Positions 1 to 64,000 of a stretch of DNA of 64,000 nucleotides are shown here, in pieces. Below the pieces are notes generated by a model. The model did no database searches, was not told the DNA's origin, and was given only the letters and a program-made list of their open reading frames with translations. The position numbers were made by a program, and so were the translations under genes. Origin of the DNA: an uncultured Clostridia bacterium (GTDB taxonomy: Bacteria; Bacillota; Clostridia; Oscillospirales; Acutalibacteraceae); NCBI GenBank assembly GCA_946182865.1, contig CAMHAV010000002.1, positions 744-64,743 on the forward strand, in the 5' to 3' direction. How positions within the stretch are numbered: position 1 is the stretch's first letter; each line of letters begins with the position of its first letter.

Positions 1-1
1 C

Positions 2-1063
2 GGGATTGTTGACGACAGCATTGATTTTACCGTTACCATAGCGGAACTGTGCGAAAAATATCTCGCACTGGGCTATGACCAGTCCTATATTATCAATGAT
101 CCCAAGCCCCTTCTCCAAAAGGCGGCGCAGACAGCGCGTTTCAAGGATATCCGCGTCGGCGCGTATGTCGATAAAGTGGCGCAGGATGAGCAGGTGCAGT
201 TTGCCTGCGCGACGTTTGTGGTGGGGGACGGCACAGCCTATGTGGGCTATCGCGGCACCGACAACACCATTGTGGGCTGGCGCGAGGATTTCAATATCAG
301 CTATCTCTCCGAAACGCCGGGGCAGTCCGAAGCGGCGGCGTATCTCAACCGCATTGCCGAACACACCGACTTTTCTTTGCGGGTGGGCGGCCATTCCAAG
401 GGAGGCAACTTTGCCGTGTATGCGGCCGCCTTCTGTAAGGAGGCGGTCAGACGCGACCGGGTGATCGAGGTGTATTCCAATGACGGCCCCGGTTTTAACC
501 AGAGTGTCGTGGAATCAAAGCAGTATGCTTCGATTCTGGAGAAGGTCACCAAGATTATCCCGGAATCGTCCCTGATCGGCATTCTGCTGTCCAGCAAGGT
601 CAAGCCGAAGGTCATCAACAGCGAGGTAAAGGGGCTGCTTCAGCATGACCCCTATACATGGAGCGTGAGAGGCACCGTTTTTGAAGAAGCGGACGGGTTT
701 TCGTCCTCCAGTCTTTTTATGGATGAGACGCTCAAAAAGTGGCTGAATACCCTTAACGACGAGGAAAAGAAAGCGGTGGTTTCTGCGATTTTCGATTCGC
801 TCGACGCGTCGGGCGCTTCCACCCTGACCGAGATGAACGAAAACAAATGGGTCTCCTACAACGCCATACTGAAAGCGGTTTCCAAGATCAGCAAAACCAC
901 CTACGGCGAGGTGGCGGAGTCGCTGAAAAAACTGGCGGAAGCCGGCAAGGACGTGCTGTGGAACGAGGCGAAAAAATCCTTTGAACAGTTCGAGCAAAAC
1001 CGTCGCACGCAGATAGAATCGCAGGAAACAGACGGCAAAAAAGCACTTCCCGCCAAGGGATAG
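2..1063 (+). CDS. DUF2974/Mbeg1-like alpha/beta-hydrolase-fold protein, 5' end outside window
   Basis: The frame of the listed 176..1063 ORF stays open back to nt 2, so the N-terminus is off-window. It has a GHSKGG nucleophile elbow (GxSxG) preceded by YVGYRGTD, a pattern I associate with DUF2974 lipase-like proteins. Confidence 0.7.
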   Translation, partial: GIVDDSIDFTVTIAELCEKYLALGYDQSYIINDPKPLLQKAAQTARFKDIRVGAYVDKVAQDEQVQFACATFVVGDGTAYVGYRGTDNTIVGWREDFNISYLSETPGQSEAAAYLNRIAEHTDFSLRVGGHSKGGNFAVYAAAFCKEAVRRDRVIEVYSNDGPGFNQSVVESKQYASILEKVTKIIPESSLIGILLSSKVKPKVINSEVKGLLQHDPYTWSVRGTVFEEADGFSSSSLFMDETLKKWLNTLNDEEKKAVVSAIFDSLDASGASTLTEMNENKWVSYNAILKAVSKISKTTYGEVAESLKKLAEAGKDVLWNEAKKSFEQFEQNRRTQIESQETDGKKALPAKG

Positions 1064-1139
1064 TAACAATGGAATGGGCGGTTTTGTGGTTTTTATCCAT
1101 CACTCCAAAAATAAGTGGTCAATTGGCGGCAAAAATGTA

Positions 1140-1168
1140 TTGCACTCTTGCTAAATGTATGATATAAT
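1140..1168 (+). promoter_or_regulatory. sigma-A type promoter (TTGCAC, 17 nt, TGaTATAAT)
   Basis: Read directly: -35 TTGCAC at 1140-1145, a 17-nt spacer, and an extended -10 TGaTATAAT ending at 1168. It lies about 70 nt upstream of the ATG at 1241. Confidence 0.55.
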
Positions 1169-1240
1169 ATTTGCGAATAAGGCATAAATATTTTGTGACA
1201 ATGGCATAAAATGCGGTTTTGTGCGTTGGGAGGGAGCATT

Positions 1241-1546
1241 ATGCGAAGCGGAAGATCGGGCAGAAATCTCTTTCTGGTCTTTTTGATGAATCTTTTCCTG
1301 CGTTATCGGTGGTCGATTCCCGCGTGGCTGCTGCTGGCGGCGCATTTTGCATTCGGCACGCCGCTGTGGCTGTTCTTTTTGGGGCTGGCGTTCTGGGTGG
1401 TGTATGCGGTCGGCGTGACGCTGGTGCTGCATTGGGCGAACCGCTGCGGCAATATCCCCAATCCTCAGCGCAAAAACGTCAATCCCTATTCTCCCAAAAA
1501 CTCGGATTTTTTTCCTTCAAACGACAAAACCGACGGGAACGGATGA
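1241..1546 (+). CDS. small membrane protein (hypothetical)
   Basis: ATG at 1241 is preceded by GGGAGGGAG. There are two to three hydrophobic segments (LFLVFLMNLFL, WLLLAAHFAFGTPLWLFFLGLAFWVVYAVGVTLVL). I recognise no family. Confidence 0.5.
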   Translation: MRSGRSGRNLFLVFLMNLFLRYRWSIPAWLLLAAHFAFGTPLWLFFLGLAFWVVYAVGVTLVLHWANRCGNIPNPQRKNVNPYSPKNSDFFPSNDKTDGNG

Positions 1547-1663
1547 ACGCTGAACAGGCGTTTGAAATTTGTAAACTGTCGGCATGGCGGCTCCGGCATG
1601 CAAGTGCCGCGGGTATGAATGCCGTTAATCATCAACTATTTTTTGAAAGGGGTTTCATTTTCT

Positions 1664-2899
1664 ATGGGACTTATTAAAGCAATTGCTGGTGCTGCCGGCG
1701 GCGTTATGGCCGACCAGTGGAAAGAATTTTTCTACTGCGACGCACTTGACGAGAAAACGCTGATGGTCAAAGGCCAGAAGCGCACTTCTTCCCGTTCCTC
1801 CAACACCCACGGCAATGACAACATTATTTCCAACGGCTCTCTGATCGCCGTTTCGGAAGGTCAGGCCATGATTATTGTGGAGCAGGGCAAAGTCGTGGAA
1901 TTCTGCGCGGTTCCCGGTGAATTTACATACGATTCCTCCACGGAGCCGAGCATCTTCGCGGGCAGTCTGGGCGACAGCATCCTCCAGACTTTCAAGCTCA
2001 TCGGCAAGCGCTTCACTTTCGGCGGCGATACGGCGAAAGATCAGCGCGTCTACTACTTCAACACCAAGGAACTCACCGACAACAAGTTCGGCACGCCCAG
2101 TCCTGTGCCGTTCCGTGTGGTGGACAGAAATATCAACCTTGACATCGACGTTTCGCTCCGCTGCAACGGCGTATTCTCCTACAAGATTGCCAATCCGCTG
2201 CTGTTCTACACCAATGTGTGCGGCAATGTAACCGATGAATACAAGAGAGACAAGCTCGACGGTCAGCTCAAAGCGGAGTTCATCAATTCGCTGCAGCCGG
2301 CTCTCGCACAGATCTCCACCATGCAGGTGCGTCCGAATGAAATTCCGGCCCACGTCAAGGAAATCTGCGCGGCCATGAATGACTGTCTCTCCAAGGATTG
2401 GGGCGAGCTTCGCGGTCTGAAAGTGGTTTCGGTCGCGTTCAATGCCATCAACCTCCCGCAGGAGGATATGGATCTCATCAAGACCGCACAGCGCAACGCG
2501 ATCAACCGCGACCCCACCATGGCGGCGGCGACGCTGGTCGGTTCGCAGGCGGAAGCCATGACCAGGGCGGCCCAGAACCAGGGCGGCGCTATGACCGGCT
2601 TTATGGGCATGGGTATGGCGCAGAACGCCGGCGGCATGAACGCGCAGACCCTCTTCCAGATGGGTCAGCAACAGCAGGCGCAGCAGGCACAGTATCAGGC
2701 ACAGCAGCAGGCGCAGGCTCCCAAGGCCGCGAATCCCGACGGTGGCTGGACGTGTGAATGCGGTCAGCAGAATCAGGGCAAATTCTGCATGAATTGCGGC
2801 AAGCCCAGACCCGAGGCTCCCAGCAGATGGTTCTGCCCCGACTGCGGCACCCCCAATGAAGGCAAATTCTGCATGAACTGCGGCAAGCAGAAGCCGTAA
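1664..2899 (+). CDS. SPFH (stomatin/prohibitin/flotillin/HflKC) domain protein, YdjI-like, with Q-rich linker and two C-terminal zinc ribbons
   Basis: Start taken at MGLIKAIAG (ATG 1664, GAAAGGGG upstream). The body resembles the YdjI/virion-core-like SPFH family. The tail carries CECGQQNQGKFCMNCG and CPDCGTPNEGKFCMNCG. Confidence 0.75.
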   Translation: MGLIKAIAGAAGGVMADQWKEFFYCDALDEKTLMVKGQKRTSSRSSNTHGNDNIISNGSLIAVSEGQAMIIVEQGKVVEFCAVPGEFTYDSSTEPSIFAGSLGDSILQTFKLIGKRFTFGGDTAKDQRVYYFNTKELTDNKFGTPSPVPFRVVDRNINLDIDVSLRCNGVFSYKIANPLLFYTNVCGNVTDEYKRDKLDGQLKAEFINSLQPALAQISTMQVRPNEIPAHVKEICAAMNDCLSKDWGELRGLKVVSVAFNAINLPQEDMDLIKTAQRNAINRDPTMAAATLVGSQAEAMTRAAQNQGGAMTGFMGMGMAQNAGGMNAQTLFQMGQQQQAQQAQYQAQQQAQAPKAANPDGGWTCECGQQNQGKFCMNCGKPRPEAPSRWFCPDCGTPNEGKFCMNCGKQKP

Positions 2900-3021
2900 T
2901 CGCGTTTTGAATTAAATAATAAAAAGGGCCGTCGGTTTCGTCTTGATCAATTGATTTGGCGGAGTCGGCGGCTTTTTCCACGATTTTTCGCAAATAAATC
3001 AAAAGGGAGTTGGTATGAATT

Positions 3022-4110
3022 ATGGCAGATCAACTGCTGGAATACAAATGCCCGTGCTGTGGCGGCAAAATAGAATTCGACAGCCACATCCAAAAAATGA
3101 AATGCCCGTTCTGTGAGACGGAGTTTGAGGTGGAGACCCTCAAAAATTACGACACGGTGCTCAATGACACCACGCCGACCGATCTTACATGGCAGTCCGC
3201 CACAGGCGAGGACTGGTCGGACGGTGAAACCGACAATATGTCGGTGTACGTCTGCAATTCCTGCGGCGGCGAGATTGTGTGCGACGACACCACGGCGGCG
3301 ACGCACTGTCCTTTCTGCGGCAATCCGGTGGTGATGATGGGAAAATTTACCGGCGCGCTGCGCCCGGACTATGTCATTCCCTTCAAGCTGGACAAAGAGG
3401 CGGCCAAGGCGGCGCTGGCGGCGCATCTCAAAGGCAAAAAGCTGCTGCCCAAGGCATTCAAAACCGACAATCACATCGACGAAGTCAAGGGCGTGTATGT
3501 CCCGTTCTGGCTTTTCAACAGCGACGCGAACGCCCAGATCAGCTACCGTACCACCCGCGTGCGCACATGGAGCGACAGGGATTATATTTACACCGACACC
3601 AGTTTCTATTCGGTCACGCGCAAGGGGTCGCTCAGCTTTGAGAATATTCCGGTGGACGGCTGCTCCAAGGTGCCCAACGATCTGACAGAATCTTTGGAAC
3701 CTTTCGATTTCAGCCAGATGGTGGATTTCCAGACAGCCTATCTTTCGGGATACCTCGCGGATAAATATGATGTGGATGCGCAGCAAAGCGTAGAGCGCGC
3801 CAACCAACGCGTCTGCAAGACCACGGAGAATGAATTTGCCGCCACGGTGACGGGCTATGCCACCGTTCGCACGGAGAATGTCAACATTCAGCTTGCCAAC
3901 GGCACGTCCAAATACGCGCTGCTGCCGGTGTGGCTGCTCAGCACCACATGGAACGGACAGCACTTCCTCTTTGCCATGAACGGACAGACTGGCAAATTCG
4001 TCGGCAATCTGCCGATGGACTCCGGCGCGTTTTTCAAATGGCTCGGCGGTGTGGCCGGCGCGGTCAGTGCGGCGGTGCTGCTGATTCTCTATCTGATCTG
4101 GCTGCTGTGA
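3022..4110 (+). CDS. double zinc-ribbon membrane protein, YdjG-like
   Basis: Two Cys4 ribbons (CPCCGG...CPFC and CNSCGG...CPFCG) and one C-terminal TM helix (FFKWLGGVAGAVSAAVLLILYLIWLL). Same architecture as B. subtilis YdjG. Confidence 0.7.
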   Translation: MADQLLEYKCPCCGGKIEFDSHIQKMKCPFCETEFEVETLKNYDTVLNDTTPTDLTWQSATGEDWSDGETDNMSVYVCNSCGGEIVCDDTTAATHCPFCGNPVVMMGKFTGALRPDYVIPFKLDKEAAKAALAAHLKGKKLLPKAFKTDNHIDEVKGVYVPFWLFNSDANAQISYRTTRVRTWSDRDYIYTDTSFYSVTRKGSLSFENIPVDGCSKVPNDLTESLEPFDFSQMVDFQTAYLSGYLADKYDVDAQQSVERANQRVCKTTENEFAATVTGYATVRTENVNIQLANGTSKYALLPVWLLSTTWNGQHFLFAMNGQTGKFVGNLPMDSGAFFKWLGGVAGAVSAAVLLILYLIWLL

Positions 4111-4123
4111 GGAGGACTGTGAG

Positions 4124-5377
4124 ATGAATAAGAAAATAACAGCCTTTACAGTGGCGTTTTTGATGGTCTTTGTTATGGCGTTTCCCGTCTTTGCTTCGCA
4201 GGACGATGCGGCTAAGGACGCTGCGAAAGAGGAAACTGTCTCTGTTACGCATATTGTGGACAACGAGAAAATGCTGTCCAAGAAAACCAAGGCCAAGCTG
4301 GAATCGGCGGCCGAGAAAGTGTATGAGAAGAACGGCGTGGAAGTCTTCGGCTATCTGACCGGGCAATCGCTTGACGACGCCAAATCGGTGGGGCTTACCG
4401 TGTACCAGTCCTCCGCGAGAACCGACGCGGGCATCATTCTGCTGTATGACGCGAACAAGGTGTATTTGTATGTCTATGGCAGAGCGGAAAATGATTTTAC
4501 CGACGACGAGCTGCAAGACATCATGGCAAGCGCCAACGCGGAAGACACCTATCTGAAATCCTTTTCAAAGTATATCGAAATGACGAGCGGCCTGCTGGAC
4601 GAAAAGGGCGTGCAGCCCATTCCGTCGGAACGGCAGCAGCCCCGTTTTGTAGATCGTGCCAATCTGGTCAGCGGGAGCGATGAAACGGCGCTGCTCTCCA
4701 AGCTGGACAAAATCAGCGAGGCCAGACAGATCGACGTGGTCATCGTGACCGAAAACGCGATCGGCGACAAGACCTCCACCCAATACGCGGATGATTTTTA
4801 CGATTACAACGGCTTCGGTTTCAACGACAGCCGAGACGGCATCCTGCTGCTCATCAGCATGGAAAACCGCGACTGGGCGATCAGCACCCACGGTCTGGGC
4901 ATCGACATCTTTACCGACGCGGGGCAGGAATACATGACCGACCGATTTGTTTCCTATCTGAGCGACGGGGACTATTACGGCGGCTTTGACTGCTTTGCCG
5001 ATCTGTGCGACCAATTCATCGCGCAGTATCAGGAAAACGGCAAGGCGTATGACGTGGGCAATCTGCCCAAGGCGCCGTTTGCGTGGGGATTCAGCATCTT
5101 CATTTCGCTCGCGATAGGGTTGATTGCCGGATTGATAACCGCGCTTGTGCTTAAAAGCGAGCTGACGTCGGTGAAAATCCAGCCCTCGGCGGTCGGATAT
5201 ACTAAGCCGGACAGCCTGCATCTCACGGAGCGCAACGACATGTTCCTCTATCATGTGGTCAACCGCACGGCAAGACCCAAGGACACCGACAGCGGCGGTT
5301 CAGGCGGCGGAGGCGGCTCCAGCACGCACCACAGTTCCTCCGGCAGCACCCACGGCGGCTCACACGGACATTTTTAA
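4124..5377 (+). CDS. TPM-domain protein (YdjH/YgcG-like), secreted N-terminus, C-terminal TM and Gly/Ser/His-rich tail
   Basis: Signal-like N-terminus (ITAFTVAFLMVFVMAFPVFA). Two TPM-like segments (VDNEKMLSKKTKAKLE... and VDRANLVSGSDETALLSKLDKISE...). A TM helix is followed by the GGSGGGGGSSTHHSSSGSTHGG tail typical of YgcG-type proteins. Confidence 0.7.
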   Translation: MNKKITAFTVAFLMVFVMAFPVFASQDDAAKDAAKEETVSVTHIVDNEKMLSKKTKAKLESAAEKVYEKNGVEVFGYLTGQSLDDAKSVGLTVYQSSARTDAGIILLYDANKVYLYVYGRAENDFTDDELQDIMASANAEDTYLKSFSKYIEMTSGLLDEKGVQPIPSERQQPRFVDRANLVSGSDETALLSKLDKISEARQIDVVIVTENAIGDKTSTQYADDFYDYNGFGFNDSRDGILLLISMENRDWAISTHGLGIDIFTDAGQEYMTDRFVSYLSDGDYYGGFDCFADLCDQFIAQYQENGKAYDVGNLPKAPFAWGFSIFISLAIGLIAGLITALVLKSELTSVKIQPSAVGYTKPDSLHLTERNDMFLYHVVNRTARPKDTDSGGSGGGGGSSTHHSSSGSTHGGSHGHF

Positions 5378-5458
5378 TGCGTAATTCATAATGAATGCGG
5401 ACGGAAATGCCTGTTTCATTTTGAGTTGCAATGCGTGTTTTAGAACAGCAATTGAAAA

Positions 5459-5503
5459 GGGAGACTTTCTCAAACGAAGGGACGGTCTCCTTTTTTCTTT
5501 TTT
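5459..5503 (+). terminator. probable intrinsic terminator after the TPM gene
   Basis: GGAGAC (5460-5465) pairs with GTCTCC (5485-5490) and is followed by TTTTTTCTTTTTT. The loop is long, so confidence is moderate. Confidence 0.45.
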
Positions 5504-5932
5504 ATTAGCTGATTGCAAAAGTTGAAAAGTCGCGGAAATACGGGGTATGGTCAATGGAAAAAGGGTTCTTTTTTCTCCGTTTGGAGCAAGGCAAATCTTG
5601 CTATAGGGCTGTTTTGGTATTTGCCCATCCCCATCGCAAGTCTGAGCGCGTCTCGCTCGGTCGGCTTCGCCCCACTCCCTGTCAGCTTTGCTGACATGCG
5701 CTGCCCTGCACCCGCGAGGAGGACCAGTTCGAGATGACGCTTGTCGTCATCGGCTGGACTCCCGCGCTCGCCTGGAAAAAAGACGCTCGCTAGTTATGCG
5801 CTGCGCTATGCTATGCTTTTTTCTTTTTGCATGTTGCCTTTGATTTTTTGCAGGTGGGCGGAAAGTGCTTTATTTTTCGGGTGCGGTGTGGTATGATAAA
5901 GCCACAGCAGAGAAAAGGAGTGTGCGGCAGAA

Positions 5933-6370
5933 ATGAAGCTGTTGATCGAGCAGTCGGATCAGTACACCGACGCGGAAATTGTTATCAAATGCGGCATGAT
6001 GGATGACCGGCTGGAAAGCATCATCCAGCACATCCGCCTGCATATGTTTTCGGTGGCAGGCGTAAAGGACGGAGAAACGAAGATTTTTCCGCTGGGCGAT
6101 ATTTTCTATTTTGACAGTACCGACGAGCGCACGTTTCTGTATCTGGAAAACGATGTGTATGAATGCTCGCTGAAGCTCTATGAACTGGAGGAGCAGTTGG
6201 AAAAGGCGAACTTCGTGCGCATCAGCAAGTCGTGCATTGTCAATATCATGAAGCTGGACAGCGTGCGTCCTCTGCTCAACAGCCGCTATGAGGCCAAGCT
6301 GGAAAACGGCGAAAAGCTGATTATCAGCCGCCATTATCTGCCCGGCTTCAAGCAGAAATTCGGTATATAG
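5933..6370 (+). CDS. LytTR-domain DNA-binding protein without receiver domain
   Basis: 145 aa with FVRISKSCIVNIMKL...ISRHY, characteristic of the LytTR fold. There is no N-terminal CheY-like domain. Confidence 0.8.
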   Translation: MKLLIEQSDQYTDAEIVIKCGMMDDRLESIIQHIRLHMFSVAGVKDGETKIFPLGDIFYFDSTDERTFLYLENDVYECSLKLYELEEQLEKANFVRISKSCIVNIMKLDSVRPLLNSRYEAKLENGEKLIISRHYLPGFKQKFGI

Positions 6371-6383
6371 AAAGGAGTTTTTC

Positions 6384-6863
6384 ATGATGCAGTGGAGAAA
6401 AAGATGGAGCCAATTCTTTACAACCGTTTGCACTTCCTTTACCATTGTCGTGATGTTATACGCGACGCTGGCGGACTGGATGGGAGCGGATGTGACGGTG
6501 AGAAGTATCTGGGATTTGTTTGCGATTTGCGCGGCGGTCGGAGTGGTGCTTTTTCTGACAGATATTCTGCCTGTCAGGAGCGTACCGCTGCGATTGGCCA
6601 TTGCTTTTTTTGACGTATGCGCCACGGTGTTTTTAGTGGGCGGTGCGGTTCTGAAATTCATTCCGCTCGACCCTCCCATTATACTGACAGTGCTGGGCAT
6701 GATCTGCGCGGCGTATGCGGCGGTGTTCGCCGTGTCGATTGTGAATGAGAGAATAGCGGCGGCGGATATCAATCACAAGGTGATGGAAATGAAAAAACGC
6801 CGTCAAAGGGAGGTCAGCGCCAATGGAAAGAGCGGAAAAAGCGGATACACCGAACATGATTGA
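6384..6863 (+). CDS. four-TM membrane protein, DUF3021-like (putative partner of the LytTR regulator)
   Basis: Four hydrophobic helices and a charged tail, placed immediately downstream of the LytTR gene as in LytTR/DUF3021 pairs. Confidence 0.55.
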   Translation: MMQWRKRWSQFFTTVCTSFTIVVMLYATLADWMGADVTVRSIWDLFAICAAVGVVLFLTDILPVRSVPLRLAIAFFDVCATVFLVGGAVLKFIPLDPPIILTVLGMICAAYAAVFAVSIVNERIAAADINHKVMEMKKRRQREVSANGKSGKSGYTEHD

Positions 6864-7785
6864 GGTACGGCACCTCAAAAAGTCCTACGGCGATGTGCAG
6901 GCGGTCAAAGACATCAGCTTTTCGGTAGAAAGAGGCTCGCTCTTTGCCTTCCTCGGCATTAATGGCGCGGGGAAATCCACCACCATCGACATGATCGCCA
7001 CCATGCTGCGGCCCGACGGGGGAGAGGTGAGGGTGAACGGTCATGTTCTCGGACAGGAGGATGACGCGATCCGCCATGAAATCGGCATTGTCTTTCAGGA
7101 CAGCCTGCTTGACCCGATGCTGACGGTCAGGGAAAACCTGATGATCCGCGGCTCGTTTTACGGTATGCGCCGGAACGAAGTCAAGGCCTCGGTGGCGCGT
7201 GTCACCGAAACGGTGGGACTAGGCGAATTTATTGACCGCCGTTACGGCCAGCTGTCGGGCGGACAGCGCCGCCGCGCGGATATCGCCCGTGCGCTCATCA
7301 ACACGCCTGCCGTTCTGTTTCTGGATGAACCGACGACAGGACTTGACCCGCAGACCCGCAGGAGCGTGTGGCACACCATCCAAAACCTGCAGGAAACAAG
7401 CGGCATGACGGTATTTCTGACAACGCATTACATGGAGGAAGCGGCGCAGGCGGATTATGTGACGGTGATGAGCAAGGGCGAGATCATCGCGCAGGGAACC
7501 CCCATTGAGCTGAAAGAACACTACAGCAGCGATATGCTCAAAATGAAATACGCCGATCAGGCGGCGCTGACGGCTATAAAGGCAAGGCTTCGCGAAATGG
7601 GCGCGGCCTATACGGAAGGCGCGGAAACCGTGGATGTGAAGCTGGACAACACCATGCAGGCGATTCCCCTCATCGAGGCGTGCAAGGATTGGTTTGTCAA
7701 TTTTGAAGTGGTCAACGGCACGATGGACGATGCGTTCCTCCGCGCCACAGGCGCCAATGAGGATGACGGCAGGGAGGACGGGTAA
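6823..7785 (+). CDS. ABC transporter ATP-binding protein
   Basis: Walker A GINGAGKST, signature LSGGQRRR and Walker B VLFLDEPT. The true start may be the internal ATG at 6856 (MIEVRHLKK), which would reduce the overlap with the upstream gene. Confidence 0.9.
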   Translation: MERAEKADTPNMIEVRHLKKSYGDVQAVKDISFSVERGSLFAFLGINGAGKSTTIDMIATMLRPDGGEVRVNGHVLGQEDDAIRHEIGIVFQDSLLDPMLTVRENLMIRGSFYGMRRNEVKASVARVTETVGLGEFIDRRYGQLSGGQRRRADIARALINTPAVLFLDEPTTGLDPQTRRSVWHTIQNLQETSGMTVFLTTHYMEEAAQADYVTVMSKGEIIAQGTPIELKEHYSSDMLKMKYADQAALTAIKARLREMGAAYTEGAETVDVKLDNTMQAIPLIEACKDWFVNFEVVNGTMDDAFLRATGANEDDGREDG

Positions 7786-7787
7786 AA

Positions 7788-8675
7788 ATGTTTATCATGG
7801 CAAAGCGCAACATCAAGCTGTACTTTCGCGACAAAGCCAATGTGTTTTTCTCACTGATGGCGGTGCTGGTGATCGTCGCGCTCAATATTTTCTTTTTGAC
7901 TGACACGCTCAACAAGGGCATGAGCGAGGTGCCGCACATTGAAAGACTGGTCGGCACATGGCTCGTGGCGGGCATTGTGGCCGTCACTTCCACCACCACC
8001 GCGCTCGGCTCGCTGCATATCATGATTGACGATAAGACGCGCAAAATCTACAAGGATTTTTACACATCCCCTTTGCGGAGAAGCTCGCTTGCGGGCGGTT
8101 ATCTCATCGGCTGCATGGTGGTGGGCGTCATCATGAGCGTCATTGCCTGCGCGGCGGGCATCGGATATATGGTGTATCTTGGCAGCGACATTCCTTCGGC
8201 GGCGACACTGGCCAAGACACTGGGCGTGATTGTGCTGGCGGTGCTGGCCAACGGCTCGCTGATGTTCTTTATTACGACGCTGCTTTCATCAGCGAGCGCC
8301 TTCTCCGCCTTTTCCACGGTGGTAGGCACATTGATCGGCTTTCTGATGGGCATTTATATGCCGATCGGCAATCTGCCCGCCGGCATTCAGTGGGTGGTGA
8401 AGCTGTTTCCTCCCACCTACGCGGCTTCGGCGCTGCGCGCGGTGCTGATGGAGGATGTGTTGAGCGAGACGTTCGGCGGCATGACAGCGCCGCCCCAAAA
8501 CCTGCCGGATGGCTATGAAATCATGACACGAGCAGACTTTGAGCAGTTCATGGGCGTGAATTTTGCCTTCGGGGGTTACACCACCGATCTGACGACGGCA
8601 CTGGCGGTTATGACGGCGGCGGCGGTTCTCTTCTGCGGGCTTTCCGTGATTGCCGTGGGTAGGAAGAAACGCTGA
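7788..8675 (+). CDS. ABC-2 type transporter permease
   Basis: About six hydrophobic helices, starting 3 nt after the ATPase stop. This is the typical ABC-2 exporter arrangement. Confidence 0.8.
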   Translation: MFIMAKRNIKLYFRDKANVFFSLMAVLVIVALNIFFLTDTLNKGMSEVPHIERLVGTWLVAGIVAVTSTTTALGSLHIMIDDKTRKIYKDFYTSPLRRSSLAGGYLIGCMVVGVIMSVIACAAGIGYMVYLGSDIPSAATLAKTLGVIVLAVLANGSLMFFITTLLSSASAFSAFSTVVGTLIGFLMGIYMPIGNLPAGIQWVVKLFPPTYAASALRAVLMEDVLSETFGGMTAPPQNLPDGYEIMTRADFEQFMGVNFAFGGYTTDLTTALAVMTAAAVLFCGLSVIAVGRKKR

Positions 8676-8706
8676 TCCTGCGGCGTGACAGCAAGGCGGT
8701 AAAAAA

Positions 8707-8748
8707 ACAGCGGGCAGGCGCGTGTGAATGACGTGACCTGTCCGCTGT
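8707..8748. terminator. bidirectional hairpin between convergent genes
   Basis: ACAGCGGGCAGG (8707-8718) pairs with CCTGTCCGCTGT (8737-8748) with one G-T pair. An A-run lies before it and a T-rich tract after it. Confidence 0.6.
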
Positions 8749-8996
8749 TATTTCATTTTTTTGAGAAGTTCGGAAAGCTCCTTGAGCGTGTCCCCTGTCT
8801 CGTCGAGCTTTTCCGCGATGGCGGTGATATTTTTGTAATTGTTTTTCGTCACGCCCAGCAGATAGTCCGTGGTGACGTTGAAAAACGCGGCTAATTTGAT
8901 GATCGCATAGCTGTCCGGATTGGTTTTGCCGGTTTCGTAATTGGAAATGGATTTCTGGGACAATCCTGTCGTTGTCGCCAGTTCGGATTGCTTCAT
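8748..8996 (-). CDS. XRE-family helix-turn-helix transcriptional regulator
   Basis: QSELATTTGLSQKSISNYETGKTNP...TTDYLLG is a classic Cro/C1 HTH. Confidence 0.85.
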   Translation of the reverse strand: MKQSELATTTGLSQKSISNYETGKTNPDSYAIIKLAAFFNVTTDYLLGVTKNNYKNITAIAEKLDETGDTLKELSELLKKMK

Positions 8997-9195
8997 GTCG
9001 GCATCCTCGCGTAAATCCCTGATTCTGTTCGTACCAATCAGCCCCTTTTAATACTAATATACTAATTATTTTCTAAAAACGGTTGATATAGTCAAATGAT
9101 TCATTTGCAATATATTTTAAGTAATATATTCCTATATAATGCCGGAAATAGAAAAATCATCGTATAAAAGTGAGGGTGGAAAAAATGAATATATT

Positions 9196-9365
9196 AAATC
9201 CCGACTTGCAGGTGGGTCACAACAGAGTGGGAAGTGGCGTATTTACGTTATGAGAGTTGCTTGAAACCAGCCTTTTGGGAAATCAAAAACACCATTTCCG
9301 ATATTTATAACGATTATTGCCCCATAAAAGCCATGCTTTTATGACCCGTGTGCAAGTCGGGATTT
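9196..9365. repeat. 24-nt imperfect inverted repeat (21/24) flanking a 122-bp segment
   Basis: AAATCCCGACTTGCAGGTGGGTCA at 9196-9219, compared with the reverse complement of 9342-9365 (AAATCCCGACTTGCACACGGGTCA). Confidence 0.85.
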
Positions 9366-9659
9366 TATATATTAAAAGACGGCGACAAAATCAAACGCAT
9401 TTTTGACATCTGGGAGGAGATCAGACAGGACGGCTTGGAGGATGGCAGGCAGAGCGTCCGTGACCAGATCATTGAGGCCAAAACCGAAACCGCCAAAGCC
9501 AAAGCAATGATCAAGCAACAGGTGGAAAGAAAAGCCGAAGCGATGAGAACGGCGCTTCGGCTGCTTATGGACGGAATTTCGATTTTTAAAATCGCCCAAT
9601 ACACCGGCCTGAGCGTACAAGAAGTAAGGGAACTGCATGAAATTGTTTTTGGAAGATAA
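9348..9659 (+). pseudogene. possible C-terminal fragment of an Rpn/PD-(D/E)XK putative-transposase family protein
   Basis: The charged coiled region ends in GISIFKIAQYTGLSVQEVRELHE, resembling the C-terminal HTH-like tail of Rpn/TIGR01784-type proteins. There is no nuclease core, and the region is AT-rich. Confidence 0.35.
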
Positions 9660-9795
9660 TACAACATGTATTATGCAAAATTCATTGACCTGTTCTTTGC
9701 ATGAGGAAAGAGCAGGCAACAGTAAAAGGAAGACAGGTTTTTTTCCGTTTCCTGCCTTCCTTTTTACTGTGGTTGAATATGCCGGATGGCGTCGC

Positions 9796-10296
9796 TTACT
9801 TCAGCAGCACTCTGACAATCTCTCCGATATACACCAGATGATAGTCCTGCTGCGCGTAAAAAGTCTTGTCAATATCGGGTAACAGCATGTTTTCCGGCTT
9901 GATCTCTCCGACATACAGCTTTTTGCAGATGAATACCGCATCGGCTTCCGCAAAGCAGGGAGCCTCAAATTCGTGGCAGAGCGTCAGACCGGATTTGGCA
10001 ATTTTATCCTCGCTGCGTCCGCTCATAATGCCGCAATAGGTGAGTTTGTCGCGGAGGTGAGAGGGGAGGAAGCTCAGAGAAAAATATTCCTGCGCGTCCA
10101 AAAACTCACGCGTGTAGCGTTGGGGGCGAATGTAGCAGGTGACGGTGTCCTTGTTCCAGAGAACACCCGCGCCGCCCCAGCTGGCAGTCATGGTATTGGC
10201 TTTGGTTTCGTCTCCTGCGGTGACGAGCATCCACTGTTCACCGATGGCCTTGAAGGGGTTGAATTTGAGTTCGTGGGAATTGACTTGTCTGAACAT
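9796..10296 (-). CDS. flavin reductase-like (FMN-binding split-barrel) protein
   Basis: FKAIGEQWMLVTAGD...NTMTASWGG is typical of flavin reductase domain proteins. Confidence 0.75.
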   Translation of the reverse strand: MFRQVNSHELKFNPFKAIGEQWMLVTAGDETKANTMTASWGGAGVLWNKDTVTCYIRPQRYTREFLDAQEYFSLSFLPSHLRDKLTYCGIMSGRSEDKIAKSGLTLCHEFEAPCFAEADAVFICKKLYVGEIKPENMLLPDIDKTFYAQQDYHLVYIGEIVRVLLK

Positions 10297-10374
10297 GATG
10301 ATAACCTACCTTTCTATTGTGTTATTTTATGAATGAACAGAAACAGATATACCTTTTTTGTGAAGCAAACAAAA

Positions 10375-10414
10375 CGTTCCGTTACCGTGCGGAAAAAACC
10401 ACGGCGACGGAACG
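10375..10414 (-). terminator. intrinsic terminator downstream of the lipoprotein gene
   Basis: A 15-position stem (10375-10389 with 10400-10414; 13 Watson-Crick pairs plus 1 wobble) followed on the minus strand by TTTTGTTTG. Confidence 0.65.
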
Positions 10415-10428
10415 CTGTTTGCGAAGCA

Positions 10429-11481
10429 TTAATAATAGCTGTTGGGAATCGAAAGTTCACTGAAATCGCGGGACGAGGAACCGAATTTTTCAAACGCCTT
10501 GTCATTGAACACAACGCTCTCGTTTTTTTCGCTATAGACCTGTAATTCTTTGACGAAGTCCTCATACTTATATTCGATCAGAAGGCTGTCACGATTTTCA
10601 TCGTCGATGAGACTGCTTGTATCAAGTTTGGCCTTTTGTATCAGCGCAATCGCGGAATCTGTTACCAGCATGGTGAACTGGCCGGTTTTCAGCGACATAA
10701 TTTTTTCCCCATCCTCGCTATCTGTATCAAAGCGGGAGGTTGAGTTGGTGTATCCGCCTTTGTAGCTAGTGGCGTTTTTGTTGAATTCCTCGCATTTTTT
10801 AGCAAAGTCAAGTTTGCCCTTTTCCGCTTTGGCCTGAATGTCCTTATATTCTTTTGTCAATGCTTCTTTTTCCTTGTCAGTCATTGCCGTGCCGTCATCG
10901 TTGTAAAAATATTGTTGGATAAAATTAATAGAGGCGTAGTTTGCCTTGATGTATTCCTTGAGTTCGTCATCCTTGATAGACTCGGTGCCGTCTTTGCCAT
11001 ATTTGGCGGTGAAGAGCTTGGATTTACGGGCGAGGTCTTTGTAATACTCCTCGATGGAGCTTTGTGCAATACCGTTTTTTTCAAAGACGTCCTTGTCCGT
11101 GTCGTAAGTGGATTGGGCGCTTTCCGCTGCGCTGCTGATTTCCTCGTCGGTCAGTTCAATGTTATAGTCCTTGGCCATGAGGCAGGCGCCGACATAGGAT
11201 TTTACCGCTTTTTTAGCCTCCTTGTCAAGGTATTCGGTGGCCTTGCTGTCGCTTTCCGAGACAGTAACGGTTTGTTCACTGAGTTTTTCGGAGGAGGAGA
11301 GCAATCCGTTTTGGACAGCGTTGCGATAAACGGAAGCCTGATTGTAGATATAGAGTCCTATAGGGACGGTGGTATCTTTGCCGATTTTCGCCGCCCAACT
11401 CAGGTTGCTCCCGCAGGAAGCAAGGGAAAGCACGACGGAAGCGGCAGCGATGACTGTCGCAGCTCTTTTTATGAGTTTCAT
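10429..11481 (-). CDS. lipoprotein, function unknown
   Basis: Start trimmed to MKLIKRAATVIAAASVVLSLASCGS, which gives a lipobox (LASC). The mature part is acidic and Lys-rich. The 28-codon upstream extension in the ORF track lacks support. Confidence 0.6.
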   Translation of the reverse strand: MKLIKRAATVIAAASVVLSLASCGSNLSWAAKIGKDTTVPIGLYIYNQASVYRNAVQNGLLSSSEKLSEQTVTVSESDSKATEYLDKEAKKAVKSYVGACLMAKDYNIELTDEEISSAAESAQSTYDTDKDVFEKNGIAQSSIEEYYKDLARKSKLFTAKYGKDGTESIKDDELKEYIKANYASINFIQQYFYNDDGTAMTDKEKEALTKEYKDIQAKAEKGKLDFAKKCEEFNKNATSYKGGYTNSTSRFDTDSEDGEKIMSLKTGQFTMLVTDSAIALIQKAKLDTSSLIDDENRDSLLIEYKYEDFVKELQVYSEKNESVVFNDKAFEKFGSSSRDFSELSIPNSYY

Positions 11482-11665
11482 AAAGCGATCATACCCTTCA
11501 ATTGAATTAATTGAAATCCATCTTATCAATGTGATCTCATTACGCCAATCTGTTTCAGTTGACATACACTAAATAATATTATATCCGTTTCAAACGAATT
11601 TGTCTACATATTTTCGAGAATATTCATGTTATTTTAACGAATTGTCCTCCATATCATATACAAAC

Positions 11666-13792
11666 TCAGGAACCTGTGTTAGTCAGACCTGCGTCGAAAA
11701 TATGCCGATAATAATCCAATTCGAGAATTTGCAAAGAATAGGTACTTTTTGCGGCCACTATTTTTTTCATCGCCTTGATATATTCGTCCAATTCGGCCTG
11801 TGTCATCGTGCAGTTTTGATTCGGCTCAAAATACTTCATGCTGGCAATATACGTGCCCTGTGTGCTGATCCATGACCAACCGTTGACCTTGACAAGGGCA
11901 AAATGTTCTCCGTCACAAAGGATATCGCTCCCCATCATCAGGCGTGAATCATATTCGAGGTCAAAGAGATTGGAGAGTGTGGGGAGAATGTCGATGGTGG
12001 AGCAGGGGGTGTCTATTACAATCGGTTCTTCCATGGAAGCAGACCACAGGATGAAGCTGTTTCTGTAAAGATCCAGGTTGTTCCGAATGCCGTTTTCGGG
12101 TAAACCGTACAGCTTGGACAGCCCTGTCGTGGTGAGGGCATAGGGATAATGGTCGGCCGCCAGAGCGAAGACGGTGTTTTCAAGGACACCGCATTGCTCC
12201 AGTTCTCTCACCAACGTTTCCAGCATCAGTTCCAGCTCATACTGACAGGCGATATAGGCTTGGACATCTTCCGGATAATGTGCATATTTTTCCGGGACAT
12301 CCTGATAATGCATATAGGACATCCGGTTGGCTGTGAAGGAATAATTGGCATGTCCGCTGACACTCATGTAATAGGCGTGGAATTTTGGGGCATTTTTATA
12401 ATTGTCTACGGTAATTTCCGCCAGTTCTTTATCCGAACGCGGCCAGCAGGCCTTCATTTCAAGGCCGTTGCCAATGCCCTGATAGTCGTAGCCAAAATTG
12501 GGATGAGATTTGTCGCGGCCGTAGTAAGTGTATGTATGATTATGATAAGCGACGGTTTTATAGCCGAGTCGGGAGAACTGGTTGCCCAAAGCGAAGGGCT
12601 GATAGGTGTTGCCGCTCATTTCCAGACAATTGGCGGTGGTGTAGAAATTACCGGTGATGTTGGAATACTCGCCGGAAGCCGTGCTGCCTCCCCAGGTGGA
12701 ATTATAGAAATTTTGAAAAACAAATCCTTCCGTAGCCATTTTGTAAAGTGTGGGAGTAAGTTCAGGGTCAATCACTTTGGAACAAAATGCCTCGGCCGTA
12801 ATGAAGATCAGGTTTTTATCCTTAAAATAACCGGTGTACCGATTCTTTTTGGTAGGCGTAATCTGTGAGAAATACTCATCCATATTTTTTAAATAATAAT
12901 TATTGGTAGTGTCCGCCGCTTTTGCAAAATCAAAATCCATTTTGTGCCAGCCGTATTCTTTTGGCTGCTCCTCAACGTCGCTGACAGCTTTTTGGTCGGA
13001 ACCGGATACACGGGCAAGATCGTTGATATCAATGAAATCCACTTTTTCAATGGGCGCACCGAAAATCAATTGCTTGATATCAAGACGGGTTGTGTTGAGT
13101 ATGCCGTAATTGCGGTAGGCCTGTTCCAAATCCTTCTGCATATATACATAGCCGTAATAGGGAGAGGCAGTGTCCTCTATGCCATATTCTTTGAGATGCC
13201 ATAGTGTGCCCGTGTAACAGCCTGCGCCAAAAACCAGACAGACAGCAGCGCAGAAGAGACTGCGTTTCTGCGCGTCACGGGTCAGTTTTTTTCCGAATAC
13301 ACATACGCCGATAAGGGGAAGGAAAAAGGCAAGGATAAGGTACCACACGCCGAAAGCCGCCACGGAGGCTTCTTTCCAGAATTCTGTAACATCCTTGGCC
13401 TGCCCCAACGTGTGCCACGAAAAGTAAGAGTGAAAATTGTTCTGATAGCTCATATGAAACGAAAACAGTATGGCTGCCGCGGCAAGCACAACTATATGAA
13501 AGATTCTGCGGCCCTTTCCGTTGAAAAGAAATGCCGTTCCGCTGGCCAGACATCCCATTGCCAGTGTCAGGGGAAACAGGAACCCGAAGTTTTCATCTAT
13601 TAATTTGCCAAAAATGTGGAGTTTGGCGAGGATTTCCATGATAAGAAAGGAAAGCGGGAGATAAAGAAAGTCCATCACTTGGCTGACAGTGCTTCTGTTT
13701 TTCATACGATCGAAAAGAGAAGCAGCTTTTTGGGGACGCGCCTGTGTATTGGCTGCTTTTTTCCGAATTGGCTGTTGGTTCATATCAATCAC
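11666..13792 (-). CDS. LTA-synthase/sulfatase-family membrane protein (LtaS-like)
   Basis: N-terminal multi-TM block followed by an extracellular sulfatase-like domain; the size and layout fit the LtaS family. Confidence 0.7.
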   Translation of the reverse strand: MIDMNQQPIRKKAANTQARPQKAASLFDRMKNRSTVSQVMDFLYLPLSFLIMEILAKLHIFGKLIDENFGFLFPLTLAMGCLASGTAFLFNGKGRRIFHIVVLAAAAILFSFHMSYQNNFHSYFSWHTLGQAKDVTEFWKEASVAAFGVWYLILAFFLPLIGVCVFGKKLTRDAQKRSLFCAAVCLVFGAGCYTGTLWHLKEYGIEDTASPYYGYVYMQKDLEQAYRNYGILNTTRLDIKQLIFGAPIEKVDFIDINDLARVSGSDQKAVSDVEEQPKEYGWHKMDFDFAKAADTTNNYYLKNMDEYFSQITPTKKNRYTGYFKDKNLIFITAEAFCSKVIDPELTPTLYKMATEGFVFQNFYNSTWGGSTASGEYSNITGNFYTTANCLEMSGNTYQPFALGNQFSRLGYKTVAYHNHTYTYYGRDKSHPNFGYDYQGIGNGLEMKACWPRSDKELAEITVDNYKNAPKFHAYYMSVSGHANYSFTANRMSYMHYQDVPEKYAHYPEDVQAYIACQYELELMLETLVRELEQCGVLENTVFALAADHYPYALTTTGLSKLYGLPENGIRNNLDLYRNSFILWSASMEEPIVIDTPCSTIDILPTLSNLFDLEYDSRLMMGSDILCDGEHFALVKVNGWSWISTQGTYIASMKYFEPNQNCTMTQAELDEYIKAMKKIVAAKSTYSLQILELDYYRHIFDAGLTNTGS

Positions 13793-13952
13793 CCTTTGTC
13801 ATTTGTTCACGATGTTTCTGTACGGTCAGAGCTATACAAAACAGATAACGCATTCTATTATAGCAGAAGCAACCGGAAAAAGCAAATAAATTCATGGAAA
13901 TATTGTGGCATCAGAATAACCTCCCTGGTTGCCGACCTTCCTGGTGATAAAA

Positions 13953-13998
13953 AAACAGTGACTTCACAAAGTTTCATAACTTCACGTTGTCACTGTTT
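13953..13998 (-). terminator. intrinsic terminator
   Basis: AAACAGTGAC (13953-13962) pairs perfectly with GTCACTGTTT (13989-13998). A run of seven T follows on the minus strand. Confidence 0.6.
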
Positions 13999-14062
13999 TA
14001 TGCTGTTGTTTTGGGCGACTGTTCTGTTCTCTTTTCGGGGATGTCAGTCTCCTTATTGCTGA

Positions 14063-14536
14063 TTAAAATCCCGTTCCAAAATTAGAAACCGTGTATTCGC
14101 CATCCTCACCGTATTTTAAAATGCCGCAGTTGGATTTATTGCGCACCCACTGGCCGTCCACTTCTCCGGTGGCCGCTGTGAATTCGATGGGATCCACGCC
14201 GTCGGCGATCTTTAATTCATAGACGATGGCAAACACAATGTCGTTGTCGTTCAGATCGTAATCGGCGAGTGTACTGTCTGCCGCGATATCGTCGGCCGTA
14301 TAGACCTTAACGCTGGTGGTTTTAAAATCTTCAATCTTATCCTCATTGGAATCTCTGATGTAAAGTTCAACCACCTCGCTGACGATGTCGGCGTCGCTTT
14401 GTGTCACCGACTGCGATTCAGTGGACTGGGGTTTGTCGTCAGATTTGGCGTCCTTGCCGCAGGCGCAGAGTGAAACGGTCATGGCGGCCGCCAAAGCGAT
14501 TGCGGCAAACTTTTTTACGTTTCTCATAATCAACAT
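14063..14536 (-). CDS. small lipoprotein, function unknown
   Basis: KKFAAIALAAAMTVSLCACG lipobox, and its own consensus promoter. Confidence 0.6.
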   Translation of the reverse strand: MLIMRNVKKFAAIALAAAMTVSLCACGKDAKSDDKPQSTESQSVTQSDADIVSEVVELYIRDSNEDKIEDFKTTSVKVYTADDIAADSTLADYDLNDNDIVFAIVYELKIADGVDPIEFTAATGEVDGQWVRNKSNCGILKYGEDGEYTVSNFGTGF

Positions 14537-14604
14537 CTCTTTTCTTTCAGTTTTATTTTATAATACCATGTGTAGAACAGGACAGAAACTGCCCTCTTTA
14601 CATT

Positions 14605-14633
14605 ATTATAACAACGAATGAAAAAAATGTCAA
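14605..14633 (-). promoter_or_regulatory. sigma-A type promoter (TTGACA, 17 nt, TATAAT) on minus strand
   Basis: The reverse complement reads TTGACA (14628-14633), a 17-nt spacer, and TATAAT (14605-14610). Confidence 0.6.
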
Positions 14634-14680
14634 GAACATTCCATCATTTTTACCAATTTTCGCATAAAATAGGAGGCTGT

Positions 14681-14962
14681 TTATTCTTTTTGCAGAATAT
14701 CCTCGATGATCTGCTGAATGTGGGTGATCTGGCGCTCGGTCAGCCCCGTGGTTTCGATGTACCGCCTGTCGTCCAGTCCGAGAAGGTAGTCCGTGCTGAC
14801 GGAGAAATAGCGGGAGATTTTCAGAAGCAATTCTACAGAAGGTACGATATTTCCGTTTTCCCAATTGGAAACGGTCTGCTTTGTCACATGCAGTTCTTTG
14901 GCCAACTGTACTTGGCTCAATCCTCTCTCAAGTCGTAATTGTCTCACAATTTCCTCAAACAT
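14681..14962 (-). CDS. XRE-family helix-turn-helix transcriptional regulator
   Basis: LSQVQLAKELHVTKQTVSNWENGN...STDYLLG. Confidence 0.85.
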   Translation of the reverse strand: MFEEIVRQLRLERGLSQVQLAKELHVTKQTVSNWENGNIVPSVELLLKISRYFSVSTDYLLGLDDRRYIETTGLTERQITHIQQIIEDILQKE

Positions 14963-14982
14963 ACCGCTTCCCCTTTTAAAAA

Positions 14983-15018
14983 AGTACAGTATTGCAATAA
15001 AAGTACATTATTGCAATA
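14983..15018. promoter_or_regulatory. two direct 17-nt repeats, each containing the palindrome TATTGCAATA (candidate operator)
   Basis: AGTACAGTATTGCAATA at 14983-14999 and AGTACATTATTGCAATA at 15002-15018, located 21-56 nt upstream of the XRE start codon. Confidence 0.5.
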
Positions 15019-15088
15019 CTATTATATAAATAATAATTGACTTTTCTGTCATACTATAGTATCTTATTATTTTATTATTCAAAATAAA

Positions 15089-15146
15089 CCCCCCGCCCGC
15101 ACAGGCAGCTTCTTGCCAGAAGCTTTCCCGTGTGGACGGGGTTTTT
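15089..15146. terminator. extended hairpin terminator
   Basis: The outer stem CCCCGCCCGCACAGG / CCCGTGTGGACGGGG (two mismatches, one wobble) encloses an inner AGCTTCT/AGAAGCT stem. T-rich tracts flank it on both strands. Confidence 0.6.
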
Positions 15147-15157
15147 GCAATTAAAAA

Positions 15158-15586
15158 TTATTCGTTTTCCGACTGGTATCGCAGGAAATTCTGAATTTCC
15201 GCTTTGACTTCGGGTTCCACGTCCTCGCGGTCAAGCGCGGCTTTCATCAAATCCAGCATCGCTTGGCGTGACGCTTTGTCTGTTTCGGCGTTGAGTACGC
15301 GATTGAGCGCCCATGCCGTATGCGCAGCCGGACGGCGCGCAAAGGAGGCGAGCAGCAGGGGGACATATGTCTGACGGTCGAATGCCTCGACAAAATGCAG
15401 CATACTGCCAGGCATACCGAAATCGCTGACCGGGTGGCGTTCATAAATGCCTAACAGCGGGGCAATGGCTTCGCTGCCAACGCCCGCCGCCTTCAGCGCG
15501 TCAACGCATTCCTCCTGCACAAAATCGAAATGGTCAGTATCCACCGCCGCTTCGATGCGGGCAATGATGTCATGCAACGTATCCAT
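15158..15586 (-). CDS. hypothetical helical protein
   Basis: A 142-aa ORF 21 nt downstream of glyA on the same strand. I recognise no family. Confidence 0.5.
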   Translation of the reverse strand: MDTLHDIIARIEAAVDTDHFDFVQEECVDALKAAGVGSEAIAPLLGIYERHPVSDFGMPGSMLHFVEAFDRQTYVPLLLASFARRPAAHTAWALNRVLNAETDKASRQAMLDLMKAALDREDVEPEVKAEIQNFLRYQSENE

Positions 15587-15607
15587 TGTTGGCTGCCTCC
15601 CAAAAAA

Positions 15608-16861
15608 TTACTGATAGAGGGGATAGGCTTCGAGCAGTTCGGTGACGCCCGCGCGGATCGCGTCGGCGCTGCCCTCGAAATCGGTGATGGCGAGGGAGAT
15701 GTATTCCGCGATCTTCTTCATGTCTTTCTCGACCAGACCGCGGGTGGTGACAGCGGGGGTGCCGAGACGCACGCCGCTGGTGACGAACGGGCTGAGGGGT
15801 TCGTTGGGAATGGTGTTCTTGTTGGCGGTGATATACACTTCGTCCAGACGGTGCTCAAGTTCCTTGCCGGTGATGTCGGTGTCGCGCAGGTCAAGCAGAA
15901 TAAGGTGGTTGTCGGTGCCGCCGGAGACCATCTTCACGCCGCGCGCGTCGAATTCCTCCGCCATGGCCGCAGCGTTCAGGACGATCTGCTTGCCGTAGGT
16001 CTTGAATTCGGGCTTGAGGGCTTCACCCAGGCAAACGGCTTTGGCTGCGATGGTGTGCATGAGCGGGCCGCCCTGTGTGCCGGGGAAGATCGCCTTGTCG
16101 ATGGCCTTGGCATACTCCTCACGGCAGAGGATCATGCCGCCGCGGGGGCCGCGAAGGGTCTTGTGGGTGGTGGTGGTGACGATGTCGGCGTACTCGACGG
16201 GATTCTGATGAACGCCCGCCGCGACCAGACCGGCAATGTGCGCCATATCGACCATAAGGTATGCGCCGACTTCCTTGGCGATTTCGCTGAACTTGGCGAA
16301 GTCAATGGCTCTGGGATAGGCGCTCGCTCCCGCGACGATCATCTTGGGCTTGACCTGCATGGCGGTCTCATAGAGCTTGTCATAATCAATGCGTCCGGTC
16401 TCGCCGTCCACACCGTATGCGACGAAGTTGAAATATTTGCCCGACATGTTGACGGGTGAACCGTGGGTCAGATGGCCGCCCTCCGCGAGGTTCATGCCCA
16501 TCACGGTGTCGCCGGGATTGAGCAGCGCGAAGTAAACGGCGGTGTTGGCCTGTGCGCCGGAATGGGGCTGCACATTGGCATGCTCCGCGCCGAACAGCTC
16601 GCAGGCTCTCTGACGGGCGATGTCCTCCACCACGTCAACGCACTGACAGCCGCCGTAATATCTCTTGCCGGGATAGCCCTCGGCGTATTTGTTGGTGAGC
16701 ACGCTGCCCATAGCCGCCATCACAGCGGGGGAAACAAGGTTCTCGGAAGCGATGAGTTCAAGGTTTCTTCTCTGTCTGGCCAGTTCGTCGCCCATGGCGG
16801 CGGCCACGTCGCTGTCGTAGGCTTTCAGGAATTCGATGGAATCAAGCATATCTGCGTACAT
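15608..16861 (-). CDS. glyA: serine hydroxymethyltransferase
   Basis: [35 protein letters not shown] and the PLP-lysine motif [14 protein letters not shown]. Start trimmed to MYADMLDS. Confidence 0.95.
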
Positions 16862-16986
16862 AGGTTTTACTTCCTTTCGGGGTGAATGTTGGAAATTTTG
16901 CGAATGCAATAACGAATTGATTATAACAAATCTTGCCGCCGCTTGCAATACATTTTCTATGAATTTTCAGATTTCTTTCCGTTCTT

Positions 16987-17748
16987 TTAAAATCCCCACG
17001 CGGCGTTGAATGCCGCTGCCTTAATCGCAGGCATTTCGGACATGACCGCGACGGTGGCCGTCACGCAATAGACCGCGCGCGCACCCGCGTCCAGCAGAGT
17101 CTCGGCGCATTCGTTGAGCGTGCTGCCCGAAGTGGTTACGTCGTCGCACAGCAGCACCACGCAGCCCCGCACCGCCTCGGGACGCGCCACACGGTACACC
17201 CCGCGGATATTGCTTTGCCGCTCCTGAAAGGAGAGGGTGTGCTGCGGGCGGTTCTTGCGGTATTTCACCAGCACGTTGACGTAGTGCGGCACCTCGATCT
17301 CCTCCGCTACCGTCTTGGCGAGCAGCGTTGCCTGATTGTAGCCGCGGCGGCGGTAATCCTCCGCATACATCGGCACGCCGATCACGCAGTCGAAGTCGAT
17401 GCCGATATCAATGTACTCCGACAGCACAACATTCGCCATCAGTTTACCGAAATAGGTGCAGGAGGAAGGGGCGTTGTTGAATTTCATGCGGTGAATGCCC
17501 CGCTTGGCGGCTTTGGTGTAGACCAGCGGCGAAACGTTGCGCACAAAGGCAAAGTCTCCCCGGCGGCAGCTGCACGAATAGAGCGGCCGTCCGCAGATAC
17601 GGCAGATGGGACGGCGGATAAATTCCACGTCCTTGGAGCATTTGCTGCAAATGCGCTCGTTGCGGTTGATGACCGCTCCGCATAACGGACACCTGCGCGG
17701 AAAGAGCAGATCGCCCATATTTTCTTTTAACTCATCCAACATTCCCAT
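16987..17748 (-). CDS. comFC: ComF-family phosphoribosyltransferase-fold protein
   Basis: N-terminal Cys4 (CPLCG...CSKC) and the PRT motif VVLLCDDVTTSGSTL. Confidence 0.85.
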   Translation of the reverse strand: MGMLDELKENMGDLLFPRRCPLCGAVINRNERICSKCSKDVEFIRRPICRICGRPLYSCSCRRGDFAFVRNVSPLVYTKAAKRGIHRMKFNNAPSSCTYFGKLMANVVLSEYIDIGIDFDCVIGVPMYAEDYRRRGYNQATLLAKTVAEEIEVPHYVNVLVKYRKNRPQHTLSFQERQSNIRGVYRVARPEAVRGCVVLLCDDVTTSGSTLNECAETLLDAGARAVYCVTATVAVMSEMPAIKAAAFNAAWGF

Positions 17749-17770
17749 GGCAAAGGTTCCTTTCTTTTTT

Positions 17771-17805
17771 CATTTCACACTTCACATTTCACACTTCGCA
17801 TTTTT
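17771..17805. repeat. heptamer array, 5 units (CATTTCA CACTTCA CATTTCA CACTTCG CATTTTT)
   Basis: Read directly. This is the reverse complement of the AGTGTGA-type unit at 37919. It abuts the recD2 stop codon (17804-17806) and fills most of the spacer to comFC. Confidence 0.8.
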
Positions 17806-20038
17806 AATTTACGTCTCTGCGCAAAAACACGTCGAGCGCCGAGTAGCGCAGGGTTTTCTTCTGATTTCTTGCCATCTGAATGGCGACCTGTTTATGACCT
17901 ACCATAATCAAGATGGATTTGGCGCGGGTGACGGCGGTATATAACAGATTCCGGTAACAAAGCTGCGGCGCCATCGGATACATCGGAATGATGACAGCGG
18001 GAAATTCGCTCCCTTGGCTCTTGTGTACCGTAATGGCATAGGCATGCTCCAGTTCGTCCGCGTTGTCGATGGAATACAGCGCCACGCGGTCATCAAACCG
18101 CACTTTCAGCAGGCCGCGCAGCTTGTCGATTTCCTCCAGCAGCCCCACGTCGCCGTTGTAGATGCCTGTTCCCTCGGTGCCGTCGTCCTTCGTCCATTCG
18201 ACATTGTAATTGTTCTTGACCTGCATGATTTTGTCCCCCTGCCGGAAGGTCACGCCGCCCACCTTGATTTCGGGGCGTTTCTGGTGCTGGGGATTGAACC
18301 GCTGCTGCAATACTTTGTTAAGCTCCACTGTGCCAAGTTCCCCCTTGCGTCCGGGACAAAGCACCTGGATATCTTTCAGCGGGTTGAAGTTGTACGCGTC
18401 GGGCAGCCGCTTAAAGCACAGGTCGGAAATCATCTGTGAGATTTTTTCTTTTTCCCGCAGCGGCAGAAAGAAGAAGTCGTTGTCGAGCTGATCAAGCCGG
18501 GGCAGTTCGCCGCTGATAATGCGGTGGGCATTCATGATAATCGCGCTTTTCTGCGCCTGACGGAATACCTCTGTCAACGCCACCACCGGCACGCGCCCCG
18601 AAGCGATCAGATCGCCCAGCACATTGCCGGGGCCGACGCTGGGGAGCTGGTCGCTGTCCCCGACCAGCACCAGACGACAGCCGAATTTCACCGCCCGCAG
18701 CAGGCTTTGAAACAGCAGCACGTCGGTCATGGAAAGCTCGTCCACAATCAGCGCGTCGCAGTCGAGGGGATTTTTGTCGTTGCGGGCAAAGGACTGCGTG
18801 TCGTTCTCGCCCCATTCTACTTCCAACAGACGGTGAATGGTTTTGGCTTCATGCCCCGTGATTTCGGTGATGCGCTTAGCGGCACGTCCTGTGGGGGCCG
18901 CAATCGCAACCTTGTGTCCGTAGATTTCAAGAAGCTCGATAATGGCGTTGAGGGTGGTGGTTTTGCCGGTACCCGGGCCGCCCGTCAGCACCAGCAAGCC
19001 CTTGTTCATCGCCGCGTCGATCGCTTCGGTTTGCAGCGCGTCATAGGTGATGCCGGTCATGCTTTCGATCAGATCCATCTGACGCGCGTAGTTTTTGATG
19101 GGTTCGGCGGGACACATCGCCATGGTGGCAATGCGCCCGGCGCAATACAGTTCCGCTTCATAGAGATAAGGCAGGAAAATGAAGGTCTTGCCGTCCCACT
19201 CGTCCTGCATGAAATCGGTTTCATCAATGGCGGTTTCGAGCTGCTCCGCCACCGCGTCTCGCGGGAGGTCGAGCAAGCCCGCCGCCACGTCGATAAGTTT
19301 TTCCTTGGGCAGACAGGTGTGACCGTTGCCTAAATTGTGCTGAAGCACATAGTACAGTCCCGCTATAATACGTCGCCCGCTGTCGGGGGCTTTTTCCAGC
19401 TCCATAGCCATCGCGTCCACCCGTTCAAAGCCGATATTCAGCCCCTCGGCGCACAGCACATAGGGATCGTCCTGAATGAGTTCAATGCAGCCCACACCGA
19501 ATCGCTTCCAGACGGAAAGCGCCTCATTGGGATTGATATGGTACTGTCCGAGAAAGGCCATTGCTTCCCGCAGTCCGAAATGAGAGCGGAAGTCCTCGGA
19601 AATCTGCTCCGCCTTGTTTTGGGAAATGCCACGGATCTCCGCAAGCCGGAGGGGGTGTTTTTCGATGATTTCAAGCGTGCGGTCACCGAAGGCCTCCACG
19701 ATTTTGGTGGCGGTGGAGGGGCCGATACCCTTGACCGCGCCGGAGGAAAGGTAGCGCAGAATCGCCGTCGCGCCGGAGGGCATGCGGCTTTCGCAGCTCT
19801 CCGCCGCGAACTGCCGCCCAAACTTCGGATGGGTCGCCCAGCGGCCGTACATTACTATTTCCTCCCCCGCGTTGACGGGAGGCAGCACGCCGACGGCAAT
19901 CACCAACTCGTCGTCCACGTCGAGTTCTACGACCGTAAAGCCGCTCTGCTCGTTGCGGAAGGTGATTTCCTCCACCGTGCCGCTGATTTTTTCCAGCGCT
20001 TTTTCCCGCGCGTTTTGTGTGTCGGACAAATCACTCAC
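17804..20038 (-). CDS. recD2: RecD2-type SF1B ATP-dependent DNA helicase
   Basis: Walker A GGPGTGKTT, LIVDELSM and the C-terminal TVHKSQGSEF. Length is about 740 aa. Confidence 0.9.
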   Translation of the reverse strand: MSDLSDTQNAREKALEKISGTVEEITFRNEQSGFTVVELDVDDELVIAVGVLPPVNAGEEIVMYGRWATHPKFGRQFAAESCESRMPSGATAILRYLSSGAVKGIGPSTATKIVEAFGDRTLEIIEKHPLRLAEIRGISQNKAEQISEDFRSHFGLREAMAFLGQYHINPNEALSVWKRFGVGCIELIQDDPYVLCAEGLNIGFERVDAMAMELEKAPDSGRRIIAGLYYVLQHNLGNGHTCLPKEKLIDVAAGLLDLPRDAVAEQLETAIDETDFMQDEWDGKTFIFLPYLYEAELYCAGRIATMAMCPAEPIKNYARQMDLIESMTGITYDALQTEAIDAAMNKGLLVLTGGPGTGKTTTLNAIIELLEIYGHKVAIAAPTGRAAKRITEITGHEAKTIHRLLEVEWGENDTQSFARNDKNPLDCDALIVDELSMTDVLLFQSLLRAVKFGCRLVLVGDSDQLPSVGPGNVLGDLIASGRVPVVALTEVFRQAQKSAIIMNAHRIISGELPRLDQLDNDFFFLPLREKEKISQMISDLCFKRLPDAYNFNPLKDIQVLCPGRKGELGTVELNKVLQQRFNPQHQKRPEIKVGGVTFRQGDKIMQVKNNYNVEWTKDDGTEGTGIYNGDVGLLEEIDKLRGLLKVRFDDRVALYSIDNADELEHAYAITVHKSQGSEFPAVIIPMYPMAPQLCYRNLLYTAVTRAKSILIMVGHKQVAIQMARNQKKTLRYSALDVFLRRDVN

Positions 20039-20302
20039 CTCCCGCCCGATTTTGATTTGCCTTGAAAAACTTGGTAAAACAGGGAAATTATTTCGTACCT
20101 TATATTATAAACCATTGTCATCCAAATGCCAATAGGATTTTGGGAGATTTTTTATCATACAAAAACGTTCCCGACACATGGATGCAAAAGGTAACACAAC
20201 ATATTTCAAAAATAATACAATTGGTTACAGATTAACAAATTGCTTGACTTTGCCATAGACAAAAGCCTATACTATGCTCAATGGTGAATTTGTGAGTTTT
20301 AT

Positions 20303-21388
20303 ATGAAAGGATTGTATATCATGGCAAAGAAAAAGACAATATTAAAAATCGCGGCGGCTTCGGTCGCGGGGCTGCTGCTAACGGGAAGTCTGGCGGTATC
20401 GAGTCTGACGCTTTACAATCAGTTGCAGGTCACGCACGCCTTTCAGAAGCTGATGGGCAACGTGGAAGACCCCGCGCAGGAGGACAATGTGCTGATCGGG
20501 GACAATTACGCCGTCAAATCCACCACACAGATTTCCGACGCGTACCGCTCCGGCGACGTCTCCCAGCTCAGCAGCCGTGACAAAGAAACCCTTGATATGG
20601 CCAAGGAAGTCCTCGATAAGATCATCAAGGACGACATGACGGATTATCAGAAAGAGATCGCCGTCTATCAATACCTGACCGCCGATCTCACCGGCACCAA
20701 GGGCATTCTCACGGTCATCAACAACGGCAACGACGAAAATTACGAGCCGCACGACGTTTTGAAAAACCACAGCGCGGTCTGTGTGGGATATGCGACCACC
20801 TTCCGTCTCTTTATGCAAATGCTCGGCATTGACTGCATGGTGGTTCACAGCAGCGACCTCACACACACATGGAATCTTGTCAAGCTCGACGACGGCTGCT
20901 GGTATCATACCGACTGCTACATGGATTCCACTACCGCCAACTTTATGAACTTCAACATGGATGACAGAACCGCACTTCAGACACATGGCTGGAACCGCGA
21001 TTTCTTCCCCGCCGCAAACGGCAAAAAATACAACTACATGCTCTCGGTCTGCGAGGAACTCGGTAACCTCTATGATGTTCCCAAGTGGGTCATGGAATCC
21101 ATCAAAGCCAAGAAAACTGCGGTGAGCTGCACTTTCAAAACCCCCATCGGAGAGAAAGACGTCAATCTCGCCAAGTATATGGCCGAGGCGGTGCAGGAAC
21201 AGCTCGAAAGCACCGGCCGCCTCTTTGCGCAGTACCAGTGGATCCTCAACGATGAAGGACAATATGTTCTCTGCTACTACTTCCAATACGATAGCAACGA
21301 GATTGATCTCGATGAAAAGACGCGCAACAAGGTGGATGACAAAATTTACTCTGTCTTTGACAAGTACGATTTTTACAGCATGGATTAA
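20303..21388 (+). CDS. membrane-anchored transglutaminase-like cysteine protease-fold protein
   Basis: N-terminal TM helix and a Cys-His-Asp core (AVCVGYATTF ... HTWNLVKLDDGCWYHTD). An alternative start is at 20321. Confidence 0.75.
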   Translation: MKGLYIMAKKKTILKIAAASVAGLLLTGSLAVSSLTLYNQLQVTHAFQKLMGNVEDPAQEDNVLIGDNYAVKSTTQISDAYRSGDVSQLSSRDKETLDMAKEVLDKIIKDDMTDYQKEIAVYQYLTADLTGTKGILTVINNGNDENYEPHDVLKNHSAVCVGYATTFRLFMQMLGIDCMVVHSSDLTHTWNLVKLDDGCWYHTDCYMDSTTANFMNFNMDDRTALQTHGWNRDFFPAANGKKYNYMLSVCEELGNLYDVPKWVMESIKAKKTAVSCTFKTPIGEKDVNLAKYMAEAVQEQLESTGRLFAQYQWILNDEGQYVLCYYFQYDSNEIDLDEKTRNKVDDKIYSVFDKYDFYSMD

Positions 21389-21414
21389 TCCGTGAGGAAA
21401 AGGAACGTGAGAAC

Positions 21415-21933
21415 ATGAAAAAAAGGGCATTGGTGCATTCGGTCAAAGGCGCGGCGGCATTTGCCGTGACGGTGCTTCTGCTGTGTCTGCCGCTGGCTTC
21501 GTGCGGCGAAAAGCCCGCCGATATCGACATGTACGATCTATGCAAGACCATGAGCGGCGCGTCCGACAAATGGCAGGAGATGAAATACGCCAGCAGCGAG
21601 GACAATGCCCCCGCCGAACTGCTTGAAAACATTTCGGATATGGATTACGCCAAGGTCAACGCTTTCTTTATTTACTACGCCGCCGAAGGGGCAGGCAATG
21701 CCGACGAAATCGCCGTCATTCAGGTCAAAAACAAAGCCGATCTGACCGAGGCGGCCGACTCGCTGACGGCACATCTCAATAAGCGCAAATCGCTGTATGC
21801 CACCTATGACCGCAGCCAGCTCGCCAAGCTCGAAAAAGGCAGAGTCATCACCAAAAACGGCATAGCCGCGCTCATCGTTGCGGACGACGCCGATCAGATC
21901 GAAGATATCTTTTTCCAAGCCGTTAGCCGTTGA
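21415..21933 (+). CDS. DUF4358-like lipoprotein
   Basis: Lipobox LPLASCG. The pattern ...EIAVIQVKNKADL...AALIVADDADQIEDIF matches my memory of DUF4358. Confidence 0.6.
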   Translation: MKKRALVHSVKGAAAFAVTVLLLCLPLASCGEKPADIDMYDLCKTMSGASDKWQEMKYASSEDNAPAELLENISDMDYAKVNAFFIYYAAEGAGNADEIAVIQVKNKADLTEAADSLTAHLNKRKSLYATYDRSQLAKLEKGRVITKNGIAALIVADDADQIEDIFFQAVSR

Positions 21934-22009
21934 CCGTTAGCTGTTGGCCGTTAGCGGTTAGCCGTTAGCCATTGGCGGTTAGCCGTTGGCCGTTAGCCGT
22001 TGGCGTTTG
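21919..22009. repeat. heptamer array, 13 units of GCCGTTR
   Basis: Chunked by hand: GCCGTTA GCCGTTG ACCGTTA GCTGTTG GCCGTTA GCGGTTA GCCGTTA GCCATTG GCGGTTA GCCGTTG GCCGTTA GCCGTTG GCGTTTG. TT is invariant at positions 5-6. The first two units contain the last codons and the stop of the DUF4358 gene. Confidence 0.9.
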
Positions 22010-22136
22010 TGGCGAAGTACTTCCGCGTTTGCCTTGCCATTATCTGATTTTTGGGATGTCTTGCGCTTTCTTCGGCACTAACGCGACTGTCACCTAAACG
22101 GTAGTATAGTAAAACCAAATGCACTTTTGTCTACAT

Positions 22137-22164
22137 GCTAACGGCTAAGCGCTAACAGCTAACC
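22137..22164. repeat. heptamer array, 4 units in inverse orientation (GCTAACG GCTAAGC GCTAACA GCTAACC)
   Basis: Reverse-complement flavour of the 21919 array, 127 bp downstream of it and about 24 nt before the MBOAT start. Confidence 0.85.
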
Positions 22165-22187
22165 GTTATAATAGGGAGGGAAAAACG

Positions 22188-23597
22188 TTGGTTTTCAGCA
22201 GTGCGGTGTTTCTTCTGGCGTTTTTGCCGATCGTGCTGTCGGTGTATTATATGATCCCTGTCCGGCTGAAAAATCCCATGCTCCTGCTGGCCAGCCTGAT
22301 TTTCTACGCATGGGGAGAACCGGTATATGTTCTCATCATGCTCTTCTCCACCGTATTCGATTACGGCAACGGTCTGATGCTGGAACATCTCGACCGCACA
22401 GGGCAGCCTCATCGGCGCAAGTGGGTGCTGGCGCTGTCAGTCGCGGTCAATCTGGGACTGCTCGGCTTCTTCAAGTACACTGACTTTCTGCTCGGCAGTC
22501 TGAATGCCTTGTTTGGCACGGGATTTGCGCCGCTGCGCCTGCCTTTGCCCATCGGCATTTCCTTTTATACCTTTCAGACCCTTTCTTACACCATCGACGT
22601 GTACCGCCGCGAAATACCCGCGCAGCGCCGCCTGGTGGACTTCGGCATGTATGTGTGCCTGTTTCCCCAGTTGATCGCGGGGCCCATTGTCAGATACCGC
22701 GATATTGCGTCGCAGATTGGCGTTAGGGAGATCGGCGCGGACAAGGCCTGCGCAGGCATCTTCCGCTTTGTGCAGGGACTTGCCAAAAAGGTGCTGCTGG
22801 CCAATTCTTTCGGCGCGCTCTGGGATGAAATATCGGCGCAGGACGGAGAACGGGCAGCGCTGACTGCCTTTCTGGGCGCGGCGGCGTATATGCTGCAAAT
22901 CTACTTCGATTTTTCGGGCTACTCCGATATGGCCATCGGCACCGGGAAAATGCTGGGCTTCGACTTCCCCGAAAACTTCAACTACCCTTATGAATCGCGC
23001 AGCGTCACCGAATTCTGGCGGCGCTGGCATATCTCGCTCGGCACATGGTTCCGCGAATACCTCTACATACCGCTGGGCGGCAGCCGCCGGGGTTTTGCGC
23101 GGCAGATACGCAATCTGCTGATCGTCTGGCTGCTCACGGGACTGTGGCACGGCGCGGGCTGGCAGTTTGCCGTGTGGGGACTGTATTTCTTCGCGCTGCT
23201 GGTGCTGGAAAAGCGCTTTCTGCTGCGCCGGCTGGAGCGGCTTCCCGCCGCGGTTTCCCATATTTACACGCTGCTGGCGGTGCTTCTGTCGTGGGTGATC
23301 TTTGCCTGTGACGATCTGGGAAGCGCCTGGCGTTATCTCTTATCCCTGTTTGGGGCAAACGGACTGGCCAATGCCGCCTCTTGGTATTACTTTCGCGCCC
23401 ATGCGCTGCCCCTGCTGATCGGCGCTTTTCTGTCGGTGAGTGCCGTTAAAACGATTTGGCGGCGTTTCCTTTACAGACGCCCCGTCGAAAAACATGCGTT
23501 CGCTGTCAAAACATGCGTTGCTGCGGCGCTGTATGTGGTATCGCTGCTCGCGGTGATCAACGGCGGCTACAATCCTTTTTTGTATTTCAGATTTTAA
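22188..23597 (+). CDS. MBOAT-family membrane O-acyltransferase (AlgI/DltB-like)
   Basis: Polytopic, with the conserved-His motif FWRRWHISLGTWFREYLYIPLGG. TTG start with GGGAGGG upstream. Confidence 0.9.
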   Translation: MVFSSAVFLLAFLPIVLSVYYMIPVRLKNPMLLLASLIFYAWGEPVYVLIMLFSTVFDYGNGLMLEHLDRTGQPHRRKWVLALSVAVNLGLLGFFKYTDFLLGSLNALFGTGFAPLRLPLPIGISFYTFQTLSYTIDVYRREIPAQRRLVDFGMYVCLFPQLIAGPIVRYRDIASQIGVREIGADKACAGIFRFVQGLAKKVLLANSFGALWDEISAQDGERAALTAFLGAAAYMLQIYFDFSGYSDMAIGTGKMLGFDFPENFNYPYESRSVTEFWRRWHISLGTWFREYLYIPLGGSRRGFARQIRNLLIVWLLTGLWHGAGWQFAVWGLYFFALLVLEKRFLLRRLERLPAAVSHIYTLLAVLLSWVIFACDDLGSAWRYLLSLFGANGLANAASWYYFRAHALPLLIGAFLSVSAVKTIWRRFLYRRPVEKHAFAVKTCVAAALYVVSLLAVINGGYNPFLYFRF

Positions 23598-23612
23598 TGG
23601 GGGGAGCGCTTT

Positions 23613-24692
23613 ATGAAACGTCTCACCGTTTCCAAAACCGTTATCGCGGGCTTTCTCCTGCTGCCGCTGCTGCTGTTGACGGTCATTCTGTTCCGGCCGG
23701 ATCAGACCGTCTCGGTCATTGAAAACCGTACTCTCACGACCAAAGATAATCTTGACACGAACATTCTTGGCGGTGACTTTCAGGACAGTCTGGAGCAATA
23801 TCTCTGCGATCAGTTTCCCCTGCGCGGACGCATCAAGCAGGCAGAGACAGAAGGCAAACTGCTGCTTGGCATGCGTGAATCGGGCGGCGCTTATATCGGA
23901 AAAGAGTACCGTCTCTTTCAAAAGCTTCCCCAAGCGGAGATCGACAAGGCGGCGTGCGAAAAATATGCCCGCAGGGTCAACCGCCTGGCCGAAAAGACAG
24001 AACTGCCCCTGTATGTGATGTATGTTCCCTCGTCCGGCATTGCTTTGAACGACCTGCTGCCGGAAGGCGCACCCATGTACGATTACGAAGATTTGTATGC
24101 GGCACTTTCCGCACAGCTTCCGTCTGCCGGAATGATTGAACTGCTGCCCGTGCTGTCGGGGCAAGCAGCCTGTTACTATGCCACCGACCACCACTGGACG
24201 GCGCTCGGCGCGTATCGCGCCTATCAGGCGTGGTGTGAGGCACACGGCACGGAGCCGTCTGTCAGCGAAAGCGACCTGGTGCCTGTGACCCATTCCTTTC
24301 GAGGCACGCTCTATTCCCGCGTGCCGTCGGGCAAAATCCCCTGCGACACGATCAGCGCCCCGCCGCTCGATACGGCGCTGGTTGTCGAAGCAGACGGCAG
24401 GGAGATCGGTTTATACGACCCGGCCGCGTTGAAAACAAAGGATAAATACAACTATTTTCAAGGCGGCAATCACGGCACAGTGATTGTTACCAATCCTCAT
24501 GCCGCATCGGACAAGACGCTGTTGCTGCTCAAGGATTCTTTTGCCAACAGCCTGCTTCCTTATCTTGCAGAAGATTATGCAAAAATTGCCATGCTGGACG
24601 AACGCTATGCCTTTGTAGAACCGTCCGAACTGGCGGAAATGATCGGAGCGGATGAAATCGCCGTTGTCAGGGAATTGATTTCCGTGCCGTAA
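23613..24692 (+). CDS. DHHW-family protein (AlgX/AlgJ-like SGNH partner of MBOAT)
   Basis: N-terminal TM helix and the name-giving motif YYATDHHWT. Confidence 0.8.
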   Translation: MKRLTVSKTVIAGFLLLPLLLLTVILFRPDQTVSVIENRTLTTKDNLDTNILGGDFQDSLEQYLCDQFPLRGRIKQAETEGKLLLGMRESGGAYIGKEYRLFQKLPQAEIDKAACEKYARRVNRLAEKTELPLYVMYVPSSGIALNDLLPEGAPMYDYEDLYAALSAQLPSAGMIELLPVLSGQAACYYATDHHWTALGAYRAYQAWCEAHGTEPSVSESDLVPVTHSFRGTLYSRVPSGKIPCDTISAPPLDTALVVEADGREIGLYDPAALKTKDKYNYFQGGNHGTVIVTNPHAASDKTLLLLKDSFANSLLPYLAEDYAKIAMLDERYAFVEPSELAEMIGADEIAVVRELISVP

Positions 24693-24791
24693 GATGATTT
24701 TGTGGTTATTCCCGTAGATATAATAATGTCAGTTGTAATTCGCATGAGCGGATATCTTTGAGAAAATGCACCGGAAGGAGGTGGCAAGAGC

Positions 24792-25238
24792 TTGAAGCAA
24801 TATCATTTTTACGGATGGCAGACCGCCGATATACGCAATGCCGACGGACTCACCCCGTGTGATTTGTATGATCTGCTGCGTAACGTCTGGTGCGAATACA
24901 CCTGCGCACCGCGGCTGCGTGACAAATGGAGCGAGGATTGCCCGACGGTGGGGCAATGTTCCATCACGGCGTTTTTGGTGCAGGATCTGTTTGGAGGAAA
25001 GGTCTACGGTGTGACCACAGCGAGTGGAAACATACATTGCTACAACGTGGTCGACGGCTGCACCTTTGACTTGACCAGCGAGCAGTTTCCCAATGAAACG
25101 CTGGTATATGAGAACAATCCCGAACAGTTTCGAGAAGATCATTTCAGCAAGGAAGAAAAGAAGCTCCGATATGAATATTTAAAACGCGAGCTGGCAAAAA
25201 AAATAAACAAACCGAAAACCCCCGTTTCGCGCGGGTGA
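24792..25238 (+). CDS. YunG-like small cytoplasmic protein
   Basis: GQCSITAFLVQDLFGGKVYG...FDLTSEQF resembles the B. subtilis YunG family. TTG start. Confidence 0.5.
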   Translation: MKQYHFYGWQTADIRNADGLTPCDLYDLLRNVWCEYTCAPRLRDKWSEDCPTVGQCSITAFLVQDLFGGKVYGVTTASGNIHCYNVVDGCTFDLTSEQFPNETLVYENNPEQFREDHFSKEEKKLRYEYLKRELAKKINKPKTPVSRG

Positions 25239-25246
25239 ATCAAAAA

Positions 25247-25301
25247 GCCCCTATATATTTGACAATGAAAAAGTCATTGTCAAATATATAGGGGGCATTT
25301 T
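25247..25301 (+). terminator. perfect 22-bp hairpin plus T-tract
   Basis: GCCCCTATATATTTGACAATGA (25247-25268) pairs perfectly with TCATTGTCAAATATATAGGGGC (25274-25295), with a 5-nt loop, followed by ATTTTTA. Confidence 0.75.
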
Positions 25302-25525
25302 TATGTCAAGAAAGAAGAAGCTAACGGAAGAAAATGAGAAATTATACTAATTGTCTACTTTCAATCGACAATTAGTATTAGCCGAAGTAATAGAGAAAAC
25401 ACACGAAGAAAGCCATGACAAAGGCTATCGAAGAATGAAGGATGATTTGGAACATGACCACGGAATACATGTGAACGACACCCGAGTGTTGCGTATATGC
25501 CGTAAAAAGGGTATCAAATCCGACG
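25301..25525 (+). mobile_element. IS3-family transposase remnant (OrfA tail plus N-terminal OrfB fragment), non-functional
   Basis: MSRKKKLTEENEKLY-stop, then ...HDKGYRRMKDDLEHDHGIHVNDTRVLRICRKKGIKS, which matches the GYRRI...VN.KRV.RLMR..GL region of IS3 OrfB. There is no DDE domain. Confidence 0.6.
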
Positions 25526-25570
25526 TGAGAAAAACAACCAGAAATCCGATTTTTCGAACCTCTGGTTGTT
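25525..25570 (-). terminator. intrinsic terminator of the EF-G-like gene
   Basis: AACAACCAGA (25533-25542) pairs perfectly with TCTGGTTGTT (25561-25570). TTTTTCTC follows on the minus strand. Confidence 0.65.
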
Positions 25571-25639
25571 AAGTTTCTTTTGATTATTTCATTGTTCTCT
25601 TGATGGGGCGCACATCAGGTTTGTCAGGGGTGATTTGTA

Positions 25640-27703
25640 TTATTCCTTATCCTTGGTCAGTTCCTGCAACACCGCAAAAGGCGCTTCCTCGTAGCGCGCA
25701 AAGTCAAAGGTGAAATAGCCTCTGCCGCGCGTGGTCTGGCGCATATAGGTGGCGAAGTCCGCCATCTCGCCTTCGGGAACCTCCGCGATCAGTTCCTGCA
25801 AGCCGTCCGCCGCCGAGTTCATGCCCAGCACGCGTCCGCGGCGCTTGTTGAGTTCGCCCATCACGTCACCCATGTTGTCGTTGGGGACATAGGCGTGCAG
25901 TTCTCCGACAGGCTCCAGCAGCACGGGGCTGGCCTTGGGAATGCCGTTCTTAAAGGCAAGGGAAGCCGCCGTCTTGAAGGACATTTCGGACGAGTCCACC
26001 GGGTGATAGGAGCCGTCATACAGGGTTGCCTTGACGCCGACCATCGGATAGCCCGCGAGGGAACCGGTCTTCATGCAGTCCTGCAAGCCCTTTTCGACCG
26101 CCGGGAAGAAGTTCTTCGGCACAGCGCCGCCCACGACTTCCTCGGCAAATTCCAGACCGTCGCTGTCGCACGGCTCAAAGCGGATCCACACGTCACCGAA
26201 CTGACCGTGACCGCCCGACTGCTTCTTGTAGCGGCCCTGGATCTCCACCTTGCCGCGGATAGTCTCGCGATAGGCAATGCGGGGCTTTTCGACCTTCGCG
26301 TCGGTGCCGAATTTATTCTTGAGTTTGGAGATAATCACATCAATGTGCTGCTCGCCCTGACCGCTGACGATCATCTGGTTGGTCTCGGTGTTGTTGCCGA
26401 AATGCATGGAGGGGTCTTCCTCCGACAGACGAATCAGGCCCTGCGCGATCTTTTCCTCGTCGCCCTTGTTGACGGGAAGCACCGCCATCGAAAGCGAGGG
26501 AGCGGGATAACTTACGCCGTCGAGCGTAACAGGACGTGCGGGGGCGCAGAGCGTGTCGCCCGTCACCGCGCCGGAAAGCTTCGCCACCGCGCCGATATCG
26601 CCCGCGCCGATGCAGTCCGCGTCGATCTGCTTCTTGCCGAAGGGGATATACAGTTTGCCGATCTTGTCGGTGCTGCCGGTGCGCATATTCATGAGCATGC
26701 TGTCGGGGGTGATTTTGCCCGTGACAACCTTGAAGTAGGACAGCTTGCCGACAAACGGGTCGGCCACCGTCTTGAAGATGACCGCCGCCGGAAGCGCGCT
26801 GTCGCTGACCGCCAGCTCCACAGGGGTGCCGTTCGCGTCCGCGCCGACTTCGGGTGTGGAATCCGCCGCCGAGGGAACCAGCCAGCTCATGCCGTTCATA
26901 AGCTGATCGACGCCTTCACCTGTGGATGTCGCGCCGCAGTACACCGGGGTAATGCTGCCCGAACGAACGCCCTGTGTCAGACCCAGAATGTATTCTTCGG
27001 GGGTGAAGTCCTCGCCGGAGAAGTACTTCTCCATGAGTTCGTCGTCCGTTTCGGCAATGGCTTCGCTGATTGCGGTGCGCAGACCCTCCAGACGGTGTCC
27101 CATATCGGGCATGGGCACTTCCTCCGCCTTGGTGCCGTTGTAGCGATAGGCCTTGTATTCGAGCAGGTTGATATAGCAATCCACCTGATGACCGTTCATG
27201 TGAGGCACCACAATCGGACTGACCGTGGGGCCAAAGGCAGTTTTGAGCTGCTCAAACACCTTATAGAAATCCGCGCTCTCGGAGTTGAGCTTGTTGACAA
27301 AGATAATCTTCGCCATGCCCTCCTTGTTGGCTTTGGCGTAGGCCTTTTCGGAACCGACCGCCACGCCCGATTTGCCCGAAATAGTAATCAGCGCGCAATC
27401 CGCCGCACGGAAGCCCTCGGCTACCGCGCCTTCAAAGTCGAAGAGTCCCGGAACGTCGATCATGTTGAACTTGACGTTCTTCCATTCCACGGGAGCGACC
27501 GCGGCGGAAACCGAGCATTTGCGCTTGATTTCTTCGGGATCAAAATCGCACACCGCCGTGCCGTCGGAGGTCTTGCCCATTCTGTCGGTCGCGCCGGAGA
27601 TGAAAAGCATCGCCTCGACCAGCGAGGTCTTGCCGGCGTTGCCGTGACCTGTGACGACAATATTCTTGATCTTATCGGCGGGGTATTTGGAAAGCTGCTT
27701 CAA
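25640..27703 (-). CDS. elongation factor G-family GTPase (stand-alone paralogue)
   Basis: G1 GHGNAGKTS, G3 IDVPGLFDF, five-domain length (687 aa). It is not in an rpsL-rpsG-fusA-tuf context. Confidence 0.85.
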   Translation of the reverse strand: MKQLSKYPADKIKNIVVTGHGNAGKTSLVEAMLFISGATDRMGKTSDGTAVCDFDPEEIKRKCSVSAAVAPVEWKNVKFNMIDVPGLFDFEGAVAEGFRAADCALITISGKSGVAVGSEKAYAKANKEGMAKIIFVNKLNSESADFYKVFEQLKTAFGPTVSPIVVPHMNGHQVDCYINLLEYKAYRYNGTKAEEVPMPDMGHRLEGLRTAISEAIAETDDELMEKYFSGEDFTPEEYILGLTQGVRSGSITPVYCGATSTGEGVDQLMNGMSWLVPSAADSTPEVGADANGTPVELAVSDSALPAAVIFKTVADPFVGKLSYFKVVTGKITPDSMLMNMRTGSTDKIGKLYIPFGKKQIDADCIGAGDIGAVAKLSGAVTGDTLCAPARPVTLDGVSYPAPSLSMAVLPVNKGDEEKIAQGLIRLSEEDPSMHFGNNTETNQMIVSGQGEQHIDVIISKLKNKFGTDAKVEKPRIAYRETIRGKVEIQGRYKKQSGGHGQFGDVWIRFEPCDSDGLEFAEEVVGGAVPKNFFPAVEKGLQDCMKTGSLAGYPMVGVKATLYDGSYHPVDSSEMSFKTAASLAFKNGIPKASPVLLEPVGELHAYVPNDNMGDVMGELNKRRGRVLGMNSAADGLQELIAEVPEGEMADFATYMRQTTRGRGYFTFDFARYEEAPFAVLQELTKDKE

Positions 27704-27891
27704 TTTAAACTACCTCTTTTCAATTCGCGTTTGCTGTAAAAAATTTAAACGGTTGACTGTTACCTATATTTTATGAGGATTTTAACAATATATAACACCG
27801 TTTGCTGAACATTATAGCACACCTATTTGTAAATTTCAATAATTTTCTTCCATGTATTTATATTTTTTTATATTTTTTAACATTTTCGGGT

Positions 27892-28428
27892 TTATAACTG
27901 GCAGTCAAAGGAGAGGCATTCCTCGTCGGGGCAGCCGGTGTGAAAATCCACATGGACCGACCGTGTCCCCACCGGCACCTCAAAGGCGAGCCATCCGTCA
28001 AAATCCTGCCCGGCGTAAAGCATGCCGTCGAACACGGTGAAATCCTTGATATTTTCCCTGCCAAAGCGCAGCGCGTCTTTCTGTCCCGTTTTGCAGTCGA
28101 TACCGCCCGGCACGGCGTAGGCCTCCACGCAGGCATAGCTGCTGAACACAATCGTATTGCCGCGGTTGCGCAGCGTCAGCGGAATGAACACGTACTCCCG
28201 GTCGACGCTGCCGGACGGCTTGTGAATCGCCTGCCCCTGCACCATCGCGTAATGCAACCCGCTGTAAACCGTCCGCTGCCCCTCGTCGGAACGCGTTTTG
28301 CCGTTTTTGGCGCTTCCGCCGCCCAAACTGCCGCAGCCCGCCATATACAGCAGCATCACACCCGCCATCACCATCACCAGTCCGCGCAGCACCTTCGCCG
28401 CTCTGCCCCATCTTCCCGTCTGTTCCAT
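27892..28428 (-). CDS. lipoprotein, possibly DUF4352-like beta-sandwich
   Basis: Start trimmed to MEQTGRW. A TM/lipobox is present (MLLYMAGCGS). GWLAFEVP is reminiscent of DUF4352. Confidence 0.5.
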   Translation of the reverse strand: MEQTGRWGRAAKVLRGLVMVMAGVMLLYMAGCGSLGGGSAKNGKTRSDEGQRTVYSGLHYAMVQGQAIHKPSGSVDREYVFIPLTLRNRGNTIVFSSYACVEAYAVPGGIDCKTGQKDALRFGRENIKDFTVFDGMLYAGQDFDGWLAFEVPVGTRSVHVDFHTGCPDEECLSFDCQL

Positions 28429-28655
28429 TCTTCGCTCACCCTTGTCAAATGATTTTAGTAGAAAGAAATGGATATCACTTTGCAAGAGAACTTCCTCACA
28501 AATTCATGAAAGTCTCCAAAAATGAAATCCTTTCTCTACCATATATATTAGGAAATGTCAGTTTTATGATGACATCCGCGATGGACGGAAAATTCTATTG
28601 TAGAAAATTTATGAAATTTTGGCGTGTCCGGGCTGCATTATTTCTTCTTATAATA

Positions 28656-28684
28656 TTGACAACAAGTTGAAAATATGGTAAAAT
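28656..28684 (+). promoter_or_regulatory. sigma-A type promoter (TTGACA, 17 nt, TGgTAAAAT)
   Basis: Read directly; it lies about 100 nt upstream of pntAA. Confidence 0.6.
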
Positions 28685-28781
28685 TGCAAGACAGTATCGG
28701 TAAATCGGTGAAATGTCGGTTTTCCGTTCACAATTTGTCTGTTGCATGAAAATGGCTGTTCAGATGAAAGGAGCTTCCCAC

Positions 28782-29909
28782 ATGAAAAAAGTATTGGTTT
28801 GTCGTGAAAAGGACCCCCGCGAAACACGCGTGGCTCTGATTCCGGACGACATCAAAAAGCTCAGCGCAATGGGCTTTACCTTTAAGGTCGTCAGCGGAGC
28901 GGGCGTGAAAAGCGGCTTTACCGACGCGGCATACGAAAAGGCCGGCGCACAGATCATTCCCGACGAAAAAGCGGGCTACGCTGACAGCGAGATCGTGCTG
29001 CGCATCATGAAGCCGGACAGCGCGGAGGGTCTGAAGCCCGACACGCTGCACCTGAGCTACCTCGATCCCTTCAACGAGAAAACACTTCTCCACGAGTTTG
29101 CGGATAAGGGCATTCAGGCGGTTTCGCTCGAAATGATTCCCAGAACCACCCTGGCGCAGAAGATGGACGTGCAGTCCTCCCAGACCTCTCTGGCGGGCTA
29201 TGTCGCGGTTGTCAACGCGGCGGCGCGTCTGCCCAAGATTCTGCCCATGATGGTCACTCCCTCGGGTACCATCAACCCCGCCAGAGTCTTCGTCATCGGC
29301 GTCGGCGTGGCAGGCTTGCAGGCGATTGCTACCGCCAAGCGTCTCGGCGCGAGAGTGGACGCGTTTGACACCCGTCCCGTCGTGGAGGAGCAGGTCAAGT
29401 CCCTCGGCGCGAGCTTCGTCAAGATCGATCTGGGCGAAATGGGTCAGACCGAACAGGGCTACGCCAAGGAACTCACCCCCGAACAGATTGCAAAACAGCG
29501 CGAAGGACAGGCCAAGGTCTGCGAGCGCTCCAACATCGTCATTACCACCGCCAAGGTCTTCGGCCGCAAAGCGCCCCGTCTCATCGGCAAGGACGTCCTT
29601 GACCGCATGATGCCCGGTTCCGTCGTGGTGGATATGGCATGTTCCACCGGCGGCAACGTCGAAGGCTCCAAGCTCTTTGAGGAAGTCATCACCGACAACG
29701 GCGTTATCATCATGTCGGGCGATCTGCTCGAGCGTCAGGTTCCCTACGATGCTTCCAAGATGCTCTCCGGCAACTTCACCGCTTTCCTCACCCACTTCTA
29801 CAACAAGGAAGCCGGCGAATTCCAGGTCAATCTGGGCGACGAGATCATGAAAGGCTGCCTGCTCACACAAGGCGGCAAGATCATTCACGAACGTTTTAAG
29901 GAGGACTAA
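28782..29909 (+). CDS. pntA: NAD(P) transhydrogenase subunit alpha, part 1
   Basis: Start trimmed to MKKVLVCREK with GAAAGGAG upstream. Rossmann motif VIGVGVAGLQAIATAKRLGA. Confidence 0.9.
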   Translation: MKKVLVCREKDPRETRVALIPDDIKKLSAMGFTFKVVSGAGVKSGFTDAAYEKAGAQIIPDEKAGYADSEIVLRIMKPDSAEGLKPDTLHLSYLDPFNEKTLLHEFADKGIQAVSLEMIPRTTLAQKMDVQSSQTSLAGYVAVVNAAARLPKILPMMVTPSGTINPARVFVIGVGVAGLQAIATAKRLGARVDAFDTRPVVEEQVKSLGASFVKIDLGEMGQTEQGYAKELTPEQIAKQREGQAKVCERSNIVITTAKVFGRKAPRLIGKDVLDRMMPGSVVVDMACSTGGNVEGSKLFEEVITDNGVIIMSGDLLERQVPYDASKMLSGNFTAFLTHFYNKEAGEFQVNLGDEIMKGCLLTQGGKIIHERFKED

Positions 29910-29912
29910 ACT

Positions 29913-30224
29913 ATGGCCATCGGCGAAATCATGCTTTTGATTTTTGTTTTCGTTATTGCGGGCTTTCTGGGCGTGGAACTCATCTCCAAGGTTCCCTCTC
30001 AGCTGCACACCCCGCTGATGTCCGGCACCAACGCCATTTCGGGCATTACCATCGTCGGCGCGATCTCCGCGACCGCCATTGCCGTACACGTCGGCCATGG
30101 CTGGATTGCCACCATTATGGGATTTCTTGCCATCGTGTTCGCGACCATTAACGTCGTGGGCGGCTATCTCGTCACCGACCGCATGCTCGGTATGTTCAAG
30201 AAGAAGGAGGACAAGAAACAATAA
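29913..30224 (+). CDS. NAD(P) transhydrogenase subunit alpha, part 2 (membrane)
   Basis: A 103-aa protein with three TM helices, between the alpha-1 and beta subunit genes. Confidence 0.85.
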   Translation: MAIGEIMLLIFVFVIAGFLGVELISKVPSQLHTPLMSGTNAISGITIVGAISATAIAVHVGHGWIATIMGFLAIVFATINVVGGYLVTDRMLGMFKKKEDKKQ

Positions 30225-31669
30225 TGAACGTCACTGAAATTACCAATGTTTTGATTATTGCACTTTATATGGTCTCCGCTGTCCTGTTCATCCGCGGCAT
30301 CAAGCTGCTGGGCAAGGCGGACACCGCCCGCAAGGGCAACCTTCTTTCCTCGGTCGGTATGCTGATCGCGGTCGTTACCGTTCTGGCGGAAAAAGAAGTC
30401 AGAGATTCTTTCACGCTCGTCAATTTCCGATACAACGGCTATCTCTACATCGTGGCGGCCGTGCTGATCGGTTCCGTCATCGGCGCGATCTGGTCCAAGA
30501 AGGTCGAAATGACCGGTATGCCCCAGCTCGTCGCGCTGTTCAACGGCTTCGGCGGTCTGTCTTCGCTTCTCGTAGCGCTGACCCAGTATCTCAACGACAC
30601 CCATGATTCCAGCACCTCTGTCGATCCCTTTACGGGTGTAACCCTCGGTCTGACCATCGCCATCGGCGCGATTGCCTTCACCGGCTCTGTCGTGGCATGG
30701 GGCAAGCTCTCCGGCAAAATGTTCAAGAAGTCCGTTGCTATCCCCGCCAAGAATGTTGTCAACGCGATTCTCGCGATTGCCGGTCTGGTGGGCGTGGGTC
30801 TCTACGCCTTCAGCGGCGCCAACACCCAGCTTGCGCTCATCGGCATTGCCATCGTCACCGTGGCTTATCTCATTCTCGGTCTGACCATGGTCGTCTGCAT
30901 CGGCGGCGGCGATATGCCGGTTATCATCTCCCTTTTGAACGCTTTCTCCGGTCTGGCGGCGGCATTCGCAGGTCTGGCGATCAGCAACTCCGTGCTGGTT
31001 GTCTCCGGCTGCTTGGTCGGCACCTCCGGTCTGATTCTGACACTCATCATGTGCAAGGCCATGAACCGCACGCTCTACAGCCTTCTCTTCGGTTCCTTCG
31101 GCGCGAAGACCGCCAAGAAGGGCGCGGGCAGCGACAAGGAGCCCAAGTCCATGTCCGTGGAAGACGCTTACCTCATTCTCGAAGCCGCCAGCTCGGTGGT
31201 ATTCGTTCCCGGCTACGGCATGGCTGTCGCACAGGCACAGCACGCCGTCAAGGAACTCGCCGACAAGCTCGAAGCCAACGGCGCGGAAGTCAATTTTGCC
31301 ATTCACCCCGTGGCAGGCAGAATGCCCGGTCATATGAACGTGCTTCTCGCGGAGGCGAATGTTCCCTATGAGCAGCTCAAGACCGCCGACGAGATGAACC
31401 CCCAGATGGGCAATACCGACGTGGCCATCGTCATCGGCGCGAACGATGTTGTCAACCCCTCCGCTGTGGACGATGAAACCTCCCCGCTCTACGGTATGCC
31501 GATCATCAACGCTTACGAGGCGCGCACGGTCTTCGTTCTCAAGCGCGGCAAGGGTACCGGCTTCTCCGGCATCGAGAACCCGCTCTTTACCAACGACAAC
31601 ACCGTCATGCTCTACGGCGACGCGAAGCAGACCGTTTCCTCCCTCGTCAGCGAATTCGACGAAGGCTGA
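30224..31669 (+). CDS. pntB: NAD(P) transhydrogenase subunit beta
   Basis: Polytopic N-terminal half plus a C-terminal NADP(H)-binding domain (VFVPGYGMAVAQAQH...). Its start overlaps the previous stop (TAATG). Confidence 0.9.
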   Translation: MNVTEITNVLIIALYMVSAVLFIRGIKLLGKADTARKGNLLSSVGMLIAVVTVLAEKEVRDSFTLVNFRYNGYLYIVAAVLIGSVIGAIWSKKVEMTGMPQLVALFNGFGGLSSLLVALTQYLNDTHDSSTSVDPFTGVTLGLTIAIGAIAFTGSVVAWGKLSGKMFKKSVAIPAKNVVNAILAIAGLVGVGLYAFSGANTQLALIGIAIVTVAYLILGLTMVVCIGGGDMPVIISLLNAFSGLAAAFAGLAISNSVLVVSGCLVGTSGLILTLIMCKAMNRTLYSLLFGSFGAKTAKKGAGSDKEPKSMSVEDAYLILEAASSVVFVPGYGMAVAQAQHAVKELADKLEANGAEVNFAIHPVAGRMPGHMNVLLAEANVPYEQLKTADEMNPQMGNTDVAIVIGANDVVNPSAVDDETSPLYGMPIINAYEARTVFVLKRGKGTGFSGIENPLFTNDNTVMLYGDAKQTVSSLVSEFDEG

Positions 31670-31719
31670 TATTATTCGGAATGCGGAATGAATTCCGCGC
31701 TGCGTTTGAAAAATGATAC

Positions 31720-31769
31720 AATCCCCCGGACGTTTTTCCTCAATGGAAAATGCGCTCGGGGGATTTTTT
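31720..31769 (+). terminator. intrinsic terminator after pntB
   Basis: AATCCCCCG (31720-31728) pairs with CGGGGGATT (31757-31765); the T-run starting in the 3' arm continues to 31769. Confidence 0.55.
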
Positions 31770-31810
31770 ATGATCAAAAAATATTTTTCTGCCTGCATTG
31801 ATTCCCAAAA

Positions 31811-31856
31811 ACTGCCCTGATGGGAGTTCCTTGGAGGAATATCCCATCAGGGCAGT
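31811..31856. terminator. perfect 15-bp hairpin, bidirectional
   Basis: ACTGCCCTGATGGGA (31811-31825) pairs with TCCCATCAGGGCAGT (31842-31856). An A-run precedes it and a T-rich tract follows. Confidence 0.7.
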
Positions 31857-31890
31857 GCTGTTTATTTTCGGTCATCCGGCATCATCCGAA

Positions 31891-33678
31891 TCAAGTGCCT
31901 TGTCGGTTGGCTGTGACAATCACCTGTTCGTTTGTCTGCTCGGGATAATGTTCCTGTACCCATTGCGCAATCAAGGGATTGCTTTTGTCAAGAATGAAAA
32001 GATAGTCAGCGTTCCATTGCTCCCGGTCGGTTTTTTCATTGACGTTAATCACATCAACCGCTTCGCTCAGAAACAGGTATTTTCCTATATAACGTACCAG
32101 CTTCACATCCTCATGGGACACGAAAATGATATAAGACGCTCCCGGCTCCACGCCGTATTGCTCCGCCGCCGCTTGAAGCTGCGAGCGTACCGGAGACTGA
32201 CGCAGGCGGCTTCCCGGCAGCCGGACGTTGCCTTCACAGGCGTACATCTGCCCCCATGACCCCAAAATGAGAAGTGACGTTATGATGACGGTCGCCGCTT
32301 TGTCCTCCTTGACACAGGACAACAGCTTCATTGCCTGCGCCGCGGTCAGATACCAGACAGCAATGAGAATCGTGCGCGTGTAGCGCGGAAATCCCGACAC
32401 TTCAAATGCCTCATTCATCGGCATGGAAAACCAATACATTCCCAGCGTACACAGCTGATAACTCACATACAAGGCCGTGGAAATGGCCAGCAGCCGGACG
32501 AACCGCCTTGATCGGTTCCACCAAAAACGCGGTTCTGTCTTTTTCATCTTACCGTGCGGCGCTGTCTTTTCCCCTGTCCAGATCATCGTAAGGAGGCCCA
32601 CCAGCAGCACGGCGGCAAGGGTGAGAAGCATCTCCTTCATTGTCAGAGATTTTCGCAGCAGCACATGAAAAATCATTCGCAATTGCTGACCGCTTTTTTC
32701 CGCAAACACCGCCCGATAATTCGCAACGGTCATGGCGTGCTTGGAGATGCCCCCGTCATCGAACACCAGACGGCAATGCTTATGCCACAGGAGAAGCGTC
32801 AAAAAGGGACACAGCGCACAGGCGGTTCGCCCTCCCAACGCTTTTTTGTCCTTTCTTCCCTCCCACAGCATCCAGACAACGACCAGCGCGGCAAAGTAAA
32901 GCCCCGAATTTTTCATGAGAAGCATCTGCGCCATGTAGCAGGCAGCCCAGCACCATTCCCGTATGCCGCTGTCACTGCCGCAGTAAAGGTATGCATACAG
33001 CAGCCCGCACATTCCCGCCAGCGGAAGCAGCGTATCCACCAGCAGGAGGGTGACGTCTCCATTAAAAATCAAAATGAAGTGGATTCCCGCCAGCAGCGCC
33101 GCCGCAGCCGCCAACCGCTGCTTTCCCGCGGGAAGAAACAGGGGAAGAACGGCTGTCAGCATCATATACGTCTGCCCCAGCATCCAGATCCATTCATCCG
33201 CCCCCACCAGTTGGGAGAAGAAATACAGATACGTGGCGCTGCCGGGTACATATTCACGGTATTCGATATACGCGTCCTGAAAATTCGGGTAGCGGTTTTC
33301 ACGAAGCATCTGACGCACAATGAGTCCCCAGTGGGAAAAATCATCGAGGCCTGTCAGCACTTTCCCCCGCAAAAGGAACACCGACAAAAGCAGCGTGGCG
33401 GCAAGAAAGAGAAGGCCCACATGGGCATACTCTTTCAGAAAAGCGGGATTTCTGTCTCTGCGCAGGCAGTCCAGCAGAAACAGAAATCCCGCGATGTACA
33501 GCAGCAGCGTACATTCGGGCAGCAGATTGAGCAATCCGCCCCCGAACAAAATCACCGTCTGCACCGCGACCGTCAGGCTTGGCAGAAATGCCACGGGAAC
33601 GCCGGCATAACGCCGCAGCAATTCCCAGCACCCGACGGAGGAAAGACAGAACAACAAAAATCTAATAAAAAACATCAT
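31891..33678 (-). CDS. polytopic membrane protein (>=12 TM), possibly GT-C-like; function unknown
   Basis: Highly hydrophobic over about 470 aa, with a DDFSHWG loop motif and a soluble C-terminal domain of about 120 aa. Confidence 0.55.
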   Translation of the reverse strand: MMFFIRFLLFCLSSVGCWELLRRYAGVPVAFLPSLTVAVQTVILFGGGLLNLLPECTLLLYIAGFLFLLDCLRRDRNPAFLKEYAHVGLLFLAATLLLSVFLLRGKVLTGLDDFSHWGLIVRQMLRENRYPNFQDAYIEYREYVPGSATYLYFFSQLVGADEWIWMLGQTYMMLTAVLPLFLPAGKQRLAAAAALLAGIHFILIFNGDVTLLLVDTLLPLAGMCGLLYAYLYCGSDSGIREWCWAACYMAQMLLMKNSGLYFAALVVVWMLWEGRKDKKALGGRTACALCPFLTLLLWHKHCRLVFDDGGISKHAMTVANYRAVFAEKSGQQLRMIFHVLLRKSLTMKEMLLTLAAVLLVGLLTMIWTGEKTAPHGKMKKTEPRFWWNRSRRFVRLLAISTALYVSYQLCTLGMYWFSMPMNEAFEVSGFPRYTRTILIAVWYLTAAQAMKLLSCVKEDKAATVIITSLLILGSWGQMYACEGNVRLPGSRLRQSPVRSQLQAAAEQYGVEPGASYIIFVSHEDVKLVRYIGKYLFLSEAVDVINVNEKTDREQWNADYLFILDKSNPLIAQWVQEHYPEQTNEQVIVTANRQGT

Positions 33679-33744
33679 GGTTTATCAAGAACCTGTCTAT
33701 AAGGAAAACCAGAGGCCAACCTGATCGGTCATGGGCCTGTTTCC

Positions 33745-36636
33745 TTATTCCTCCACATAATTGCGTATGCTCTGAATGTAATAGGAACCGTTGGGTCTGA
33801 GCGTGAGGACATATTCCATGAATTTATAGCACTCCGGTTCTTCCTCGGAGGAGGTCAGCGTCATTTCCTCCTGACTGATGTACCCCACGACCAGCGTGAC
33901 ACGGTCGCTCTTCTGCGCCATTTTGGTAATGATCGCAGTGGGGCCCATCACGCCGCCTTCCGAAATATGGAACGTGTTTTCAATGGTATCATAATAATAA
34001 ATGGCACTGCCGTCCGATTCGCTCAGAACATTTTTGTTGAGCTGCACTTCATTGCCAAAGAGTTCCCTGCCGGCCTGCTCCACCTGATCGGCGGCAATGA
34101 CAATCTTTTTGGTCGCGTCATAGGTGTATTCGTACCCTTCGGTTTTTCTCATTTCATCAAGCACACGCCAGATGGCGCTTTCCAGCAGCATCTGGTTGTC
34201 CGCTTTTTCAATAGACTCAAAAGGTGCGGGGTCATTGAGCACCACGGGCGCAATAAATTCGGTGTATTCCGTTTTCTTTTCGCCGATACCGCCCAGATTG
34301 GTGAATCCTGTCACAACGGTTTTCACTACGCTCACGAGTATGAGCGCCGCAAATACGATTACCACCGCTCCGATAAACGCGGAAACTCTGCGGCGTGCGC
34401 GCTTGGTACGTGATGCCATTTCGTCACCGTCCTCGTCTTCGTCAAGCCACTGCTCCTGAAAATCCGCGTCGTCAAAGTCGGTCGGCAATACGACGGGGCC
34501 GTCCGGCAGCTTAAACACGGCGGTAGGATTCTCGGAGGTTCCTTTGGCGTGCAGATAAAGTGTGTCGTCCTGTCCCATGCTGATGGCAGGGTCAAGCACT
34601 TTCTGATTGTCGTCTATAATCAGTACGGATTCAAACACCCTCTCGCCGTCTTCGGCCGTCTTTTCACGCGGCTGATACGGCTTGACAACTTCGTCCTCGC
34701 CGTCGGTTTTGGTGACTTCCTGCGTGACCGGAAGTTCTTCCGAAGGCAGCTGGAGGCTGAATATGTCAATATTGTCGGGCTGTTCTTCCGGCGGAAGCGT
34801 ATCCTCGCTCTCCTGCCGCAGCACTTCGGCCAGTTCGGCGGCTTCCACCAGCTTTTCTAATTTTTCCTTGACCGCGTCCTCACCGCTGATCGGTTCTTCC
34901 TCCCGGGGGCTTTCGAGCTCTTCGGGGGCAATTACTTCCGTCTCGGCAAAGATTTCATCCTCGATTTCGGAAATGTCGATATCCACCGACACCACATCGG
35001 AGACGTCAACAGATGTTTCTTCGGACTGATCGGCCGATGTTTCAGGCAGCGTCACGGCAACCTCTGTCACGCTGCTGCCCGACGGTTCGTCGGACTGCGG
35101 CTCCACTGCCGCGTCGGACGGCTGTTCGGGTTCTTCCTCCCTGTCGTCCCCGGCTTCTTCCGCCGCGGGGGATTCTCCGGCGGCCGCAGCGTTGTCCTCT
35201 GTATGCAGAAGCGCATTGATGTCCACCTGCGGGATGATTTCTTCCTCTGTCTCGGTTTCATCTGACAACGGAGCTTCTTCCTCGTTCCCCTCTTGGTTTT
35301 CCAGTTCCATGTAGGACTCCAGCAGACGGCGGGAGAGAACGCTTGAACTGTCCTCCGGCGCAGATTCCCCGGAGACAGTCTCCTCCGAGGCGGTGCTTTT
35401 GTCGGCGTGAGGCGGCGTGATCTCATGCCTGCCTTCCGAATGATCGCTGTCAAACGCCATTGCACCGACGGCAAACTCCGCACTTTTACTGATAACATTT
35501 GCCTTGTTTACCGCTTCGCGTTTCTCACGCTCCACAGCCTGCAAAATTTCCTCGATCGTGGTCGTGCTGACGTCTTCAATCACATCCTCAGCCATACCAT
35601 CCGTCATGGTGATATTTTCCACCGATGTCTGCGTTTTCTTGTCAAAATCCAGCACGGGAATGAGATCGGACGGATGGAGCGGTCTGTTTTCCGGGACGGC
35701 AGGGGCCTGTTCCTGCGCGGTTTCCCGTGCAGCTTGTGCTTCTTGCTCATTTTCCTTGGCAATCTTATCATAGGGCAGCGGTTCGTCATCGCCAAGCAAA
35801 ACGGGTCTGACTGGCATGACGTCGTCGGAAGAAACATCTTCTCCAAAATCCACGCGCTGCTTTGGCTTTATCTTCTTGCCGTTTTCCTTATGATCGTCCG
35901 TTTCACGGGGAGGAAATGCCGCGTCATAGAATTCGTCCCAATTAACGCCGCCTTCCGGGTTTCTTGCCTTTTCGGTTTTGGCCATGCTTTCAATCGCGTC
36001 GGACATCGACGAAATATCGTCGATCATCTGCTCCGACACCGAATGTGCCGCCACGCCTTTTGCGATTTTATCCAGCGCGGCTTTTTTGGCTTCCATCTTG
36101 GCCGTTTTGGCTTTTTTGGCCGCCTCTCGGTCGGTGCGCTTTCTGCGGTGGCTGCCGCTGCGATGCGGCGGCTGAGACGCTGTTCGCGTTTCGTTCTCCG
36201 TATGGGACGCAGTCTCCTCCGGCTCCGGCTGCGCACGATAGGGCTGCGGCACGTTGTCGGTCGGCTGCGGTGCGGGAACAGGCTCCTGCGGGGCCTGCTT
36301 GGCCTGCGAGGGAAGCTGCTGATTTATCACGGTTTCGGCGGTCGCCCACTTGGGAGCGGGAATGTTGACCGTCGGGGGCACATACCCCGCCGACGCGGGC
36401 GGCCATGCAGCGTCCGCCATGCGTCTGGCTTCCTCCGCGTCCCGCGAGGACTGCACGGCAGACGCTTCGCTCATGGGACGCTTTTTCGCGTTCGGGTGAT
36501 AATTGCCGTCCGCCGAATAGCCGGTGTACGGATTCGGACGGTTGCTGTATTCTTCGCTGTAACGCTTGACAGGTTTCTTGTTTCTTTTGCGGCGGGGCTG
36601 ATTTGGATTGTTCTTCTGATTGTTATTGCTTGCCAC
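33745..36636 (-). CDS. 963-aa single-pass membrane protein with ~740-aa disordered cytoplasmic region and ~200-aa external domain
   Basis: Basic N-terminus (PRRKRNKKPVKR), then Pro/Gln-rich and long acidic tracts. One TM helix (VSAFIGAVVIVFAALILVSVV) is followed by a folded-looking C-terminal domain. It starts 18 nt after the proA stop. Confidence 0.6.
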   Translation of the reverse strand: MASNNNQKNNPNQPRRKRNKKPVKRYSEEYSNRPNPYTGYSADGNYHPNAKKRPMSEASAVQSSRDAEEARRMADAAWPPASAGYVPPTVNIPAPKWATAETVINQQLPSQAKQAPQEPVPAPQPTDNVPQPYRAQPEPEETASHTENETRTASQPPHRSGSHRRKRTDREAAKKAKTAKMEAKKAALDKIAKGVAAHSVSEQMIDDISSMSDAIESMAKTEKARNPEGGVNWDEFYDAAFPPRETDDHKENGKKIKPKQRVDFGEDVSSDDVMPVRPVLLGDDEPLPYDKIAKENEQEAQAARETAQEQAPAVPENRPLHPSDLIPVLDFDKKTQTSVENITMTDGMAEDVIEDVSTTTIEEILQAVEREKREAVNKANVISKSAEFAVGAMAFDSDHSEGRHEITPPHADKSTASEETVSGESAPEDSSSVLSRRLLESYMELENQEGNEEEAPLSDETETEEEIIPQVDINALLHTEDNAAAAGESPAAEEAGDDREEEPEQPSDAAVEPQSDEPSGSSVTEVAVTLPETSADQSEETSVDVSDVVSVDIDISEIEDEIFAETEVIAPEELESPREEEPISGEDAVKEKLEKLVEAAELAEVLRQESEDTLPPEEQPDNIDIFSLQLPSEELPVTQEVTKTDGEDEVVKPYQPREKTAEDGERVFESVLIIDDNQKVLDPAISMGQDDTLYLHAKGTSENPTAVFKLPDGPVVLPTDFDDADFQEQWLDEDEDGDEMASRTKRARRRVSAFIGAVVIVFAALILVSVVKTVVTGFTNLGGIGEKKTEYTEFIAPVVLNDPAPFESIEKADNQMLLESAIWRVLDEMRKTEGYEYTYDATKKIVIAADQVEQAGRELFGNEVQLNKNVLSESDGSAIYYYDTIENTFHISEGGVMGPTAIITKMAQKSDRVTLVVGYISQEEMTLTSSEEEPECYKFMEYVLTLRPNGSYYIQSIRNYVEE

Positions 36637-36654
36637 GGAAAGTCATTCCCCCTG

Positions 36655-37899
36655 TTATCTGATTTGACCGTCTCCCTGAATGATAAACTTGGAACTGGTG
36701 AGCTGTCGGATGCCCATCGGCCCGCGCGCGTGAAGCTTCTGGGTGGAGATGCCGATCTCGGCGCCCAGACCGAACTCCCCGCCGTCGGTGAAACGGGTGG
36801 AGCAGTTGACGTAAACCGCCGCGCTGTCTATGGAGGCGGTAAATTTCTCGGCGCTGAAATAATCCGAGGTCACGATGCACTCGCTGTGACCGGTGGAATA
36901 GCGCGCGATATGATCAATGGCGTCGTCAAGGGAATCCACGACCCTGCACGCCAGTATGTAGTCCAGAAATTCGGTTGCGTAATCTTCCTCTGTCGCGGGA
37001 ATCACGTTGTCGCCCAGAATCGCCCGTGTGCGTTCGCAGCCGCGAAGCTCCACCTGCTTGCCGTCGAGTCTGGCCTTGATGACGGGCAGCGCCTTTTCGG
37101 CGATATCCCGATGCACCAGAATCGTTTCGATGGCGTTGCACACGCTGGGACGGGAGGTCTTGGCGTTGTAAATAATATCGGCCGCCATGTCGATATCGGC
37201 GGACGCGTCGACATACACATGACAGTTGCCCACGCCCGTTTCGATCACGGGGACGGTGGAATTCTCCACCACGGCGCGGATAAGTCCCGCACCGCCGCGC
37301 GGAATCAGCACATCGAGGTACCCGTTCATGCGCATCATCTGATTGGCGCTTTCACGGGAGGTATCGGTGACCAGCTGCACGCAGTCGGCCGGAAGTCCGG
37401 CTGACGCAATCGCTTCCCGCAGCGTTTCGGCAATGGCGGTGTTGGAGTGAATGGCCTCTTTGCCGCCCCGCAGGATGCAGGCATTGCCCGATTTCAGGCA
37501 AAGCGCCGCCGCGTCGGAGGTGACGTTGGGACGCGCCTCAAAGATAATGCCCACCACACCGAGCGGCACACGCACGCGACGGATCCGCATACCGTTGGGA
37601 CGCACGCTGCCTTCCATAATCTCACCGATCGGGTCGCCCAGCGCCGCCACCTGACGGATACCGTCCGCCATGCCCGCGATTCTTTCCGGCGTGAGGCACA
37701 GACGGTCGAGCAGACTGTCGGACATGCGGTTTTGTCTGCCGTTTTCCAGATCGACCTCATTGGCGGCGATGATTTTGTCCGTCTTTTCTTCCAGCGCCGA
37801 AGCCATTGCCTTCAGCGCCTTGTTTTTCAGATGGGTATCCGCTACGCCGAGAATTCTCTCGGCCGCCTTGGCATTGCTGCCCATTGTATTAAAATCCAT
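36655..37899 (-). CDS. proA: glutamate-5-semialdehyde dehydrogenase
   Basis: The catalytic Cys context VCNAIETILVH and the length of 414 aa. AGGAGA lies 5-10 nt upstream of the ATG. Confidence 0.95.
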   Translation of the reverse strand: MDFNTMGSNAKAAERILGVADTHLKNKALKAMASALEEKTDKIIAANEVDLENGRQNRMSDSLLDRLCLTPERIAGMADGIRQVAALGDPIGEIMEGSVRPNGMRIRRVRVPLGVVGIIFEARPNVTSDAAALCLKSGNACILRGGKEAIHSNTAIAETLREAIASAGLPADCVQLVTDTSRESANQMMRMNGYLDVLIPRGGAGLIRAVVENSTVPVIETGVGNCHVYVDASADIDMAADIIYNAKTSRPSVCNAIETILVHRDIAEKALPVIKARLDGKQVELRGCERTRAILGDNVIPATEEDYATEFLDYILACRVVDSLDDAIDHIARYSTGHSECIVTSDYFSAEKFTASIDSAAVYVNCSTRFTDGGEFGLGAEIGISTQKLHARGPMGIRQLTSSKFIIQGDGQIR

Positions 37900-37918
37900 T
37901 GCGTTCTCCTTTTAAAAG

Positions 37919-38051
37919 AGTGTGAAGTGTGAAGTGTGAAGTGTGAAGTGGGAAGTGGGAAGTGGGAAGTGGGAAGTGTGAAATGTATCACTGACCACTA
38001 ATCACTCACCACTGACAGCTAACAGCTAACGGCTAATCACTGACTACTGAA
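37919..38051. repeat. heptamer array, 19 in-phase units of three flavours
   Basis: AGTGTGA x4, AGTGGGA x4, AGTGTGA, AATGTAT, CACTGAC, CACTAAT, CACTCAC, CACTGAC, AGCTAAC x2, GGCTAAT, CACTGAC, TACTGAA (indexed by hand). It spans the last proB codons through to about 10 nt before the proA RBS. Confidence 0.9.
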
Positions 38052-38854
38052 GAAACACTGTCGCGGGAGGGAACAAAGTGCGTTCCCACCACCTTGCCGT
38101 CGATGAGGTCGTAGAGATTGTGCGGGTCGCTGCCCACGATGTAGGTGTCTATACCGCAGGAACAGGCGTACTGCGCCGCTTGTAACTTGGTAACCATGCC
38201 GCCGGTGCCGCGTTTGGAACCGGAGCCGCCCGCCATTTCCTTGAGCGCGTCGGTGATTTCCAGCACCACGGGAATCTGCACCGCCGACTCGTCCTCGCGG
38301 GGATTGCGGTCGTACAATCCGTCGATATCAGTGATCAGAACCAGCGACTGCGCGCCCACAAGATTGGCGACGATAGCGGAGAGATTGTCGTTGTCCCCGA
38401 TGTTGTTGCCGGTCAGCTCGTCAATGGCAACCGTGTCGTTCTCGTTGACGATGGGGATAATCGACATTTGCAGCAGCGCGGACATACACTCGATGACATT
38501 GTTCCGGTGATGCTCGTTTTCCACGTCGTAGCGTGTGAGAAGCACCTGCGCCACCTTGATGCCGTATTCGGCAAAGAGCTTATCATACAAAAACATCAGT
38601 TCGCACTGACCGACGGCCGCCATGGCCTGCCGTCCTGCCACATCCTTGGGACGTTCCTCCAGACCGATCTTGCCTACGCCCACACCGAGCGCGCCCGACG
38701 TGACCAGCACGATCTCCCGACCGCTGTTGCACAGGTCGCTGATGACGCGGCAAAGCCGATCAATTCCGCGGATATTGGGCTTACCGTTTTCATAAGTCAG
38801 CGTGGAAGTCCCCACCTTGATGACGATGCGCTTTGCGCTCTTGATATTTGCCAA
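38033..38854 (-). CDS. proB: glutamate 5-kinase (short form without PUA domain)
   Basis: IVIKVGTSTLT N-terminus and an amino-acid-kinase fold of 273 aa. Confidence 0.9.
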   Translation of the reverse strand: MANIKSAKRIVIKVGTSTLTYENGKPNIRGIDRLCRVISDLCNSGREIVLVTSGALGVGVGKIGLEERPKDVAGRQAMAAVGQCELMFLYDKLFAEYGIKVAQVLLTRYDVENEHHRNNVIECMSALLQMSIIPIVNENDTVAIDELTGNNIGDNDNLSAIVANLVGAQSLVLITDIDGLYDRNPREDESAVQIPVVLEITDALKEMAGGSGSKRGTGGMVTKLQAAQYACSCGIDTYIVGSDPHNLYDLIDGKVVGTHFVPSRDSVSSVVSD

Positions 38855-38910
38855 AAGAAGTCACTCTCCGAAATCATTACAAACTGCATAATAAAAGTTT
38901 TTATTAAACC

Positions 38911-38939
38911 ATTATACCAAAAAACCGCCGTAAATTCAA
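38911..38939 (-). promoter_or_regulatory. sigma-A type promoter for proB (TTGAAT, 17 nt, TGgTATAAT) on minus strand
   Basis: Reverse complement of 38911-38939, about 55 nt upstream of the proB ATG. Confidence 0.6.
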
Positions 38940-39154
38940 TCGCTAAATATGCCTAAATTTGCCGCCTGTTGCCATGAAATCCACAACATATTGAACGTGA
39001 TCCGTTTTCCCTTATCCCTTATATTTAATACAGTCTATTATATCATAGGAATCGCGAAAAAGTTCATATATTACAGAACTGTTATCTTTTTTTAACATTC
39101 TGTGAAGAGAGGCTAAATTTTTACAGAACCGTCAATTCTTCGTTACATAGGCAG

Positions 39155-39183
39155 TTGACTTGCCCCATCGTGTGTGGTATAAT
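39155..39183 (+). promoter_or_regulatory. sigma-A type promoter (TTGACT, 17 nt, TGgTATAAT)
   Basis: Read directly, about 60 nt upstream of the aminotransferase ATG. Confidence 0.6.
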
Positions 39184-39243
39184 TGAAAAAATATTGACAA
39201 TCTCAATATTTCCCTTATTTTTGCAACTAAGAAGGTATCGGCA

Positions 39244-40464
39244 ATGAAAACATTCCATAAATCCCACAAGCTCGACAATGTGTGCTACGATATCCGCGGT
39301 CCGGTCATGGACGAGGCCAACCGCATGATTGCCCGCGGAGAAACCATTCTCAAGCTCAACATCGGCAACCCGGCGCCTTTCGGCTTCCGTGCGCCGGATG
39401 AGGTGATCGACGCGATGCAGTCCAACCTCACCGCCACCGAGGGCTATTCCGACTCCAAGGGGCTGCTGTCCGCACGGCAGGCGATTGCGGACTACTGCGT
39501 CAATGTCAAGCATATCGAGGGGGTCACGCCCGACGATATCTACACGGGCAACGGCGCGAGCGAACTGATCACCATGTCGATGCAGGGATTGCTCGACAAC
39601 GGCGACGAAGTGCTTGTCCCCGCGCCGGACTATCCGCTCTGGACGGCTTCGGTCACGCTGGCAGGCGGCACGGCGGTGCATTACATCTGCGACGAGTGCG
39701 CCGACTGGTACCCCGATCTCGACGATATCCGCTCCAAAATCACTCCCCGCACCAAGGGCATTGTCATCATCAACCCCAACAATCCGACAGGCGCACTCTA
39801 TCCCCGCGAATTGCTGGAGGAGATTGCGCAGATCGCGCGGGAAAACGGGCTGATTATCTATTCCGATGAAATTTACGACCGCCTGGTGATGGACGGTCTG
39901 GAACATACTTCTATTTCCTCCCTCGCGCCGGATGTCTTTTCCATTACATTCAACGGACTTTCCAAATCCCATCTCATCGCGGGCTACCGCTGCGGATGGA
40001 TGACCCTCTGCGGCGAAAAATCGCACGTCAAGGGCTACATCGAGGGACTGAACCTGCTGTCCTCCATGCGCCTTTGCTCCAACGTACCCGCGCAGTCGCT
40101 CGTTCCCACCGCCTTGAAAAACGCCTACACCACCAAGGAACTTCTCGTTCCCGGCGGCAGAATTTACGAACAGCGGGAATTCATCTACAACGCCATCAAC
40201 GACATTCCCGGTATGAGCGCGGTGAAGCCCAAAGCGGCGTTTTACATCTTCCCCAAGATGGATATGCGGAAATTCAACATCACCGACGATGAGAAATTCG
40301 TGCTGGATTTCCTGAAGGAAAAGAAAATTCTGCTCACGCACGGCGGCGGCTTCCACTGGGAAACGCCCGATCACTTCCGCATTGTGTATCTGCCTCAGCT
40401 CGATCAGTTGCAGCAGGCGGCCGAAGGACTCCGGGACTTTCTTGCGACTTACAGACAGGCCTGA
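39244..40464 (+). CDS. PLP-dependent aminotransferase, class I (AlaA-like)
   Basis: NIGNP...F motif near the N-terminus, NPNNPTGA, and the PLP-lysine context FNGLSKSHLIAGYRCGW. Confidence 0.85.
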   Translation: MKTFHKSHKLDNVCYDIRGPVMDEANRMIARGETILKLNIGNPAPFGFRAPDEVIDAMQSNLTATEGYSDSKGLLSARQAIADYCVNVKHIEGVTPDDIYTGNGASELITMSMQGLLDNGDEVLVPAPDYPLWTASVTLAGGTAVHYICDECADWYPDLDDIRSKITPRTKGIVIINPNNPTGALYPRELLEEIAQIARENGLIIYSDEIYDRLVMDGLEHTSISSLAPDVFSITFNGLSKSHLIAGYRCGWMTLCGEKSHVKGYIEGLNLLSSMRLCSNVPAQSLVPTALKNAYTTKELLVPGGRIYEQREFIYNAINDIPGMSAVKPKAAFYIFPKMDMRKFNITDDEKFVLDFLKEKKILLTHGGGFHWETPDHFRIVYLPQLDQLQQAAEGLRDFLATYRQA

Positions 40465-40507
40465 GGGACATCTTTTTCTTTCTGACGAAACAAACCTACC
40501 TGTATAT

Positions 40508-40556
40508 AAAGCACGGCAGCGTGCGGACAGGAAGTCCGCACGCTGCCGTGCTTTTT
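40508..40556. terminator. perfect 18-bp GC-rich hairpin, bidirectional
   Basis: GCACGGCAGCGTGCGGAC (40511-40528) pairs with GTCCGCACGCTGCCGTGC (40534-40551), with loop AGGAA. It is flanked by AAA before and TTTTT after, between convergent genes. Confidence 0.8.
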
Positions 40557-40626
40557 CTGTTGATCACGCAGACCTTCCACATCCGGAGTCAGCATGAACC
40601 CTATTTTCTGGGAGTCAAAACTTGTT

Positions 40627-41214
40627 TCAGGTATTGGCCTTTCGGATAATGGTTTTGGCACATTCATCCACGCTGGTAATGTTTGTGTTCAGAATAATGT
40701 CATAATACACATCTTCGTCATGGATAGAAAAGATTTTTTTCTCTTGAGGATGCTGTCTCTGAACATCAAGCGGCTTGGCGGTGTTGCTTGTGCTCAGGTA
40801 GTATTTGGAAAGATTGATCGGCGCCGAATAGACATAGGCGATACACACCGGTTCAAGTTCACTCAGGATCGCCGCGGCAAACCGACCCATAAAGATGCCC
40901 CCCTTGTTTTTGCGGTGGAGGATCCGTATGGCTTCCGCCAGCGCGTTATAGGAATGATGAACCGAGTGTTGCTCAAAACGGTTGGGATTGGAAAACAAAG
41001 AAAATATCAGACTTCCGAAGTTTTTTTCCTCAAACGGTTTCAGATAAGCCACATCCGCGCCCAGTTTTTCCGCTTCGTCAAGAATGGTACGGTTGTCAAT
41101 AAACGTCATTCCTGTTTCCTGTGAAATTTTCTGCGCTATCTCGTATCCGCTTTTTACAAATGATTCTATCACAATCGTTCTCAAATCTATAACCCCTTTC
41201 TTCCAGTATTCCAT
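40627..41214 (-). CDS. cytidylate-kinase-like family protein with degenerate P-loop
   Basis: The layout resembles the PF13189-type family (...YDIILNTNITSVDECAKTII). The usual GSGG P-loop position reads FVKSGY. The start is uncertain: ATG at 41214 avoids overlap with the helicase gene, and the ORF track gives 41253. Confidence 0.5.
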   Translation of the reverse strand: MEYWKKGVIDLRTIVIESFVKSGYEIAQKISQETGMTFIDNRTILDEAEKLGADVAYLKPFEEKNFGSLIFSLFSNPNRFEQHSVHHSYNALAEAIRILHRKNKGGIFMGRFAAAILSELEPVCIAYVYSAPINLSKYYLSTSNTAKPLDVQRQHPQEKKIFSIHDEDVYYDIILNTNITSVDECAKTIIRKANT

Positions 41215-41231
41215 ATGACCTTTGAGAAAGA

Positions 41232-42914
41232 TTATTCGTCGACCGATTCGCACCTGACGCGGCGTCCCATGATACGGGTCTTGTTGAGGGCATTCATGAC
41301 GGCGGGGGCAGCTTCCGCAGGGACAGTGAAGGCGGAGGATTTTTCCGCGATTTCGATTCGTCCGATCATGCGTCCGGGCAGGCCGGTTTCACCCGCCACA
41401 GCGCCGACAATATGCTTGGGGGCAATGCCCGCGACGCTGCCTATGTTGATGGAGAGCCTGACAACATTGGTTTCACTGCGGTCATGTCTGCCCCGTCTGC
41501 CGCCGTCCCGTCCGCCGCTCCGGCGGTTGTCGTACCTGTCGCCGCGTTCGGAACGCTTTTCCTGACGGGCGAACGCAGCGTCATCGGCTTCGGAAGGCAT
41601 GGCGGTCTTGCCGCCCGCGGTCATCTCGTATTTCAGCAGCGCGGCGGCAATCGCGGCGGGAGAGATGCCGCTTTCCTCCATCTGCTCCACCATCGCGGCG
41701 TATGGTTCGAGTCCGCCCTGTTCCACCGCGGCGCGTACCTGATCGGCAAAGCGTCTGCGGCGGCTCTCCGTCACGTCCGCCCCGGTGGGAATATACCCCT
41801 TTTTGATGTCGGCGCGGGTATAATGCATAATGCCCCGCAGCTCGCCCATTTCGCGGGAGCCTGTCACAAAGGTGAACGCCAGTCCCGACTGTCCGGCACG
41901 TCCGGTGCGCCCGATGCGGTGGACGTAGTATTCCACATCCTGCGGGATGTCGTAATTGAAAACCGCGCCCACGCCGCTCACGTCAATGCCGCGTGCCGCC
42001 ACATCGGTGGCAATGAGGATATCGACGCTGCCGCTGCGGAACGTGTTCATCACATGGTCGCGCGCCGCCTGCTTCATATCGCCGTGCAGTCCCTCCGCGA
42101 CATAACCGCGCTGCTGCATGGCGCTGGTCAGCTCGTCCACCTGCTTTTTGGTATTGCAGAAAATCATAGCGGGGCGGGGCCGGTACACATCCATCAGACG
42201 GCTGAGCGCCTCAATTTTGAGGCTGTGGGGAATCGTATAATAATACTGCTCGATCTTATCCACCGTCAGTTCTTTCTGCACCGCCTTGATAAATTCCGGC
42301 TCGCGCAGATACTGCTCGGTGATGGCGAGAATTTCGGGAGACATGGTGGCGGAAAACAGCACGGTCTGCCGCTCGTCCGGCACATCCTCAAAGATGGTTT
42401 CGATATCCTCGCGAAACCCCATGGAGAGCATTTCGTCCGCTTCGTCGAGAATGACGGTCTGTAGATCCTGTAACCGGAGGGTATGGCGGCGCATATGATC
42501 CATGACGCGTCCCGGTGTGCCGACCACGATCTGCGCGCCGGCACGCAGCAGCTTGATCTGACGCTCGATGTCCGCCCCGCCGTAAACCGCCACAGGACGT
42601 ATGCCGCGGACATACGCAGTCAGTTTGCGGATCTCCTCGCACGCCTGCATGGCCAGTTCACGCGTGGGGCAAAGCACCAGCACGCGGGGATTCTTACAGG
42701 CAGGCTGGCCCAGCAGCTTTTCAATGGCGGGAATCGCGAAAGCGGCGGTTTTTCCGGTGCCGGTCTGGGATTGTCCGATCAGATCCTTTCCTTCCATGAG
42801 CAGCGGAATGGTACGGGTCTGAATGGGCGTGGCCTCTTCATAGCCGATCTCCTCGATGGCCTGCATGATCGGCTGCGAAAGCCCCAGTTCGTTAAAGGGC
42901 AATGTCTGCGTCAT
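41232..42914 (-). CDS. DEAD-box ATP-dependent RNA helicase with C-terminal DbpA-like RNA-binding domain
   Basis: Q motif TPIQ, GQSQTGTGKT, DEAD (VILDEADEML), SAT and HRIGRTGRAG, with an RG-rich linker. Start trimmed to MTQTLPFNELG. Confidence 0.9.
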   Translation of the reverse strand: MTQTLPFNELGLSQPIMQAIEEIGYEEATPIQTRTIPLLMEGKDLIGQSQTGTGKTAAFAIPAIEKLLGQPACKNPRVLVLCPTRELAMQACEEIRKLTAYVRGIRPVAVYGGADIERQIKLLRAGAQIVVGTPGRVMDHMRRHTLRLQDLQTVILDEADEMLSMGFREDIETIFEDVPDERQTVLFSATMSPEILAITEQYLREPEFIKAVQKELTVDKIEQYYYTIPHSLKIEALSRLMDVYRPRPAMIFCNTKKQVDELTSAMQQRGYVAEGLHGDMKQAARDHVMNTFRSGSVDILIATDVAARGIDVSGVGAVFNYDIPQDVEYYVHRIGRTGRAGQSGLAFTFVTGSREMGELRGIMHYTRADIKKGYIPTGADVTESRRRRFADQVRAAVEQGGLEPYAAMVEQMEESGISPAAIAAALLKYEMTAGGKTAMPSEADDAAFARQEKRSERGDRYDNRRSGGRDGGRRGRHDRSETNVVRLSINIGSVAGIAPKHIVGAVAGETGLPGRMIGRIEIAEKSSAFTVPAEAAPAVMNALNKTRIMGRRVRCESVDE

Positions 42915-43240
42915 TCTCAAAACTTCCTCCCTATGTACGATTACGATGCGGTTTGAAATTTTACGTTTTAGAAAATTGCCCGCATCTGTTTGAAATGTCA
43001 AAAATCAGACTTGTGATTTGTACAAATTTATTATACTCCTCGTTGCGTGACATTGCAAACGGAAACTTGCGCAAATGCCAAAAAACCCGATTTTAGCCAA
43101 AATCTGCCCCATACCGCAAAGAAATTATGTCGGAAATTTTGCCGTTGGGAGGGGCTTGACAAAATCGCCCGTCTGATATAGCATATGGAATAGCAATATT
43201 TTTCCCGCATCACACATCTTATAAAAAGGAACTTGGAACC

Positions 43241-43801
43241 ATGAACTATCCGGCTCGTTTTTTCGGACATCTTCACACCGTCAACTCGCACCGCCGCAAA
43301 GTATTTGCGCATTGCTGCCGCGCGGGCATACCGTGGCAGGGACTGCTGCATGACCTGAGCAAATACAGCCCGACGGAATTCTGCAACGGCGTCAGATATT
43401 TTCAGGGCAACCGCAGCCCCAACGACGCGGAACGCGAGGATATCGGCTATTCCAGCGCGTGGATGCACCACAAGGGACGCAACCGCCATCATTTTGAATA
43501 TTGGGTCGATTATCACCCCGTCACCCGGACACAGGAACCGGTGAAAATGCCGGTGAAATATGTCGCGGAGATGTTCTGCGACCGCGTGGCGGCGGGCAAA
43601 ATCTACATGAAAAAGAACTACACCGATGACGCGCCGCTGCAATATTTTCTTAAGGCCAAAGGCCGCCGGATCATCCATCCCGAAACCTCCGACCTCCTTG
43701 AAAGCTGGCTCACTCTGCTGGCGGAGCAGGGGGAGGACGCGGCGTTTGCCGCCATCCGTGCGCAGCTCCGAAACGAAAAGCAGAACCGGAAACGGCGCTG
43801 A
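43241..43801 (+). CDS. conserved His-rich protein, DUF5662-like
   Basis: LLHDLSKYSPTEF...AWMHHKGRNRHHFEYW matches my recollection of the DUF5662 family. Function unknown. Confidence 0.5.
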   Translation: MNYPARFFGHLHTVNSHRRKVFAHCCRAGIPWQGLLHDLSKYSPTEFCNGVRYFQGNRSPNDAEREDIGYSSAWMHHKGRNRHHFEYWVDYHPVTRTQEPVKMPVKYVAEMFCDRVAAGKIYMKKNYTDDAPLQYFLKAKGRRIIHPETSDLLESWLTLLAEQGEDAAFAAIRAQLRNEKQNRKRR

Positions 43802-43806
43802 GTATC

Positions 43807-43834
43807 GCAGAATCATTACGCATTACGAATGAAT
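43807..43834. repeat. short heptamer tract (GCAGAAT CATTACG CATTACG AATGAAT)
   Basis: Two perfect CATTACG units at 43814-43827, starting 13 nt after a stop codon. This is the weakest member of the family. Confidence 0.5.
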
Positions 43835-43854
43835 CCAAATGAGGTGTTTTCCAT

Positions 43855-44979
43855 ATGAAAGAACAGACAGCATTTCGCCGCGAGGCGAAGATTATTGAAA
43901 CGAGCCTGATCGGTATCGGCGCCAACCTGCTGCTGGTGGGCTTCAAGACAACAGTGGGACTTCTGTCGCATTCCATCGCCATCGTGATGGACGCGGTGAA
44001 CAACCTGACCGATGCGCTTTCCTCTGTGATTACCGTCATCGGCACGCGGCTGGCCATCAAACCCGCCGACAAGGATCATCCTTACGGTCATGGGCGGTAT
44101 GAATATGTCAGCGCGGGACTGATCTCGATGATCGTCCTCTACGCGGGTTTCACCGCCCTGATCAAATCGGTCGGCAGCATATTGCATCCCGAAACGCCTG
44201 ATTATTCGGGGTTAACGCTGCTGATTGTGGCGGCGGCAGTTCTGGTGAAGATCGTGCTGGGGCTGTTCGTCAAGCGGCGGGGCAGTGAGCTGCATTCCGA
44301 CTCGCTGGTCAATTCGGGACAGGACGCACTGATGGACGCGGTGATTTCCACCTCTACTCTCGCGGCGGCGGCCGTTTACCTGCTGTTCCAAGTGAGTCTC
44401 GAGGCGTGGCTCGGCGCGGTCATTTCGGTAATCATCATCCGATCGGGCGTGGATATGTTACGTGATACCATCAGCAAGATTCTGGGGCAGCGGGTGGAAG
44501 GCGAGCTTTCACGCGAGGTCAAAGACACGGTCTGCGAGACAGAAGGCGTGGTGGGAGCGTATGACCTGATTCTCAACAGCTACGGACCCGACCGCTGGAT
44601 GGGTTCGGTACACATCGAAGTCCCTGACACCTGGACAGCCGACAAGATTGACACGGTCAGCCGCGAAATTACCGAGAGAGTCGCCCGTAAAAATCACGTC
44701 ATCATGACCGCCATCGGTATTTATTCCCAGAATTCCACCGACGATGCCGTCAAGGAAATGCGTACCCGCATCACCGAAACCGTTATGGCGGAGGAATATG
44801 TCCTGCAAATCCACGGTTTTTACTGTGATACGGAGACCAAAACGGTGCGTTTTGACGCGGTGATCGACTTCCTTGCGCCCGACAATAAGGAAGTATATCA
44901 GAACGTCTGCCAAAAAGTCACCGCGCTCTATCCCGATTACACTTTCCAGATTCTGCTCGATTCCGACTTTTCGGATTGA
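43855..44979 (+). CDS. cation diffusion facilitator family transporter
   Basis: TM2 motif HSIAIVMDAVNNLTD, six TM helices and a C-terminal cytoplasmic domain. Confidence 0.85.
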   Translation: MKEQTAFRREAKIIETSLIGIGANLLLVGFKTTVGLLSHSIAIVMDAVNNLTDALSSVITVIGTRLAIKPADKDHPYGHGRYEYVSAGLISMIVLYAGFTALIKSVGSILHPETPDYSGLTLLIVAAAVLVKIVLGLFVKRRGSELHSDSLVNSGQDALMDAVISTSTLAAAAVYLLFQVSLEAWLGAVISVIIIRSGVDMLRDTISKILGQRVEGELSREVKDTVCETEGVVGAYDLILNSYGPDRWMGSVHIEVPDTWTADKIDTVSREITERVARKNHVIMTAIGIYSQNSTDDAVKEMRTRITETVMAEEYVLQIHGFYCDTETKTVRFDAVIDFLAPDNKEVYQNVCQKVTALYPDYTFQILLDSDFSD

Positions 44980-45407
44980 ATGTTTTACACGGAAATCAAT
45001 TTAAAAAATCTGATGAACCATAAAAGCTATATCCCATCACATCACATATCGCTCACGAGCATTAGCAGACTGTCCTCACATGAAAATCAGAAATAAAAAC
45101 ACACCCCTCGACCCGATTACAAAAAAGTTACAAATACGCATGACGAAACCCATCGGGCCAATTGCGCGGACGGCGAATGCCGTGTACGCCCCCGACGCGT
45201 GCATCGAGGCAAAAGCCCGGTTGCGGGAGATAGTTTTCCCTTTTTAAAAAGCGAAAATGCGGCCATCGCTCCAGCCTCTATTGGCCTGCGCCCCGCGCCC
45301 GATGACGATGTAAGACGCACCCCCGCTAAAAAAACAACAGGGTTATTTTTTCAAACTTATAAAGCACAATCTAAAAATTGATTTCCCTGATTATTTTGTG
45401 AAACATA

Positions 45408-45436
45408 TTGCAAAGCGTGCGGCGGCATGCTATAAT
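45408..45436 (+). promoter_or_regulatory. sigma-A type promoter (TTGCAA, 17 nt, TGcTATAAT)
   Basis: Read directly, about 60 nt upstream of the ATG at 45499. Confidence 0.6.
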
Positions 45437-45498
45437 ATATCGGATTAGCGGCAGAGAAACAACATGGCCGCATCTTTTGAGAGAGGATATGAAACAAT

Positions 45499-46473
45499 AT
45501 GAACAGAAAAGGTAACATTGTCTCCTACAGACCTGACGTCAAGGTGCTTGACGCGACCATCCGTGACGGCGGACTGGTCAACAACTTCTATTTTGACGAT
45601 GATTTCGTGCGCGCCCTGTATCTCACCAACGTCAAGGCGGGCGTGGATTATATGGAATTCGGCTACAAAGCCTCCAAGGATATCTTTTCGCCCGACAAGT
45701 TCGGCAAGTGGAAGTTCTGCGACGAGGCGGACATCCGCGCCATTGTGGGCGAGAACAACACCGATCTGAAAATTTCCGTCATGGCTGACGTGGGAAGAAC
45801 CGACTTCCGCCGCGACATCATTCCCCGCTCCGAAAGCGTCATCGACATGGTGCGCGTCGCGACCTACATTAACACCATCCCCGCCGCTATTGAAATCGTG
45901 GAGTACTGCCACGAATTAGGCTACGAAACCACGGTCAATATCATGGCCATTTCCAACGCCAGCGACGTAGATATTGACGGCGCGCTGGAGCTTCTCTGCC
46001 AGAGCAGCGTGGACGGCATTTATCTGGTGGACAGCTACGGCTCCCTCTACCCCGAACAGGTGGCGCGTCTCTCGGAAAAGTACCTTTCCTACGCCGAACC
46101 GGCTGGCAAATACATCGGCATGCATGCCCACAACAACCAGCAGCTTGCTTTCGCCAACACCATCGAGGCCATGTCGCTCGGCGTAAGCTATCTCGACGCG
46201 ACGGTGTGCAGCATGGGCAGAGGCGCGGGCAACTGCGCCATGGAGCTGCTGCTCGGATTCTTCAAGAATCCCAAGTTCAACATCACGCCCGTCCTCAGCT
46301 TTATCGAAAAGCACATGCTCCCCCTGAAAGCCAGCGGTGTGGTGTGGGGCTATGACGTTCCCTATCTTCTCACGGGCCGTCTCAACCGCCACCCCTCCTC
46401 CGCCATCGAGTTTATCCGCGACGGCAAGACCGACTATGTGGATTTCTATCAGGAACTGCTGGACAGAGATTAA
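45499..46473 (+). CDS. HMGL-like aldolase catalytic (TIM-barrel) domain protein
   Basis: VLDATIRDGG near the N-terminus and HAHNNQQLAFANT metal-site motifs, typical of the pyruvate carboxyltransferase/HMGL-like fold. Confidence 0.65.
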   Translation: MNRKGNIVSYRPDVKVLDATIRDGGLVNNFYFDDDFVRALYLTNVKAGVDYMEFGYKASKDIFSPDKFGKWKFCDEADIRAIVGENNTDLKISVMADVGRTDFRRDIIPRSESVIDMVRVATYINTIPAAIEIVEYCHELGYETTVNIMAISNASDVDIDGALELLCQSSVDGIYLVDSYGSLYPEQVARLSEKYLSYAEPAGKYIGMHAHNNQQLAFANTIEAMSLGVSYLDATVCSMGRGAGNCAMELLLGFFKNPKFNITPVLSFIEKHMLPLKASGVVWGYDVPYLLTGRLNRHPSSAIEFIRDGKTDYVDFYQELLDRD

Positions 46474-47135
46474 TGGGCAACAAAATCAATTACAGTCTCG
46501 AATTTGAAAAAGAGATACGACGCTGCGAGGGGTGGCTGCCGACGCTGCTGCTGCATAGCTGCTGCGCGCCCTGCAGCAGCGCCGTGCTGGAAGTGGTAAC
46601 GCAGTATTTTGACGTGACGGTGTTTTATTTCAACCCCAACATCACGCCCGCCGAGGAATACGCCAAGCGTGTATGCGAGCTGAAACGGCTGCTGCGGGAG
46701 GCGGTCTATCCCCACCCGCCCAAGCTGCTGGAGGGGCGCTACGACAGCAGTGAATTCTTCGCCGTCGCCAAGGGGCTGGAATCCCTGCCGGAGGGCGGTG
46801 AACGCTGCGCGAAATGCTACCGTCTGCGTCTGGAAGAGACGGCGCGGGTCGCGGCGGCGGGACATTACGATTACTTCACCACCACGCTGAGCGTCAGCCC
46901 CTACAAAAACGCCGAAAAGCTCAACACCATCGGCGGTCAGCTGGCGCAGCAGTACGGCGTGAACTATCTGTATTCCGACTTTAAAAAGAAAAACGGCTAC
47001 AAACGCTCCATCGAACTGTCGGCGCAGTACGGGCTATACCGGCAGAATTACTGCGGCTGCGTGTATTCCGCGATGGAGGCGCAGCGCAAAGCAGCGGCGC
47101 GGTCATCAGACGGACAGGAGGCGGACAACGCGTGA
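46473..47135 (+). CDS. queH: epoxyqueuosine reductase QueH (DUF208)
   Basis: LLLHSCCAPCSS, CAKCYRLRLEETA and YCGCVYS cysteine motifs. Its start overlaps the previous stop (TAATG). Confidence 0.85.
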   Translation: MGNKINYSLEFEKEIRRCEGWLPTLLLHSCCAPCSSAVLEVVTQYFDVTVFYFNPNITPAEEYAKRVCELKRLLREAVYPHPPKLLEGRYDSSEFFAVAKGLESLPEGGERCAKCYRLRLEETARVAAAGHYDYFTTTLSVSPYKNAEKLNTIGGQLAQQYGVNYLYSDFKKKNGYKRSIELSAQYGLYRQNYCGCVYSAMEAQRKAAARSSDGQEADNA

Positions 47136-47476
47136 ACATTCAGATTTTCGGCAAGGCCAAGTGCTTTGACACCAAAAAGGCGGAGCGTTTCTTTAAAGAA
47201 CGCGGCGTGAAATACCAGTTCATTGACGTGGTGAAATACGGCATGAGCAAGGGCGAATACAACAGCGTCAAAAACGCGGTGGGCGGCATGCGGCAGCTCA
47301 TCGACGAGAAATCCAAGGCTTACGAGGACAACTACTGCGCCTATCTCGCGGACGAAGCGGCGGTGGAAGAAAAGCTGCTGGAACATCCCGCCATGTTTCG
47401 CACGCCTATCGTGCGCAACGGAAAAAAAGCCACCGTGGGCTACTGCCCCGACGTGTGGAAAACGTGGAATGATTAG
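47132..47476 (+). CDS. ArsC/Spx/MgsR-family thioredoxin-fold protein (YffB-like)
   Basis: MNIQIFGKAKCFDTKKAERFFKERGV is the family signature with a single N-terminal Cys. The GTG start overlaps the queH stop (GTGA). Confidence 0.75.
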   Translation: MNIQIFGKAKCFDTKKAERFFKERGVKYQFIDVVKYGMSKGEYNSVKNAVGGMRQLIDEKSKAYEDNYCAYLADEAAVEEKLLEHPAMFRTPIVRNGKKATVGYCPDVWKTWND

Positions 47477-47624
47477 CCGTTAGCCGTTAGCGATTAGCCG
47501 TTAGCCGTTAGCCGTTAGCGATTAGCCGTTAGCGATTAGCTGTTAGATGTTGGCGGTTGGCCGTTGGCGGTTAATGATTCGTGATTCGTAATTAGTGATT
47601 AATGGTTCGCCATTAATCACTAAT
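47471..47624. repeat. heptamer array, 22 in-phase units (CGTTAGC/GATTAGC type, degenerating 3')
   Basis: Chunked by hand. Units 1-11 all carry TAG at positions 4-6, and units 1-21 all carry TT at positions 3-4. The array begins inside the last codons of the ArsC-family gene (stop TAG at 47474-47476). Confidence 0.9.
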
Positions 47625-47631
47625 TTTGTTT
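47591..47631 (+). terminator. perfect 15-bp hairpin built from the last five repeat units, plus T-tract
   Basis: ATTAGTGATTAATGG (47591-47605), loop TTCG, CCATTAATCACTAAT (47610-47624), then TTTGTTTG. Confidence 0.75.
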
Positions 47632-47689
47632 GACCGAAAGGAAAAATTCTCGGCAAATCAGCAGAACTGCAAAAAAATCGAAAAAAAGA

Positions 47690-47718
47690 TTGACATATCT
47701 GCCCGATAGGTGGATAAT
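47690..47718 (+). promoter_or_regulatory. sigma-A type promoter (TTGACA, 17 nt, GATAAT)
   Basis: Read directly, about 48 nt upstream of the ilvA ATG. Confidence 0.55.
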
Positions 47719-47765
47719 ATAGTTTGACAAATTTCTATTCCATTTATTAGGAAAGGTGAATTTCC

Positions 47766-48965
47766 ATGCTTTCTCTGGATAAATTCTATCACGCCTCCTA
47801 TGTGCTGAAAAGCGTGCTGCGCCGTACCGATCTGGTCTACGCGCCCGAAATCAACCCCGAGGCGGACATCTATCTGAAGCCCGAATGCTTACAGGTCACA
47901 GGTTCTTTCAAGGTCAGAGGCGCCTATTACAAAATCGCCACCCTCTCCGACGAGGAAAAGGCCAAGGGCGTGATCGCCTGTTCGGCGGGCAACCATGCGC
48001 AGGGCGTGGCGCTGGCCGCCACCAAAAGCGGCATCAAGTCGCTCATCTGCCTGCCTGACGGCGCGCCCATCTCCAAGGTGGAAGCCACCCGCAAGCGCGG
48101 CGCGGATATCTGTCTGGTCAACGGCGTATATGACGACGCCTACCAGCGTGCGCTGGAGCTGCGCGACGAAAAGGGCTACACTTTCATTCATCCCTTTGAC
48201 GATGAACAGGTGATCTCCGGACAGGGTACCATCGGTCTGGAAATTGCCGACGCACTGCCCGACGCGGACGCGGTCATCGTCCCCATCGGCGGCGGCGGAC
48301 TCATTGCCGGCGTGGCCTTCGCCATCAAGCAGCTCAACCCCAACATCAAGGTGTACGGCGTGCAGGCGGCCGGCGCTCCCAGCATGTTCAACTCCATCCA
48401 CGACGGCCACATCGAGCGTCTCCCCAGCGTTTCCACCATTGCGGACGGCATCGCTGTCAAAGAACCGGGTTCCATCACCTTTGAAACCTGCCAGAACTAT
48501 GTGGACGACATCGTGACCGTGACCGACGACGAAATTTCCGCCGCTATCCTCGCCCTCATCGAGAAGCAGAAGATGATCGCGGAGGGCGCGGGCGCGGTAT
48601 CCGTGGCGGCCGCCATGTTCAACAAGGTGCCTGTCAAGGGCAAGAAAGTCGTGTGCATCGTTTCCGGCGGCAACATCGACGTGACCATTCTCTCCCGCGT
48701 CATCAAGCGCGGCCTGCTCATGACGGGGCGCACCTGCTCCCTCACGCTGGAGCTCATCGACAAGCCCGGTCAGCTGCAGGGCGTGGCGAATATCATCGCG
48801 GGACTCGGCGGTAACGTCATCTCCATCCATCACGAGCGTGCCAACGAGGGCGCCGACGTCAACGGCTGCTATCTCCGGCTGCTGCTCGAAACCAAAAATT
48901 ACGAACACATCGAGGAAATCCGGAACGCCCTTACCCAGAACGAATTTAAAATTGTCAATAACTGA
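47766..48965 (+). CDS. ilvA: threonine ammonia-lyase (short form with one ACT-like domain)
   Basis: PLP-lysine motif GSFKVRGA, SAGNHAQGVA and the glycine loop PIGGGGL. Confidence 0.9.
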   Translation: MLSLDKFYHASYVLKSVLRRTDLVYAPEINPEADIYLKPECLQVTGSFKVRGAYYKIATLSDEEKAKGVIACSAGNHAQGVALAATKSGIKSLICLPDGAPISKVEATRKRGADICLVNGVYDDAYQRALELRDEKGYTFIHPFDDEQVISGQGTIGLEIADALPDADAVIVPIGGGGLIAGVAFAIKQLNPNIKVYGVQAAGAPSMFNSIHDGHIERLPSVSTIADGIAVKEPGSITFETCQNYVDDIVTVTDDEISAAILALIEKQKMIAEGAGAVSVAAAMFNKVPVKGKKVVCIVSGGNIDVTILSRVIKRGLLMTGRTCSLTLELIDKPGQLQGVANIIAGLGGNVISIHHERANEGADVNGCYLRLLLETKNYEHIEEIRNALTQNEFKIVNN

Positions 48966-49001
48966 GTCACTGACATTCCATATTATCGGAGGTAATCCAA
49001 C

Positions 49002-49379
49002 ATGATTAAAACCATCTACACCAAGAACGCACCCGACGCCATCGGCCCCTATTCGCAGGCGAAAATCGCCGGCGGCTTCCTCTTTGCTTCGGGACAGATC
49101 GCCATCAATCCCGCCACCGGCGCGGTGGAGGCCGACACCATCGAGGGACAGACCGAGCAGATCATGAAGAATATCGGCGCCATCCTCGAAGAAGCGGGTC
49201 TTTCGTTTGACAACGTGGTCAAGACCACCTGTTTCCTCAAGAATATGTCCGATTTCGGCACTTTCAACGAGATCTACGGCAACTACTTCACCGGCAAGCC
49301 GGCCCGTTCCTGCGTGGCGGCGGCACAGCTTCCCAAGGATGTTCTCGCGGAAGTGGAGATCATCGCGGTCTGCGAGTAA
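49002..49379 (+). CDS. ridA: RidA-family reactive enamine/imine deaminase
   Basis: 125 aa with PDAIGPYSQA...ASGQI...EIE, typical of YjgF/RidA, downstream of ilvA. Confidence 0.85.
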   Translation: MIKTIYTKNAPDAIGPYSQAKIAGGFLFASGQIAINPATGAVEADTIEGQTEQIMKNIGAILEEAGLSFDNVVKTTCFLKNMSDFGTFNEIYGNYFTGKPARSCVAAAQLPKDVLAEVEIIAVCE

Positions 49380-49390
49380 TCTGACATCCA

Positions 49391-50050
49391 ATGAAATACC
49401 AGGCTGTTATTTTCGATCTGGACGGCACCATTCTCAACACCCTCGACGATCTGGCGGACAGCGCCAATCATGTGCTGGCCGCAAAGGGATTTCCAGTGCA
49501 TCCCACCGATCGCTACAAAACCTTTGTGGGCAACGGCATCCCTAAGCTGATCGAACGGATGCTGCCGTCCGGCACGCCGGAGCAGGTCATCGCGGATACC
49601 CTCGCGGATTTTCAGGCGTATTACGATCTGCACAAAAACGACAAGACCGCCCCTTATCCCGGCATTTCCGAACTGCTCAAAGCATTAAAGGCGCGCGGCG
49701 TGAAACTCTGCGTCCTCTCCAACAAGCAGCACGATCTCAGCGTCGCCATTGTCCGACACCACTTCGGAGCCGACGCCTTTGATCTCATTCAGGGACAGTC
49801 CGACCGCTTCCCCACCAAACCCGACCCCGCCTCCTGCCTTTTTATCATGGAGCAGCTTGGCATTCCCGCGCAGCGCATCTTGTATGTGGGCGACAGCAAC
49901 GTGGATATGCAGACCGCCCGCAACGCGGGTCTGACCGCCTGCGGCGTGAGCTGGGGCTTTCGCTCGGTGGAGGAACTGACGCAGGCGGGCGCCGATCATA
50001 TCGCAGCACAGCCCTCAGAAATACTTTCGTTGATGGAAGGTGAAGCCTGA
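49391..50050 (+). CDS. HAD-superfamily phosphatase (phosphoglycolate phosphatase-like)
   Basis: Motif I IFDLDGT, motif II LSNK and motif IV GDSNVD. Confidence 0.8.
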   Translation: MKYQAVIFDLDGTILNTLDDLADSANHVLAAKGFPVHPTDRYKTFVGNGIPKLIERMLPSGTPEQVIADTLADFQAYYDLHKNDKTAPYPGISELLKALKARGVKLCVLSNKQHDLSVAIVRHHFGADAFDLIQGQSDRFPTKPDPASCLFIMEQLGIPAQRILYVGDSNVDMQTARNAGLTACGVSWGFRSVEELTQAGADHIAAQPSEILSLMEGEA

Positions 50051-51534
50051 TGAACCTTTCTTTTCTGCGCGTAACACGCAGCGCTGCGGCGTGCCTTCTG
50101 GCCATTGCCCTGCTGCTGTCGGTATCCTGCGGCTCCCGTAAAGTAACCATCACGCCGTATCAATTTACCTACCAGCCCGCGTTGGTTCCCAATCCCATGA
50201 AGGGCTTTGCCTCGTTTTATCGGGAAAAGGACGAAAAAATTCCGACCGACAGCTCACTCGAATATGTCGGTCTGAAATTCAGCGAAATCTGCACATGGGA
50301 AAACGGCAAGAGTTACGTGAATCCCGAAGCGCTTGACCCAACACTGGAGAAAATCGCCAATCGTGGACACAACGCCATTCTGCGCGTCTATATGCTCTAT
50401 CCCGGCTACAACACCGAGGACTGCACGGGGCTTTTTCTGCCGGAAGCGCTGTATGAGGCAGTCAAGAGCGAAGGCGGCATATATGTGGGCCAATACCAAG
50501 GCAGCCGTCTGGAATATCCAAACTTCAACAATGAAACCCTTTTGACAGCCATGATCGATTTTATTCACGCCTTCGGCAAGCAATACGACGGCAATCCTGT
50601 CATTGCCACGGTACAGATGGGACTCTACGGCTCATGGGGCGAATGGAACATGGCAGGCTGTCAAAGCGGCAAATGCGTGATGACAGACGACAACCTCAAC
50701 CGCCTCATCGAAGCCTACACCGCCGCTTTTCACCGCACCAAGCTGATGGCACGCAATCCCTCTCTCGGCAGGGCTTACGACTATGCCATCGGTTTTCACG
50801 ATGATAATTTTATGTTCAATTCCTCCGATTTCCACAAGCAAAACGCAGAGTGGAAGGCGCTTCTCAAAAAGCAGCATTGGACTTACGGCACCCTTCAGCA
50901 GTTCTATGACTTCATGGACGGCAACAACGGTCAATACGACCCCATCTGGGATAAATGGGAAACCCAGATGTTCGGCGGCGAACTGTCGGGACAGATGTAT
51001 CAGCCTCCTTTCGGTCCGCTTTGGAGCGGCACCGAAAACGAGGCGCTGCTGTACTGCATTGGGCAATTTCATGTCTCATGGATCATGGGAGTAGGTACAG
51101 ATGGCATTCCCGCAACGGACAGCGCCGAATACCAAGACTATCTGGAAACAGCCGGTCATTTCGGTTACGACATCGGACTGGTATCAGCCAAAGCCAAAGA
51201 CCGATTCGGCAAGATCACCGTTACTCTTACCAATTACGGTGTAGCGCCCTTCTATTACGACTGGCCGATCGAGTATTGGCTCACAGACAAGGACGGCGTT
51301 ATCGTCTTTACCTACCGCGACGATGAATTCCGCCTGTCCAAGCTGCTGCCCGATACCACCGCGCAAAGTGAAATGCTTCTTCCTGAAGACCTCAAGGCGG
51401 GTGAATACATCGCCTGTCTGCGCTTCGTCAATTCATCTGAAAGCGTTTCCAAAAAAGTGATGCCGCTCCGGCTTGCCAACGATCACGCTGTCCGCGACGG
51501 TGTTTATGAAATCGCCCACATCACCATCGAATAA
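50050..51534 (+). CDS. lipoprotein with glycoside-hydrolase-like domain (DUF4832-like)
   Basis: Lipobox LSVSCGS. GLYGSWGEWN is a motif I associate with DUF4832. Its start overlaps the previous stop (TGATG). Confidence 0.5.
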   Translation: MNLSFLRVTRSAAACLLAIALLLSVSCGSRKVTITPYQFTYQPALVPNPMKGFASFYREKDEKIPTDSSLEYVGLKFSEICTWENGKSYVNPEALDPTLEKIANRGHNAILRVYMLYPGYNTEDCTGLFLPEALYEAVKSEGGIYVGQYQGSRLEYPNFNNETLLTAMIDFIHAFGKQYDGNPVIATVQMGLYGSWGEWNMAGCQSGKCVMTDDNLNRLIEAYTAAFHRTKLMARNPSLGRAYDYAIGFHDDNFMFNSSDFHKQNAEWKALLKKQHWTYGTLQQFYDFMDGNNGQYDPIWDKWETQMFGGELSGQMYQPPFGPLWSGTENEALLYCIGQFHVSWIMGVGTDGIPATDSAEYQDYLETAGHFGYDIGLVSAKAKDRFGKITVTLTNYGVAPFYYDWPIEYWLTDKDGVIVFTYRDDEFRLSKLLPDTTAQSEMLLPEDLKAGEYIACLRFVNSSESVSKKVMPLRLANDHAVRDGVYEIAHITIE

Positions 51535-51546
51535 GATTGCATATGG

Positions 51547-51586
51547 AAAAGGCTTGCCCGAAACAGCATTCGGACAAGCCTTTTTG
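51547..51586. terminator. bidirectional hairpin between convergent genes
   Basis: GGCTTGCCCGAA pairs with TTCGGACAAGCC (one mismatch), flanked by AAAA before and TTTTT after. Confidence 0.65.
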
Positions 51587-51598
51587 TATGATTCACTG

Positions 51599-52834
51599 TT
51601 ATTCGCCAAAAACTCGCAGCGAATCCAGCGGATGTCCTTTAAAATCGAAAAACGCCTGATTCTCCCACGAGCAGCCTCCGTAATATTTTCCGGCATTATC
51701 CGGGTCATATTCTTCGGAAAAGCTGCTTGCCCACCCGGAACCGCACGCTTCCCACAACGCGCGGTTGGTATTCGCGTCGCTCCCAACCGGAATCCACGCA
51801 CTCTCCCAGCAAAACACGCCGAGTGCGCCTCCCTTTTTGGCTGCCCACATGATATCACGAATACAATCGTGCTGCCCCTGTACACTTACGGGATAATCGT
51901 TCGTCTCAACGCTCCCCACCACATTGGCAAACCCATCGCCGTCTGCCAATGTATAAGGATAAGCTGTTTCCAGAACAACCGTTGATTTACCGTATTTCTT
52001 CCCAATATCAGATAGTACCTTTGTGAGATTCTCCAAAGAACCGTGCCAATAAGGATAATAGGACACGCCAAATACATCATAATCTGTTCCATAGGCCGCG
52101 AGACTTTCGGCACGATACATCATACCGTCATAATCCTCCACATCGGTATAATGCACAGCCACCTTGACATCCGCTCCCTTTTCAGCGGATGCTTTTCGCA
52201 CAGCGCTTGCCGCGCATTGCAGCAGTTGCGCTACCCGATTGAGCTCCGATTCCCCCGCTATACCGTTGTTGATCTCATTGCCGATCTGTACCATGCCGAT
52301 ATCAGCCCCCGCTGCCCATATTTCGTTGAGAGAAGCGACGGTGTAATCAAAGAGGGCGGCCTTCTTTTGCTCGAAGTCCAATGCGGCCCACGCTTTGGGG
52401 ACAAGCTGACGTTCGGGGTCGGCCCAAAAATCGGAATAATGAAAGTCTACCAACAATCGCATGCCGTTCTGCGCAGCGCGTCGGCCGATTTCCGCCGCCT
52501 TTTGCACATCGCAATTACCTCCGCCATAGCCGTTTCCCCTTATATCGTACGGGTTATTCCATACCCGCACTCGGATGTAATTCACGCCCGCCTCCGCTAA
52601 TGTCACAAAGACATCCTGCGGTTGCCCCGAAGCGCTGTAAAACATGACGCCGCTGTTCTCGAGCGAAACCACACTTGACAAATCCATTCCTCGGATATAC
52701 CCGGCAGGTAATTGCTCCGCTGCCTTCTTCCCTCCTTGCGCTTCCTCCCTGTTTTTTGGTACAGGATTGCAGCCCCCCGAAATACACAGCACAGCCAGCG
52801 CTGTAAACAGCGCAAGCATTTGTCTCATTTCCAT
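51599..52834 (-). CDS. GH53 arabinogalactan endo-beta-1,4-galactanase, lipoprotein
   Basis: IRVRVWNNP, FHYSDFWADP, VQIGNEINNG (acid/base Glu) and VVLETAYP (nucleophile Glu). Lipobox ISGGC. Confidence 0.85.
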   Translation of the reverse strand: MEMRQMLALFTALAVLCISGGCNPVPKNREEAQGGKKAAEQLPAGYIRGMDLSSVVSLENSGVMFYSASGQPQDVFVTLAEAGVNYIRVRVWNNPYDIRGNGYGGGNCDVQKAAEIGRRAAQNGMRLLVDFHYSDFWADPERQLVPKAWAALDFEQKKAALFDYTVASLNEIWAAGADIGMVQIGNEINNGIAGESELNRVAQLLQCAASAVRKASAEKGADVKVAVHYTDVEDYDGMMYRAESLAAYGTDYDVFGVSYYPYWHGSLENLTKVLSDIGKKYGKSTVVLETAYPYTLADGDGFANVVGSVETNDYPVSVQGQHDCIRDIMWAAKKGGALGVFCWESAWIPVGSDANTNRALWEACGSGWASSFSEEYDPDNAGKYYGGCSWENQAFFDFKGHPLDSLRVFGE

Positions 52835-52840
52835 TCCTCC

Positions 52841-52883
52841 TAATAAAAACCGTCCGTGCGAAACTTGAATTTCGTGCGGACGG
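52841..52883 (-). terminator. probable intrinsic terminator of the LRR gene
   Basis: Stem 52850-52863 with 52870-52883, which has two adjacent mismatches in minus-strand sense. TTTTTATTA follows on the minus strand. Confidence 0.45.
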
Positions 52884-52893
52884 CATCGGTTAT

Positions 52894-53985
52894 TTATGAT
52901 TCATCCTCTTCGGGATATGATGTATCTTCCTCATCGTCCTTATCTTCTTCCGTTTCGGACGCATCCTTCGATGTGCGCATGATATTTGCGGCGGCGCCAA
53001 CGCCACCCAACAAAAGCAGCACACCTACCGCAATGAGTGCCACTTTCCACCCGTTGTTCTTTCGTTTGATCTGCACATTGGGACAGTCGGCAAAGGCGAC
53101 TTCGTCAATTTCGGCGGAAGCCGGAAGATTGACATGGGACAGATTGGTGCAGCCGCGAAACGCGTCTCCCACAAAGAGCAGACCTTCGGGAAAATTCACG
53201 CGGCGCAAAGCGGTGCAGCCGTTGAAGCCGCTGTTGAGATAGAGGAGCGAATCGGGCAGTTCCAGCACCTCGGCAAAGGCGCAGTTATCAAACGCGCCGT
53301 TGATCACGACAATGCCCTTGGGAATGTGAATGGTGGAGAGCATACTGCTGCCGTCAAACACGTCGCCCAGATAGGACAGCCCTGTGGACCACTCGATCTC
53401 ACGGATAGCCCCGCACTCGTTGAAGCTGCCGTCTCCCAGCTTGGACACGCTGCGCGAAAAAGTGACCTTGGAGAGAGAGGAACAGTGATGAAAGCTGTTG
53501 TTGATCTCGGTCACCCCGTAAGGGAAGGAAATGCTTTTAATCCGCGGACAGGAGCAGAATACATTGCTGAGCACCTGCACACCGCCCGACAGCGTCACTG
53601 TTTCGAGATTTTCGCAGTTGTTGAAGCTGCCCTCTCCGATGTCAACCACCGAAAGCGGTATGGTAACGGAGGTGATTTTCTTGTTGCCGGCAAAGGTATC
53701 CTTATCAATAGCGGACACCGCTCTGCCGTTGATTTCCTCAGGAATCTCAATATCCCGCAGATTGCCGGTATAGCCGCAGACCGTCACACCCGCGATTTCT
53801 CCCGAAAAGTTATAGAGAAAATTGTCCTCGGAGATATACACCGTTCCTGTGTCCCGCTTGGCGTACACTTTGTCGTTGCTGACATACTGCGAATCGGCAT
53901 GCACACAAGGCATGGCGACAATCAGCAGCAGGGCGGCCGCCAACAAAGCGGCTGTTTTTTTCTGAAAACAGGATTGTATTGACAT
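52894..53985 (-). CDS. BspA-type leucine-rich-repeat surface protein with C-terminal TM anchor and acidic tail
   Basis: Signal peptide, repeated ...I.IP.SV..IG..AF..C..L... units, the TM helix VALIAVGVLLLLGGVGAAA, and a DE-rich tail. Confidence 0.75.
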   Translation of the reverse strand: MSIQSCFQKKTAALLAAALLLIVAMPCVHADSQYVSNDKVYAKRDTGTVYISEDNFLYNFSGEIAGVTVCGYTGNLRDIEIPEEINGRAVSAIDKDTFAGNKKITSVTIPLSVVDIGEGSFNNCENLETVTLSGGVQVLSNVFCSCPRIKSISFPYGVTEINNSFHHCSSLSKVTFSRSVSKLGDGSFNECGAIREIEWSTGLSYLGDVFDGSSMLSTIHIPKGIVVINGAFDNCAFAEVLELPDSLLYLNSGFNGCTALRRVNFPEGLLFVGDAFRGCTNLSHVNLPASAEIDEVAFADCPNVQIKRKNNGWKVALIAVGVLLLLGGVGAAANIMRTSKDASETEEDKDDEEDTSYPEEDES

Positions 53986-54019
53986 ATTGTCACCTTTCTT
54001 TCGTCACAAGGGTGCCGCG

Positions 54020-54985
54020 TCATTCCACTACCGTGGCGATAAATTTGCCCATGCCGCTCAGGGGGATATCCTTCTTGCCCGCCGCGACCAGCACCGATTC
54101 GCCCTTGCGCATGAACATTTCATCGTTGTTGAGATTGAGCGTGCCTTCCAGCATCAGCAGCGACACAAAGGAACCGTCGGGCGCGCTGAGAAGGGCGCTT
54201 TCCTCCACATCCCACAGCGAGGAGGCAAAATATTCGCACCGTCCGAGCAGCGTTTCATAATGTCCGTCGATGGCGGCGCGCGGCACCAGAACGCCTGCGG
54301 GTACGGTGGGTGGCGCGGTAATGGTGACATCCAGCGCCTGCTGGATATTGAGCGGACGGCTCTCGCCGTGTTCATCCACGCGGCAGTAATCATACACGCG
54401 GTAGGACAGCTCCGAATTCTGTCCGATCTCCGCTAAAATGATGTCCCTGCCAATGGCGTGAATGGTACCCGGTTCAATATAGAAAGTGTCGCCCTTTTTC
54501 ACTTCAAAGGTGTTCACGGCCGAAATGAGAGTATCGTCCTCGATGCGCTTGCGGAAATCCTCGATGTTGAGCTCATCATTAAAACCGCAAATCAGATAAG
54601 CGCCGGGCTGGCAGTCCACCACATACCAGAGCTGCGCCTTGCCCCAATCGCCGCTGACGGTGCGGGCGTAGTCGTCGTCGGGATGCACCTGCACCGAAAT
54701 ATCATCCATCGTGTCGATAAATTTGATCAGCAAGGGAAACCGGTCGTATTTGGCGCAGTTCGAGCCGAAAAACGCGGGATGTTCGGCATAAATCCGGGAA
54801 AGCGGCATACCGTCCCATTCGCCGCCCGACGCGCAGCACTCCGCGTCTTCACGGCAGGAAAGCATGAGCGCTTCGGCGGTATGTTCATAGGGCGTATCAA
54901 GCAAAAAGTCGGTTTGCAGCCGTGTGCCTCCCCAGATCAGGTCGCGGAACGCGGGTTTACATTTGATGAAGTCGGTTGTTGCCAT
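54020..54985 (-). CDS. manA: class I mannose-6-phosphate isomerase
   Basis: IWGG near the N-terminus, LIKFIDT..DISVQVHPDD and the cupin His motif. Start trimmed to MATTDFIK. Confidence 0.8.
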   Translation of the reverse strand: MATTDFIKCKPAFRDLIWGGTRLQTDFLLDTPYEHTAEALMLSCREDAECCASGGEWDGMPLSRIYAEHPAFFGSNCAKYDRFPLLIKFIDTMDDISVQVHPDDDYARTVSGDWGKAQLWYVVDCQPGAYLICGFNDELNIEDFRKRIEDDTLISAVNTFEVKKGDTFYIEPGTIHAIGRDIILAEIGQNSELSYRVYDYCRVDEHGESRPLNIQQALDVTITAPPTVPAGVLVPRAAIDGHYETLLGRCEYFASSLWDVEESALLSAPDGSFVSLLMLEGTLNLNNDEMFMRKGESVLVAAGKKDIPLSGMGKFIATVVE

Positions 54986-55190
54986 AGCGCGGTACCACCT
55001 TATCTTGCGGAAAGCGCCTGTATGCCGCTGCATACGGGCAACACTTCCCTGATTATCACCTGCATTATAGCATATTTCGAACGAAAATCCAACCGACAAA
55101 ACCAAATTTTTTGTAAAATTTCAGGAATTTTGCGAAATATTTCCTGTTGCAAACGACCACCAGCGACTATTCTCATCATGATTCCGAATT

Positions 55191-55242
55191 GAAAAAAACC
55201 GGCACAGCCGCTCTCTCCGCATGGGAAAGAGCAACCGTGCCG
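55191..55242 (-). terminator. intrinsic terminator of the phosphohexomutase gene
   Basis: CGGCAC/GTGCCG and GCTCT/AGAGC stems. A run of seven T follows on the minus strand. Confidence 0.6.
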
Positions 55243-55284
55243 ACTTGTTATGGCTATCGGAATTCTATTGAGACAGGGACAAAC

Positions 55285-57012
55285 TTATTTGCCCATAATG
55301 GCGTTGGCCGCCTTTTCGTAGGCGTCGAGCCTTGCGTCAGCCGAATCGGGTGTGCCGACAGCAGCCGCATACACCTTGATCTTCGGCTCCGTGCCGGAAG
55401 GACGCACGATGAAGGAACCGCCGTTTTCCAGCTTGTAGGCCAGCACGTTGCTCTTGGGCAGCTTGATCTCGCTCTCGGTGCCGTCCGCGAGGTTCTTCAT
55501 GACCGACAGCTTGTAGTCGCTCACGGAAATCACCTTTTCGCCCGCGATCTCGGTCGGGGCATTGCTGCGCAAACCGTCCATCACGCCGTTCATGAACTTC
55601 ATGCCCGACTCGCCCTCAAAGGCGTAGTTGAGCAGACGGTTGCGGTAATAACCGAATTCTTCGTAGATTTCTTTCATCACGTCAAGCAGCGATTTGCCCT
55701 GCTTTTTGTAATAGGCCGCCATTTCGCAGATCATCATGGAAGCAACCACCGCGTCCTTGTCGCGCGCGTAGGTGCCGCAGAGATAGCCGTAGCTCTCCTC
55801 ATAGCCCATAATGAAACGCTCTTTTTCGCCGTCAGCCTCCAGCCAGCCGATGATCTCGCCGATATACTTGAACCCGGTGAGCACCTTGCGCAGTTCGCAG
55901 CCGTATTTCTCCGCGATACGGTTGCCCAGATCGCTGGTGACAATCGTGTTGACGCATACGGGATTCTGGGGAAGCGTGCCCTGCTCCTTGCGGCAGGACA
56001 GCATATAATTCATCATAAGCGCGCCGACTTCGTTGCCCGACATCAGCGTATAGCCTTCGTCGGATTTCACCGCGATGCCCACGCGGTCGCTGTCCGGGTC
56101 GGTGGCCAGCAGCAGATCGGGATGCACCGTCTCCGCCAGCTTGAGCGCACATTCAAACGCCTGTCGGATTTCCGGGTTCGGATAGGGACAGGTCGGGAAA
56201 TCGCCGTTGGGCTGCTCCTGCTCGGGAACCACGGTCACATCGTCAATGCCAATCCGCTTCAGAATAGCGCGCACCGGCTTGTTGCCCGCGCCGCAGAGAG
56301 GCGTATAAATCACTTTAAGCCCCGCGTCCTTGCAAAGACCGGGATTGACCGACGAAGCCTCCACCGCGTCGAGGAAACGTTCGATCAGCGACTGGTCGAT
56401 CCATTCGATCAGCCCCTGCGCCATGAGCGCATCGAAATCGCCGCGCTTGACGTCGTCAAAGATGTCGAGCTTCTGCATGCAGGCGTAAACCTCGCCCGCC
56501 GCGCCGTCGGTCATCTGGCAGCCGTCGCCGCCGTAGCACTTGAAGCCGTTGTACTTGGCGGGATTGTGGCTGGCGGTGATCATAATACCCGCGGTGCAGC
56601 CCAGTTCACGCACCGCATAGCTGACGATGGGAGTGGGTTCCAGTTCGGTAAAAATGTAAGCCTTCACGCCGTTCATAGCAAGCGTCGCCGCCGCACACTT
56701 GGCAAAATCGGGCGACTTGTGGCGGGAATCGTAGCCGATGGCAACCGCGTTGCTGCCGCCCTTGGCCGTGAGATAATCGGCCAGCGCCTGCGCCGCCATG
56801 CTGACTGTATAAATATTCATCCGGTTGGTACCCGCGCCAAGTACGCCGCGCAGTCCGCCGGTGCCGAATTCCAGATAACGGTAAAAACGGTCGCTGATGT
56901 CATCGTCCTTTCCCTCGACCGCTTTCAGTTCGGCGGCAATATCCTCCGCCTCCGCCTTTTCTCTCCAAATTTGATAGAGCTTCATTTCCTGCTGGGTACA
57001 TGCCATATCCAT
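55285..57012 (-). CDS. alpha-D-phosphohexomutase (phosphoglucomutase/phosphomannomutase, PgcA-like)
   Basis: Phosphoserine loop TASHNPAKYNGFK and metal loop DPDSDR. Length is 575 aa. Confidence 0.9.
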   Translation of the reverse strand: MDMACTQQEMKLYQIWREKAEAEDIAAELKAVEGKDDDISDRFYRYLEFGTGGLRGVLGAGTNRMNIYTVSMAAQALADYLTAKGGSNAVAIGYDSRHKSPDFAKCAAATLAMNGVKAYIFTELEPTPIVSYAVRELGCTAGIMITASHNPAKYNGFKCYGGDGCQMTDGAAGEVYACMQKLDIFDDVKRGDFDALMAQGLIEWIDQSLIERFLDAVEASSVNPGLCKDAGLKVIYTPLCGAGNKPVRAILKRIGIDDVTVVPEQEQPNGDFPTCPYPNPEIRQAFECALKLAETVHPDLLLATDPDSDRVGIAVKSDEGYTLMSGNEVGALMMNYMLSCRKEQGTLPQNPVCVNTIVTSDLGNRIAEKYGCELRKVLTGFKYIGEIIGWLEADGEKERFIMGYEESYGYLCGTYARDKDAVVASMMICEMAAYYKKQGKSLLDVMKEIYEEFGYYRNRLLNYAFEGESGMKFMNGVMDGLRSNAPTEIAGEKVISVSDYKLSVMKNLADGTESEIKLPKSNVLAYKLENGGSFIVRPSGTEPKIKVYAAAVGTPDSADARLDAYEKAANAIMGK

Positions 57013-57378
57013 TGGCCTCCTGTCAATGATTTATTTCAATAAAAATACAGATAATACAGACATCCGTTTTCAAAATACAAAATTAAGGTAAACTAACAAT
57101 ATTATAGCTCATAAATGCAATTTTGTAAAGCACCTACTTCATGAATTTCCAAAAATGCCCGAATTTTCCGCACTATCCACATAAAAACGGGAAATTTTTT
57201 TACACCCGTTGACAATTTGGCAATAGCTGCCTTTCAATACGGCGCAGAATGATAAGAAACAGAAGCCGCGAAATATGCCGCATTTTCCTTCTGCGTCCAT
57301 TCTCAAATGATTTTTCCGCACAGGATAATGCGCCCTGTTCGGGTAAAAATAAGGAAAGAAAGGAGCTGACGCAAAATT

Positions 57379-57831
57379 ATGTCAAGCATTCACATCTCCC
57401 CCATCGAGTACAAAAAAATGACGCAGCGGGCAGTGCCTCCTTCGCCCGTCGGCAAGGACTGCCTGCTGGCCTTTGTCACAGGCGGCGCGGTTTGCTGTCT
57501 GGGGCAGCTCGTCACCGACGTCATGCTGCGGCTGCGTTTTTCGGAAACGACCTCCAAAACCACTGCCTCCATCGCGCTGATTGCCGCCGCCGCGCTGCTC
57601 ACGGCGCTGGGCATCTTTCCCAAAATCGCCAAATTTGCGGGAGCGGGGACGCTGGTGCCTATCACGGGCTTTTCCAATTCCATCGTCTCCCCCGCTATCG
57701 AGTTCAAATCCGAAGGACATGTATTCGGCGTGGGCGCCAATATGTTCAAAATCGCGGGGCCTGTGCTGGTGTTCGGCATTTCCGCCTCGGTGCTGTACGG
57801 CATCCTTTACTGGATGTTCACCGTCAGATAA
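57379..57831 (+). CDS. spoVAC: stage V sporulation protein AC
   Basis: 150 aa with four TM helices. FVTGGAVCCLGQ...VPITGFSNSI...GANMFKIAGPV is highly characteristic. Confidence 0.85.
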   Translation: MSSIHISPIEYKKMTQRAVPPSPVGKDCLLAFVTGGAVCCLGQLVTDVMLRLRFSETTSKTTASIALIAAAALLTALGIFPKIAKFAGAGTLVPITGFSNSIVSPAIEFKSEGHVFGVGANMFKIAGPVLVFGISASVLYGILYWMFTVR

Positions 57832-57843
57832 ACCGCATCCGCG

Positions 57844-58335
57844 CTACTTGTGGTACTTGGTTCCCGCGCTGATGGAGAACGCGCGGTAGACCTGCTCACA
57901 CACCATGACCCGCGCCAGCTGGTGCGGAAAGGTCATGGGCGACATCGAAAGCCGGCAATCGGCACGCGCCTTGACCGTCTCGCTCAGACCGTAGGAGCCG
58001 CCGATCACAAAGTCCACGCGGCTCCTGCCGCCCACCGCCGCGCGCTCCAGCATTTGCGCGAGCTGTTCCGACGGCATTTCCCTGCCCTCGATGCACATGG
58101 CGATTACGAAACTGTCTGCCGCGCCTCTGTTGATTTCTTTCATCAGCCGTTCGCCCTCGCTCGCCACCGCCTTGGCGATATCCGCGTCGGACGGCGCGTC
58201 GGGCAGACGGCTCTCGCTTACCTCCACCGTGCGGAACTTGCAAAACCGGCTCAGGCGCTTGGCGTATTCCGCGCACGCCTCGCGCCAGTATTTTTCCTTT
58301 TGATCCCCTACACAGATGATATTCACGGCAAGCAC
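57844..58335 (-). CDS. rlmH: 23S rRNA (pseudouridine1915-N3)-methyltransferase
   Basis: SPOUT fold ending in ...MTFPHQLARVMVCEQVYRAFSI..GTKYHK. Confidence 0.85.
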   Translation of the reverse strand: MLAVNIICVGDQKEKYWREACAEYAKRLSRFCKFRTVEVSESRLPDAPSDADIAKAVASEGERLMKEINRGAADSFVIAMCIEGREMPSEQLAQMLERAAVGGRSRVDFVIGGSYGLSETVKARADCRLSMSPMTFPHQLARVMVCEQVYRAFSISAGTKYHK

Positions 58336-58545
58336 CGCCGATCACTCCCTCTCCTTGGATTGTTCTTGTATTATACTCCTTCTCTGCCCGTGTGTCAAAA
58401 CTTTTCAGGAAATTCCATCAAACCAATTGACAAATTCTTTCTTTGATGTATAATAAAGATGTGTTCTTGTAAATGAACGGTAAAAAGACAAACTGTTTTT
58501 TTGTTTATTTACACAAAAATAATCATAGAAAAGGATTGATTCACA

Positions 58546-59376
58546 ATGAGAGAGCAGGAAATCAGAAAACTGTCGCTCAAGGTCAGGATTTACTCCGTCA
58601 TGCTGGCTGTCATTTGCGCGTTTTGGTTTATGTCCACCGCCGTGGTGCTGACAACCGGCGCCGAAGGTACCGGCAATGAAAGCTCGGTCAGCCAAAGCGA
58701 TGCCACGTCGAGTGCCACTTCGAGTACCAATTCCAGCAATACAACCGGCACCAAGGTCAGCGCTTCGGACTATCAGACCACCAATATGGTCGATACCAAG
58801 GCACAGTCTTCCGTTTCCAAAGCGGTCGCCAGCAAGAACATCAAGGTCAAGGCGGGTGAAAACGTCCTCACGGGCGATGCGGTAAGTTCCGGCGTGTATT
58901 TCAATGTATCTAATGTTTCCGCCGATGACAAAAAGGCTGTCGTGGCCCTGCTGAAAGATGCCAAGATCACCAAGAACTATGTGCTTTTTGATTTCTCGCT
59001 CAAATACGGCAACAGCTCTGCGGCGATTCAGGAAGGCAGTATGCAGATTACCGTCAATGTTCCCAAAGAATGGAAAACGGTCAAGGGCTATGATGTTGCT
59101 GTTTACCATTATGAAAACAAAAAGCTGACCAAGATCAAACCCAGCTCGGTTTCCGACAAGGGCATTGTCTTTGAGACAACCGGCCTCAGTCCTTTCACGA
59201 TGGTGCGTACTTCTACCGGCACTGAGGTGGAAAACGTCAAAACCGGCGACAGTCTCACCTCCACGGTGGCCGCCATTTATCTCGCGGCGATTTCCATCTT
59301 TATGATTGCAGTGGTCAGCATCAAGCTCAAGGTAGCCAAAGGCAGACTGGATCAGGTTCGCAGAACGGCATTCTGA
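58546..59376 (+). CDS. Ser/Thr-rich secreted protein with C-terminal sortase-like sorting signal
   Basis: N-terminal TM/signal, an S/T-rich linker, and a C-terminal NVKTGD followed by a hydrophobic helix and a KLKVAKGR tail. Confidence 0.6.
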   Translation: MREQEIRKLSLKVRIYSVMLAVICAFWFMSTAVVLTTGAEGTGNESSVSQSDATSSATSSTNSSNTTGTKVSASDYQTTNMVDTKAQSSVSKAVASKNIKVKAGENVLTGDAVSSGVYFNVSNVSADDKKAVVALLKDAKITKNYVLFDFSLKYGNSSAAIQEGSMQITVNVPKEWKTVKGYDVAVYHYENKKLTKIKPSSVSDKGIVFETTGLSPFTMVRTSTGTEVENVKTGDSLTSTVAAIYLAAISIFMIAVVSIKLKVAKGRLDQVRRTAF

Positions 59377-59413
59377 AATTAGGGTTTCTCCCCTGTATGA
59401 AGCGGTTACAACG

Positions 59414-59462
59414 GCGGGAGCCGACGCATGAAACGTAATATCATGCGCCGACTCCCGCTTTT
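59414..59462 (+). terminator. intrinsic terminator
   Basis: An 18-position stem (59414-59431 with 59441-59458, two mismatches) followed by TTTT. Confidence 0.6.
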
Positions 59463-59605
59463 GATTTACCGCGATTGACAGATAAAAGCCTGACACCCCC
59501 AAATAACACGGCGGCAGGGAAAAAATTTACATCTGTCGCATTGAATTTAATCGCATTTTCAAGCATGATATAATAAGTATATTTTAATGTGAATCCGGTG
59601 ATAAC

Positions 59606-61519
59606 ATGAGAAACTTAAAATATGAATTCAGCCGTGTGGGACAGCAATTGTTGGACGCGTTCCACGGAGGCCGGGCATTGGTGGCGCACGAGCATATGGG
59701 CGCGCATTTCTCCTGCGAGGACGGACAAAACGGTGTGCGCTTCACTCTCTATGCGCCCTATGCCGTCAAAATCGCAGTCATCGGAGATTTCAACGGCTGG
59801 AACGAAAACGCGCATATCCTGCGCAAAATTGATCCTTTAGGGATTTATTCCGTCTTTGTTCCCAACGCCCTCAAAGGGCAGCTTTACAAATACCGCGTCT
59901 GGCAGGCCGGCGGAAGCGTCTGTGACAAAGCCGACCCCTATGCCATGATGGGACAGCGCCGTCCCTATAATTCCTCCGTCATCATGGAGGTGGATGACAG
60001 CGCCTTTACCGACTACGAATGGATGCACCGCCGCAGCCGCTGTTTTGAGAAGCCGCTCAATATCTATGAGGTGCATCTGGGCGCGTGGTGCCGCAAGCCG
60101 GCGGGCAATACCGAGCAAAGCTGGCACACCTACGACGAAATCGCGGAGCGGCTCGCCGATTATGCCCTCGAAAACGGCTTCACCCATGTGGAATTAATGC
60201 CGCTCACCGAGCATCCTTATGACGGTTCGTGGGGCTATCATGTCAGCGGCATGTTTGCCGCCACCTCCCGCTACGGCTCCCCGCAGCAGCTCATCAAGCT
60301 CATCGACGTCTGCCACAACAAGGGGATCGGCGTGATTCTGGATTTTGTCATGGTGCATTTCGTCCGCGACAGCTTCGGATTGGGACGCTTCGACGGTACG
60401 CCCCTTTATGAGTACCCGATGGACTACATGGCCAACAGCGAGTGGGACTCCTACAACTACGATTTCTACAAAGGCGAGGTGCAGAGCTTCCTGCTGTCGG
60501 CTGCCTATTTCTGGCTGCATATCTACCATTTTGACGGACTGCGCATTGACGCGGTGAGCAATATTATCTACTGGCAGGGACAAAGCGAACGCGGTGTGAA
60601 TCAGGGTGCGGTGGAATTTATGCGCCGCTTCAACGACGAACTCCACGCGGTCTGTCCCGAAGTCATGATGATCGCGGAGGATTCCAGCTCCTACTACAAC
60701 GTCACCTCCCGCTACGCCGACCATTGGCATCTGGGCTTCGATTATAAGTGGGATATGGGCTGGATGAACGATACGCTCAAATACTTCTCTATCGACCCCT
60801 TCTTCCGCCGCGGCAGTCACGACAAGATCACCTTTTCGATGGATTACTACAACGCGGAAAACTACCTGCTTCCTTTTTCTCACGACGAATCCTCTCACGG
60901 CAAGAAGTCCATTCTGGGCAAGATGTGGGGAGACGCCAAACAGAAATTTTCCCAGTGCCGCGCACTGTATGTCTATATGTTCACCCACCCCGGCAAAAAG
61001 CTCAACTTCATGGGCAACGAATTTGCGCAACTGGACGAATGGAAGATCACGGAGGAAATTCACTGGTTCGAGCTGCAAAATGAATACAACGGCAAATTTT
61101 ACGCTTTTTTCAAAGAAATGAGCCAGATCTACCGCTGGTATCCGTCGCTCTGGGAAATGGACTACAACGGCGTGGGCTTCGAGTGGCTGGACAGGACGGA
61201 CGATTACAACAATATCTTTACCTATATCCGCCGCGGCGGCGGTCAGGAAGTAGTGGTCGCGCTCAATCTCTCCACCAATCCGCAATACAAATATGTATTA
61301 GGGTTAAAGCACCGCGGCACGATTGAAGAGTTCATGTGCAGCGACGACGTGCAATACGGCGGCGAGGGTCTGACGCACAATGTCAGACAGGAGATTTCGC
61401 CCTATCCGCACAAAGAATTTCCGTTCAGCGTAACGGTGCAGCTGGCGCCGCTGTCGGGGCATATCTTTTTGCTGCGTGATGAAGCCAAAGAGGAATCTGA
61501 GATACAAGGTATGGATTGA
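59606..61519 (+). CDS. glgB: 1,4-alpha-glucan branching enzyme (GH13)
   Basis: DGLRIDAVSN, MIAEDSS and LPFSHDE conserved regions, with an N-terminal CBM48-like segment. Confidence 0.9.
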   Translation: MRNLKYEFSRVGQQLLDAFHGGRALVAHEHMGAHFSCEDGQNGVRFTLYAPYAVKIAVIGDFNGWNENAHILRKIDPLGIYSVFVPNALKGQLYKYRVWQAGGSVCDKADPYAMMGQRRPYNSSVIMEVDDSAFTDYEWMHRRSRCFEKPLNIYEVHLGAWCRKPAGNTEQSWHTYDEIAERLADYALENGFTHVELMPLTEHPYDGSWGYHVSGMFAATSRYGSPQQLIKLIDVCHNKGIGVILDFVMVHFVRDSFGLGRFDGTPLYEYPMDYMANSEWDSYNYDFYKGEVQSFLLSAAYFWLHIYHFDGLRIDAVSNIIYWQGQSERGVNQGAVEFMRRFNDELHAVCPEVMMIAEDSSSYYNVTSRYADHWHLGFDYKWDMGWMNDTLKYFSIDPFFRRGSHDKITFSMDYYNAENYLLPFSHDESSHGKKSILGKMWGDAKQKFSQCRALYVYMFTHPGKKLNFMGNEFAQLDEWKITEEIHWFELQNEYNGKFYAFFKEMSQIYRWYPSLWEMDYNGVGFEWLDRTDDYNNIFTYIRRGGGQEVVVALNLSTNPQYKYVLGLKHRGTIEEFMCSDDVQYGGEGLTHNVRQEISPYPHKEFPFSVTVQLAPLSGHIFLLRDEAKEESEIQGMD

Positions 61520-61802
61520 ACGGAACAGGACCCGTCAGAACAAAAAAATTTCATTTAAAATGCTCCCCTGACTTTGTCTGATAGTATATCACAACAAAAT
61601 CGGGGGAACATCTTTTGCTGATAATAGTAGTAACTATTAGTGAGGATTTTTGCCATTTATTATCAATTATTGCAACCTCCACATTTTTCACAGCATGATA
61701 TGCATATGTAATGCAATCCACAAAGTCAAGGGTCCGTCTGCATAGGTATCAAGAAGGCTCATTTCAATCCGTCATATTCCTGACAACAAGAATATACTGA
61801 TA

Positions 61803-61940
61803 TCATACATTACCATATTTATCCACCATAGCGTGTTCCCATGCGCCCTTTTCTGCCAATGTGGGTTTGGCATACGGCGCAAGAATGCCGCGTATGCTCT
61901 GTCTGTCAGCAGTTGTTGCAGGTGCCACAAATTCATCCAT
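61803..61940 (-). pseudogene. unlisted short ORF resembling the C-terminal half of an AbrB/MazE-type antitoxin (possible relic)
   Basis: My own translation of the minus strand gives MDEFVAPATTADRQSIRGILAPYAKPTLAEKGAWEHAMVDKYGNV-stop. The frame is open a further 21 codons upstream without an ATG. It lies in a different frame from the listed 61772..62023 ORF. Confidence 0.3.
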
Positions 61941-62429
61941 GATCGTGATAATAACTCTCTGATTCGGTTTTGCATTGATTGTTCCAGTGTTTGAATCGCT
62001 GTTCCGTTATAAATATCCCTCAAGTGCTAATATAAACTATCACCTATTCCTGATAAATCGCAAGAATTTTATATTATATTCAATCATAGATCAATGTATT
62101 TTACAATGTATCTTCCATAAAAAATCCCCAAAAAAACAATACTCATCATTTTTTACTTGATCATTGAATCCATAATGAAAAAAAACACTCTCAAATCCCA
62201 CCAATTTGCGCTTCTGAATGCACAGTAACGAGCAGTAAACACCAAATAAACACCAAAACCCTTTAAAAAGCCATTTTCAGGCAAAAGAAAAATCTCAGAA
62301 ACGCCGAATTCATGGAATGGCAGTACAAAAAAGAGGCCGATTGGTTTTATGGCCCGATAATAATGTTATCCCAAAAAAGCGGTGCCATGTTTTTGATCCT
62401 ATTATTTTGCCAATCCCCTGACGCAGCTT

Positions 62430-63104
62430 TCAAGACCTTTGGAAATGATGACAGGTAATCCTATTGATTTCTCTGATGAAGTCCGTACCATCAAAGCTTT
62501 GCATGATCACTGCTTTTTCCCCGTATTGAATCAGATACGATGGCAGCGAGCGGATGCCAAGACGGCGTGTGAAGGCCAGATCGTCAGATAATGCCGCCTC
62601 TCCGCTGCCGTTCCGGTAATGTTCAACAAATGCGTTTTCATCGAGTCCGGCCTTGCGAACGATTCGCAGTATCTCATCGAAATGCGTTGTCGGGCGGCAT
62701 TCCGGTACCGTGGCGTGACGCAGTTCGGTGAGAAAATCATTTGCCTTGTCGGGTGCTGTGAGCTGTGCGGCTTTGTAGGCGAGGCAAAGCGGCTGGGAAC
62801 TGCGGTGTTCAGCGTCGAACAGGCGAAAGCCGTCCATATGGATCGGCAGACCTCCGATGGATTCCTCCCTTTTGTAAATCCGGGCAAGTCGCCCGCAATA
62901 ACAGGCGATTCCCTTCTCCGGCTCCAACGCAAGCTCCTCCGGTGTCATAAAATCGGAAACGTCGCGCACGAGCAGACTCATCACATAACGAATCTCGATG
63001 TTTCCTGCGTATTCCTTCCGGAGCCGATCCATTATCGGCTCGCTTTCATAGGAAAGTCCCATCATCGGATCGGTGAAAACGGTCAGAATGATCTTGTTTT
63101 CCAT
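62430..63104 (-). CDS. DsbA-like thioredoxin-fold protein
   Basis: Start trimmed to MENKIILTVFTDPMMG, with GGAGGTGA upstream. Its layout resembles DsbA/2-hydroxychromene-2-carboxylate isomerase-like proteins, but there is no CxxC at the usual position (it reads DPMMG). Confidence 0.55.
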   Translation of the reverse strand: MENKIILTVFTDPMMGLSYESEPIMDRLRKEYAGNIEIRYVMSLLVRDVSDFMTPEELALEPEKGIACYCGRLARIYKREESIGGLPIHMDGFRLFDAEHRSSQPLCLAYKAAQLTAPDKANDFLTELRHATVPECRPTTHFDEILRIVRKAGLDENAFVEHYRNGSGEAALSDDLAFTRRLGIRSLPSYLIQYGEKAVIMQSFDGTDFIREINRITCHHFQRS

Positions 63105-63108
63105 ACCA

Positions 63109-63471
63109 TCACCTCCACATCTTCCGGTCGATGAACCGACCGGCAACGCCCCAAGCCGTGATGTCTTCGTATTTGATATATACACGGTCCGGCTGTATCC
63201 CCAATACTTCCGTAAACGCTCGCGTGATCTCTGAGGTGAATCTGTCGTATCCGTAGTGATTCTCACCGCCGAAGATGGCTGCCTCGACATAGGCAATTGG
63301 GGAATCGTTTTCACCGCGAAGCCATAGGTGGCATTGATCTTCAAATACCAGCAGCAGATATTCTTCACTCTTGCCGGGGACAAATTTGATCGCTTTTCCG
63401 AAGTGCTTTTTCAGTTCGATCTCCTGTCCGGCAGTTATCTCACAGCTTGCCTTTACTCGGATGAACGGCAT
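63109..63471 (-). CDS. tautomerase-superfamily (MIF/4-OT-like) protein
   Basis: Start trimmed to MPFIRV, which would leave Pro1 after Met removal. About 120 aa. The ATGA overlaps the upstream gene's stop. Confidence 0.55.
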   Translation of the reverse strand: MPFIRVKASCEITAGQEIELKKHFGKAIKFVPGKSEEYLLLVFEDQCHLWLRGENDSPIAYVEAAIFGGENHYGYDRFTSEITRAFTEVLGIQPDRVYIKYEDITAWGVAGRFIDRKMWR

Positions 63472-64000
63472 CACTCGCACCTCCATTCCTCCAGTTGTTG
63501 CAGAATCACATCCGCGACCTCCTGATGCTTCCTCTGGTAAGTGTGTCCTGTGTTTTCGATAAAGACCAGCTTGTTCTGCTCTGCTGTCGGCATATGCGCG
63601 TTGAGGTTACGCAGAAATTCCGCCGGGTCGCCGTCGGTGAAATTGTCGTAAGTGCCAACGAGCATGCCTCCCGTGTGCGTGATCTTTCCGGCTTGGGAAA
63701 AGTTGCCGTTCTTTGATGTATGAACGTTGTTGAGCAGTCCTGAGAACTGCCAGTCATATGCGGTGTTTGCGATGCACTCTACCCAGCCCATGAACGGGAA
63801 GGGAAGCATTTTGTCTCCGTTACCGCGCTCCACCTGCGTTTTAATGATCTGCTTTTCACGGTCTGTCACATGGGACATCATGTGCGTAAGATTGGCCGGA
63901 GAAAGCAGAAAGAAATGTTCCACGCGCTCGTCGTGATGACGGGAGAGATAATAGATCACCTTGTTTGCGCCAAGGGAGTGTCCCGCAAGGATAATGTGTT
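63471..64000 (-). CDS. alpha/beta hydrolase, 5' end outside window
   Basis: The frame stays open to the window edge. The upstream codons read HIILAGHSLGANKV (GHSLG nucleophile elbow). Confidence 0.7.
   Translation of the reverse strand, partial: HIILAGHSLGANKVIYYLSRHHDERVEHFFLLSPANLTHMMSHVTDREKQIIKTQVERGNGDKMLPFPFMGWVECIANTAYDWQFSGLLNNVHTSKNGNFSQAGKITHTGGMLVGTYDNFTDGDPAEFLRNLNAHMPTAEQNKLVFIENTGHTYQRKHQEVADVILQQLEEWRCE

Follow-up and report, generated by a model that had tools for sequence, protein, structure and literature searches.

The window analysed here is a 64 kb stretch of DNA from an uncultured rumen Clostridia bacterium, and it carries a single family of heptamer arrays, scattered over several loci and each kept in phase. 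Lag 7, together with lag 14, is the sole period among 2-15 at which this stretch matches itself strongly: counting 28-nt windows in which 23 or more positions self-match gives 73 at lag 7 and 108 at lag 14, and the same scan returns 0 windows at every other lag from 2 to 15. Similarly, TTAGCNRTTAGC is present in the window in 15 copies where 0.02 would be expected. An earlier note on this DNA had described period-7 arrays at five loci, and this is borne out at four of them (17771-17803; 21919-22004, whose inverted partner lies at 22137-22164; 37919-38051; 47471-47624), whereas the fifth (43807-43834) has just two copies of CATTACG in this genome and is missed by TRF. Units of the TTAGCNR type are found at three loci and AGTG-type units at three, and, as the note had claimed, a single phase is held across changes of unit type for as many as 22 units (47471-47624; 19-20 units at 37919-38051). 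Its gene identities agree with Pfam, which confirmed ComFC-like, RecD2, DUF5662 and CDF, the labels DUF4358, MBOAT, ProB, ProA, ArsC and IlvA being precomputed Pfam assignments; these flanking genes are mostly housekeeping and not typical contingency genes. The starting points of the arrays range from about 15 nt ahead of the upstream stop codon to 5 nt past it, which matches the placement at or near stops reported before; at the other end, three arrays leave about 20 nt free before the following start codon. A 12-nt array piece that the note had also placed at 9226-9237 is at chance level, with 2 array-derived 12-mers outside the arrays against 2.5 expected.

Between recD2 and comFC, the first array (17771-17805, minus strand) reads (GTGTGAA/ATGTGAA)n on the transcribed strand over about 4.5 units (TRF period 7/14, register), and is bordered by the recD2 stop (17804-17806) on one side and by the comFC ribosome-binding site and start (17748) on the other. 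Strains were matched by 99.3% identity over about 7 kb at proBA and elsewhere by an identical flanking protein, and in those with identical ComFC this spacer measures 55, 62 or 69 nt, the differences all being whole units. The proB-proA array, also on the minus strand, has two halves. Its downstream half (37919-37986) reads (CACTTCA)4(CACTTCC)4 plus one unit on the transcribed strand (TRF 9.7 copies, 95% match) and stops 20 nt short of the proA start (37899), immediately ahead of an AAAGGAG ribosome-binding site. Its upstream half (37987-38051) holds, by register, nine units, which on the transcribed strand run CAGTAGT, CAGTGAT, TAGCCGT, TAGCTGT, TAGCTGT and then CAGTGGT, GAGTGAT, TAGTGGT, CAGTGAT, and encodes the last five codons of proB (SVVSD) with its TAG stop (38033-38035); ProB is 273 aa long here versus 264-267 aa in array-free relatives. 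Strains with identical ProA are 7 and 14 nt shorter in the downstream half, two strains are 28 nt (4 units) longer in the upstream half, and the whole spacer is 133, 147 or 154 nt among strains.

The DUF4358-MBOAT junction is built differently, with two inverted heptamer arms around a unique 132-nt core (22005-22136, plus strand). The forward arm (21919-22004, plus strand; TRF, register) has 12 units (GCCGTTA, GCCGTTG, GCGGTTA and similar), the first of which encode the last four codons and TGA stop (21931-21933) of the DUF4358 gene. The reverse arm (22137-22164, minus strand; TRF 22137-22163) is its reverse complement, with about 4 units (GCTAACG, GCTAAGC, GCTAACA, GCTAACC), and leaves 24 nt to the MBOAT TTG start (22188); a predicted fold pairs the two arms at -112.6 kcal/mol. 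One strain has a 49-nt (7-unit) deletion in the forward arm together with a changed residue at the DUF4358 C-terminus (..AVSR* versus ..AVGR*), and the spacer is 254 or 205 nt among strains. The reverse arm shows no variation among strains, and the core is identical in four fully covering strain contigs and in the covered part of a fifth.

The array between the ArsC-like gene and ilvA (47471-47589, plus strand; TRF, register) is made up of 17 units that share a phase (GATTAGC, CGTTAGC ... GGTTGGC, GGTTAAT, GATTCGT), the first of which supplies the ArsC-like TAG stop (47474-47476). It runs in phase into a terminator-like 16-bp hairpin at 47590-47633 (plus strand), AATTAGTGATTAATGG-TTCG-CCATTAATCACTAATT followed by TTTTGTTTG, which is itself made of heptamer units and was found both by a terminator scan and by folding. 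Downstream lies a predicted promoter-like site for ilvA, TTGACA-17-GATAAT, at 47690-47718. Alleles of this array include one that is 56 nt (8 units) shorter, giving spacers of 289 and 233 nt, and one of the same length with a different unit order. The marginal locus (43807-43834, plus strand), CATTACG twice with degenerate neighbours, lies downstream of the DUF5662 stop (43801) and upstream of the start of the CDF transporter gene (43855), is invariant in 5 strains and draws no TRF report even at the lowest score threshold (30). It probably belongs to the family as a small or decayed member, since a sister species has five regular CATTACG/AATTACG units at this junction.

Across loci, near-identical strains thus differ largely by whole units, nearly all of the differences being indels of 7, 14, 28, 49 or 56 nt. 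In a sister species (about 92% identical) the arrays at the three junctions examined are shorter, and relatives at about 80% nucleotide identity are array-free, with spacers of 30 or 105 nt at proB-proA and 28 nt at DUF4358-MBOAT; the window's species has the longest arrays in the series. The arrays are polymorphic by whole units, originated within this lineage and have overwritten the C-termini of ProB and DUF4358.

The earlier note had seen arrays between same-strand genes only, a rule that our counts do not support. All 5 loci are at co-directional junctions, but so are 36 of 53 junctions in the window (68%; P=0.14, or 0.21 for the four solid arrays); orientation was counted with our own crude gene caller, which uses amino-acid-composition log-odds and made 2 errors in about 54 window genes. 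Moreover, two public samples of arrays with these unit types, comprising 136 and 74 array-bearing spacers from many phyla, follow the background mix, with co-directional, convergent and divergent spacers numbering 101/21/14 against 354/68/70 (chi-square P=0.47) and 49/16/9 against 234/50/47 (P=0.38). Unit strand shows no preference relative to transcription in these samples (56 vs 58 and 19 vs 13), and sense has no folding-energy advantage over antisense in other genomes (45 vs 42). Across other genomes the arrays follow no orientation or strand rule.

Taken together, we put at roughly two in three (0.68) the probability that the arrays are heptanucleotide SSRs, of the long SSR or STRR type, driven by slippage and tolerated in spacers; both the slippage mechanism and the neutrality, or near-neutrality, of the arrays are what we infer. 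Slipped-strand mispairing in replication or repair would grow, shrink and reshuffle the arrays in place, in steps of one or several 7-nt units. A 7-nt unit is unreadable in frame, and the TAG, TAA or TGA in the units places a stop in every frame within 21 nt, so that arrays would be tolerated only in non-coding spacers and dispensable C-terminal tails. They have filled short spacers (28-30 nt in array-free relatives), of which they now make up most or much, and have spread into the 3' ends of proB and the DUF4358 gene while supplying stop codons of their own, which explains their contact or overlap with the upstream stop. The halt before the next start would reflect constraint on the ribosome-binding site, and the prevalence of same-strand neighbours the fact that most junctions are co-directional. 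Point mutation would make variant units and amplification would spread them, leaving an array in a single phase but divided into blocks of distinct flavours. Hairpins can form from inverted blocks and from the G.U-compatible AGCCGUU/AGCGGUU units; these hairpins may promote slippage and may incidentally serve as terminators or mRNA structures.

Repeats of this kind have been described before, as heptanucleotide long SSRs and as the STRR (short tandemly repeated repetitive sequences) of cyanobacteria. As summarised in PMC4679880, Mrazek 2007 defined long SSRs (LSSR) as tandem 5-11 nt units longer than chance, found heptamers to be their most abundant class in most prokaryotic genomes, found those with unit lengths not a multiple of 3 to be mostly non-coding, and proposed polymerase slippage as the cause. 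The arrays here are similarly 7-nt, tandem and mostly non-coding, although this statistical survey, in that summary, does not describe this lineage, multi-flavour in-phase arrays or overwritten C-termini. STRR have 7-bp head-to-tail units of few types at many intergenic loci, often hairpin-forming (PMC2670836, PMC4692102), and include 7-bp hairpin arrays between the co-transcribed hupS and hupL, near the 3' end of the preceding gene (PMC2670836). Heptanucleotide arrays of this name were first reported in Calothrix PCC 7601, and ours resemble them in unit length, few unit types, dispersed spacers and position near the preceding gene's 3' end. The classical STRR units are CCCCAGT, TTGGTCA and CAACAGT, whereas those here are of TTAGCNR and AGTGKGA types, in a rumen Clostridia and not a filamentous cyanobacterium; TTAGCNR-type arrays are nevertheless found in many cyanobacterial genomes. 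Xanthomonas heptamer arrays lie at the same gene junctions in two species and vary extensively in length and sequence (PMC4692102), the same behaviour as in the two sister species here, but those GGGAATC units, like Nostoc GGGGAYT, are G-rich and G-quadruplex-forming, while ours have no G-tracts except in AGTGGGA and would pair as hairpins instead. Intergenic TAACTGA repeats also carry stop triplets in a heptamer and are patchy over distant phyla (marine Beggiatoaceae, cyanobacteria, Bacteroidetes), but are short (2-6 copies) and mostly a few nt upstream of start codons (PMC4679880), whereas the arrays here adjoin stops and reach 17-22 units. Enterobacterial REP/BIME are similarly dispersed, extragenic, often within operons and able to form mRNA hairpins; each REP unit, however, is an imperfect palindrome some 35-40 nt long, tandem 7-nt units and unit slippage are absent, and this identity was rejected. 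The earlier exclusion of CRISPR, REP/BIME, coding repeats and RNA families is upheld. Rfam gave 0 matches at the gathering threshold and none on the arrays at E<=1.

We think it unlikely, though worth weighing, that the arrays are functional tunable RNA elements, transcribed within operons or at 3' ends, with slippage as a rheostat and copy number or hairpins setting downstream translation, mRNA stability, RNase III processing or termination. Three arrays are probably in polycistronic mRNA, because no promoter or terminator separates them from the next start some 20 nt away, and the ArsC-ilvA array leads into a hairpin plus T-run, although the sister species lacks this hairpin. RNAs of the DUF4358-MBOAT and ArsC-ilvA loci fold far better than shuffles (z=-4.65 and -6.67, scores that repeats inflate) and better in sense than in antisense, and the TTAGCCG-type arrays of the window are sense at 3 of 3 loci, with RNA folding much better than antisense (small numbers). 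Precedents exist in the H. influenzae hmw1A/hmw2A (ATCTTTC)n repeat, a phase-variable heptamer SSR transcribed upstream of the coding region with whole-unit slippage, whose 5'-UTR hairpin has a G-rich arm, is RNase III-cut and sets expression by its length (PMC12721329), and in the roles in transcript stabilisation, translational coupling or termination proposed for STRR hairpins (PMC2670836). The proBA spacer looks similar to hmw, with a G-rich arm and then a CACUUCN arm kept in both sister species, but its fold is no better than shuffles (z=-1.39), and where hmw controls adhesin expression the genes here are mostly housekeeping. Against this reading, too, relatives at 76-89% protein identity manage without arrays at the same junctions, about 90-170 arrays elsewhere show neither strand or orientation preference nor a sense-fold advantage, and AGTGTGA is sense at recD2-comFC but antisense at proB-proA.

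That a small, non-autonomous mobile element with heptamer-array terminal inverted repeats, (xxTTAGC)n, core, (GCTAAxx)n, left its footprint at some loci, chiefly DUF4358-MBOAT, and that transposition spread the units, is improbable. The DUF4358-MBOAT locus does resemble an insertion of 254 nt around a unique core, since the entire arm-core-arm block is missing from a relative with 76% MBOAT identity and a 28-nt spacer; the same units sit at dispersed loci, and 31% of TAGC-type arrays in other genomes are in inverted pairs of biased, strand-invariant order (23 vs 6). However, neither the window nor any of roughly 310 fetched loci contains the core a second time, no target-site duplication or transposase came to light, the arms differ in size (12 vs 4 units) and are slippage-variable, the recD2-comFC, proB-proA and ArsC-ilvA loci have no core, and the gaps within inverted pairs vary from -2 to 398 nt and share no common size. 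It is very improbable that the arrays serve as multivalent sites for a protein that binds DNA or RNA sequence-specifically, such as a nucleoid protein or a regulator that reads repeats. This would account for the units common to several loci and their strict 7-nt phase, and candidates of the kind, S1, Csp and CsrA, were proposed at TAACTGA repeats (PMC4679880), but units drift freely within arrays (TTAGCCG, TTGGCGG, GATTCGT, GATTAAT), nothing constrains copy number from strain to strain, arrays lie both ways round relative to transcription, and the window holds no candidate protein linked to the arrays.

Slippage alone does not account for units that are common to several loci and recur in >10 phyla, and it leaves the biased order of inverted pairs without explanation. 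The finding is nonetheless genuine, and it represents no new class but a known kind of bacterial simple repeat, whose side effects on expression are possible. Persisting at the same junctions across about 8% divergence, these arrays are longer-lived than a purely ephemeral microsatellite.

We found that the heptamer arrays are a real dispersed family of simple-sequence repeats in this rumen Clostridia bacterium, present as the earlier note described them in the sequence itself, in Tandem Repeats Finder (TRF) output and in counts of self-matches. TRF reported period-7 or period-14 arrays between recD2 and comFC (17771-17803), between the DUF4358 and MBOAT genes (21918-22004 and 22137-22163), between proB and proA (37919-37986 and 37987-38036) and between an ArsC-like gene and ilvA (47471-47573 and 47571-47601), with a largest copy number of 14.4. 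In a count of self-matches over 28-nt windows for every lag between 2 and 15, 73 windows at lag 7 and 108 at lag 14 reached the threshold of at least 23/28, and no other lag in this range gave a single one in the 64 kb. In fact, the two-unit word TTAGCNRTTAGC occurs 15 times in the window vs 0.02 expected, and two related unit types, TTAGCNR and AGTGKGA, are common to four to five loci within 64 kb. Phase is indeed held through changes of unit type, over 22 consecutive units at 47471-47624 and 19-20 at 37919-38051. The gene assignments also stand, with RecD2, a ComFC-like protein (double zinc ribbon plus phosphoribosyltransferase), DUF5662 and a cation-efflux transporter recovered by Pfam, and DUF4358, MBOAT, ProB, ProA, the ArsC-like protein and IlvA by precomputed Pfam labels on strain contigs. 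The locus at 43807-43834, between the DUF5662 and cation-efflux (CDF) genes, qualifies only in part: in the window CATTACG occurs just twice, is missed by TRF and is invariant in five strains, whereas the sister species has five regular units at this junction. The 12-mer at 9226, taken before as a further piece of the family, is at chance level (array-derived 12-mers outside the arrays number 2 vs 2.5 expected). A period-7 TRF match in a divergent spacer at 39000-39022 consists of CCCTTAT twice and is invariant, and we count it neither as a member nor as a counter-example.

The reported contact with stop codons is real. The window arrays are intergenic except that they reach into the final 1-5 codons of the gene upstream; proB owes its five C-terminal codons and its TAG to array units, the DUF4358 gene its four C-terminal codons and its TGA, and the ArsC-like gene its TAG. 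ProB ends in ..HFVPSRDSVSSVVSD in the window and in ..HFVAQK in an array-free relative, and in one strain an array deletion turns the DUF4358 tail from AVSR* into AVGR*. Array units contain TAG, TAA or TGA, and 7 and 3 are coprime, so each reading frame runs into a stop within 21 nt. At the downstream boundary, about 20 nt before the start codon, the ribosome-binding site is left intact. An array that fills a once-short spacer, and that can extend over a dispensable C-terminal tail, will necessarily touch the stop codon. Among the matches listed in two public samples, 47 arrays lay within 15 nt of an upstream stop vs 32.6 expected in the first and 22 vs 14.3 in the second, with no comparable excess at starts (39 vs 32.6 and 13 vs 14.3). 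This stop-proximal excess is modest and fits encroachment on C-terminal tails, and it may be partly inflated by spurious ORFs ending in arrays.

Strain variation was followed on rumen metagenome contigs that encode an exactly identical flanking protein, of which many were recovered from the same species. Although identity at the proBA locus is 99.3% over about 7 kb, these strains differ inside the arrays, and almost only by whole units, with indels of 7, 14, 28, 49 and 56 nt at four loci; this largely amounts to the hypervariability that the earlier note had associated with microsatellite slippage. Spacer lengths are 133, 147 or 154 nt for proB-proA, where the TTAGCYG block varies by +28 nt and the CACTTCM block by -7 or -14 nt; 55, 62 or 69 nt for recD2-comFC; 254 or 205 nt for DUF4358-MBOAT; and 289 or 233 nt for ArsC-ilvA, which also has an equal-length allele in which units are reordered. 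The sequence flanking the arrays is essentially invariant.

Several same-species contigs from short-read metagenomes (L127, L130, L140, L141 and L311) start or stop inside arrays, which indicates that the arrays fragment assemblies. On L129, a contig with an identical IlvA, the end of the ArsC-like gene and the array before ilvA are replaced at positions 1-223, ahead of the terminal hairpin, by unrelated sequence, possibly a rearrangement or a mis-join at the repeat, and the hairpin itself has two substitutions. Adjoining the recD2-comFC array there is also a strain-level difference in gene content: downstream of comFC, strains with identical ComFC (L135-L137 vs L138 and window positions 15608-16948) have a large LRR-repeat protein in some cases and a serine hydroxymethyltransferase, as in the window, in others. 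L311, at positions 1-2648, matches window positions 22026-24607 with 99-100% identity for ~1100 nt and then with about 80% inside the MBOAT gene. The contig is mosaic or chimeric and stems from a recombinant strain or from chimeric assembly, and its apparent conservation of the locus core beyond the gene level is appearance only.

Homologues of ProA, IlvA and MBOAT were used to build a graded series of relatives which, with the sister species and the strains, indicates that the arrays arose within this lineage. In relatives at ~80% nucleotide identity (ProA 86-89%) the proB-proA spacer is array-free, with 30 nt or 105 nt, and ProB has 264-267 aa; at 76% MBOAT identity, the DUF4358-MBOAT spacer of a relative measures 28 nt and lacks both arrays and the 132-nt core that separates the two window arrays there; and no array was found in about 21 kb surrounding ilvA of a relative with 91% IlvA identity. 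The sister species (~92% nucleotide identity, ProA 96%) carries shorter arrays at all three junctions that could be examined, including a proB-proA spacer of 68 or 82 nt, polymorphic by 14 nt, and an ArsC-ilvA spacer of 198 nt without the terminal hairpin. The arrays thus persist at the same junctions across about 8% divergence; they keep fixed junctions and expand, contract and switch unit type in place.

As the earlier note had stated, these are not CRISPR arrays, their units being 7 nt and directly abutting, vs repeats of ~24-48 nt with unique spacers of similar length. Nor are they REP/BIME elements, whose units are imperfect palindromes of about 35-40 nt, single or in clusters; the arrays here are built from 7-nt direct repeats, and palindromy appears only where two arrays are inverted. 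Rfam gave 0 matches at gathering thresholds in the whole window and none overlapping the arrays at E<=1 (17600-47800). However, they match a described kind of repeat, considering that tandem repetition beyond chance, whole-unit copy changes between strains and a largely non-coding position define heptanucleotide long simple-sequence repeats, and that the arrays behave like cyanobacterial STRR. Like the latter they consist of tandem 7-bp units, with a few types scattered among many intergenic sites in a single genome. They differ in unit sequence, TTAGCNR and AGTGKGA not being known among the classical STRR heptamers, and in host, a rumen Clostridia bacterium rather than a filamentous, heterocystous cyanobacterium; close homologues of the flanking proteins, from assemblies of rumen metagenomes, are named 'Clostridia bacterium'. 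STRR are hairpin-forming and lie near the 3' ends of preceding genes, also between the co-transcribed hupS and hupL, with proposed but unproven roles in transcript stability, translational coupling and termination (PMC2670836). Heptanucleotide repeats are described as the commonest long simple-sequence-repeat class in most prokaryotic genomes, with polymerase slippage proposed as their cause (Mrazek 2007, as cited in PMC4679880). Previous studies have also noted GGGAATC arrays between the same gene pairs in two Xanthomonas species, greatly variable in length and sequence (PMC4692102), and TAACTGA repeats with a patchy spread across phyla (PMC4679880). We favor, with a probability of about two in three, arrays that are driven by slippage and tolerated in spacers and over C-terminal tails, with any structural effects incidental.

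The earlier note had also seen arrays only between genes on the same strand. In the window this amounts to 5/5 loci vs 36/53 co-directional junctions (P=0.14), and because the window alone cannot decide such a rule we used two public samples: species-representative genomes scanned for four TTAGCNR units (at least 120 loci), and metagenome contigs scanned for AGTGKGA units. Both consist of the matches listed and do not lend themselves to per-taxon frequencies. Genes were called by log-odds of amino-acid composition, which on the window made two errors among about 54 genes and otherwise reproduced the Pfam-labelled genes; this caller replaced longest-ORF calling and a G1/C2/G3 skew score, each of which miscalled known genes. 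Among the matches listed, co-directional, convergent and divergent array spacers numbered 101/21/14 vs 354/68/70 for all junctions in the first sample (P=0.47), and 49/16/9 vs 234/50/47 in the second (P=0.38), so the rule is not supported. Unit strand likewise showed no bias relative to transcription (56 vs 58 and 19 vs 13), and by this crude caller 13 of 149 classified arrays among the public matches listed were intragenic. The first-sample matches listed come from Cyanobacteria, Oscillospiraceae, Ruminococcus, Lachnospiraceae, Acidobacteriota, Bacteroidota, Gemmatimonadota, Desulfobacterota, Chloroflexota, Planctomycetota, Actinomycetota, Gammaproteobacteria and an ANME-1 archaeon; none of the at least 120 is a close relative of the window organism, the best tblastx identity being about 40%. 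TTAGCNR/GCTAANN arrays are seen in an archaeal ANME-1 Methanophagales MAG (L087) and in the cultured Methylotuvimicrobium buryatense 5G (L103, Gammaproteobacteria) and Kitasatospora (L093, Actinomycetota), and several such loci have further heptamer arrays of other unit types nearby.

By analogy with hmw or STRR, the arrays might instead act as rheostats or hairpin elements, which we consider unlikely. In Haemophilus influenzae the (ATCTTTC)n tract of hmw1A is transcribed, pairs with a G-rich arm and is cut by RNase III, its length setting expression (PMC12721329), and the position of the window arrays in the leader of the downstream cistron would be compatible with phase-variable control. AGCCGUU and AGCGGUU units are complementary to each other in RNA through G.U pairs, and as a result the sense strand of the DUF4358-MBOAT and ArsC-ilvA loci is predicted to fold much better than the antisense (-46.5 vs -26.7 and -44.9 vs -19.2 kcal/mol). 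The latter locus ends, by folding and terminator scan, in a 16-bp hairpin of heptamer units followed by a T-run (47590-47633), a putative terminator-like site upstream of the ilvA promoter-like sequence. However, in the proBA spacer, where CACUUCN units come after a G-rich arm, the predicted hairpin is not more stable than shuffled sequences (z=-1.39), and over 92 arrays among the matches listed the sense strand folds better than the antisense in 45 and worse in 42, which gives no bias of the kind expected of selection on RNA. The near-consensus promoter-like TTGACA-17-GATAAT at 47690-47718 is kept in strains and sister species and recognisable in the relative with 91% IlvA identity, so ilvA is probably transcribed from a promoter of its own rather than together with the ArsC-like gene. 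Elsewhere, a perfect 20-bp GC-rich stem at 40508-40554 with T-runs on both sides and no heptamer units, in the convergent spacer between an aminotransferase gene (39244-40464, +) and a gene at 40627-41253 (-), looks from its sequence like a strong bidirectional terminator.

A broader alternative, which we regard as improbable, is that the small shared vocabulary of TTAGCNR and AGTGKGA marks a widespread cross-phylum class of hairpin-forming elements. These would favor the layout (xxTTAGC)n-core-(GCTAAxx)n and be inserted within operons at the ends of genes, and through their copy number they would adjust termination, processing or translation for the neighbouring genes. Identical unit types do recur at several window loci and, among the public matches listed, in many phyla. 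Moreover, among these matches adjacent inverted pairs less than 400 nt apart hold 58 of 187 TAGC-type arrays in other genomes, with 23 pairs in the order (xxTTAGC)n...(GCTAAxx)n and 6 in the opposite one, an asymmetry independent of the strand read. The DUF4358-MBOAT locus has this commoner order, with a 12-unit forward arm (21919-22004), the unique core (22005-22136) and a 4-unit reverse arm (22137-22164), the arms pairing in the predicted fold. Inverted arms around a core, and the absence of the whole block from one relative, might suggest a mobile-element origin for this locus, but blastn of the window and all fetched loci finds the core only in orthologous copies, and we consider such an origin very improbable.

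Under the slippage reading, a known but poorly understood class, that of heptanucleotide long simple-sequence repeats and cyanobacterial STRR, is now extended to uncultured rumen Clostridia. The junctions provide a natural series of array birth and growth, from spacers of ~30 nt in distant relatives through short arrays in the sister species to 130-290 nt with whole-unit polymorphism within the species. They further show that heptamer arrays can rewrite protein C-termini and provide stop codons, and assemblies broken at arrays could truncate or distort gene calls at gene ends. If upheld in a full census, the recurrence of units across phyla and the biased inverted-pair layout would be noteworthy, and were the hairpin-element class true, expansion would be sequence-specific, for example hairpin-driven through quasi-self-complementary units, which would make the question 'why seven?' experimentally tractable.

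Follow-up and report, generated by a model that had tools for sequence, protein, structure and literature searches.

A compound, strain-variable heptanucleotide array between proB and proA of an uncultured Clostridia bacterium, of the kind that brackets PF05635 genes

In the genome of an uncultured Clostridia bacterium, the proline genes proB and proA are separated by a spacer filled with 7-nt repeats. What is this tract, where did it come from, and does the operon make use of it? We analysed it within the surrounding 64,000-nt stretch of DNA (the window) and compared it with the same intergenic site in relatives and with similar arrays elsewhere. The tract is a compound hypervariable heptanucleotide array that has expanded, in one species-level lineage of uncultured rumen Clostridia, in the gap from the proB stop codon to the ribosome-binding site of proA. 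Arrays of this kind are found on both sides of PF05635 genes, and the words of the tract recur in the genome.

The tract covers positions 37919-38051. On the plus strand it is (AGTGTGA)4 (AGTGGGA)4 AGTGTGA AATGTAT CACTGAC CACTAAT CACTCAC CACTGAC AGCTAAC AGCTAAC GGCTAAT CACTGAC TACTGAA. As a sequence-only reading had described, these are 19 in-phase heptamers in a single register (19 x 7 = 133 nt). Tandem Repeats Finder splits the tract into three adjoining arrays of period 7 or 14 (37919-37986, 37987-38013 and 38015-38036), the first with period 7, 9.7 copies, 95% matches and a score of 101. In mRNA sense there are two sub-arrays of nine heptamers each. The proB-side sub-array (37989-38051, minus strand) has more G than C and reads CAGTAGT CAGTGAT TAGCCGT TAGCTGT TAGCTGT CAGTGGT GAGTGAT TAGTGGT CAGTGAT. 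The proA-side sub-array (37919-37981, minus strand) reads TCACACT (TCCCACT)x4 (TCACACT)x4; its 63 nt include no G and about 43% C. A junction unit (37982-37988, minus strand; ATACATT in the mRNA) lies between the two and contains no gene or gene remnant. In transcription sense, G-rich and C-poor AGTG/TAGC units come after the proB stop, and the ribosome-binding site of proA is preceded by CACT units that are rich in C and free of G. The halves had been taken for near reverse complements of each other. The 4-5-nt AGTG/CACT core is indeed complementary, but the halves share no complementary 6- or 7-mers.

The upstream gene proB (38033-38854, minus strand) encodes a glutamate 5-kinase with no PUA domain (TIGR01027, E = 8.7e-94, residues 8-267 of 273), and proA (36655-37899, minus strand) encodes a glutamate-5-semialdehyde dehydrogenase (NF001221, E = 5e-188). 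The repeat fills the spacer and, as had been noticed, also supplies the last codons of proB: the stop codon TAG at 38035-38033 and the five codons before it (S-V-V-S-D) are within the tract. In short-spacer relatives, ProB ends in ...HFVPQK*. Since the unit length of 7 is not divisible by 3, the three TAG units in a row place a stop in every reading frame. On the other side, the proA ribosome-binding site GGAGAA (37904-37909, minus strand) is intact and starts 9 nt past the last unit, close to the earlier estimate of about 10 nt. The AAAAGGAGAACGCAATG junction at this site is common to the window and the relatives L001, L002, L081 and L082. A promoter scan gave a single promoter-like site placed to drive proBA, TTGAAT-17-TATAAT with a TG, upstream of proB (38911-38939, minus strand; consensus match only). 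Promoter and terminator scans of 37900-38060 on the minus strand found no promoter-like or terminator-like site in the tract; after the last unit there is just CUUUUAAAA, which does not provide the G+C-rich hairpin and U-run of an intrinsic terminator. The whole 64 kb gave zero Rfam matches at the gathering score, and no tRNA or tmRNA genes were found. At E<=1, the best Rfam match on the tract was Mahella-1, scoring 16 bits where the threshold is 70.7.

Periodicity of 7 nt is not restricted to this spacer. A strict sliding test over the 64 kb detected three runs of period 7 and none of any other period from 4 to 12. No such runs were seen in 20 shuffles, and chance does not explain the proBA tract. 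When the test was relaxed, period 7 gave nine runs (541 nt), the most runs and by far the most bases among the periods that are not multiples of 7; period 14 is a harmonic of period 7 and picks up the same arrays. No period but 7 is enriched in the window. Heptamer arrays are present at four or five further intergenic sites, and every one of them is intergenic or overlaps a stop codon. Between recD2 and comF there is a short array of AGTGTGA/AATGTGA units in mRNA sense, the word family of the proBA tract (17771-17803, minus strand). Twelve units of the TTAGCCG/TTGGCCG type (21918-22004, plus strand) start inside the end of a DUF4358 gene and form the 5' arm of an inverted pair. Its complementary 3' arm, a GCTAACG-type array (22137-22163, plus strand), is placed directly before the start of an MBOAT gene. 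A 132-nt non-coding core lies between these arms, which share 13 reverse-complement 7-mers and form a duplex of -50 kcal/mol (z = -7.7). About 14 units of TTAGCCG type, grading into TTAGTGA type (47471-47625, plus strand), begin at the stop of an ArsC-family gene; at 47590-47625 the heptamers build a perfect 16-bp hairpin with a T-run that resembles a terminator. Altogether, TTAGCCG-type units are found at three sites of the window and AGTGTGA/AATGTGA-type units at two. On both DNA strands the arrays keep the same order, with the G-rich arm after the upstream stop and the C-rich arm ahead of the downstream start, which ties polarity to transcription and not to the replication strand.

The tract varies between strains by whole units. 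The nearest public genomes are those of uncultured rumen Clostridia, RUG MAGs labelled Ruminococcus, Clostridiales or Acutalibacteraceae, with ProA identities of up to 97%. L081 and L082, with ProA 100% identical to that of the window, have four additional TAGCYGY units on the proB side; on the proA side L081 has eight units (one TCACACT fewer) and L082 has seven (two fewer), compared with nine in the window. The proA side of L001 consists of TCACATT x3 plus TCACACT, and L002 has five units per side. The unit numbers of the two sub-arrays change independently between strains. Similar variation is seen at the other sites: strain L216 has 5 units at the 21918 array against 12 in the window, the 47471 array differs in unit number and mix among strains L205, L207 and L209, and the strain differences at both arrays are multiples of 7. 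Strain differences of this kind, gains or losses of entire 7-nt units, are the mark of slipped-strand mispairing. The proBA tract has both a head-to-tail excess over chance and whole-unit copy-number differences, as expected of a variable-number tandem repeat, and because of these whole-unit changes we describe it as slippage-driven.

A comparison of the proB-proA spacers of relatives, which the sequence-only reading had suggested, gave a divided picture. Relatives of the same clade carry the array (L081, L082, L001 and L002, with unit mixes that differ), but the sister clade has 11-nt spacers or short arrays, and more distant loci have about 22 nt. The array is limited to this one clade. That a long spacer is unexpected here was well judged, since the median across 68 related loci with both genes is about 22 nt. 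L004 and L009 (86-88% ProA identity) have TAAGGAGNNAATNTATG, an 11-nt proB-proA spacer, and no arrays, and such relatives indicate that the operon can do without the tract. Traces in the sister clade include AGTGTGA x3 after the proB stop in L013 and a short inverted pair in L006. The AGTGTGA of L013 is the exact complement of the proA-side unit of the window.

The strain variability of the tract had been missed in the sequence-only reading, as had its class, the transcription-oriented arrays that bracket PF05635 genes elsewhere. PF05635 is the family of the 23S rRNA intervening-sequence protein (S23p), also named "four-helix-bundle". In L016 (70% ProA identity), a 119-aa PF05635 gene is located within the proB-proA spacer (E = 7.8e-29). 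The gene is preceded by GGGTGAA/GGTTGAA heptamers and followed by complementary CCCTTCA/CCTTTCA heptamers, and these arms pair around the ORF (-140.6 kcal/mol over 561 nt, z = -4.6). L093-L102 likewise have a PF05635 gene in this spacer between inverted GGGTGAA/TTCACCC arrays. Arm copy numbers of the proB-proA cassette vary by strain, and the nearest relatives of L016 have neither the PF05635 gene nor the arrays at the site. Further PF05635 genes are inserted between other co-oriented genes, such as Mod and Res of a restriction system or an amidohydrolase gene and a MatE gene. Near the PF05635 cassette of L104 there is one Y1_Tnp gene.

The association of these genes with heptamer arrays is general. 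Scanning metagenomes with the family alignment gave 80 PF05635 loci, which dereplicated to 76 gene clusters; on a given side, 73 of the 76 offer a flank of 100 nt or more, and per-locus counts refer to 70 loci. Strict period-7 arrays are present in 54 of 73 upstream flanks and 48 of 73 downstream flanks. At least one flanking array is found at 60 of the 70 loci and arrays on both sides at 38, while random segments of the same contigs, used as a control, contain period-7 arrays in 2 cases out of 188. Among periods 4 to 11, no period except 7 was observed in the flanks more than once. The composition of the arrays in gene sense is asymmetric, with 26% G and 7% C on the 5' side and 9% G and 25% C on the 3' side. 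Neighbouring genes are mostly co-oriented with the PF05635 gene (57/68 upstream, 41/56 downstream), and the gene starts at a median of 56 nt from the upstream stop. Arms are locus-specific, sharing 9.2 reverse-complement 7-mers with their own 3' flank and 1.4 with those of other loci, and 56 of the 70 loci show an ungapped arm-arm match (median 31 nt, 90% identity). The 5'-arm units are enriched for AAT/AGT (47/55, 29.5 expected). Rfam searches on 12 cassette loci returned zero matches.

The same arrangement is seen in Bacteroidetes. The PF05635 family profile matches PDB entry 2RLD, a pentamer from Bacteroides thetaiotaomicron, with E = 1e-45. Genes 98-100% identical to 2RLD sit between araD and araA and are flanked by strain-variable AATTGAC / ATTGTCA arrays. 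In another member of the Bacteroidaceae, a 74%-identical homologue occupies the same ara site, and both arms have changed together to AATTGAG/AATGGAT and its complement.

The window itself has no such gene. Tblastn and a profile HMM on the six-frame translation of the 64 kb found no PF05635 gene or remnant (best E = 0.52, far from the arrays), and the six-frame profile HMM was also negative for a PF05635 remnant in the 132-nt core of the inverted pair at 21918 and 22137. Read in the sense of transcription, the proBA tract shows the polarity of the cassettes, its 5' arm being rich in G and its 3' arm in C. It differs from them in coding content: it has no PF05635 ORF, whereas L016 has one at the same intergenic site in another species. 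Its lack of complementary 6- and 7-mers also sets it apart from typical cassette arms. Arrays of this solo type are related in words to cassettes near them. Between the arms of a cassette and the solo arrays at most 1.5 kb away, 6.55 7-mers are shared, against 0.48 for the arms of other loci, and the maximum in 300 permutations was 1.76. Words of the window are also found in cassettes. The arms of L114 are AGTGTGA / CTTCACA, where CTTCACA, in the 3' arm, is the proA-side word of the window, and the arms of L188 use AATGTGA words. In an IMG/VR scan, the window words formed arrays in unrelated contigs of 33-67% GC, including solo inverted pairs directly upstream of a ribosome-binding site; no PF05635 genes were found on these contigs. 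Other intergenic gaps of cassette contigs contain arrays in 6 of 18 cases, an underpowered control which indicates that arrays are not exclusive to cassettes. The association could also mean that PF05635 genes sit in array-rich genomes, and not that the arrays descend from cassettes.

On the strength of these sequence comparisons, we lean towards reading the proBA tract as a cargo-less ("solo") intervening-sequence-like repeat that is tolerated and passively uncouples proB and proA, and we consider this reasonably likely. Such a solo tract may have remained from a PF05635 cassette or derive from one in miniature form, or it may be an unoccupied landing site for one. It would persist as tolerated selfish or neutral DNA because it gives proB a three-frame stop and leaves the proA ribosome-binding site intact. 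With 133 nt between the proB stop and the proA start, proA would initiate on its own Shine-Dalgarno sequence and not by tight coupling, and the tract would place a weakly structured, G-free, C-rich stretch ahead of proA.

The best-surviving alternative, though in our judgment an unlikely one, is an ordinary local simple-sequence repeat: proto-repeats in the spacer would have expanded by slippage, heptamers being the unit length that expands most readily in many bacteria, and the likeness to cassettes would be coincidental. The whole-unit length polymorphism suits this explanation well, as does the report that in most prokaryotic genomes the commonest long simple-sequence repeats are those with heptanucleotide units (Mrazek 2007, as cited in PMC4679880). 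It would also fit a window free of PF05635 genes and a tract whose arms are not truly complementary. However, the TTAGCCG and AGTGTGA words recur at unlinked sites of the window and in the unrelated contigs of widely different GC content, the orientation of arrays relative to transcription is consistent, the 5' arms are enriched for AAT/AGT, and solo arrays share words with the arms of neighbouring cassettes. The shared words, the polarity and the AAT/AGT enrichment argue against an independent local origin of each array.

A second alternative gives the tract a function as RNA. A ladder-like hairpin would be cleaved, for example by RNase III, would stabilise the proB segment, or would mask a C-rich stretch for Rho loading, setting the proB:proA ratio. 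The long imperfect hairpin proposed from the sequence proved marginal on folding. In mRNA sense the tract alone folds with -31.8 kcal/mol and beats shuffles (z = -2.4), but with its flanks the value is -39.1 kcal/mol (z = -1.1), not better than dinucleotide shuffles. The plus strand, which is antisense to the operon, does better than this (z = -2.3). The arm-arm duplex reaches -32.9 kcal/mol (z = -3.5 against mononucleotide shuffles), and the L081 tract has z = -5.0, mostly from TAGCYG units pairing with themselves, yet in L001 and L002, the closest other species-level relatives with the same operon, z is only -0.3. The fold is thus marginal, and because folding is weak and inconsistent, the tract contains no terminator or promoter and Rfam gives no match, a conserved functional hairpin is not supported. 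The transcription-linked polarity, the G-free proA-side arm and the heptamer-built, terminator-like hairpin at 47590-47625 would suit an RNA element, as would the cleavage by RNase III of the stems that flank S23p ORFs in intervening sequences (PMC4990558). Against it, the unit numbers of the arms vary independently between strains, and relatives with 11-nt spacers keep the operon with no tract. We also looked in the cassette arms for RNA-level maintenance, as an excess of G.U over A.C mismatches. None was found (25 G.U, 33 A.C), and the commonest mismatch is G opposite A, suggesting that the complementarity may be at DNA level or merely inherited. Taken together, we consider an RNA element very unlikely.

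The regular NAG triplets deserve separate mention. Eight had been noticed at 7-nt spacing in the proB-side mRNA, in the same sense orientation as the arrays at 21918 and 47471 relative to their genes, and we find the same (eight or nine). HutP binds UAG-N4 repeats, which have 7-nt periodicity, and TRAP binds (G/U)AG repeats; their sites are short and conserved, lie in the 5' leaders of the hut and trp operons and are paired with a terminator. The proBA tract resembles these in having regularly spaced NAG triplets in a transcript, but differs in being variable, located between cistrons and one of many arrays behind unrelated genes. A HutP-type site has two sets of three UAG-N4 in the hut leader and goes with a HutP gene; the tract holds one set of three, in a proBA context. 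A multivalent platform for a NAG-reading, HutP/TRAP-like RNA-binding protein that couples proA expression to a ligand would account for nine NAG at exact 7-nt spacing, of which TAGCCGT TAGCTGT TAGCTGT is UAG-N4-UAG-N4-UAG, and for the shared orientation, but it is highly improbable, as arrays follow genes as unrelated as DUF4358, ArsC-family and recD2, the number of sites varies by strain with none in close relatives, and many arrays of the same class have no NAG (AATTGAC, AATGCGC, TTCATAA). NAG periodicity is a by-product of the purine-rich units. Three other candidates were rejected. The tract has no spacers and a period of 7 nt, unlike a CRISPR; a repeat that encodes protein is contradicted by the stop codons which the proB side has in every frame; and a promoter phase-variation switch does not suit a tract that is inside the operon and not in a promoter. 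A dedicated proline-responsive or processing function for the tract is not indicated by the sequence comparisons.

Several known systems share features with the tract as a solo repeat. The REP/BIME elements of enterobacteria are dispersed, non-coding imperfect palindromes between co-transcribed genes that can alter the relative expression of flanking cistrons; REPs are conserved units of about 35-40 nt mobilised by RAYT transposases. The proBA tract is likewise dispersed, non-coding, imperfectly palindromic and tolerated in an operon, but it is made of tandem heptamers. In cyanobacteria, the short tandemly repeated repetitive (STRR) sequences have the words CCCCAGT, TTGGTCA and CAACAGT. These heptamer arrays were reportedly described by Mazel and co-workers in 1990. 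STRRs and long simple-sequence repeats are like the arrays studied here in being intergenic tandem 7-nt units, with many arrays per genome, mixed units and 7-nt increments between strains. STRRs differ in their cyanobacterial host and in their words, while the window is from rumen Clostridia and uses TTAGCCG and AGTGTGA; with other words, and with rumen Clostridia MAGs as its nearest genomes, the tract is not a cyanobacterial STRR. Arrays of the proBA class are further distinguished by a polarity that consistently follows transcription and by their link to PF05635 genes; we did not find this link described for STRRs in the literature searched.

Closer in context are the TAACTGA direct-repeat arrays of Beggiatoaceae, Cyanobacteria and Bacteroidetes (MacGregor 2015; PMC4679880). 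They also are intergenic heptamers, mostly "forward" and just upstream of start codons, and some of them extend into the end of the preceding ORF; they are specific to strains, which differ by indels of 7 nt, longer mixed arrays are seen in Bacteroidetes, and close relatives show short repeat-free spacers (PMC4679880). However, their unit is another one, the copy number is mostly 2-6, the arrays are not presented as inverted pairs, and the article makes no mention of S23p or four-helix-bundle genes (PMC4679880). The 23S rRNA intervening sequences with an S23p (PF05635) ORF occur in Coxiella, Leptospira, Brucella and Xanthomonas (PMC4990558). In Coxiella burnetii, strain-variable tandem GACAGAT heptamers lie directly upstream of the S23p ORF, and RNase III cleaves the intervening sequence at its terminal stem of 28 bp (PMC4990558). 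Cassettes of the L016 type are similar in having a PF05635 ORF between complementary termini with a stem of about 28-31 bp, purine-rich strain-variable heptamers immediately 5' of the ORF, and sense insertion in a host transcript. The proBA tract differs from the rRNA intervening sequences in having no ORF, in being located in an mRNA operon spacer and not in helix 45 of 23S, and in having weakly complementary halves.

Heptamer arrays (STRR, long simple-sequence repeats, TAACTGA) and intervening sequences with S23p ORFs are thus already known. Arrays of intergenic heptamers were reported decades ago from cyanobacteria and afterwards from other phyla, with no accepted origin or function. In the searchable literature we found no description of arrays of the proBA kind in rumen Clostridia, nor of a general association of heptamer arrays with PF05635 beyond a remark on the heptamers of the Coxiella intervening sequence. 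PF05635 is abundant, with thousands of relatives in protein searches. The protein is presumably a relative of Avd, the cofactor of diversity-generating retroelements; the family has a solved structure, and we know of no role for it outside these retroelements. The strong, cross-phylum, quantitative association reported here joins the two enigmas.

The proBA tract is probably harmless baggage in the proline operon, and heptamer arrays serve as strain markers and probably cause breaks in assemblies of gut and rumen metagenomes. More broadly, and as a tentative, rather doubtful possibility, PF05635 genes with their inverted, transcription-oriented, hypervariable heptamer arrays may be one widespread and possibly mobile intervening-sequence-like element of intercistronic spacers and rRNA in Firmicutes, Bacteroidetes and Proteobacteria. 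Solo arrays (the tract of the window, perhaps STRR and TAACTGA arrays) would then be cargo-less derivatives or landing sites, and the pentameric PF05635 protein, as an Avd relative, would recognise or maintain a genome-specific heptamer "dialect". The wider association of PF05635 genes with heptamer arrays is a lead worth testing, and BT0352 (2RLD) in the arabinose operon of B. thetaiotaomicron, a genetically tractable host with a protein structure at hand, offers an accessible system in which to do so.

The proB-proA spacer of another rumen species (comparison loci L016:300-860 and L093-L102) contains a gene of PF05635, the family of 23S rRNA intervening-sequence proteins and four-helix bundles. 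Inverted heptamer arrays lie on both sides of this gene and pair with each other at z -4.6. The copy number of units in the arms differs from strain to strain.

On the plus strand of the window, a pair of heptamer arms (21918-22004 and 22137-22163) lies directly 5' of an MBOAT gene. The arms have 13 reverse-complement 7-mers in common and show strong complementarity (-50 kcal/mol, z -7.7), and the 132-nt core between them is constant and non-coding. Arms and core together have the architecture of a cassette but a non-protein content. The left arm has 12 units in the window versus 5 in one strain. The array at 47471 is closed by a perfect 16-bp hairpin made of heptamer-type units (47590-47625, plus strand; AATTAGTGATTAATGG-TTCG-CCATTAATCACTAATT, then TTGTTTG), which looks like an intrinsic terminator 3' of the ArsC-family gene. 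Beyond it, at 47690-47718, ilvA has a strong promoter-like site.

Directly downstream of proA is an acidic, low-complexity minus-strand ORF of 963 aa (33745-36636) with no match in Pfam or NCBIfam. Its counterpart in L081, a strain with identical ProA, has 983 aa, so this ORF is also variable in length. Across the 64-kb window (1-64000), no tRNA gene and no Rfam family at gathering score was found, and upstream of proB the same Rfam search gave no T-box or other known leader.

At other loci (L083-L092, L103-L112, L153/L161 and L197-L200), PF05635 genes are tightly wedged among co-oriented genes of unrelated functions, with spacers of mere tens of bases. They are found between Mod and Res of a restriction system, between amidohydrolase and MatE genes, 5' of a purD-like gene, and between aminotransferase and DAHP synthase genes. 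In L104, a Y1 transposase gene is close to the PF05635 gene. A large fraction of the contigs with PF05635 genes fall below 2 kb in length, suggesting that short-read assemblies frequently break within the flanking heptamer arrays.

Particular heptamer words recur across distant taxa: arrays of the window's own TTAGCCG and CTTCACA occur in IMG/VR contigs of 33-67% GC (L218, L221, L222, L224 and L225). Some of these are solo inverted pairs, lacking a PF05635 gene, immediately 5' of a ribosome-binding site.

In Bacteroides contigs (L193-L196 and L201-L204), the gene of the PF05635-family protein of PDB entry 2RLD occupies the araD-araA spacer, with inverted heptamer arrays (AATTGAC/ATTGTCA) on either side of it. 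For a homologue 74% identical to the 2RLD protein, also at the araD-araA site, both arms are altered together, and this joint change points to an old cassette passed on by vertical descent. The host of the araD-araA cassette is a tractable model organism.
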